Below, one piece after another: positions 1 to 18,084 of a stretch of 18,084 nucleotides of DNA (positions are counted from its first letter, which is position 1; every line of letters starts with the position of its first letter). The stretch is taken from IMG/VR virus record IMGVR_UViG_3300045988_008799, positions 1-18,084 of that record. One strand, written 5' to 3'. The DNA comes from a virus. A program made the translations under genes and the position numbers. The notes under the pieces are model-generated. The model ran no database searches. It had not been told where the DNA came from and saw nothing but the letters and a program-made list of their open reading frames with translations.

Positions 1-271
1 AGGAGGGGAGGGGCCCCAGCAGCTATCCTTTTCCTATAACTGCTCTATCCTGTGTTTTATATTGTTGTTGCTCTCTGTGTTTTTCATTGCCGTTCCTTCT
101 ATGTTGTTTGCTATTGTTTTCTGTGCTTCCCGTTTTGCTGCGTTCTTTGCTGTTGTCAGTTCCGCGTGTTGTTTTTGTCCCGTAGTCTAAGTGTGTTGTT
201 TTGTCGATGATCTAAGTGCGTGGTTTTATCGTGTTTTTTGTTTGCCTGGCGTGTCGTGTTTGGGGCATGGT
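1..271. repeat. Left inverted terminal repeat, perfect 271-bp copy
   Basis: The reverse complement of 17814..18084 matches 1..271 base for base (checked by hand in 60-nt blocks). The first mismatch is at 272 (a versus g). A degenerate extension runs to about 314. Confidence 0.97.
186..231 (+). repeat. Two 21-bp imperfect direct repeats inside the ITR (mirrored at 17854..17899)
   Basis: tctaagtgtgttgttttgtcg (186..206) versus tctaagtgcgtggttttatcg (211..231): 18/21 identical, with a 25-bp period. Confidence 0.8.
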
Positions 272-304
272 AGTATAGAACTATCAACCAATGGAACGGA
301 AAGG

Positions 305-664
305 ATGGTGGTTGAGATGATTGACGGCAGCGACGATACTCGTAACCTTACTCTTGAGGCTTGTCCGTTGGGCGTGTTGTATGAGGCGTTTCGTAACTAT
401 GATGATGTTACGGCGCTTTATGTGACCTCGCTTGGGAATGATGCAAAGCGTGTGGAATATGTGGAGGTTGAGTTTAAGGTTAGTGGTAATGTGCGGTTTA
501 GCATAAAGCCTGTGACCGAAAAACCGTTTGTGTTTTTTGTGTCTTGGGTTAGCGATGGTTATCATTATATTCGTGTGAACTTCCGTGACATTGCGCTTAT
601 GTCTCCTAAGAAAGTCGCCAGGTTTGTGGCGGCCTATGTTCGCGACCTTGCGTTCGGTATCTAA
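305..664 (+). CDS. Hypothetical early protein (119 aa)
   Basis: The ORF-track frame 191..664 is trimmed to the first ATG outside the perfect ITR. That ATG follows gaaagg, and the aggatggtgg motif could also serve the ATG at 317. No recognisable motifs. Confidence 0.6.
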   Translation: MVVEMIDGSDDTRNLTLEACPLGVLYEAFRNYDDVTALYVTSLGNDAKRVEYVEVEFKVSGNVRFSIKPVTEKPFVFFVSWVSDGYHYIRVNFRDIALMSPKKVARFVAAYVRDLAFGI

Positions 665-680
665 CTGGGTTAGTGGTTTT

Positions 681-752
681 TCCTCGCTAGTGTAATTGGT
701 GGTACGGCAGTCTTTGGAACTGTTTGTCTAGGTTCGATTCCTAGGCGGGGAG
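681..752 (+). tRNA. tRNA-Gln, anticodon UUG, no encoded CCA
   Basis: Hand-folded cloverleaf. Acceptor stem tcctcgc/gcgggga (7 bp, one G-U). D stem gtgt/gtac with loop aattggtg (GG present). Anticodon stem gcagt/actgt with loop c-t-TTG-g-a (U33, purine 37). 4-nt variable loop. T stem ctagg/cctag with loop ttcgatt. U8 and A14 are present. Confidence 0.85.
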
Positions 753-946
753 CGAATGGGTTGCGTAGGGTGGCCCGCTGATTATAAGGATGGTGGTTAT
801 CATGAAGCGTTTTCGTGATTTTTTTGCAGCATGTGTGGGAGTGGGTTAAGGTTGTTGCGTTATGGTTATTGATTGTAGGGGCTATTGTGTTGGGTTCTGT
901 GATTGGGCACTTGGTTATTGTTATCTAAGAAAGGACGTGTGAACGT

Positions 947-1189
947 ATGAGTTTTGTACCGATGACGTGGGACGCGGCCATGGCTACCGCCTACTACGAG
1001 CAGGGTTACCGTGCCGGTTTGACGCTTCCCGCTCATGCTATCCGCCCATTGGAGGATGCGGCGTGCGCTCATGGTTATTGTGATTGTTTCCGTGAGGGTT
1101 ATGCGCAGGGTGTGACGGAGCGTGAGCAGCGTCTGGCCGACTTGCATATCGTGGACGCGATAGTGAGGGGTGAAATTGACCGAGCCTAG
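947..1189 (+). CDS. Hypothetical small early protein (80 aa) with GYxxG repeats
   Basis: ORF with aaagga upstream. Contains YEQGYRAG and REGYAQG motifs. Paralogous in motif content to the next ORF. Confidence 0.6.
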   Translation: MSFVPMTWDAAMATAYYEQGYRAGLTLPAHAIRPLEDAACAHGYCDCFREGYAQGVTEREQRLADLHIVDAIVRGEIDRA

Positions 1190-1409
1190 CAGTATCATGG
1201 AGCTTTGCACGCAACTGTTTGCCCAGTGGACTGAGCAGGGCGCTCATATCGCCGCTGTGGAGGGGTATGAGCGTGGTGTGTTGGACGCCGCCGAGGGTAG
1301 GCCCGAACGCGAAACGCTTCCCTATGATATTCATAGGATGTATAAGGATGATTATCAACGTGGATACCGTGAGGGGTATTATCATGGAACCGAAGAACCT
1401 GAATTTTGA
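1170..1409 (+). CDS. Hypothetical small early protein (up to 79 aa) with GYxxG repeats
   Basis: The ORF starts at GTG 1170; alternative starts are TTG 1176 or ATG 1197. Contains the EGYERG and YQRGYREGYYHG motifs. Confidence 0.55.
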   Translation: MKLTEPSSIMELCTQLFAQWTEQGAHIAAVEGYERGVLDAAEGRPERETLPYDIHRMYKDDYQRGYREGYYHGTEEPEF

Positions 1410-1647
1410 TGAAATCGTATCACAGTATACGACAACAAGATACCGTGCCTACTTTTACATTCCCGGATATGATTATATCTACACCGATTGGTATTACGGC
1501 AAGAGCGGTCTTGATGCGCTGCAAACGTTGCGTAATATTGTTTGCAAGTCTGAGGTGGTGGAGGGTTCTGCCGGATACATCCAGTCACAGCGGGTGGTAG
1601 TGGCCAAGGCTGTGCGAATTGGCGGGGGTATTGAAAATGAAGAATGA
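1384..1647 (+). CDS. Hypothetical protein (87 aa), Tyr-rich N-terminus
   Basis: ATG 1384 lies 7 nt after gagggg, inside ORF-track frame 1219..1647. The upstream part of that frame overlaps the previous gene and looks non-coding. Confidence 0.5.
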   Translation: MEPKNLNFDEIVSQYTTTRYRAYFYIPGYDYIYTDWYYGKSGLDALQTLRNIVCKSEVVEGSAGYIQSQRVVVAKAVRIGGGIENEE

Positions 1648-2161
1648 TGATGACCGTACCAATTGGTTTGATGATGGCGTACTGGATGATGACCGTGTGC
1701 GCCGCGTCATCCGCGGCGGGCGGCGTAATCTGCACTTGCGCGAATACAATGAAGGTGAGGGTGATTGGGAGACGTTCTGCCGTACTGTAGCACTGCTCAA
1801 GGACTTCTATAAGCCCCAGGGCGCGCAGGTGGCGTTTGCGGACGGTATCGAACATGCGGCAAACGTTTGCCTGTCATTATCCCCGCGCACGTCCCGTGTC
1901 GGCGCGTTGGCGCGAACCCAGAACATTGAAGTGTTGGGCGGCGTCATCTATGCCCCGGCGATGGTGGCGTGGTGTGCGGTCTGCCATGTCAAGGGTGCGA
2001 CGTGCTATGAGATGTGCAAGATCTGGGACGGCAATGAATTCGCCCAAACCATCATCAAAATAGCGTGTCGTTGTTTTGACAATCTTACTGACGTGCGGTA
2101 TACTGATGAAGACGTGGCTAGAATGTCACAACAGCAGCAACAGCAAGAAAAGGCGGTATGA
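1637..2161 (+). CDS. Hypothetical protein (174 aa) with a CxxC-x6-CxxxC cysteine cluster and a C-terminal Q6 tract
   Basis: ATG 1637 within ORF 1619..2161. Cysteine cluster WCAVCHVKGATCYEMC plus CRC, and a poly-Q run at 2129..2146. Confidence 0.6.
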   Translation: MKNDDDRTNWFDDGVLDDDRVRRVIRGGRRNLHLREYNEGEGDWETFCRTVALLKDFYKPQGAQVAFADGIEHAANVCLSLSPRTSRVGALARTQNIEVLGGVIYAPAMVAWCAVCHVKGATCYEMCKIWDGNEFAQTIIKIACRCFDNLTDVRYTDEDVARMSQQQQQQEKAV

Positions 2162-2478
2162 TTATGGCATACATTAAGCGAGCAAAGCATTATAGTATTG
2201 TGCGCGGCGTTACGCGCGGCGAAGACGGGGAACTTGTTGACGCCGAGGTGGTCGTGGAAGGCGCGTGCCGCACGGCCGATATGGCTATGAAGAAGGCCCG
2301 TAAGATTAATAAGGACATGCTGCCCATGTCCGCCGAGTATCATGCGCAGGCGACGCGCATGGACGAGGCAATCTATTGGGCTAATTGTGAATTTGGGGAT
2401 GATACCGTTATCGATTATCCGGGGCCGGTGACCGGCAACGTGGTCGAGGATGATATCATCTCCGAGGAAAATAATTAA
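2158..2478 (+). CDS. Hypothetical protein (106 aa) with an acidic C-terminal tail; positional analogue of the phi29 p6 dsDNA-binding protein
   Basis: ATGA overlap with the upstream stop. Its size and acidic tail (VVEDDIISEENN), and its position directly upstream of the SSB-TP-PolB genes, mirror phi29 gene 6. The functional call is positional only. Confidence 0.3.
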   Translation: MIMAYIKRAKHYSIVRGVTRGEDGELVDAEVVVEGACRTADMAMKKARKINKDMLPMSAEYHAQATRMDEAIYWANCEFGDDTVIDYPGPVTGNVVEDDIISEENN

Positions 2479-2508
2479 TAATCCCTATAAGGAAAGGCAA
2501 CGATAATC

Positions 2509-2946
2509 ATGGCTGACAACGAACTGACCGTAACGAACGGTAACAATTTTGCTGCGAACGGTGCTAATGCCGTCTCCCACTTCTTCGACACCACCACCAT
2601 GGACGGTAAGATGGCGCTCTATAACGCCATGCAGACCGCCGACAAGGTGGACGAACACCTCAACGAGCCGCTGCATGTGACCAACGTGCTGGCGCAGGCC
2701 ATCGAGGTGGCGAATCAGGAAACCGGTGAAATCAACTCTTCTACCCGCGTGGTTATTCACGCGGAGGAGGGTGACTTTGCCGCCGCCTCCCCCACGTTGG
2801 CGCACTCTTTTGGCAATTTGTTCGCCATTTTCGGCACGCCGGACACGTGGGCTTCGCCGCTGACTCTCAAGGTGGTGGAAAAGAAGAGCCGCCGCGGCTA
2901 CAAGTTCTTCGACCTTGAATTGGTGTCGGAGAACAAGCGCAAGTAG
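2509..2946 (+). CDS. Putative phage single-stranded DNA-binding protein (145 aa)
   Basis: RBS aaggaaagg. The pattern ALYNAM...V.NV......ETGE......RVVI....G.....S......L..IFG.P.....PL.LKV resembles phage SSB families of Gram-positive phages as I remember them. It sits immediately upstream of TP and PolB, as phi29 gene 5 does. Confidence 0.45.
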   Translation: MADNELTVTNGNNFAANGANAVSHFFDTTTMDGKMALYNAMQTADKVDEHLNEPLHVTNVLAQAIEVANQETGEINSSTRVVIHAEEGDFAAASPTLAHSFGNLFAIFGTPDTWASPLTLKVVEKKSRRGYKFFDLELVSENKRK

Positions 2947-3009
2947 CGCGATTGTCCACACCATATGATAGCATGGTAATGTCCCTATAGGGATGTTGCC
3001 GCCAAACCG

Positions 3010-3044
3010 CACCCCCGTCGTTTTCCATCCTTGCGGCGGGGGTG
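3010..3044 (+). promoter_or_regulatory. Intergenic stem-loop (11-bp stem, one G-U) between the SSB-like and TP genes
   Basis: cacccccgtcg (3010..3020) pairs with cggcgggggtg (3034..3044). The loop is 13 nt and is followed by ttt. Possibly an attenuator or terminator. Confidence 0.35.
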
Positions 3045-3067
3045 TTTCACACTCGCAAGGAGGGGTC

Positions 3068-4012
3068 GTGGCAAAACGTAAAACCAATCGACGCGCCAAC
3101 AATCTGAAACGCAATGCCGCAATCAGGTCGGCGCAGGTACGCAAGGAACGGGCGGTAAGGGATTACAGTACCGGACGCCTCCCCAAGCAAATCACCGAAA
3201 CGTTCCTGGGCAAACTCAGCGCCCAACAGCTTGAGCAGGTAGCACGACGTATCGGGCGGGAGTTCGGGGAACAACAGCAAGCCTTACGGGCGCGGGATAA
3301 CGAACCGTATCAGGTCGTGCCCGACGTGCATATTACGAAACTTGACCGTGAGATGGCGGCGCGTCCGCTGATATCCGACGCGGAAATCGCCGCAGCCCCG
3401 TCAAAACGCAGGAAGACATTACGGCAGCAGCAGCGCCGACGGGTTGAGGCGCGGCAGAAAATCAAACGCGCCCAGCGATTCGAGGCGCTGAGCATGGCCC
3501 AATATACCGTGGGCGAAGTACGCGAAATGGAACGCGCGGGCGAATCACCGTTCGACGTGTTGGGTACTCATACGGTTGGTGGTTCGGCGCGGGATGAACT
3601 CACGCGCAATCGCGCGAACGTGTTCGGTACGGAACGTGGCATAAGCCACGCGCGCGCGATGATACGCGACGGGAATCGTAAGGGACTTGAGCGGGAAATA
3701 TTGGAGTACACCGGGCTTGTGGGGCGTGCGCCATTGCGCGCGGGAACCAAGCGGATACCCGATAGTGAGGGTGTCTCGGATTTTGATAGGGTTGAACAAC
3801 AGCTAGAAGCGTTCGACTCTAGTATCGCGCAAAAAATCGCGTCTTTATCGAACCGCCAAAAACGATGGCTGATGAACAACACGAATTTTAGCACCGTAGT
3901 ACGTGAGGCGACATGGTATAATGACAAGACACATAAATGGGAAACCAAGGCGGACGCGGGCGACGTGGAGACACGACTCGATGAATGGATGACCAGCGCA
4001 CTACGGCACTAA
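3068..4012 (+). CDS. Terminal protein candidate (314 aa, Arg/Lys-rich)
   Basis: GTG 3068 follows aaggagg (3057..3063). The gene lies directly upstream of the protein-primed PolB, as phi29 gene 3 does. The N-terminus is very basic (AKRKTNRRANNLKRN) and there is an internal KRRKTLRQQQRRR. No sequence-level match was recognised. Confidence 0.55.
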   Translation: MAKRKTNRRANNLKRNAAIRSAQVRKERAVRDYSTGRLPKQITETFLGKLSAQQLEQVARRIGREFGEQQQALRARDNEPYQVVPDVHITKLDREMAARPLISDAEIAAAPSKRRKTLRQQQRRRVEARQKIKRAQRFEALSMAQYTVGEVREMERAGESPFDVLGTHTVGGSARDELTRNRANVFGTERGISHARAMIRDGNRKGLEREILEYTGLVGRAPLRAGTKRIPDSEGVSDFDRVEQQLEAFDSSIAQKIASLSNRQKRWLMNNTNFSTVVREATWYNDKTHKWETKADAGDVETRLDEWMTSALRH

Positions 4013-4024
4013 AAGGATGGAATT

Positions 4025-5485
4025 ATGCGAGAGCGTCGAACGGCGGCAACAGACGGCGCAACGCTGTTGACGGATGACGGCATGGAACCATTGACCGCCC
4101 ATGCCGTCATCCGCCTCACCATGCTCGATCACCATACGCGCGTATGGTGCGCCCACGGATGGCAGGATATCAAGCCCATAGCCGCCGAGTTACTGAAACG
4201 CCTCCCCTTGCAGTCGAACCCCAGCAAGGATGGCGTATGGGGAACATTCAACATCCGCGGTCACTTCTACAGTTTCCGCGTACGCATGGGCGGCATCACC
4301 GTGGACTTTCTGGACGTGCGCAACATCACACGCGACGAGGGTTTGCATGTTTCACGTGAAACATTCGGAGGAACCACCGACTTGGAAACCACATGGAACA
4401 TCGCACGGGAATGCGACGCGCTGGATCTCAAGGGCACTACCATAGCCTCGATGGCGATGGCCGACTATATCGGCGGGGATTATGCCGGGTTCAAACGTCA
4501 TTTTCCACCACTGCCCAAGGATGATTACCATCGGATGCGACCCGCCTACTATGGGGCGATAGTGTACAGCAAGGAGGGGGAATATGCGGACGCCACCAGT
4601 TGGGATGTCAACAGCCTGTACCCGGCCATCATGCGAGACATGCCCATGCCGACGGGAATGCCGGAATGGTATGACGGAAAGTATCAATATGATGCCGACC
4701 ATCCACTTCACATCGATGTCATCGATTTCGACGCAAGGTTAAGACCCGGCAAAACGGCCACGCTCACCAATATTCTGCCAGTGTGGGGATATGAGGGTGA
4801 ACGCTTGGATAGCACGCTGGGCGTCATCACCATGCCGGTCACGGATGTGGATTGGGAGACGCTCACGGAAAACTATGATGTGCACGTGTGGGAGCATGTC
4901 GGCGGTTGGAAGTTCCGCAAATCGCATGGACTCTATTACGACTATGTGGATAAATGGTTCCACGTGAAACAATCCGCGACCGGAGAGCGCAAACAGATGG
5001 CGAAACTGTTGCTTAACTCATTGGTGGGAAAGTTCGGCGCCTCACTCTACCGGCCCATGCTGCACCCCAAGCCCTCCGTTGACGGTGGCGTGGATTTCAC
5101 CGTGGACAAACCGGAGTCAACCAACTCACTCGCATGGCTGCCGACCGCCGCCTATGTGAACGCCTACGGCAGGCAGGTGCTGTCCCGTGCGATGAACGCG
5201 AACGCCGACCGCGTACTGTACGCCGACACCGATGGCATGATATTGGCGGGACTGGACGCGCCCGCAGGTGTTGAAACGGATGACCGGAAACTAGGCGCAT
5301 GGAAAAACGACCACACATATACGAAGCTCCGTATCCTCGGCAATCGCAAATACTGCGGCGTGGAAACGGATGGCGCCACGGTCATGCGGTTGAGCGGCGT
5401 CCATCGCGCGGCCCCCATACCCTACGACGAATTCCTACCGGGGTCACGTCATCGCAATGATGACGGCCATGGTTTCGTGCTATAA
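4025..5485 (+). CDS. Family-B protein-primed DNA polymerase (486 aa), phi29 type
   Basis: YxGG/A motif = YYGA (aa 175-178). Motif A = WDVNSLYPAIM (nt 4604..). Motif B = KLLLNSLVGKFG (nt 5003..5038). Motif C = YADTDG (nt 5219..). KxY = RKY (aa 441-443). GKYQYDADHPLHI closely parallels phi29 GKYVWDEDYPLHI. Confidence 0.95.
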   Translation: MRERRTAATDGATLLTDDGMEPLTAHAVIRLTMLDHHTRVWCAHGWQDIKPIAAELLKRLPLQSNPSKDGVWGTFNIRGHFYSFRVRMGGITVDFLDVRNITRDEGLHVSRETFGGTTDLETTWNIARECDALDLKGTTIASMAMADYIGGDYAGFKRHFPPLPKDDYHRMRPAYYGAIVYSKEGEYADATSWDVNSLYPAIMRDMPMPTGMPEWYDGKYQYDADHPLHIDVIDFDARLRPGKTATLTNILPVWGYEGERLDSTLGVITMPVTDVDWETLTENYDVHVWEHVGGWKFRKSHGLYYDYVDKWFHVKQSATGERKQMAKLLLNSLVGKFGASLYRPMLHPKPSVDGGVDFTVDKPESTNSLAWLPTAAYVNAYGRQVLSRAMNANADRVLYADTDGMILAGLDAPAGVETDDRKLGAWKNDHTYTKLRILGNRKYCGVETDGATVMRLSGVHRAAPIPYDEFLPGSRHRNDDGHGFVL

Positions 5486-5623
5486 TAACCGGTAGCGGGG
5501 TGTGCGTCCCAAGCTGATTCGATGGCCCGACCGGTAGGCAATCGGTAAGGCGATTCGGTCGGATGTAGACGTGCGTAGCCAGCGCCCATTGACGGCGAGG
5601 GAACCCGCACAGCCTAGCAATCC

Positions 5624-5651
5624 GGCCCGGCAGCGTGATTGCTGCCGGGCC
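5624..5651 (+). terminator. Perfect 11-bp GC-rich stem-loop at the replication/morphogenesis boundary
   Basis: ggcccggcagc (5624..5634) pairs with gctgccgggcc (5641..5651), with loop gtgatt. There is no downstream T-tract, so its terminator function is uncertain. Confidence 0.4.
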
Positions 5652-5672
5652 ACTACCTTATAAGGGGTGATT

Positions 5673-6014
5673 ATGGACGATACCGAAAACAACGAGCCGG
5701 ACACCACGCCCGACACCGAGCCGGACGCCGGACCGGCCGACGATACCACGCCGAACCCGGAGCCCGAAACGCAGGACGATGGCGAACCGGAGGACGCGGG
5801 CGATGACAAGGACGCCGACATGGCCAACCGTCTCAGCGCCTTGGAGGCGACCGTGGCGGAACTATCCAAGACCATTGAGGCGATGCGCGACACGGCAGCC
5901 GACCACGTGTTGAACGACGGCCCGGACGCCGACGCGACGCCGGAATCGGCTGACATGACCGATGACGATTACAACGGCACCTACAGCACGTTCGATGACC
6001 TCTACGAAGACTGA
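5673..6014 (+). CDS. Putative scaffolding protein (113 aa, highly acidic)
   Basis: ATG 5673 follows aagggg. The gene is immediately upstream of the capsid gene, as phi29 gp7 is. It has an acidic P/D/E/T-rich N-terminal half followed by a helical segment, NRLSALEATVAELSKTIEAMRD. Confidence 0.5.
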   Translation: MDDTENNEPDTTPDTEPDAGPADDTTPNPEPETQDDGEPEDAGDDKDADMANRLSALEATVAELSKTIEAMRDTAADHVLNDGPDADATPESADMTDDDYNGTYSTFDDLYED

Positions 6015-6036
6015 CGATCAGAAAGGAACAACCATC

Positions 6037-7764
6037 ATGGCCACTACCCCAGTGGTGACGCCCAAGCAGCAGCTTAGGCCGCTCACTGAATTCAACAACG
6101 CCCAGATCCTCAACATGATTCGTAACGAGGCGTCCCCCGAATACCAGAGGCGCATGCCGTCCGCCACCCAGATGAACATGGATAGGCAGATGGCCACGCT
6201 CATGTCGTCCACTCAGTTGAAGAACGAGTTTTACGCGGCGCTGGTCAACCGCATTGGCGGCACCTATGTCAACACGTGGCGTTGGAACAATCCTCTTGGC
6301 GTGTTCCAGCGGGCTTCCCAGGCGTTTGGCGACACGTGGCAGGAAATCGCCGTGGGCATGCCGCTGGCTCAGGTGTACGACCCCGACGCGGAATACTTGG
6401 GCGCGGATAACTTCCGCAAGTGGAAAGTGGACGTGGACAGCCTCTACCACCGTCTGGACTTCGCCCACTGGTATCCGGCCACCACGGATGACAGGACATT
6501 GCAGCGCGCGTTCACCTCCGAAACCGGTTTGGCCTCGCTGACCTCGCAGATTCTCACGTCGTGCTATAACGCCGCCGAAGTGGACTTGTTCGAGGCCATG
6601 TGCCACCAGTTCGTCGAGTACGCGAAACTCGGCGGATATTACCGCGTCCACATGGACAACGACCTTAATGACATGGGGTCCACGGAGACTCAGGCGCGCG
6701 ACATGCTGCGGCAGATTCGCGCGTGGGCCGATACGCTGAAATTCGTGTCCACCCGGTATAATGCGCGTCACATGCCGACGTTCGCACGCCCCGACGAACT
6801 CGTGCTGTTCTGCTCCCCCGAAGTGAAGAGCGCACTGGACGTGCAGGGTCTGGCGACGGTGTTCCAGCGGACGGACGCCGAGCCGACCATCGACCGGATC
6901 ATCGTCATCCCGCAAGACCGATTCGGCATGGACGGCGTGCAGGCCATCCTGACCACCGACAAGTTCCTCATCGACATTCCGGTCATCAATGAGATGACGC
7001 AGCAGACCAACCCGGTCAACATCAACTCGGTCAACCATTACCTGCATGTGCAGCACATCATCAGCGTGAGCGGCTTCGCCCCGGCGGTGATGTTCTGGAC
7101 CGGCGCCGGGTCCACCGCCAAGATGGTGGCACCGACCGGTACGACCGCCAAGACACCGACATTCCAGCTTAAGCTGGCGATGTACGGTGGCGGTTCGGAA
7201 ACCCCGGGCAATGTGGCGCGTGGCGGCGCGGTGCAGGTCACCGCCGACACGACCATCGGCAACGACGGCACGGCCACGTTCCGCTCGGATGCGGTCGAAT
7301 ATCGCATCGGCGATACCGCCAAGCCCAAGAGCGATTACACGTACATCTCCCCGACCGGCGTGCTGGTGGTCGGCCTTGACGAGCCGAACACCACCATCCC
7401 GGTCACGGCGACCGCGCTGTACACCGACCCGGCAACCCCCGAAGTGCCGGGCACCGTGTCCGCCGCGCTGAGCGTGCCGGTGGTCGGTGACGGCGTCATC
7501 GGGTTCAACCCGTCGATTGTCGCGTCGATCGCCGTTGACGTCCCGAAGGTGACCACGGGTCATACGACGCAGGCGACCGCGACGGCCACCATGATCGACG
7601 GGCGCAAGGCCGACGTGACCGCGCAGGCCGCGTGGACTTCCGGCACCCCGACCAACGCCACGGTATCCGAATCGGGCGTAGTGTCCGGTGTCAAGTCCGG
7701 CAACTCCGATATTGCCGCCACGCTGTTCGGCGTGTCCGGCAAGAAGCAGGTGACCGTATCCTAG
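6037..7764 (+). CDS. Major capsid protein (575 aa), phi29 gp8-like, with C-terminal Ig-like (Big_2-type) domains
   Basis: ATG 6037 follows gaaagga. Blocks matching remembered gp8 sequence: ILNMIRN, NEFYAALVNRIG, NNPLGVF, CYNAAEVDLFEAM and ISVSGFAPAVMF. The C-terminal roughly 70 aa (GHTTQATATATMIDGRKADVTAQAAWTSG...ATVSESGVVSGVKSGNSDIAATLFGVSGKKQVTV) is a typical Big_2 pattern. Confidence 0.92.
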   Translation: MATTPVVTPKQQLRPLTEFNNAQILNMIRNEASPEYQRRMPSATQMNMDRQMATLMSSTQLKNEFYAALVNRIGGTYVNTWRWNNPLGVFQRASQAFGDTWQEIAVGMPLAQVYDPDAEYLGADNFRKWKVDVDSLYHRLDFAHWYPATTDDRTLQRAFTSETGLASLTSQILTSCYNAAEVDLFEAMCHQFVEYAKLGGYYRVHMDNDLNDMGSTETQARDMLRQIRAWADTLKFVSTRYNARHMPTFARPDELVLFCSPEVKSALDVQGLATVFQRTDAEPTIDRIIVIPQDRFGMDGVQAILTTDKFLIDIPVINEMTQQTNPVNINSVNHYLHVQHIISVSGFAPAVMFWTGAGSTAKMVAPTGTTAKTPTFQLKLAMYGGGSETPGNVARGGAVQVTADTTIGNDGTATFRSDAVEYRIGDTAKPKSDYTYISPTGVLVVGLDEPNTTIPVTATALYTDPATPEVPGTVSAALSVPVVGDGVIGFNPSIVASIAVDVPKVTTGHTTQATATATMIDGRKADVTAQAAWTSGTPTNATVSESGVVSGVKSGNSDIAATLFGVSGKKQVTVS

Positions 7765-7773
7765 TGGTATGAT

Positions 7774-7801
7774 GGGAGGGTAGCCGGTTGGCTACCCTCT
7801 C
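7774..7801 (+). terminator. Stem-loop 1 downstream of the capsid gene (12-bp stem, GGTT loop)
   Basis: gggagggtagcc pairs with ggctaccctctc (one G-U). It begins 10 nt after the capsid stop codon. Confidence 0.45.
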
Positions 7802-7820
7802 TCACGGTGTGACGCAAGTC

Positions 7821-7859
7821 AAGGCCCGGAGCGCAAACCACGTGAGCGTTCCGGGCCTT
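7821..7859 (+). terminator. Stem-loop 2 downstream of the capsid gene (14-bp stem)
   Basis: aaggcccggagcgc (7821..7834) pairs with gcgttccgggcctt (7846..7859), one G-U, with an 11-nt loop. Confidence 0.45.
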
Positions 7860-7877
7860 GTTCATACCGGAGGCTGG

Positions 7878-10178
7878 ATGATGATTGATGATATCAACCC
7901 GTATGCGGAGGCTAATTTTTCATGGGCGGAATGGACGCCCAACACCACGCTGAAACTCTGCCGTGTCCCGTGGGATGCATCCTATCGGGATGTCGTCCGG
8001 TTTGTTTCACGTGAAACACAACGGGAATGGTTCGATACACTGGATGGCGTGGAATGCCGCCCGGCGACCATGCATATCTTCGGTGCCCCCGTGCGAATCG
8101 ACATGCCATTCAACCAAGCGTCGGACTACAATTATCTTGTGGCCGTCAATGACTATCCCGACTTGGAATCGCCACGCGCATGGTATTACTTCATCGAATC
8201 CGTGGAATACATCAACGCGCATACCACACAGCTCACGCTTATGCTTGACGTATGGCAGAGTTTCCAGCATGACGTGACGTTCGGCAGTTGCTATGTGACG
8301 CGCGGGCATATCGGCGTCGCCAACGAACACCAGTGGGATGATTATGGGCGTACCGCTCTGGCGCTGCCGGAGGGGCTGGATACCGGCGCGGAAACCGTCA
8401 TCGCCTCCCAGTCGTATACGGCACTGATGTCCAGCAAGCCCGCGCAACCCGGTTTCAATTCGCCTACCTTGGATTATGGTGTCATCGTCGTGGCCACGAC
8501 CGACCTTGTGGCGTCGGGCGGCAGCGCTGAAAAACCGTCACTGAAAACCGCGCAAGGCTCGCAATTCGAGAATCAATCCAACGGTGCGGGAATCTATTAT
8601 TTCGATACCGCCGATGATTTGACGCGCATCATGCAGGCGGGCAGTTCGTTCCCGTGGGTCACTCAGGGTATCACGGCGATTTACGCCATTCCCAAAATCA
8701 GCGCCGACTATATCGCCGACGCGGGGCGAGAGGTAACGCAATTTTTCGGTACCGGCACGGCCGGCGTGATCAAGGGACACGCATACACGTTCCTATGGGA
8801 GGCCAAGAGCGATAACCGGTATGATGATATCGTTTCCATCAGGAATTTTCGCGATAATTTCAACATTCCCAGCCGGTATCGCAATCTGAAAAAACTGCAA
8901 TGCTACCCGTATAGCGTCGTGGAATGCTCATGCCTGAATGGGTCGAACGTCATCTATCGGCCCGAGGATATCCAGTCCAATGACCTGACCATCCGTGAAA
9001 CGTGGAATTATGCGCCCCCGTCCCCGCGTTTGAACTTCTACCCGGTGGACTATAATACGGGTGGCGCGGCCACGGTCGATTCCCCGTCCGGGAATGGTAC
9101 CGGGTTGCCGATCGATGGCGGGGAAATGCTGAACGTCAGTTTCGGGATTACGAACTTCCCCCAGTTCATGGTGGTGAACAACGGGGCTTCGCTTGCCATG
9201 GCCAACAGCGCGTCCACTCGCGCTTACGCGGAACAGTCGGCAGGGTGGGCGCAGCAAAAAGCGACCATGAGCGCCGCCAACACACTATCCCAGGCTGGCG
9301 TAGGCATTCGTACCCAGCAGCAGCTTACGCAGCTCGGCGTGACCAACCGGAACGCGTTGAACGCCATCGCAGCCAACTCGCTCAACCAGTCGCTGGCCAT
9401 CGGACAGGCGAACACCAACGCCATGACCGACCTGAACGTGTCCCAGAACAACGCGCAGTCGGCGTGGGGGTTGATATCCAATGCCGGGAATGCGATCATG
9501 AACGCGGACGTGGCCGGACTGATCGGCGGCACGATCAACGGCATAGTCCAGAACGGCATCACCAATACAGGACTGCACGCAAGCCGTGATATCGCCAACG
9601 ACACGGCGGCGGCGAACACCGCCAACAGTGTGGCGACCAATGCGGCGCAAACCTCACAGGCGAACACCTACGCGCAACGCGCCCAACAGATCCAGGGCAC
9701 ATCCAGCGCCCTCATGGCCGGACAGAACTATCGGCTGGCCACGCGCTTTGCCGAGGGCGACTACGAAAACGCGATCGCCGGAATCAACGCGCAAGTGCAG
9801 CAAATGCAGATGACCCCGCCGACCACAAGCGGCGCGGCGGGCGGCGATTCGTTCAACCTTGCCAACGGCATCATGGGCGTGCTGGTTCGTTTCCGTACAT
9901 GCGCCCCCAGCGCGCTGCGCAGCGTCGGGGAGTTCATGTTACGGTTCGGGTATTTCGTCCAGCGGTTCATCACCCCGCCCGCAAGCCTGCAATGTATGGA
10001 AAAGTTCACGTACTGGCAGATGCAGGAATGCTACATCAGGGGCACACTGCCCGAGCAGGCGCGATTGACCATCAAGGGCATGTTCGAGCGTGGCGTGACC
10101 GTATGGGACAAGCCGGAGTATATCGGCATGACCGACTGGGCGGACAACGATCCACTGCCGGGCATCGGCTACGAGTGA
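7878..10178 (+). CDS. Tail knob / distal tube protein (766 aa), phi29 gp9-like
   Basis: ATG 7878/7881 follows ggagg (7869..7873). The N-terminal pattern LCRVPWDASYRDVVRF.S...Q..WF ... NYLVAVND......AWYYFIESVEYIN..TTQLTLMLDVWQSF.HDVTFG.CYVTRGH parallels remembered gp9 sequence (VPFSNDYKNTRWF...WFYAFVTELEFKN...DVLQTWMFD..F.ESFIVREH). Confidence 0.8.
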   Translation: MMIDDINPYAEANFSWAEWTPNTTLKLCRVPWDASYRDVVRFVSRETQREWFDTLDGVECRPATMHIFGAPVRIDMPFNQASDYNYLVAVNDYPDLESPRAWYYFIESVEYINAHTTQLTLMLDVWQSFQHDVTFGSCYVTRGHIGVANEHQWDDYGRTALALPEGLDTGAETVIASQSYTALMSSKPAQPGFNSPTLDYGVIVVATTDLVASGGSAEKPSLKTAQGSQFENQSNGAGIYYFDTADDLTRIMQAGSSFPWVTQGITAIYAIPKISADYIADAGREVTQFFGTGTAGVIKGHAYTFLWEAKSDNRYDDIVSIRNFRDNFNIPSRYRNLKKLQCYPYSVVECSCLNGSNVIYRPEDIQSNDLTIRETWNYAPPSPRLNFYPVDYNTGGAATVDSPSGNGTGLPIDGGEMLNVSFGITNFPQFMVVNNGASLAMANSASTRAYAEQSAGWAQQKATMSAANTLSQAGVGIRTQQQLTQLGVTNRNALNAIAANSLNQSLAIGQANTNAMTDLNVSQNNAQSAWGLISNAGNAIMNADVAGLIGGTINGIVQNGITNTGLHASRDIANDTAAANTANSVATNAAQTSQANTYAQRAQQIQGTSSALMAGQNYRLATRFAEGDYENAIAGINAQVQQMQMTPPTTSGAAGGDSFNLANGIMGVLVRFRTCAPSALRSVGEFMLRFGYFVQRFITPPASLQCMEKFTYWQMQECYIRGTLPEQARLTIKGMFERGVTVWDKPEYIGMTDWADNDPLPGIGYE

Positions 10179-10190
10179 TACAATGGTGAC

Positions 10191-11141
10191 ATGAGTAGGT
10201 CTAAAAGGAATCGGGTTGACGGCGCATTGCATCCGCGCGGCAACTACGCCAAAGCACGCGCCGCCTCCCTTGACATGATGTATTATCATCTGTTGGCGGA
10301 ACTGGCGTTGAACCGTTTCAGTTGGCGCGGATTGCCGCCGACCGTAGACGAGCGATGGCTGGAAATGTGCCTATGCGAATACGGTTGCGCATTGTTTTTC
10401 GAGGACAAGCGCATAGGCCGGTTTTTGGTGACGCAAGCCGGATATCAAGGCCGGTTGAATGTGTACGATAACCCGACGTGTTTCGAGCCGGTGGGCGTCA
10501 ACTACCATTACCGGCAGCTCAAGGCCGGACGTGAATGCATCCCGATTTGGGATAATCGCATGCGCATGTCGTTCAAGGATGTCCTATGGCAGTATGCGCG
10601 ACGGTTGGCTGACATTGATAAAGCGTATGACGTGAATCTGGAGAGCCTGAAGCTTCCGACCATCATCACCGCCGACCCGCGTACCAAACTGACCGTACAG
10701 AACATGCTTCAGCAGCGGCAGGACGGTCAGGATTACATCATCGGATACGACTCACTGGATCCCGGCAGCATGTTCCAACCGTGGCCCAACACCACGCCCT
10801 ACCTCTTGGACAAGTTCATTCAACAGAAGACGCAGGTGACCAACGAGGTGCTGGGATACCTGGGCATCCAGTCCAGCGGTACGGAGAAAAAGGAACGGCT
10901 CATATCCGACGAGGTGGCGCAAGCCAACGAGAAGGTAGACGTGTTCCGCCTGAGTTTCCTTAAGGCGCGGCAGGCGGCGGCAACGGAAATCAACCGGTTG
11001 TGGCCGCAATTGAACATCTGGGTGGAGTACGCGGACGCACAAAGCTCCGGCGTGCCGAACGCGCTCGATTCCAGCGCCAGCGGTACGACGGATATTGACA
11101 TGCCCGCATCATATGACGCGGGTATCGGAGGTGTATTATAA
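10191..11141 (+). CDS. Portal / upper collar connector (316 aa), phi29 gp10-like
   Basis: Size matches gp10 (about 309 aa). Motifs NRFSWRGLPPTVDERWLE (gp10: LFEWENLPPTINPSFLE) and TEKKERLISDEVAQANE (gp10: LEKKERMVTDEVSSNDE). Confidence 0.9.
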   Translation: MSRSKRNRVDGALHPRGNYAKARAASLDMMYYHLLAELALNRFSWRGLPPTVDERWLEMCLCEYGCALFFEDKRIGRFLVTQAGYQGRLNVYDNPTCFEPVGVNYHYRQLKAGRECIPIWDNRMRMSFKDVLWQYARRLADIDKAYDVNLESLKLPTIITADPRTKLTVQNMLQQRQDGQDYIIGYDSLDPGSMFQPWPNTTPYLLDKFIQQKTQVTNEVLGYLGIQSSGTEKKERLISDEVAQANEKVDVFRLSFLKARQAAATEINRLWPQLNIWVEYADAQSSGVPNALDSSASGTTDIDMPASYDAGIGGVL

Positions 11142-11932
11142 TGCAGGATTTTACCGCCTATGCGATGACCACGCCCGGCGAGTACACCGAAACGTTGGGC
11201 AATCTCATTGCGTTCGGATACGATACGGACGATAAACTGCATCTGAGCGCCGACTATTACCCGATTTACGACGAGAGCCATCGCGCGGAGTTGAACGAGA
11301 AGATCATCCGCCATTACGCGTTGCGGGAAATCGGGCAGGAAACCGCGCAGCAGTTCGTTTTTTATCTGGGTATGACGATGGCGGAAATCATGCCCTATTT
11401 CAACGAACGCTACCGCACGCTCGATATGGAATATGATCCGTTGGACTCCATGGACATGACCACGGATAGCGAGAGCGGCAGCGAATCCCAGTCCTCGGGC
11501 AAAGCGTCCAGCACGCAGGATTCGACCAGCTCAAGCACGTCCAAGTCGGACAATAGCAGCACCACCACGTCCAGGAGTTTCGACAGTGACGTGCCGCAAA
11601 CCGGCGTCGTGGGCGACTTCGCCCGCTACGCGAGCCATGCGAACGAATCGCAGGCGGATAGCGGCGGCACCGCGTCCAGTTCACAGGATTCGACCAGCCA
11701 CACCACCGCCCAGAGCGCCACCGACTATCAGCATGATTCAAGCAATTCCAAGGGCAAGAGTCACGTGACCGGGCGCAGCCAGAGCGCTATGAGCCTGATT
11801 CAGGAATACCGTAACGCCATCATCAACGTGGACATGGAGGTCGTGCGCAGTCTCGAACCGTGCTTCATGCAAGTGTGGGGGTCTTATGATACAATTTTCA
11901 GTAACTGCCATAATTTTGGAGAATGGGAGTAA
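11141..11932 (+). CDS. Lower collar protein (263 aa), phi29 gp11-like
   Basis: TAATG overlap with the portal stop, and ggagg lies 9 nt upstream. The position directly after the portal gene fits gp11. Conserved-looking ends (PIYDESHRAELNEKIIRHYALREIGQET..F; EYRNAIINVDMEV) flank a Ser/Thr-rich central segment. Confidence 0.7.
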   Translation: MQDFTAYAMTTPGEYTETLGNLIAFGYDTDDKLHLSADYYPIYDESHRAELNEKIIRHYALREIGQETAQQFVFYLGMTMAEIMPYFNERYRTLDMEYDPLDSMDMTTDSESGSESQSSGKASSTQDSTSSSTSKSDNSSTTTSRSFDSDVPQTGVVGDFARYASHANESQADSGGTASSSQDSTSHTTAQSATDYQHDSSNSKGKSHVTGRSQSAMSLIQEYRNAIINVDMEVVRSLEPCFMQVWGSYDTIFSNCHNFGEWE

Positions 11933-11934
11933 TC

Positions 11935-12570
11935 ATGGTTGCCATTAACGCACTGATCCCACGGCAACGCCTGTTCGACGGGATGCCCACGTCCGTACCG
12001 TTCACCTACCGGGACGGGCTGACTACGCTACAGCTGATCGAATGCCTGAAGCATAATCTTGATATTCTCCAATGCGACCTGAGCAAGCTGGAGGAAACCA
12101 CGACCGACCTCACGGCATCCGTGGACAAGGCTCTGGCGGATACCGTGACGCAGATCAACAAGGACATGGCCGACTTGCGCGCGGAAATGCTCTCCCTGAT
12201 TCACGAAATGGAGCGGCAGGGCGTGGCAACCTCCCCGGTCTACGGCACTGTGCAGCCGCTCGGTCAGGTGCTGGGCGGCATGTACGATAACGCGCGCAAC
12301 CACGGACTGTTCTGGGGCGACTACGATGATATGCAGCTGACCGCTCAGGAATACGACGGCCTTATGCTCAAGGCCCGAGAGTACGACCTGAAGGCGACCG
12401 CAGTGGACAATTGCATGCCCGGTGACTTTCCGGGCCGCTCCCAGTTCCCCTACGGAAAGTCCATGCCCGATAACCCGCCCGCCGACATGTCGTTCATCAC
12501 GCAATCCGAAGCGGATGCACGCTACGTCGAACGCAACCCGACCGCCGACAATTTCGACAAGAGGGGATGA
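11935..12570 (+). CDS. Putative tail/appendage structural protein (211 aa)
   Basis: ATG 11935 follows gggag. The gene lies in the slot of the phi29 appendage genes. It has a coiled-coil-like central segment and an LTAQEYD motif. No specific family was recognised. Confidence 0.4.
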   Translation: MVAINALIPRQRLFDGMPTSVPFTYRDGLTTLQLIECLKHNLDILQCDLSKLEETTTDLTASVDKALADTVTQINKDMADLRAEMLSLIHEMERQGVATSPVYGTVQPLGQVLGGMYDNARNHGLFWGDYDDMQLTAQEYDGLMLKAREYDLKATAVDNCMPGDFPGRSQFPYGKSMPDNPPADMSFITQSEADARYVERNPTADNFDKRG

Positions 12571-12992
12571 CTGCCATGACCGCCACCAACCATACCGAAA
12601 ACTATGATCTGAGCCAGTTTGTCGACACCGACCGCCCCACGTGGCTTGTGGATTACAACGGCGATATGACGAAGATCGACGCCCAGCTTAAGCGGAACGC
12701 GGATGATGTCGCGTCCGCCGCCGGGGGCGGGCTTACGTCGGTGAACCACACCGCGGACCTTACCGGTAACGGCACGTCCGGTTCGCCGCTGGGCGTGGCG
12801 GACACCATCGCCCGCAAGACCGATATCCCGGATACGAGCGGCCTTGCCACTAAGGCCTCTCTCATTTCGGGGCTTGCGGGCAAGGTCGATGAAACCGTCT
12901 CGCAGCCCGGCACGCTCGGATTGACGGCAACCGAGCTTGATTCATTGTACAGGGACGCGAACGGTATCGTTCGCGTCGGCACCAAGGAATAG
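12567..12992 (+). CDS. Putative short tail fibre / appendage protein (141 aa)
   Basis: ATGA overlap with the upstream stop. The N-terminal module NHTENYDLSQFVDTDRPTWLVDYNGDMTKIDAQL is paralogous to the N-terminus of the next gene. Confidence 0.5.
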   Translation: MTAMTATNHTENYDLSQFVDTDRPTWLVDYNGDMTKIDAQLKRNADDVASAAGGGLTSVNHTADLTGNGTSGSPLGVADTIARKTDIPDTSGLATKASLISGLAGKVDETVSQPGTLGLTATELDSLYRDANGIVRVGTKE

Positions 12993-13005
12993 GAAGGAAC
13001 CAGCA

Positions 13006-13899
13006 ATGTCCACCACACAGCATACCGGACACTACAATCTGCCGACGTTCGGGGATAATCCGAACGACCGCCCGTCATGGCGCGGCGACTTCACCGACGC
13101 CATGACCAAGATCGATGATCAGATGTACGCCAACGCCACCAACGTCACCACGGCGACCGCAGCGGCGAACAACGCCAAGGTGGCGGCGGACGCGGCGAAG
13201 GAATCCGCCGACGACGCGGCGGAGCTTGCGCAGACCAACAGGACCGATGTTGCCAAGCTGGATGGCTACTTCGGTAAGCTCGGGGTTACGTCGGCGCAGA
13301 CTGCGCAGAACCTTATGGACGCCATCAACGGCAAAGCGGAGGACACCGACCTTGCCGCACTGCAGAACACGGTGTCTTCGTTGTCCGGCAGGGTTGACGG
13401 CAAGGCCGATTCTTCCAGCGTCTATACCAAGGCGCAGGCTGACACGACGTTTACCAAGCAGGGCGGATATGCGGGCACTGCGCAGACCATTTACAATACG
13501 GCGTCGCAGGCGGCGGCCCAGCTGCAGGACCTCATGACCTCGGGGCAGGCGGCCACCCTTGTCGGTTCCGGCGAGGTCGACCACAAGGGGCTCAGGATTC
13601 AGTGGACTGCCTACTACAGTCATGTTGCCCGACTCGTGACCGTCCGCGTCAACGCCTCCGGTGCGATCACCGGCGGTATCAACGCGGAGGCGGACAAGGT
13701 CGAGCTGGGAACGCTTGACGCGCAATATAGGCCGACGGTTGACTTGCGTACCGTCATCGATGTGGTCAACGAGGGGCCGACGTTCCTGACCGTCAAGGCC
13801 GATACGGGCAAGGTCAGGGTTGACTTCAATATCAATTCTTCCACGTCCCCGTTCTATGTCACCCTTATTGGCCTCGTGCCGTTTTTTGTCGTCGGCTGA
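13006..13899 (+). CDS. Putative tail fibre / receptor-binding protein (297 aa)
   Basis: ATG 13006 follows aggaagga. The N-terminal module QHTGHYNLPTFGDNPNDRPSWRGDFTDAMTKIDDQM is followed by an Ala-rich helical shaft and a distinct C-terminal beta-rich head. Confidence 0.55.
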   Translation: MSTTQHTGHYNLPTFGDNPNDRPSWRGDFTDAMTKIDDQMYANATNVTTATAAANNAKVAADAAKESADDAAELAQTNRTDVAKLDGYFGKLGVTSAQTAQNLMDAINGKAEDTDLAALQNTVSSLSGRVDGKADSSSVYTKAQADTTFTKQGGYAGTAQTIYNTASQAAAQLQDLMTSGQAATLVGSGEVDHKGLRIQWTAYYSHVARLVTVRVNASGAITGGINAEADKVELGTLDAQYRPTVDLRTVIDVVNEGPTFLTVKADTGKVRVDFNINSSTSPFYVTLIGLVPFFVVG

Positions 13900-13916
13900 C
13901 GACGGGTCGATGCACC

Positions 13917-13946
13917 ATACCCCGTCCGGTACGCCGGGCGGGGTAT
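13917..13946 (+). terminator. 13-bp stem-loop after the fibre gene
   Basis: ataccccgtccgg pairs with ccgggcggggtat (one G-U), with loop tacg. There is no T-tract. Confidence 0.4.
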
Positions 13947-13955
13947 ACTGATATC

Positions 13956-15170
13956 ATGGTAGACGTGCAAGCATGGTTGGAACGGACCCAAAACCAATAT
14001 TGGGACATGGATGGTAGTTATGGCGCCCAATGCTGGGACTTGTGGGCGAAATACTGCATGGATAATTACAATCTGTCATTAGGTGATTGCATCACCCCGA
14101 CGGGCTACGCGGAGGGCAATTACACCATGTTTCCCACCACGGCGGCGGTGGGGCGCGTGTTCGAGAGGAAGGACGCCGATTATACGCCCGGCATGGGCGA
14201 CGTGGTGTTTTGGACGTTCGGCAGTCGGATCTACACCGGCAGTCACGTGGCTATCGTATGGGGTGGCATCCAGGGGGACAATATCGATGTTCTGACGCAG
14301 AACCCGACGCCTGCCGTTCACCAGTTGTTACCGCTTATGAAGGGTTCGCAGCTACTCGGCTATCTGCATCCCACGGCATTGCCGGAACCGCCGGAATCCG
14401 GCGATAATCCGACCGGCGGCAATAATCCGGGCGTGGGTGTGGATGGCGATATCTCCGCGTGGATACAATTGCAGGGTGATAATCTCATTTATCACAGTGG
14501 CTCGGGCACGACGTCATCCCAAGCCGTTTTCTACAAGGCGAGCGCCCAAACGTGGGTGTATCGCGGTGCCAAGGGTCAGCCGGACGCCGACCAGGGGCAG
14601 GGCACGCCGAGCGTGGGCGATGGGGAAAGCTCCTACGCGCTTTACGTCATCGGTACCGTTGAATCATCGTTGCGTTGGGATGCCGTCGAGTCCAATGGTC
14701 AGGGTATCGGTATCGCGCAATGGAGTTTCGGCAGGCGTTTGCAGGTGTTGAACGCGATGAAGGCGGTGGACGCCGTAGGGTATGAGGCGTTTGCCGCCGC
14801 CGCGCCAGGCATCGCCGCGCTTATGGAGTCGGGTGGCACGTTCGACAGGGCGATGACCGGTAGTGAGGTTGCGGCGTTCCGGACGTGGGCGCGGCGTGCG
14901 GAATCTCGGCAGGGGCAGCGGGACCGGTTTGCGGAGGATTATGAGGGTTACCCGCAGACGTATGATGATGCGAAGATGCAGATATTATGGACGTGCGCCT
15001 ATCATCAAAGTCCGGCGGGCGCGTTGAACGTGCCGCATGCCTCGACCCTTGCGCAATTGTATGGCAATATCCTCGGTACGTCCCCGTTCGGGTCGTATGG
15101 GACGCGCTATAATACCGCCTATTCGTTGTTGAATGTGTGGGATGGCGTCAGTGCGCCGCCGAATTTCTGA
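13956..15170 (+). CDS. Tail-associated peptidoglycan hydrolase (404 aa): N-terminal CHAP peptidase plus C-terminal lytic-transglycosylase/lysozyme-like domain (gp13 analogue)
   Basis: CHAP signature: YGAQCWDL (Cys codon at 14031) and GSHVAIVW (His near 14244). A Pro/Gly linker follows. The C-terminal GTVESSLRWDAVESNGQGIGIAQW resembles the SLT E-S...G-hydrophobic-x-Q motif. The position matches phi29 gp13. Confidence 0.8.
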   Translation: MVDVQAWLERTQNQYWDMDGSYGAQCWDLWAKYCMDNYNLSLGDCITPTGYAEGNYTMFPTTAAVGRVFERKDADYTPGMGDVVFWTFGSRIYTGSHVAIVWGGIQGDNIDVLTQNPTPAVHQLLPLMKGSQLLGYLHPTALPEPPESGDNPTGGNNPGVGVDGDISAWIQLQGDNLIYHSGSGTTSSQAVFYKASAQTWVYRGAKGQPDADQGQGTPSVGDGESSYALYVIGTVESSLRWDAVESNGQGIGIAQWSFGRRLQVLNAMKAVDAVGYEAFAAAAPGIAALMESGGTFDRAMTGSEVAAFRTWARRAESRQGQRDRFAEDYEGYPQTYDDAKMQILWTCAYHQSPAGALNVPHASTLAQLYGNILGTSPFGSYGTRYNTAYSLLNVWDGVSAPPNF

Positions 15171-15185
15171 CATCATGGTGAACCG

Positions 15186-16328
15186 GTGGATATCTACCGG
15201 TTGTCGCTATTGTATGGTAGTGTGGATGATATGGAGAGGCTGTTAGGCGAAGGCGATTACTATGATTATGGGCGCGTGTTGTCCTATCACGCGCCTTGGA
15301 TGTTCGTCATCGGCGCGCGCGGCCTCGGTAAGACCTATGGCGCTAAGAAACTGGTCATCGGTGACTGGATTAAAAAACGCTGGCAGTTCATCTACCTACG
15401 CCGGACGGCGGAGGAGCAGAAGAACAAGGGCACATGGTTCGCGGATATTGCCGAACAGTACCCCGACCTGGAGTTTCGGGTGTCCGGCAATCAGGCGGAA
15501 TGCCATTGGTTGGATGACAGGGACGCCATCATCGACAAGCATGGCAGGAAACGCCCGACATGGCATGTCATGGGGTATTTTATCGCACTGTCGCAGGCCG
15601 GACAGGTCAAATCGGTGGCCTACCCCAAGGTACGCACGATGATTTTTGACGAAATATTCCCCGACAACATGCGTTATCTCGGCGGAGAGGTCACGGCGCT
15701 GGAGGAATTCTACAATACGGTGGACCGTTGGAATGATAGGGTGAGGGTTATCATGTGCAGCAATGCCGTAACCCTCGCTAACCCGTATTTTAGCGCGTTC
15801 AATATCAACCTGAAACCACAATTGGATAATCACACGCAATACCAACGGTATTGCGATGGGTTTATTATGGTGGAACTGGCGGATTATGGCGGGTTCAGCG
15901 CCAAAGTCGCAACGTCGAAATTCGGACGATTTTTACGCAAATATGATGAGAATTATGCGAATTATGCAATCGATAATGATTTTAGGGATAACGCTGATAC
16001 TCTCATCAGTGATTTTAACAACGCCGGTTATGCATTCACGTTAAGAACCACGGAATACGGTATTTTCAACGTATACCAGCAATTAAGCGACACCGATGAA
16101 GTATTGTACATCATCACTAAGAAACAGCCTAAAATCACACGTGATTTTACGTTTGATTATCGACTGGTCGATAATGATTGCATGATGCTCAAACGTTCCG
16201 ATGATATGACGCAGAAAATATTAAACGCCTATCGCGTCGGACGGTTACGGTTCGAAACACCGCAGATCAAAGCGGAATTCAGTATGATTCTTGGCGGCTT
16301 GTTACAACAATCAGGCATAAGAAAGTGA
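15186..16328 (+). CDS. DNA packaging (encapsidation) ATPase, phi29 gp16-like (380 aa from GTG; 365 aa if ATG 15231)
   Basis: LSYHAPWMFVIGARGLGKTYG (Walker A, 15312..15335) versus gp16 LSYDRILNFVIGARGIGKSY. RTMIFDEI (Walker B, D/E at 15648..15653) versus STIVFDEF. VRVIMCSNAVTLANPYF versus VRCICLSNAVSVVNPYF. Confidence 0.93.
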   Translation: MDIYRLSLLYGSVDDMERLLGEGDYYDYGRVLSYHAPWMFVIGARGLGKTYGAKKLVIGDWIKKRWQFIYLRRTAEEQKNKGTWFADIAEQYPDLEFRVSGNQAECHWLDDRDAIIDKHGRKRPTWHVMGYFIALSQAGQVKSVAYPKVRTMIFDEIFPDNMRYLGGEVTALEEFYNTVDRWNDRVRVIMCSNAVTLANPYFSAFNINLKPQLDNHTQYQRYCDGFIMVELADYGGFSAKVATSKFGRFLRKYDENYANYAIDNDFRDNADTLISDFNNAGYAFTLRTTEYGIFNVYQQLSDTDEVLYIITKKQPKITRDFTFDYRLVDNDCMMLKRSDDMTQKILNAYRVGRLRFETPQIKAEFSMILGGLLQQSGIRK

Positions 16329-16335
16329 GGAATCA

Positions 16336-16722
16336 ATGATGGAAACCTTATTTTACGAAATTCTAGCCGTATTCGTGTTCATTATTATGGACTATATTAC
16401 CGGCGTCATCAACGCAGTAATGCACGGCAAACTGTCCAGCACGAAAATGCGGGAAGGACTGGGGCATAAATTCGCGTATCTTTGCGTGTTTTTCGTTGCG
16501 TGGTTCATCGACTTTGAAATGGGCCACATCGACATTGGTTTCCATACCACGTTAACGCCGCTCGTTACCGTGGGTATCGTGCTGATCGAGTTGTCCAGCA
16601 TCATCGAAAATATCGGCAAAATCAATCCCGAGCTGGCAGAAGCAAAGTTCATGAAAATTTTCACCGAATGTCACAAGGAGGATGATGGCAATGGCGATAC
16701 GGACACCACCGGAGGCCGTTGA
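16336..16722 (+). CDS. Holin (128 aa), Phage_holin_4_1 / TcdE-like
   Basis: Three hydrophobic segments plus the family pattern DYITGV..A.....L.S.....G...K and IELSSIIENIGK, followed by a charged C-terminal tail. Confidence 0.8.
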   Translation: MMETLFYEILAVFVFIIMDYITGVINAVMHGKLSSTKMREGLGHKFAYLCVFFVAWFIDFEMGHIDIGFHTTLTPLVTVGIVLIELSSIIENIGKINPELAEAKFMKIFTECHKEDDGNGDTDTTGGR

Positions 16723-17485
16723 TTACGCGCGGTCAGTCCTCAATGCAGGCTATAACGGATACTGTTTGGCGCACGTCCAAGACGCCTACGGGGCGGAACC
16801 GCGATACGCCAGTGCAATAGCCGCATGGAACGGATGCAGCGAACCACACCCCACAAGCGACCTAGCGTCCACACCATACGGCGCGCCCATTTACTTCTCG
16901 CAACCCGGCAACCCCTATGGGCACATCGCGTTGCACCTTAATGGCGATATGATGTACACCACCGATAGCAGCGTCGGGCATCCCCACGAGGATAGCATAT
17001 CCAAGTGGATACGCCAATATGGATATGTGCCGCTCGGATGGAGCGGCGACATAGAAAACCAACCGATCCCAGAATTAGGAGATGATGACATGCCAACCGC
17101 AAATGAAATCGCTGAAGCCGTATGGAACTTCAATCAGAACGGCGTCAAAATGCGCGACCGCGTACAGGGTATCGACGGAGCCGCAAACAGCGCGAACAAT
17201 GAAATTCACCGCTTAAGCACGTGGGATAATAAAACCCACGCATCCAATATGGGCAATTTGCTCACCGAACAACCCGTAAAATACAACGGCACAACCGCAA
17301 AGCTCGGGGATAGAATCGGATATATCGACGCCCATACGCATACCATGGAAGCGCAAATTACCGCGCTCACCGAAGCCGTGAAAACCCTAGCCGCCAATCA
17401 GGGTGCCGACCCGGACAAAATCGCGGCAATCGTAGAACAGGCCGTGAAAGAAAAACTGGAATCACTCACCATCACAGTAGAGTGA
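16682..17485 (+). CDS. Endolysin candidate (about 264-267 aa): N-terminal NlpC/P60- or CHAP-like cysteine peptidase plus an uncharacterised C-terminal half
   Basis: aaggagg (16675..16681) is followed by ATGs at 16682/16685/16691. Catalytic-type Cys in NGYCLAHVQDAYG (near 16763) and His in YGHIALHL (near 16922). The gene lies adjacent to the holin and overlaps its 3' end. Confidence 0.65.
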   Translation: MMAMAIRTPPEAVDYARSVLNAGYNGYCLAHVQDAYGAEPRYASAIAAWNGCSEPHPTSDLASTPYGAPIYFSQPGNPYGHIALHLNGDMMYTTDSSVGHPHEDSISKWIRQYGYVPLGWSGDIENQPIPELGDDDMPTANEIAEAVWNFNQNGVKMRDRVQGIDGAANSANNEIHRLSTWDNKTHASNMGNLLTEQPVKYNGTTAKLGDRIGYIDAHTHTMEAQITALTEAVKTLAANQGADPDKIAAIVEQAVKEKLESLTITVE

Positions 17486-17500
17486 CACCATAGCATGAAC

Positions 17501-17530
17501 AAGCCCCGCAGATCGCGGGGCTTATTTATT
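17501..17530. terminator. Rho-independent, bidirectional terminator
   Basis: aagccccgc (17501..17509) pairs with gcggggctt (17515..17523), with loop agatc. It is followed by atttatt on the + strand and preceded by an A/T run for the - strand. It lies 16 nt after the endolysin stop and abuts the stop of the convergent ORF. Confidence 0.8.
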
Positions 17531-17704
17531 GAGGGGCCACTTATCAAGCAGAATCACCGCATACAAGCAACGAATCTCACCGTCAACCTCATATTCATCC
17601 CTGAGCTCATACTCAAAACCAAACGAAACGAACGTAGCCACGAACAATCCCAACGCTTCACCTGCACTAGAAGCATCCTCGACTACCCAAGAAACGTCAC
17701 CCAT
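17522..17704 (-). CDS. Hypothetical small acidic protein (60 aa; 71 aa if GTG 17737), transcribed inward from the right end
   Basis: This is the only plausible minus-strand ORF. It ends at the bidirectional terminator and lies downstream of the right ITR in the same relative position as ORF 305..664 at the left end. The RBS is weak. Confidence 0.4.
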   Translation of the reverse strand: MGDVSWVVEDASSAGEALGLFVATFVSFGFEYELRDEYEVDGEIRCLYAVILLDKWPLNK

Positions 17705-17813
17705 CCTGACATGATAGCAAGAAGACACTTCACGCACTTCTTCCGAAACTCAGATTACAACGTTCATAACAACCACCATCCTATCCGTTCCCATTGGCTG
17801 ATAATTCCATACC

Positions 17814-18084
17814 ACCATGCCCCAAACACGACACGCCAGGCAAACAAAAAACACGATAAAACCACGCACTTAGATCATCGACAAAACAACACACTTAGAC
17901 TACGGGACAAAAACAACACGCGGAACTGACAACAGCAAAGAACGCAGCAAAACGGGAAGCACAGAAAACAATAGCAAACAACATAGAAGGAACGGCAATG
18001 AAAAACACAGAGAGCAACAACAATATAAAACACAGGATAGAGCAGTTATAGGAAAAGGATAGCTGCTGGGGCCCCTCCCCTCCT
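17814..18084. repeat. Right inverted terminal repeat, perfect 271-bp copy
   Basis: Reverse complement is identical to 1..271. Degenerate similarity continues inward to about 17770 (5 substitutions plus a 1-nt indel). Confidence 0.97.

Follow-up and report, generated by a model that had tools for sequence, protein, structure and literature searches.

The 18,084-nt stretch of DNA analysed here (the window) raises the question of whether it is a whole protein-primed linear phage genome, and of what its long inverted terminal repeats (ITRs) mean for its lineage and host. It is very probably the genome of an uncultured virulent podophage of the phi29/Cp-1 type from the human gut, with only about 3 nt missing at each end and with Bifidobacterium as the most likely host.

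Gene content and lifestyle

Pfam and PHROGs scans assigned DNA_pol_B_2, Phi29_MCP, phi29 gp9, Phage_connector, lower collar, Podovirus_Gp16, Phi29 SSB and holin, and the window holds the full phi29-type set of single-stranded DNA-binding protein (SSB), terminal protein (TP) candidate, DNA polymerase (PolB), scaffold, capsid, tail knob, connector, collar, lysins, gp16 ATPase and holin (Table 1); the gene content named in the initial annotation is present. The genome is laid out as in Cp-1 and not as in phi29: almost all genes lie on one strand, putative early promoters sit at the ITR edges of both ends, and a small gene reads inward at the right end. The GC content of the whole window is 56.1%, and the earlier hand counts of 45/60 and 36/60 are correct.

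Table 1. Features of the window
Feature	Position	Strand	Basis or remark
Left ITR, perfect part	1..271	+	first ~50 nt, clade-conserved terminal motif
ITR interior	50..231	+	base composition, direct repeats
Left early promoter-like extended -10 TGGTAGTAT (268-276), leader, RBS, ATG 317	268..319	+	consensus, Cp-1 precedent
ORF, 115 aa, genome-specific	317..664	+	0 homologues in 83 related loci
tRNA-Gln, anticodon UUG	681..753	+	window only
Small early genes of unknown function (947-1189, 1197-1409, 1348-1647, 1637-2161, 2164-2478)	947..2478	+	
phi29-type SSB	2509..2946	+	profile match
TP candidate, 314 aa	3068..4012	+	GTG start, AAGGAGG RBS, pI 10.5, between SSB and PolB
Protein-primed-type family B DNA polymerase, 486 aa	4025..5485	+	exonuclease domain shortened, degenerate
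Extended -10 promoter TGCTATAAT, overlapping PolB stop codon	5478..5486	+	conserved in 76/76 related loci examined
Conserved structured RNA	5494..5656	+	three-way-junction domain ~5495-5618, short linker, 3' hairpin 5624-5651
Scaffold-like protein	5673..6014	+	acidic N-terminus, coiled C-terminus; position as in Ayka, Cp-1
Major capsid protein (MCP), Phi29_MCP plus C-terminal Big_2-like domain	6037..7764	+	longest ORF from 5962
Tail knob, phi29 gp9-like	7878..10178	+	longest ORF from 7788
Connector/upper collar, gp10-like	10191..11141	+	basic N-terminus MSRSKRNR
Lower collar, gp11-like	11141..11932	+	
Three tail/fibre candidates in variable region (11935-12570, 12576-12992, 13006-13899)	11935..13899	+	
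Cell-wall hydrolase, CHAP + lysozyme-like	13956..15170	+	tail-associated gp13-like position
DNA encapsidation ATPase, gp16-type	15201..16328	+	
Holin	16336..16722	+	
Putative endolysin	16682..17485	+	C-terminal ~130 aa common with amidase_2 endolysins of Bifidobacterium phages BD811P1/P3
Strong hairpin, 9 bp (7 GC), between convergent + and - strand genes	17501..17523	.	fold
71-aa ORF, inward from right end	17522..17737	-	poorly conserved
Right copy of promoter-like element TGGTGGTAT, leader, RBS	17765..17817	-	homology to left-end block
Right ITR, perfect part	17814..18084	-	exact inverted copy of 1..271

Protein-primed linear plasmids and temperate tectiviruses are similar to the window in size, ITRs and PolB, and about 1.5 kb of its early genes have no assigned function, which would favour a linear plasmid, a temperate tectivirus-like plasmid-prophage or an integrated prophage. 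Such a non-virulent element is nevertheless very unlikely: the capsid is of the phi29-type HK97 fold and not double-jelly-roll, the connector, tail and gp16 set is complete, and neither integrase, repressor nor partition genes were found in the Pfam or PHROGs scans. In 185,579 species-representative genomes there is no copy of the element and no relative of its tail protein or lysin, which speaks against a prophage. The relatives in culture are lytic phages obtained from sewage or bee gut, and the family has been called virulent in an infant-gut study (10.1101/2021.07.02.450849).

DNA polymerase and terminal-protein candidate

PolB aligns with residues 206-501 of phi29 DNAP (E = 1.7e-44) and carries motifs A, B, C and KxY together with the TPR1 and TPR2 regions, while key ExoI-III residues are missing from its shortened exonuclease domain. 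Its AF2 model (pLDDT 90.8) has only phi29 DNAP as top Foldseek matches (2pyj; E = 4.5e-39, TM 0.84), other PolBs reaching TM 0.46. Short PolBs of 445-471 aa are also encoded by the Bifidobacterium phages BadAztec1/BadAargau2 (Badaztecvirus), BD811P1-3 and BP1, whereas phi29 has a 575-aa PolB with intact ExoI-III and Cp-1 a canonical one of 568 aa with annotated exonuclease activity.

The TP candidate is all-helical, and its first 30 aa have a net charge of +10. The order SSB-TP-PolB-scaffold-MCP is the same as in the TP-annotated genomes Ayka, Av-1 and Cp-1, and the above Bifidobacterium phages have an unannotated gene of ~320-350 aa between SSB and PolB. The candidate shows no detectable similarity to any known TP, and its predicted model is of low confidence.

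Inverted terminal repeats and genome ends

Positions 1-271 are the exact reverse complement of 17814-18084 (0 mismatches) and the repeat reaches both edges of the window, as initially noted; a perfect inverted repeat of 271 nt cannot have arisen by chance. Imperfect similarity continues to ~315-320 (98% over 315 nt). On the inward-reading strand the ITR interior contains 6.8% A and 51% T, and it has two pairs of direct repeats of ~22 nt each with a spacing of 25 nt (50-72/75-97 and 186-206/211-231). IMG/VR relatives with intact ends share the terminus 5'-AAAAGGAGGGG(A/T)GGG, and the clade-conserved terminal motif presumably acts as replication origin.

Where the real repeats are short or absent, such an ITR could be simulated by a contig end that is chimeric or folded back, or by a duplicated graph node. 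The 'ITRs' of many related public contigs measure exactly 55, 99 or 119 nt, the k-mer lengths used by assemblers, so contig ends in the clade have been shaped by assemblers, and a collapsed repeat would likewise yield two identical copies. Repeats of k length are, however, expected from collapse of a real, longer ITR, and contigs extending to the conserved terminus have ITRs of 200-761 bp. The ITR is homologous among independent assemblies with the conserved motif at its end, a TruSeq adapter is fused directly to this terminus at both ends of one relative (L030), long ITRs occur in cultured phages, and the imperfect similarity past 271 reflects biological divergence, not software duplication. 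An assembly artefact is hence extremely improbable and the ITR is real, although assembler collapse could partly impose the perfect identity of its copies. An independent k127 assembly of a human-gut sample encodes an identical PolB and corresponds to the window minus 144 nt per end, as judged from gene offsets and total span, the sequence being compared over its first 15,341 bp; the ITR kept in it is exactly k = 127 nt.

Most of 24 homologous contig ends in relatives have AAAA in front of the conserved GGAGGGG motif, as against one A in the window; this and the adapter junction of L030 indicate that the window lacks about 3 A's per end. The physical termini probably lie just outside the window, the true 5' ends being deduced from relatives, and the claim of a complete linear phage genome holds as a near-complete one of phi29 type.

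The ITR had been described as unusually long and as a substantive difference in architecture from phi29. It is long compared with that of phi29 (6 bp), but not with those of Cp-1 (236 bp perfect as annotated, 352 bp at 97.7%, against 271 and ~315 in the window), BadAztec1 (259 bp perfect), Av-1 (about 210 bp) and the IMG/VR relatives; the long ITR is a trait of the lineage and not peculiar to this genome.

The perfect ITR stops inside the -10 element of the left promoter, and a block homologous to the left promoter region is present at the right end. The promoter-like elements at both ends are putative early promoters, assigned at the level of consensus. Upstream of the 71-aa ORF lies a 9-codon remnant of the duplicated leader with its ATG; analogues of this ORF are found among genes of BD811P2, BadAztec1 and Cp-1. 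The hairpin beside it is a probable bidirectional terminator.

Relatives

There are 107 IMG/VR relatives, mostly contigs of 17-19 kb. The nearest, IMGVR_UViG_3300045988_017601 (L003), has ~89% ANI over 90% of the genome, and many others have 80-86% ANI over about 75-80%, all below the 95% species threshold. L003 and members of the clade share the terminal motif, ITRs and RNA element with the window, whereas the IMG/VR contigs differ from it in the left 1.8 kb, the tail-fibre region and the right end. The segment 317-946 (ORF and tRNA-Gln) is specific to the window, and the tRNA has no counterpart in 60 relatives. PolBs identical to that of the window occur in human-gut assemblies. A search for a near-identical described genome found none among GenBank phages.

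phi29-like phages of gut Bifidobacterium are an already described lineage (10.1101/2021.07.02.450849; PMC11476376). BadAztec1/BadAargau2, BD811P1-3 and BP1 have a gene order identical to that of the window, although none has a tRNA, their terminal sequence is another one (the BadAztec1 record starts CGTTGCG...), and the ends of the BD811P2 and BP1 records are truncated or unequal. Protein identity between cultured Bifidobacterium phages and the window is only 30-56% (MCP 44% and 37%) with no megablast-level DNA similarity, which places the window outside their genus. Cp-1 (Streptococcus phage, Cepunavirus, NC_001825) likewise has a linear genome of ~19 kb with a terminal A-run, an early promoter beside the inner edge of each ITR, almost all genes on one strand in the order TP-PolB-...-scaffold-MCP-connector-collar-tail-ATPase-holin-lysin, and small inward-facing genes at the right end. 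It differs in its GC content (38.8%) and Firmicute host, and its similarity to the window is undetectable in DNA and distant in proteins. phi29 (Bacillus, Salasmaviridae) shares the PolB fold, homologues of SSB, MCP, gp9, gp10, gp11 and gp16, and a terminal A-run compatible with sliding-back (PMC4974454), but its early genes are transcribed leftward, its pRNA lies at the left end and its host is low in GC (PMC11476376; PMC4974454).

Host

The best matches of MCP, tail protein, ATPase and lysin are from Bifidobacterium phages, and an 88%-identical PolB carries the label MAG Bifidobacterium breve. Homology and such labels point to Bifidobacterium as the most likely host, in line with the affinity to high-GC Gram-positive hosts proposed initially, since the nearest cultured relatives all infect this genus. 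Another gut actinobacterium (e.g., Eggerthella or Collinsella) or a non-actinobacterium is an appreciably less probable host. The modest protein identities given above would allow it, Eggerthella phages are predicted within the same viral family (10.1101/2021.07.02.450849), and the B. breve label stems from a MAG bin. On the other hand, Bifidobacterium phages supply every top cultured match of MCP, tail, connector, ATPase and lysin, with those of Curtobacterium and Arthrobacter farther away. The wall-binding C-terminal half of the endolysin shares 60-72% identity with amidase_2-type endolysins of related phage contigs and about 60% with those of BD811P1/P3, and the GC content is consistent with Bifidobacterium.

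Proposed replication and packaging

Every step of the following scheme is modelled on the phi29/Cp-1 paradigm. The identical ends (true terminus 5'-AAAAGGAGGGGAGGGGCCCC...) would serve as replication origins, at which a heterodimer of the TP candidate and the phi29-fold PolB would initiate by placing dAMP opposite an internal T of the 3'-TTTT template end. Sliding-back (for its requirements, see PMC4974454) and strand-displacement replication aided by the phi29-type SSB would follow, and this mode of replication would keep the long ITRs identical. The ITR would also bear early promoters at both ends, with the extended -10 at the inner edge of the perfect repeat; the left one would drive the rightward early genes and the right one a single small inward gene, as in Cp-1. 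The gp16-type ATPase on the connector would package unit-length TP-DNA, possibly with the RNA described below acting as pRNA.

A structured RNA between PolB and the scaffold gene

The segment 5478-5656 comprises a conserved promoter, a structured RNA of ~160 nt and a terminator, and covariation in the RNA is strong. A promoter, structured RNA and hairpin also occupy the PolB-scaffold gap of BadAztec1/BadAargau2, BD811P1-3 and BP1, while the same gap of Cp-1 gave just a weak opposite-strand model match. The RNA resembles phi29-family pRNA (RF00044) in its total length and in having its own promoter. A domain of ~121-124 nt with a bulged closing helix, a three-way junction and two arms is joined through a short single-stranded linker to a 3' hairpin domain, comparable to the phi29 layout of 117 nt, 13 nt and domain II (PMC5066667), and the bulge loop of arm 1 and the loop of arm 2 are complementary over 3-6 bp, with one compensatory change. 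Unlike pRNA, it is not at a genome end, the loop complementarity in the window's own RNA is just GGC/GCC, and an Rfam search gave 0 matches even at E <= 10. With this pRNA-like architecture the RNA is a candidate pRNA analogue, and it may be the missing packaging RNA of phi29-like phages of the Bifidobacterium type.

Placement and host

Judged by its sequence, the genome (18,084 bp, 56.1% GC) represents a new species-level lineage of a known kind of phage, and its structured RNA and degenerate exonuclease domain, both lineage-wide, are more worthy of follow-up than its inverted terminal repeat (ITR). The database placement proposed in the initial annotation leaves it nearly alone at the nucleotide level: megablast of the whole window against 50,697 GenBank phage records gives one match only, a stretch of 200 bp at 84% identity (window 13916-14115) that spans the start of the CHAP lysin gene and is shared with MT836241, a 'Bacteriophage sp.' from human faeces. 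In IMG/VR, the closest contig (L003, IMGVR_UViG_3300045988_017601) has ~89% ANI over 90% of the genome and so lies below species level. The cultured phages closest by protein are Bifidobacterium phages: BadAztec and BadAargau (major capsid protein, MCP, 44%) and BD811P1-3 and BP1 (MCP 37%; tail, connector, ATPase and lysin 48-56%); the Curtobacterium and Arthrobacter phages are more distant. The gene order of BadAztec/BD811P/BP1-type phages is identical to that of the window; protein identities to Badaztecvirus and BD811P-like phages are 30-56%, and nucleotide similarity to them falls short of genus level (~70% over the genome). Phi29-like phages of gut Bifidobacterium have already been described from viromes and in a review (10.1101/2021.07.02.450849; PMC11476376).

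Indirect but consistent evidence points to Bifidobacterium as the host, namely the cultured relatives, an 88%-identical DNA polymerase (PolB) labelled 'MAG ... Bifidobacterium breve', the GC content, an endolysin C-terminal half as in BD811P1/P3, and the human-gut provenance. The high-GC Gram-positive host suggested initially is right in substance, and the two hand counts of local GC content are correct; the cultured relatives infect Bifidobacterium. Scans of 185,579 species genomes with the tail protein and the lysin found no prophage or host-genome copy and gave no host clue.

Gene organization

Gene identities were assigned with Pfam and PHROGs, and the start positions were adjusted to gene calls made independently on an identical contig. 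Nearly all long ORFs lie on the + strand. The phi29-order virion gene set named in the initial annotation is present in these searches: MCP, gp9, gp10, gp11 and gp16 of the virion and packaging set are all found (PF25622, 4e-85; PF20934; PF05352, 7e-43; phrog_3225/5472; PF05894, 1e-43), and the size and ITR agree with those of phi29-like podophages (~16-20 kb linear dsDNA). A tectivirus, considered from size, GC content, one-strand coding and ITR, was rejected because the capsid, connector and tail are of phi29 type; the hallmarks of Tectiviridae (double jelly-roll capsid, FtsK-type ATPase, tailless membrane virion) are absent, and the capsid protein is Phi29_MCP (HK97-type). Two ORFs were likewise discarded. 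The first, 17495-17929 (+), extends into the right ITR, overlaps both this repeat and the terminator hairpin, and lacks homologues; the second, 5480-5956 (-), only shadows the conserved region of the scaffold-like gene and the RNA.

Features assigned in the window, and sites in related phages compared with the structured RNA
Feature	Position	Strand	Evidence
phi29-type SSB	2509-2946	+	Pfam/PHROGs
DNA_pol_B_2 polymerase	4025-5485	+	PF03175, 2.2e-33
Phi29_MCP, C-terminal Ig-like domain	end 7764	+	Pfam/PHROGs
gp9-like tail knob	end 10178	+	Pfam/PHROGs
gp10 connector	10191-11141	+	Pfam/PHROGs
Lower collar	11141-11932	+	Pfam/PHROGs
CHAP/lysozyme hydrolase (gp13-like lysin)	13956-15170	+	Pfam/PHROGs
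gp16 encapsidation ATPase	end 16328	+	Pfam/PHROGs
Holin	16336-16722	+	Pfam/PHROGs
Further lysis protein (putative endolysin)	16682-17485	+	Pfam/PHROGs
Compared sites, Av-1 (L087)	4460-4615 and 16295-16402		
Compared site, Anjali (L085)	4960-5300		

The perfect ITR terminates within an extended -10-like element (TGGTAGTAT at the left, TGGTGGTAT at the right), and its imperfect continuation spans the leader, ribosome binding site (RBS) and ATG at both ends; this promoter-leader-RBS-ATG block is also found at both ends of relatives. The left block lies upstream of ORF 317-664 and the early genes. The right end (17486-17817) holds a diverged copy of the left promoter, leader and RBS, in which the duplicated ATG opens only a 9-codon remnant, and then a - strand ORF of 71 aa (17737-17522) with poor conservation, which converges with the last + strand gene on a strong 9-bp GC-rich hairpin (17501-17523). 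Equivalent inward-facing genes occupy the right end of BD811P2, BadAztec1 and Cp-1, and early promoters have been mapped beside both ITRs of Cp-1. Because of this inward right-end gene and the promoters at both ITR edges, the architecture is Cp-1-like, not phi29-like. Cp-1 also shares the order ATPase-holin-lysin downstream of the gp13-like lysin.

Relatives are mosaic in the region corresponding to 12000-14400, which, with the lone 200-bp match at the lysin start, argues for recombinational exchange of tail and lysin modules. In the putative endolysin, only the C-terminal ~130 aa are common to the endolysins of relatives (60-72% identity; homologues P0318-P0385), and those endolysins bear an N-terminal amidase_2 domain. 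The comparison indicates that the catalytic module would have been swapped on a conserved wall-binding module.

The left arm holds a segment (317-946) comprising the 115-aa ORF, a tRNA and a G/T-rich spacer. The tRNA-Gln(UUG) (681-753, +; 51 bits), confirmed by ARAGORN, has a U1-A72 acceptor end. The segment has no homologue in 83 related loci, no tRNA is found in 60 related genomes including the cultured ones, and a DNA search of 272-946 against GenBank phages gives no match. It looks like a recent acquisition in a variable left arm. CAA makes up 29% of the phage Gln codons, and it is plausible that the tRNA supplements a CAG-biased host.

A structured RNA at the early/late boundary

Across 73 relatives, the gap of ~180 nt that separates PolB from the scaffold-like gene keeps the same length, and it is conserved more strongly than the genes on either side. 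For 27 non-redundant versions, RNAalifold yields a consensus of 45 pairs, with compensatory double changes at 23. In pair-count controls, 99.0% of cells are paired against 31-44% with the partners slid, and the 23 covarying pairs compare with 2-5 in slid controls and 9.2±2.1 in shuffles; none of 500 shuffles reaches the observed values. The fold of the window version has z = -5.3, and G-U pairs and MFE favour the + strand. Domain 1 (~121-124 nt) consists of a bulged closing helix and a three-way junction with two arms: arm 1 has a 5' bulge of 6-7 nt and GUAAGG as its apical loop, and arm 2 is a short hairpin. After a short linker comes an 11-12-bp 3' hairpin (5624-5651). The divergent versions of BD811P2, BP1, BadAztec1 and contig L074 adopt the same architecture in independent folds. 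A covariance model finds the syntenic site of BadAztec1 at E = 2e-4, and gives weak matches only, at suggestive positions but too weak to count as evidence, in Cp-1, Av-1, Ayka and Anjali.

Upstream, an extended -10 promoter, TG(C/T)TATAAT, overlaps the PolB stop codon and is conserved in all 76 loci, including phages with PolB only ~36% identical. In BD811P2 and BP1, a U-tract follows the 3' hairpin, and then the promoter TGATATAAT. Since the promoter, the RNA (5494-5656) and the terminator-like hairpin are conserved together, 5478-5656 looks like a discrete promoter-RNA-terminator unit. Its predicted transcript of ~160 nt would begin ~7 nt past TATAAT and stop at the hairpin. The dimensions of the element parallel those of the packaging RNA (prohead RNA, pRNA) of phi29, whose 117-nt domain I is joined by a 13-nt linker to domain II at the 3' end (PMC5066667). 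The main rival explanation is that the RNA is a leader or attenuator for late-gene read-through at the early/late boundary. The secondary structure of pRNA (closing helix, three-way junction, two arms and 3' domain; ~120 + ~50 nt) is found in full.

In pRNA, complementary CE-bulge and D loops mediate intermolecular ring formation. The corresponding bulge and loop are complementary in BD811P2 (ACCAC/GUGGU, 5 bp), BP1 (GCCAC/GUGGC, 5 bp, with an A-U to G-C compensation relative to BD811P2), and contigs L022 (GGCAAA/UUUGCC, 6 bp) and L074 (UGGC/GCCA, 4 bp). In the window the complementarity is limited to GGC/GCC (3 bp), contig L012 shows one uncompensated change, and the BadAztec1 version is ambiguous. 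Basic N-terminal residues of the phi29 connector bind pRNA, and the connector of the window begins with the basic sequence MSRSKRNR; this basic N-terminus and the gp16-type ATPase are indirect evidence that the element might bind proheads and serve in DNA packaging. A search of the window against Rfam gives the tRNA only, with no match to RF00044 at E <= 1 (or at E <= 10 for 5440-5700), which is weak counter-evidence because known pRNAs have only ~12% sequence identity in common (PMC5066667). In Av-1 and Anjali, the early/late gaps form a multibranch domain and, behind it, a very strong terminator hairpin; these folds resemble the element of the window. The different 'packaging RNA' annotated in the Av-1 record has a weak fold (-14.6 kcal/mol over 108 nt). 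By analogy with phi29, the element is proposed as a candidate pRNA analogue, a reading that has not quite an even chance of being correct.

A compact polymerase and the terminal-protein candidate

PolB aligns to residues 206-501 of phi29 DNA polymerase (E = 1.7e-44), including motif A (DVNSLYP), motif B (KLLLNSLVGKFG), motif C (YADTDG), KxY and the TPR1 and TPR2 regions, which characterise protein-primed enzymes. Its AF2 model (pLDDT 90.8) matches phi29 DNA polymerase over the whole length (Foldseek E = 4.5e-39, TM 0.84), whereas the PolBs ranked next stay at E ~1e-11 and TM ~0.46. PolB is thus a family B DNA polymerase of the protein-primed type.

The clade's enzymes are short (445-486 aa), in contrast to their canonical relatives (554-631 aa) and to those of Ayka and Anjali (571-598 aa). 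The N-terminal domain (residues 1-155, window 4025-4490) has ~150 aa against ~190-205, ~50 aa shorter than in phi29. Canonical homologues have textbook ExoI (DFET), ExoII (HNxxFD) and ExoIII (YxxND) motifs. When PolB is aligned with 20 canonical enzymes by hhalign, D10, D47 and D119 lie opposite phi29 D12, D66 and D169, and in profile-profile alignment ExoI E14, ExoII N62 and ExoIII Y165 have no counterpart in the short clade. D47 and D119 are not conserved in more distant short PolBs. Of the phi29 sequence used in these alignments, residues 206-501 agree with the search output. The proofreading motifs ExoI (DxE), ExoII (Nx2-3F/YD) and ExoIII (Yx3D) are accordingly absent from PolB, and the shortened exonuclease domain, which retains its fold in the AF2 model, extends to the whole clade of Bifidobacterium podophages. 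From these alignments, PolB is predicted probably to lack proofreading activity or to have it in strongly altered form. A literature search for phage PolBs of the protein-primed type with a degenerate exonuclease found no report of any.

The gene between SSB and PolB (3068-4012) most likely starts at GTG 3068, behind an AAGGAGG RBS, to give 314 aa as in most database homologues. The product is basic (pI 10.5; net charge +10 in the first 30 residues), and its gene lies where the terminal protein is annotated in Ayka, Av-1 and Cp-1. Candidate priming residues are located near TWYND, ~30 aa before the C-terminus. Homologues exist in all Bifidobacterium podophages and form a small family (25 clusters at 50% identity). 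Pfam and PHROGs searches with the protein, and Pfam searches with 25 family members, give no match to known terminal proteins; a profile search of PDB and hhalign against the annotated terminal protein of Ayka are both negative. The AF2 model, from a shallow alignment, is all-helical and of low confidence (pLDDT 54.7). Since there is no sequence link to known terminal proteins and the model is poor, we infer this candidate terminal protein from synteny and its properties.

Genome ends

Positions 1-271 are the exact reverse complement of 17814-18084, as first noted, and end-to-end similarity persists with few mismatches and one indel to ~315-320 before it is lost. The ITR (45% GC) has a strong strand asymmetry, the inward-reading strand of 51-271 being 51% T and 6.8% A. 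Within its interior (50-231; mirror 17854-18035) are two pairs of direct repeats (each ~22 nt, spaced at 25 nt) and T-runs with ~26-nt periodicity. These repeats and T-runs may be binding sites for an origin-organising protein. The ITR is unusually long, as had been claimed, only relative to the Bacillus group, with 6 bp in phi29 (PMC4974454): Cp-1 has 236 bp perfect as annotated (352 bp at 97.7%), BadAztec1 259 bp perfect and Av-1 210 bp at 95%. In the Anjali record it is 16 bp.

A protein-guided scan of IMG/VR yielded 107 relatives, mostly contigs of 17-19 kb. In many of them the terminal inverted repeat measures exactly 55, 99 or 119 nt, lengths that are assembler k-mer sizes and are the signature of a longer real ITR collapsed in the de Bruijn graph; these 'complete' records are therefore truncated inside the real ITR. 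Such repeats occur in L008, L011, L014, L016, L018, L022, L026, L028, L033, L037, L044, L061-L063, L072, L073, L075 and L081 (BD811P2). The GenBank records of BD811P2 (55 nt) and BP1 (unequal ends) also appear to be affected by end truncation. Contigs that reach the common terminal motif, 5'-AAAAGGAGGGG(A/T)GGG(G)(C/T)CCC..., have ITRs of 202-761 nt; clade-wide, the first ~50 nt are conserved and the interior drifts. Untrimmed Illumina adapter (Nextera or TruSeq) is seen at contig ends of L001, L010, L019, L030, L036, L055, L067 and L074. At both ends of L030, the TruSeq adapter (...GATCT) abuts AAAAGGAGGGG with nothing in between, as it would if the adapter had been ligated to a physical DNA end. 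Linear ends are thus backed by the termini of relatives and by this junction.

The window begins at AGGAGGGG, and comparison with the clade terminus suggests that three A's are most likely missing per end, so that the true genome would most likely be ~18,090 bp with an ITR of ~274 bp. Relatives end in 5'-AAAA and the window shows one A; the terminal reiteration is assigned to the window from these relatives, as is a template 3' end of 3'-TTTT (3'-TTTTCCTCC). Such an end would fit the sliding-back rule described for phi29, GA-1, Nf, Cp-1 and PRD1 (PMC4974454). The 'complete' protein-primed linear genome of the initial annotation therefore holds in substance but is better called near-complete, with ~3 A's missing per end.

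Four independent contigs carry an identical PolB. Among them, a contig of 17,796 bp assembled by MEGAHIT (k127) from human-gut metagenome data (ERZ919697/ERR414245, PRJEB5224) begins 144 nt inside the window. The comparison covers the first 15,341 bp of this contig, and its right end was deduced from length; if collinear throughout, it would also be 144 nt short at the right and keep exactly 127 nt of ITR per end. With this contig and the termini of relatives, an artefactual origin of the ITR is very unlikely, although the perfect identity of the two copies is possibly in part assembler-imposed.

Implications

The true termini of the clade are documented here, and many public records lack them, having k-mer-truncated ends or adapter remnants, or being truncated like BD811P2 and BP1. 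The genome adds a species to a clade of virulent phages that is abundant but has hardly been studied; its hosts, the gut bifidobacteria, are keystone members of the infant gut. It is a tentative proposal, with somewhat less than an even chance, that the unit 5478-5656 is the packaging RNA of actinobacterial phi29-like phages and that the lineage may replicate with a proofreading-dead, miniaturised PolB (445-486 aa). If this were true, the Bacillus group would no longer be alone in having a credible pRNA, and the RNA would be encoded where early and late genes meet, not at a genome end. A compact PolB of phi29 fold without canonical exonuclease residues bears on the tolerance of low fidelity by small linear genomes, and is a potentially useful enzyme. 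The pRNA-like covarying RNA offers potential three-way-junction scaffolds for RNA nanotechnology, and would make the existence of RNA-dependent packaging motors outside the Bacillus phages a testable question.

Follow-up and report, generated by a model that had tools for sequence, protein, structure and literature searches.

A shortened and degenerate exonuclease domain in the DNA polymerase of a metagenomic phi29-like phage and its relatives

Genome organization

The window analyzed here, positions 1 to 18,084 of IMG/VR record IMGVR_UViG_3300045988_008799, is the complete genome of a phi29-like podovirus, 18,084 bp in length and bounded by 294-nt inverted terminal repeats (ITRs) at positions 1 to 294 and 17791 to 18084. 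The two arms show 99% complementarity, without a mismatch over bases 1 to 271, and the left ITR is a putative replication origin. The genome type is that of phi29, a linear molecule of about 18 kb that carries ITRs and has the same gene order, although the phi29 ITRs are 6 nt long. Genes for a protein that binds single-stranded DNA (SSB), a putative terminal protein, and the DNA polymerase are followed by those for the phi29-type capsid, connector, tail knob, and gp16 ATPase; the SSB, putative terminal protein, and polymerase genes lie on the plus strand.

The phi29-type SSB gene (2509 to 2946) was recognized by its matches to Pfam Phi29_Phage_SSB (9.3e-15) and PHROG 6243. The putative terminal protein (339 aa; 2993 to 4012) is assigned by its position only, between the SSB and polymerase genes, where it is syntenic with the terminal protein genes of phi29 and of Evcara and Prophecy (in the latter two, annotated as such). 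It has no match in Pfam, PHROGs, or NCBIfam, and BLASTP comparisons with the phi29 and Prophecy terminal proteins were not significant. The top local BLASTP match pairs its EAFDS276 with phi29 EEFDS232, but residue 276 is Ala in 6 of 39 relatives; therefore, we do not claim S276 as the priming residue. No Rfam family match to a pRNA was found within the window. The lineage is represented by metagenomes only, with one cluster labeled as a Bifidobacterium breve MAG, and the most likely host is Bifidobacterium.

Polymerase domain

The gene at 4025 to 5485 encodes a phi29-like family B DNA polymerase of the protein-primed type, with 486 aa. It matches Pfam PF03175 (DNA_pol_B_2) with 116.3 bits against a cutoff of 25.8 bits, over aa 131 to 340 only, and PHROG 1907 (1.5e-50); the match to phi29 DNA polymerase (1xhx) extends over aa 155 to 444 (E = 1.7e-44, about 34% identity). 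The AlphaFold2 (AF2) model of the protein has a pLDDT of 91 and superposes over its full length on 1xhx and 2pyj in Foldseek, with TM scores of 0.83 to 0.85. Together with the family profile, motifs A, B, C, and KxY (with two variations) and both TPR insertions are present.

Motif A (D194-VNSLYP; 4604 to 4624), in which the catalytic Asp and the steric-gate Tyr199 fall in invariant alignment columns and in our site table, begins at aa 194 compared with aa 249 in phi29, and it is separated from the motif B Lys by 133 aa (134 in phi29). The first-pass annotation, made from the sequence alone, had noted this displacement and had described a protein-primed polymerase whose polymerase half matches phi29 at each motif, with a TPR1-like insertion retained, and our data bear it out. 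The TPR1-like insertion (approximately aa 206 to 302; 4640 to 4930) aligns continuously with phi29 residues 261 to 358, the terminal-protein-binding subdomain of that enzyme. A TPR2-like insertion is present as well (approximately aa 342 to 365; 5048 to 5119); it aligns with phi29 residues 398 to 420, which form the processivity and strand displacement wedge, and is modeled as a beta-hairpin at aa 345 to 361. Motif C (Y399-ADTDG; 5219 to 5236) carries the catalytic D401 and D403, as judged from the alignments and the site table.

The two variations concern motif B and KxY. In motif B (K327-LLLNSLVGKFG; 5003 to 5038), the conserved Tyr (phi29 Y390) is replaced by Val334; this position is V, I, T, or A in 26 of 27 representatives of the clade of short polymerases to which the window protein belongs (here, the short clade) and Tyr in 89 of 99 exonuclease-intact sequences. 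The KxY motif reads R441-K442-Y443 (5345 to 5353), with a Lys adjacent to the Lys-to-Arg change; the position of phi29 K498 is Lys in all 99 exonuclease-intact sequences and mostly Arg in the short clade. The region from KxY to the thumb is shorter than in phi29, and a C-terminal strand is missing. Judged by its residues, the polymerization site (D194, K327, D401/D403, and Y443) is intact. Because both TPR insertions are also retained, the enzyme is expected to start at the ITRs on a terminal protein and to replicate the 18-kb genome in a processive, strand-displacing manner.

Fold of the N-terminal domain

The N-terminal domain (aa 1 to 155; 4025 to 4489) is a degenerate exonuclease-like domain with a DnaQ/RNase H-like fold, as indicated by the AF2 model (pLDDT of 89 to 95), Foldseek, and the order of structural elements. 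Profile-profile comparison with the canonical exonuclease domain by hhalign gave a probability of 99.4% (E = 2.7e-21). Element-by-element matching of two AlphaFold models, that of the window protein and that of a full-length, exonuclease-intact relative (P0120), showed that the secondary-structure elements correspond one to one. In the P0120 model, D7 and E9 lie within beta1, D63 lies in alphaB, and Y166 and D170 lie in the long ExoIII helix.

As the first-pass annotation had recognized, the domain is shortened, by about 50 aa relative to phi29. The shortening is accounted for by four internal deletions, with no N-terminal truncation, and affects the long beta1-beta3 hairpins, two loops, and the part bearing the Lys of Kx2hxA and the Tyr of ExoIII. 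In keeping with this architecture, the Pfam profile match begins at profile position 169, leaving positions 7 to 168 unaligned, whereas the controls phi29 and P0120 align from position 7. Similarly, hmmalign of the short clade to the canonical HMM left the N-terminal domain unaligned, and this alignment served only for classifying full-length relatives.

One way to account for a short N terminus is an artifact, whether from faulty sequencing or assembly, a frameshift, a misassigned start codon, or a pseudogene in decay. A search for a frameshift or a hidden longer N terminus found none: the upstream open reading frame (ORF) stops 12 nt short of the ATG, and a Shine-Dalgarno-like AAGGA precedes this ATG. 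The ORF is intact, at 485 to 489 codons, in 81 of 81 sequences (the window and 80 related IMG/VR contigs), over 80 protein clusters have a length of exactly 486 aa, the dN/dS ratio is 0.08, and cultured, viable phages carry the same short form. These conservation data already refute the artifact, whose residual probability is negligible; a trait that is clade-wide and under purifying selection is not an error.

Relics of the Exo motifs

None of the complete signatures of an active DEDDy exonuclease (ExoI DxE, ExoII Nx2-3(F/Y)D, ExoIII Yx3D, the Lys of Kx2hxA, and (S/T)Lx2h) is present, in agreement with what the first-pass annotation had concluded by eye for the three Exo motifs. The register on which it had relied is nevertheless different from ours. 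The residues that it quoted (V28-I-R30, RVWCAHGW at 39 to 46, N76 to H80, W124 to R128, and D131) are all at the positions given, but its use of RVWCAHGW as an anchor to phi29 RVWAYGY does not hold. MAFFT, hhalign, and AlphaFold element matching all place HTRVWC (37 to 42) on strand beta4, followed by helix alphaB, at the ExoII position; beta4 (37 to 42) and alphaB (46 to 59) correspond to beta4 (53 to 57) and alphaB (60 to 73) of P0120. The RVW resemblance is thus coincidental. Consequently, ExoI is not at V28/R30 but probably at D10-G11-A12, ExoII is at H44 to D48 rather than N76 to H80, and ExoIII lies around D119 rather than at W124 to R128.

With this register, three of the four metal-binding carboxylates (D10, D48, and D119) are kept. 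The first-pass annotation had counted Asp or Glu at the ExoI to ExoIII positions as evidence against its view; that view stands for the ExoI Glu, now A12, and fails for the other three positions, each of which is aligned with an Asp under selection. The site is accordingly a decayed relic rather than absent.

The ExoI relic (T9-D10-G11-A12-T13; 4049 to 4063) keeps the Asp and the Thr, and A12 takes the place of phi29 E14. In a 42-sequence MAFFT alignment, TAATDGAT stands opposite YTADFET, and D10 is probably the equivalent of phi29 D12; this pairing is based on that one alignment, on how the structural elements are ordered, and on a single relic sequence (relative P0122, which reads D-G-E-T at the site), with hhalign being of low confidence there. 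D10 and G11 do not vary among 84 relatives, in which position 12 is A, V, T, or S and never acidic.

In the ExoII relic (R39-VWCAHGWQ-D48; 4139 to 4168), MAFFT and hhalign agree that D48 corresponds to phi29 D66. H44-G-W-Q-D48 contains the Asp but neither the Asn nor the aromatic residue, phi29 N62 being replaced by H44 or G45 and F65 being replaced by Q47 or a gap. D48 is encoded by GAT in 31 sequences and by GAC in 48, the amino acid being invariant.

The (S/T)Lx2h single-stranded DNA (ssDNA)-binding motif survives as D97-V-R-N-I (4313 to 4327), in which D97, invariant in close relatives, corresponds to phi29 D121, and phi29 S122 and L123 are replaced by V98 and R99. In the ExoIII relic (G115-GTT-D119-LETTWNIAR; 4367 to 4408), D119 corresponds to phi29 D169 (codons GAC in 54 sequences and GAT in 25). 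A 27-residue gap is placed by hhalign directly before T117-T118-D119; K143 and Y148 of phi29 (Kx2hxA segment) and Y165 (ExoIII Tyr) fall in this deletion of about 27 aa, the position of the ExoIII Tyr being either within it or at G115. The ExoIII helix (aa 119 to 132, compared with 161 to 183 in P0120) is 9 residues shorter.

Residues of the domain with a presumed scaffold role are better preserved. Y82 (phi29 Y101) and T139 (phi29 T189) are invariant across all aligned polymerases, and D97 is nearly so. In phi29, Y101 stacks on the template, roles of Y101, T189, and D121 have been described, and the tunnel between the exonuclease domain and TPR2 has a role in strand displacement (PMC6351526).

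Distribution and selection

The N-terminal domain is under purifying selection, with a dN/dS ratio of 0.084 compared with 0.067 to 0.083 in the polymerase part, as computed on the 77 sequences of exactly 486 codons. D10, H44, D48, D97, D104, and D119 are invariant in 79 to 84 close relatives, with both synonymous codons in use, and conservation of the CAHGWxD and DxETTWNI motifs extends to relatives of about 48% identity. Because D10, D48, D119, and H44 are strictly conserved in this subclade despite synonymous turnover, something at the former active site is still selected.

The short form is common to all cultured phi29-like Bifidobacterium phages (BP1, BD811P1 to BD811P3, and the BadAztec/BadAargau group). 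In BD811P2, the annotated polymerase start seems to be about 26 codons too far downstream. Among divergent members of the short clade, the D48 and D119 positions are occupied by T, S, V, A, K, or P, and another lineage keeps D-G-E-T. Such variation is a decay pattern typical of a dead site.

Homologues of the polymerase number roughly 10,000. The D-E-D-D set is kept in 99 of 151 analyzed sequences (mostly full-length), and full-length relatives are invariant at the exonuclease residues D, E, T, N, F, D, K, Y, Y, and D. The trait is less unusual for the family than the first-pass annotation had supposed, since the Exo motifs are also degenerate in about 19 other metagenomic representatives of phi29-like polymerases. 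For two such exonuclease-degenerate lineages, P0229 and P0138, no cultured relatives closer than about 32% identity were found. In a search of the open-access full-text literature, no description of a phi29-like phage polymerase with a degenerate exonuclease came to light.

Function of the degenerate domain

Taken together, we consider it likely that a decayed and reduced exonuclease domain has been kept as a scaffold and that 3'-5' proofreading has been lost or crippled. A shrunken domain with lost catalytic residues suggests that the phage probably replicates without proofreading, so that the proofreading-deficient replicase proposed in the first-pass annotation is still the most likely consequence. 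The 3'-5' activity would be absent or lower by orders of magnitude, and fidelity would rest on nucleotide selection alone, which would be tolerable for an 18-kb genome. The domain may be retained for noncatalytic work, forming the downstream-template tunnel with TPR2 and supporting strand displacement, and it may also stabilize the polymerase and its contacts with the terminal protein and DNA.

The conservation of the relic carboxylates can be read in another way, i.e., that the remodeled site is an active noncanonical 3'-5' exonuclease in which D10, D48, and D119 bind metals and in which H44, E121, or the conserved NITRD segment are candidates for replacing the lost Glu, Tyr, and Lys. The invariant residues of the close relatives and the persistence of the CAHGWxD and DxETTWNI motifs favor this reading. 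However, position 12 carries no acidic residue in any relative, the Tyr- and Lys-bearing segment is deleted, the ssDNA ligands are replaced, and P0121 and P0090 carry Pro and Glu, respectively, in place of D119. Furthermore, the remainder of the short clade, all cultured Bifidobacterium phages among them, has lost D48 and D119, so that the clade as a whole does without them. Mutants of phi29 in metal-binding exonuclease residues also lose strand displacement (PMC6351526), which provides a noncatalytic reason for keeping D10, D48, and D119. We thus regard a noncanonical exonuclease as improbable.

A related idea, to which we give a somewhat better but still small chance, is that the former exonuclease site has been repurposed. 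The selected constellation of D10, H44, W46, D48, D97, R103-D104, D119, E121, and W124-N125 might hold a metal ion, a nucleic acid, or a terminal protein ligand that couples the exonuclease domain to TPR2 for strand displacement, or it might support a new noncanonical catalysis. Were this true, the site would be a natural separation-of-function version of the phi29 metal-ligand mutants that lose strand displacement.

Finally, proofreading might be supplied in trans, by an exonuclease encoded in an early ORF of the phage or by a host exonuclease, in which case fidelity would not be reduced. Trans-acting proofreading subunits exist in bacteria (e.g., DnaQ), and four early ORFs (191 to 664, 1219 to 1647, 1619 to 2161, and 2158 to 2478) have no assignable function. 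None of the four hits an exonuclease family when searched with Pfam, PHROGs, or NCBIfam, nor do the first three match an exonuclease among PDB sequences; in the genome as a whole, no separate exonuclease or helicase was found with Pfam, PHROGs, NCBIfam, PDB sequences, and a Walker A scan. A divergent exonuclease acting in trans, encoded by one of the unannotated early ORFs, could escape sequence searches of this kind. To our knowledge, no trans-proofreader is known for any protein-primed polymerase, and a processive, tunnel-enclosed polymerase would presumably leave little access to the primer end. We therefore find proofreading in trans very unlikely.

Implications

Polymerases of the phi29 type are the textbook single-subunit, high-fidelity, strand-displacing replicases, and their exonuclease is regarded as integral. 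A whole clade of phages of Bifidobacterium, a gut genus of humans and honeybees, appears to lack the canonical proofreading site. If proofreading is indeed lost, per-base error rates would be set by nucleotide selection, with implications for the conspicuous microdiversity of these phages and for their evolution against host defenses; insertion discrimination in phi29 is 10^4 to 10^6 (PMC6351526). The clade also offers a natural experiment in which the structural roles of the exonuclease domain (template tunnel, strand displacement, and terminal protein handling) may be separated from catalysis, since three metal-ligand Asp residues are under selection while the ExoI Glu, the ExoIII Tyr, the Kx2hxA Lys, and the counterparts of N62, F65, S122, and L123 are gone. 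Small, naturally exonuclease-deficient, strand-displacing polymerases would be of interest where engineered exonuclease-minus phi29 variants serve today.

Comparison with known systems

The polymerase of the window resembles phi29 DNA polymerase (gp2; 1XHX, 2PYJ, and 2EX3) in fold, in motifs A and C, and in TPR1 and TPR2. Exonuclease-intact polymerases of this kind are found in Salasmaviridae, in the actinophages Evcara, Prophecy, and Voltaire, and in Clostridium phage CI55P1. Phi29 and these relatives have polymerases of 572 to 575 aa, compared with 486 aa here, and phi29, Evcara, CI55P1, Prophecy, and Voltaire all possess the Glu of ExoI, the Asn and Phe of ExoII, the Tyr of ExoIII, the Lys of Kx2hxA, and the Ser and Leu of (S/T)Lx2h, which the window protein lacks.

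The cultured Bifidobacterium phages (BadAztec1, BadAztec2, BadAztec4, BadAargau2, BD811P1 to BD811P3, and BP1) share the short architecture, with polymerases of 469 to 471 aa whose exonuclease region is likewise unaligned to the canonical HMM, and BadAztec1 is the best structural match to the window polymerase (TM scores of 0.86 and 0.89; root mean square deviation of 2.6). These phages are placed in the same monophyletic clade as the window via the metagenomic relatives P0097 and P0098, which represent them in our neighbor-joining tree of the polymerase domain, their own proteins not being part of that tree. Their polymerases are only 35 to 37% identical to that of the window, and they have also lost the equivalents of D48 and D119, whereas the window lineage keeps three relic Asp residues.

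The protein-primed pPolB of Mavirus-type virophages and the pPolB-S1H of polinton-like viruses have either lost the exonuclease domain or keep a remnant of it, and a lower fidelity has been suggested for them; these belong to eukaryotic viruses in which the domain is almost wholly removed and a helicase has been gained (PMC11161782). The window differs from these in that strong purifying selection maintains the exonuclease fold and in that no helicase was detected. Among family B polymerases with an inactivated exonuclease domain, such as Pol alpha and Pol zeta of eukaryotes or variants of archaeal PolB, the DnaQ-fold domain likewise stays on as a structural module once its catalytic residues have gone. 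Those enzymes are RNA or DNA primed and work with accessory factors, whereas the window polymerase is a viral replicase that stands alone and is of the protein-primed type.

Register and losses in the exonuclease domain

By every sequence criterion, the N-terminal domain carried by the 486-residue polymerase encoded at positions 4025 to 5485 is not that of an active DEDDy exonuclease, although its fold is kept. The first-pass annotation had called this domain shortened and non-canonical, and the Pfam DNA_pol_B_2 profile bears this out: only residues 131 to 340 align (profile positions 169 to 389), whereas the control alignments of phi29 DNA polymerase (DNAP) and of P0120, an exonuclease-intact full-length relative (47% identity to phi29), start at profile position 7, in the ExoII region. 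The difference indicates that the domain is truly shorter and truly non-canonical.

Every residue quoted in that annotation lies where it was placed; its anchoring of RVWCAHGW on phi29 RVWAYGY is wrong, since the order of elements in the predicted structures places RVWC in beta4, after alphaA. Two MAFFT alignments with full-length relatives and two hhalign profile-profile alignments (one with 99.4% probability, E = 2.7e-21) pair HTRVWCAHGWQD with phi29 ADLYFHNLKFD, the ExoII motif. Secondary-structure elements correspond one to one between the query model (pLDDT 91, pTM 0.88) and the P0120 model (pLDDT 93): beta1 (query 4 to 9, P0120 2 to 13), beta2 (13 to 16, 16 to 26), beta3 (19 to 22, 29 to 36), alphaA (25 to 32, 39 to 46), beta4 (37 to 42, 53 to 57), alphaB (46 to 59, 60 to 73), three strands ending at D97 and D122, respectively, and the ExoIII helix (119 to 132, 161 to 183). 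Foldseek superposes the whole query model on phi29 DNAP, N-terminal domain included (TM 0.83 to 0.85, 557 to 574 columns).

In this register, T13, D48, D97, and D119 correspond to phi29 T15, D66, D121, and D169. D10 is the probable counterpart of phi29 D12, the least certain of the equivalences; it is supported by a 42-sequence MAFFT alignment, by the number of strands preceding alphaA, and by the relative P0122, which reads W-D-G-E-T there, while hhalign confidence is low in this segment. The Exo residue equivalences drawn from the earlier anchor are accordingly wrong as well: Asp is present at D48, D119, and probably D10, whereas A12 stands in place of the Glu (phi29 E14) and no canonical motif is found. 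Thus, one of four metal ligands is lost, as are the general-base Tyr and the catalytic Lys, both by deletion (a 27-residue gap spans phi29 K143, Y148, and Y165). Four of the five mapped single-stranded DNA ligands are also gone, with H44 or G45 at N62, Q47 or a gap at F65, and V98 and R99 at S122 and L123; only T15 is kept. Roughly 50 residues are missing through four internal deletions, which trimmed the beta1-beta3 hairpins and took out two loops and the segment from Kx2hxA to ExoIII; N-terminal truncation is not the source of the shortening.

Conservation and selection

The polymerase open reading frame (ORF) is intact, at 485 to 489 codons, in all 81 sequences examined (the window and 80 related IMG/VR contigs), and the upstream ORF ends 12 nt ahead of the ATG; a frameshift or sequencing error hiding a longer N terminus, raised as a possibility in the first pass, was not found. 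An artifact or pseudogene is excluded. The N-terminal domain is under strong purifying selection: dN/dS is 0.084 for residues 1 to 155, 0.083 for 156 to 260, and 0.067 for 261 to 486 (400 random pairs among 77 ORFs of exactly 486 codons; mean dS, 0.6 to 0.8), and 45% of its positions are invariant among 84 protein variants, compared with 42% in the rest of the protein. D10, G11, C42-A-H-G-W46, D48, D97, and D119 are invariant, while no variant has an acidic residue at position 12, where A, V, T, or S is found. Both Asp codons are in use across 79 genes at D48 (31/48) and D119 (25/54), and hence the amino acid is held by selection. The related contigs (L009 to L088) are very diverse, with pairwise polymerase dS averaging 0.6 to 0.8 over 77 contigs, mostly from one IMG data set (3300045988); such diversity would fit a high mutation supply but does not prove it.

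Distribution among relatives

A short-clade profile run against 1.84 billion representative proteins yielded 10,197 homologs, the best 150 of which were aligned to a canonical HMM alongside phi29, the query, and additional short-clade clusters. Among the 151 sequences longer than 440 residues in this alignment, the D-E-D-D set is complete in 99, almost always together with T15, N62, F/Y65, S122, K143, Y148, and Y165. The short clade, which comprises 27 sequences of 454 to 496 residues (the query and clusters at up to 50% identity), is monophyletic in a neighbor-joining tree built on the polymerase domain. Degenerate Exo motifs also occur in about 19 other representatives of 516 to 584 residues (P0133, P0135, P0138, P0165, P0177, P0185, P0212, P0222, P0223, P0228, P0229, P0237, P0246, P0247, P0257, P0259, P0260, P0262, and P0264). 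They fall outside the short clade at several tree positions, which suggests several independent losses, and cultured relatives do not exceed about 32% identity to them. Six more sequences lack only ExoI, and their starts are probably truncated or mis-called.

All 11 deposited Bifidobacterium phage records are of the short type, including BP1, BD811P1 to BD811P3, BadAztec1, BadAztec2, BadAztec4, and BadAargau2 (hosts B. pseudocatenulatum, B. dentium, and B. asteroides); the databases annotate their polymerases merely as DNA polymerase or hypothetical protein. The BadAztec1 enzyme is the closest structural match to the query in BFVD (TM 0.86/0.89). The full Exo signature is present in Microbacterium phage Evcara, Curtobacterium phage Prophecy, Glutamicibacter phage Voltaire, and Clostridium phage CI55P1. 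Metagenomic relatives of the query form more than 80 protein clusters (77 to 96% identity) on 17- to 19-kb contigs, one of which bears a Bifidobacterium breve MAG label. In BD811P2 (L002, OP172659), an in-frame upstream extension at about 3309 to 3386, starting from VDETIRFTDGTEL, matches the BP1 N terminus and brings back a conserved T-D-G motif, and the annotated start (445 residues) seems too far downstream.

The relic residues have decayed independently inside the short clade: T, S, E, A, I, L, or V stands in for D48 and V, A, K, P, or others for D119, while P0122 keeps D-x-E-T and nothing else; D10, D48, and D/E119 occur together only in the subclade of the query, whose members reach down to about 48% identity.

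Polymerase half

Residues 155 to 444 align with phi29 DNAP 206 to 501 (E = 1.7e-44). As first annotated, the motif A Asp is D194 (phi29 D249), 133 residues from the motif B Lys, K327 (134 in phi29), with a TPR1-like insertion retained at about residues 206 to 302; TPR2 lies at about 342 to 365. Catalytic D194, D401, and D403, the steric-gate Tyr199, K327, N331, G335, and Y443 are all present. In motif B (5003 to 5038, residues 327 to 338), Val334 replaces phi29 Y390, a residue implicated in nucleotide selection; among 27 short-clade representatives, 26 have V, I, T, or A at this position, and Tyr stands there in 89 of the 99 exonuclease-intact sequences. In KxY (5345 to 5353, residues 441 to 443), Arg441 replaces phi29 K498. 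Almost all of the short clade shares both changes, which exonuclease-intact relatives seldom or never show; the changes may be co-adaptations to proofreading loss. The KxY-to-thumb segment and the C-terminal strand are both shorter than in phi29 DNAP.

Genome context

The window is a complete linear genome of a phi29-like podovirus by gene content, with no close DNA relative among 50,697 deposited phage genomes. Its inverted terminal repeats (1 to 294 and 17791 to 18084) are 294 nt long, compared with 6 nt in phi29, and 99% complementary, with bases 1 to 271 identical. They open with AGGAGGGGAGGGG, an internally reiterated end that could permit sliding-back or jumping-back initiation. Strong skew marks the leftmost 1 kb (GC skew, +0.30; AT skew, -0.37). 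The left early region holds a plus-strand tRNA-Gln gene (681 to 753, anticodon TTG; Rfam, 51 bits; also ARAGORN); according to a 2024 review, tRNA genes are absent from most phi29-related phages. Despite the gp16-type packaging ATPase (15186 to 16328), the phi29 prohead RNA family of Rfam had no match at the gathering threshold anywhere in the window; a divergent copy may lie in the unannotated stretch at about 750 to 1200.

A phi29-type SSB (2509 to 2946) and a plus-strand 339-residue ORF in the terminal-protein position (2993 to 4012; 266 residues in phi29) precede the polymerase. The product of the latter matches no known terminal-protein family; in its best, non-significant BLASTP segment, EAFDS276 pairs with the phi29 priming-Ser motif EEFDS232, and S276 is not invariant. 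In 33 of 35 relatives examined, this ORF is in the polymerase frame, with one stop codon and 12 nt between the two. Downstream lie a phi29-type major capsid protein (5962 to 7764, plus strand; 600 residues), the tail knob (7788 to 10178), the connector (10191 to 11141), the lower collar (11141 to 11932), a CHAP/lysozyme tail or lysis protein (13956 to 15170), and a holin (16336 to 16722). After its phi29-type fold, the capsid protein C terminus has a weak Big_2 Ig-like match (residues 525 to 599) under the Pfam cutoff, and a 576-residue ORF on the opposite strand (5833 to 7563) probably reflects high GC content.

Proposed function

Replication would begin at the terminal repeats on a terminal protein, presumably the 339-residue upstream product, and copying would then be processive with strand displacement. 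The exonuclease is most likely inactive or lowered by orders of magnitude, with the domain kept for the downstream-template tunnel formed with TPR2, strand displacement, and DNA binding. In phi29, Y101 and T189 of this domain touch the template and D121 steadies the primer end (PMC6351526); their counterparts Y82 and T139 are invariant in all aligned polymerases and D97 nearly so, which fits such a scaffold role. The tight conservation of the relic site in the query's subclade would also suit a still-active, non-canonical exonuclease. We consider this unlikely, because the Tyr/Lys segment is deleted and D48 and D119 are dispensable in the rest of the short clade, cultured phages included; moreover, phi29 metal-ligand mutants lose strand displacement (PMC6351526), which offers a reason other than catalysis for the retention of D10, D48, and D119. 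That an early protein of unannotated function, or an enzyme of the host, supplies proofreading in trans is improbable and finds no support; sequence searches, which could overlook such a protein, detected no other exonuclease or helicase in the genome. If the exonuclease is indeed inactive, fidelity would depend on insertion discrimination (10^4 to 10^6 in phi29; PMC6351526). This range would give roughly 0.02 to 2 errors per 18-kb copy.

Comparison with known systems

Profile, motifs, insertions, and fold all assign the query to the protein-primed PolB family, with priming itself putative. Exonuclease decay is a known phenomenon in family B polymerases, protein-primed ones included, and is apparently new for phi29-like phages, for which we found no report of an exonuclease-degenerate polymerase in the open-access literature. 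A 2024 review that analyzed 2,115 phi29-related genomes describes the phi29 enzyme with both activities, and we found no mention of such a polymerase in it (PMC11476376). Among protein-primed systems, mavirus-type virophages keep just a vestige of their exonuclease domain, and lower fidelity was proposed for them by the authors (PMC11161782).
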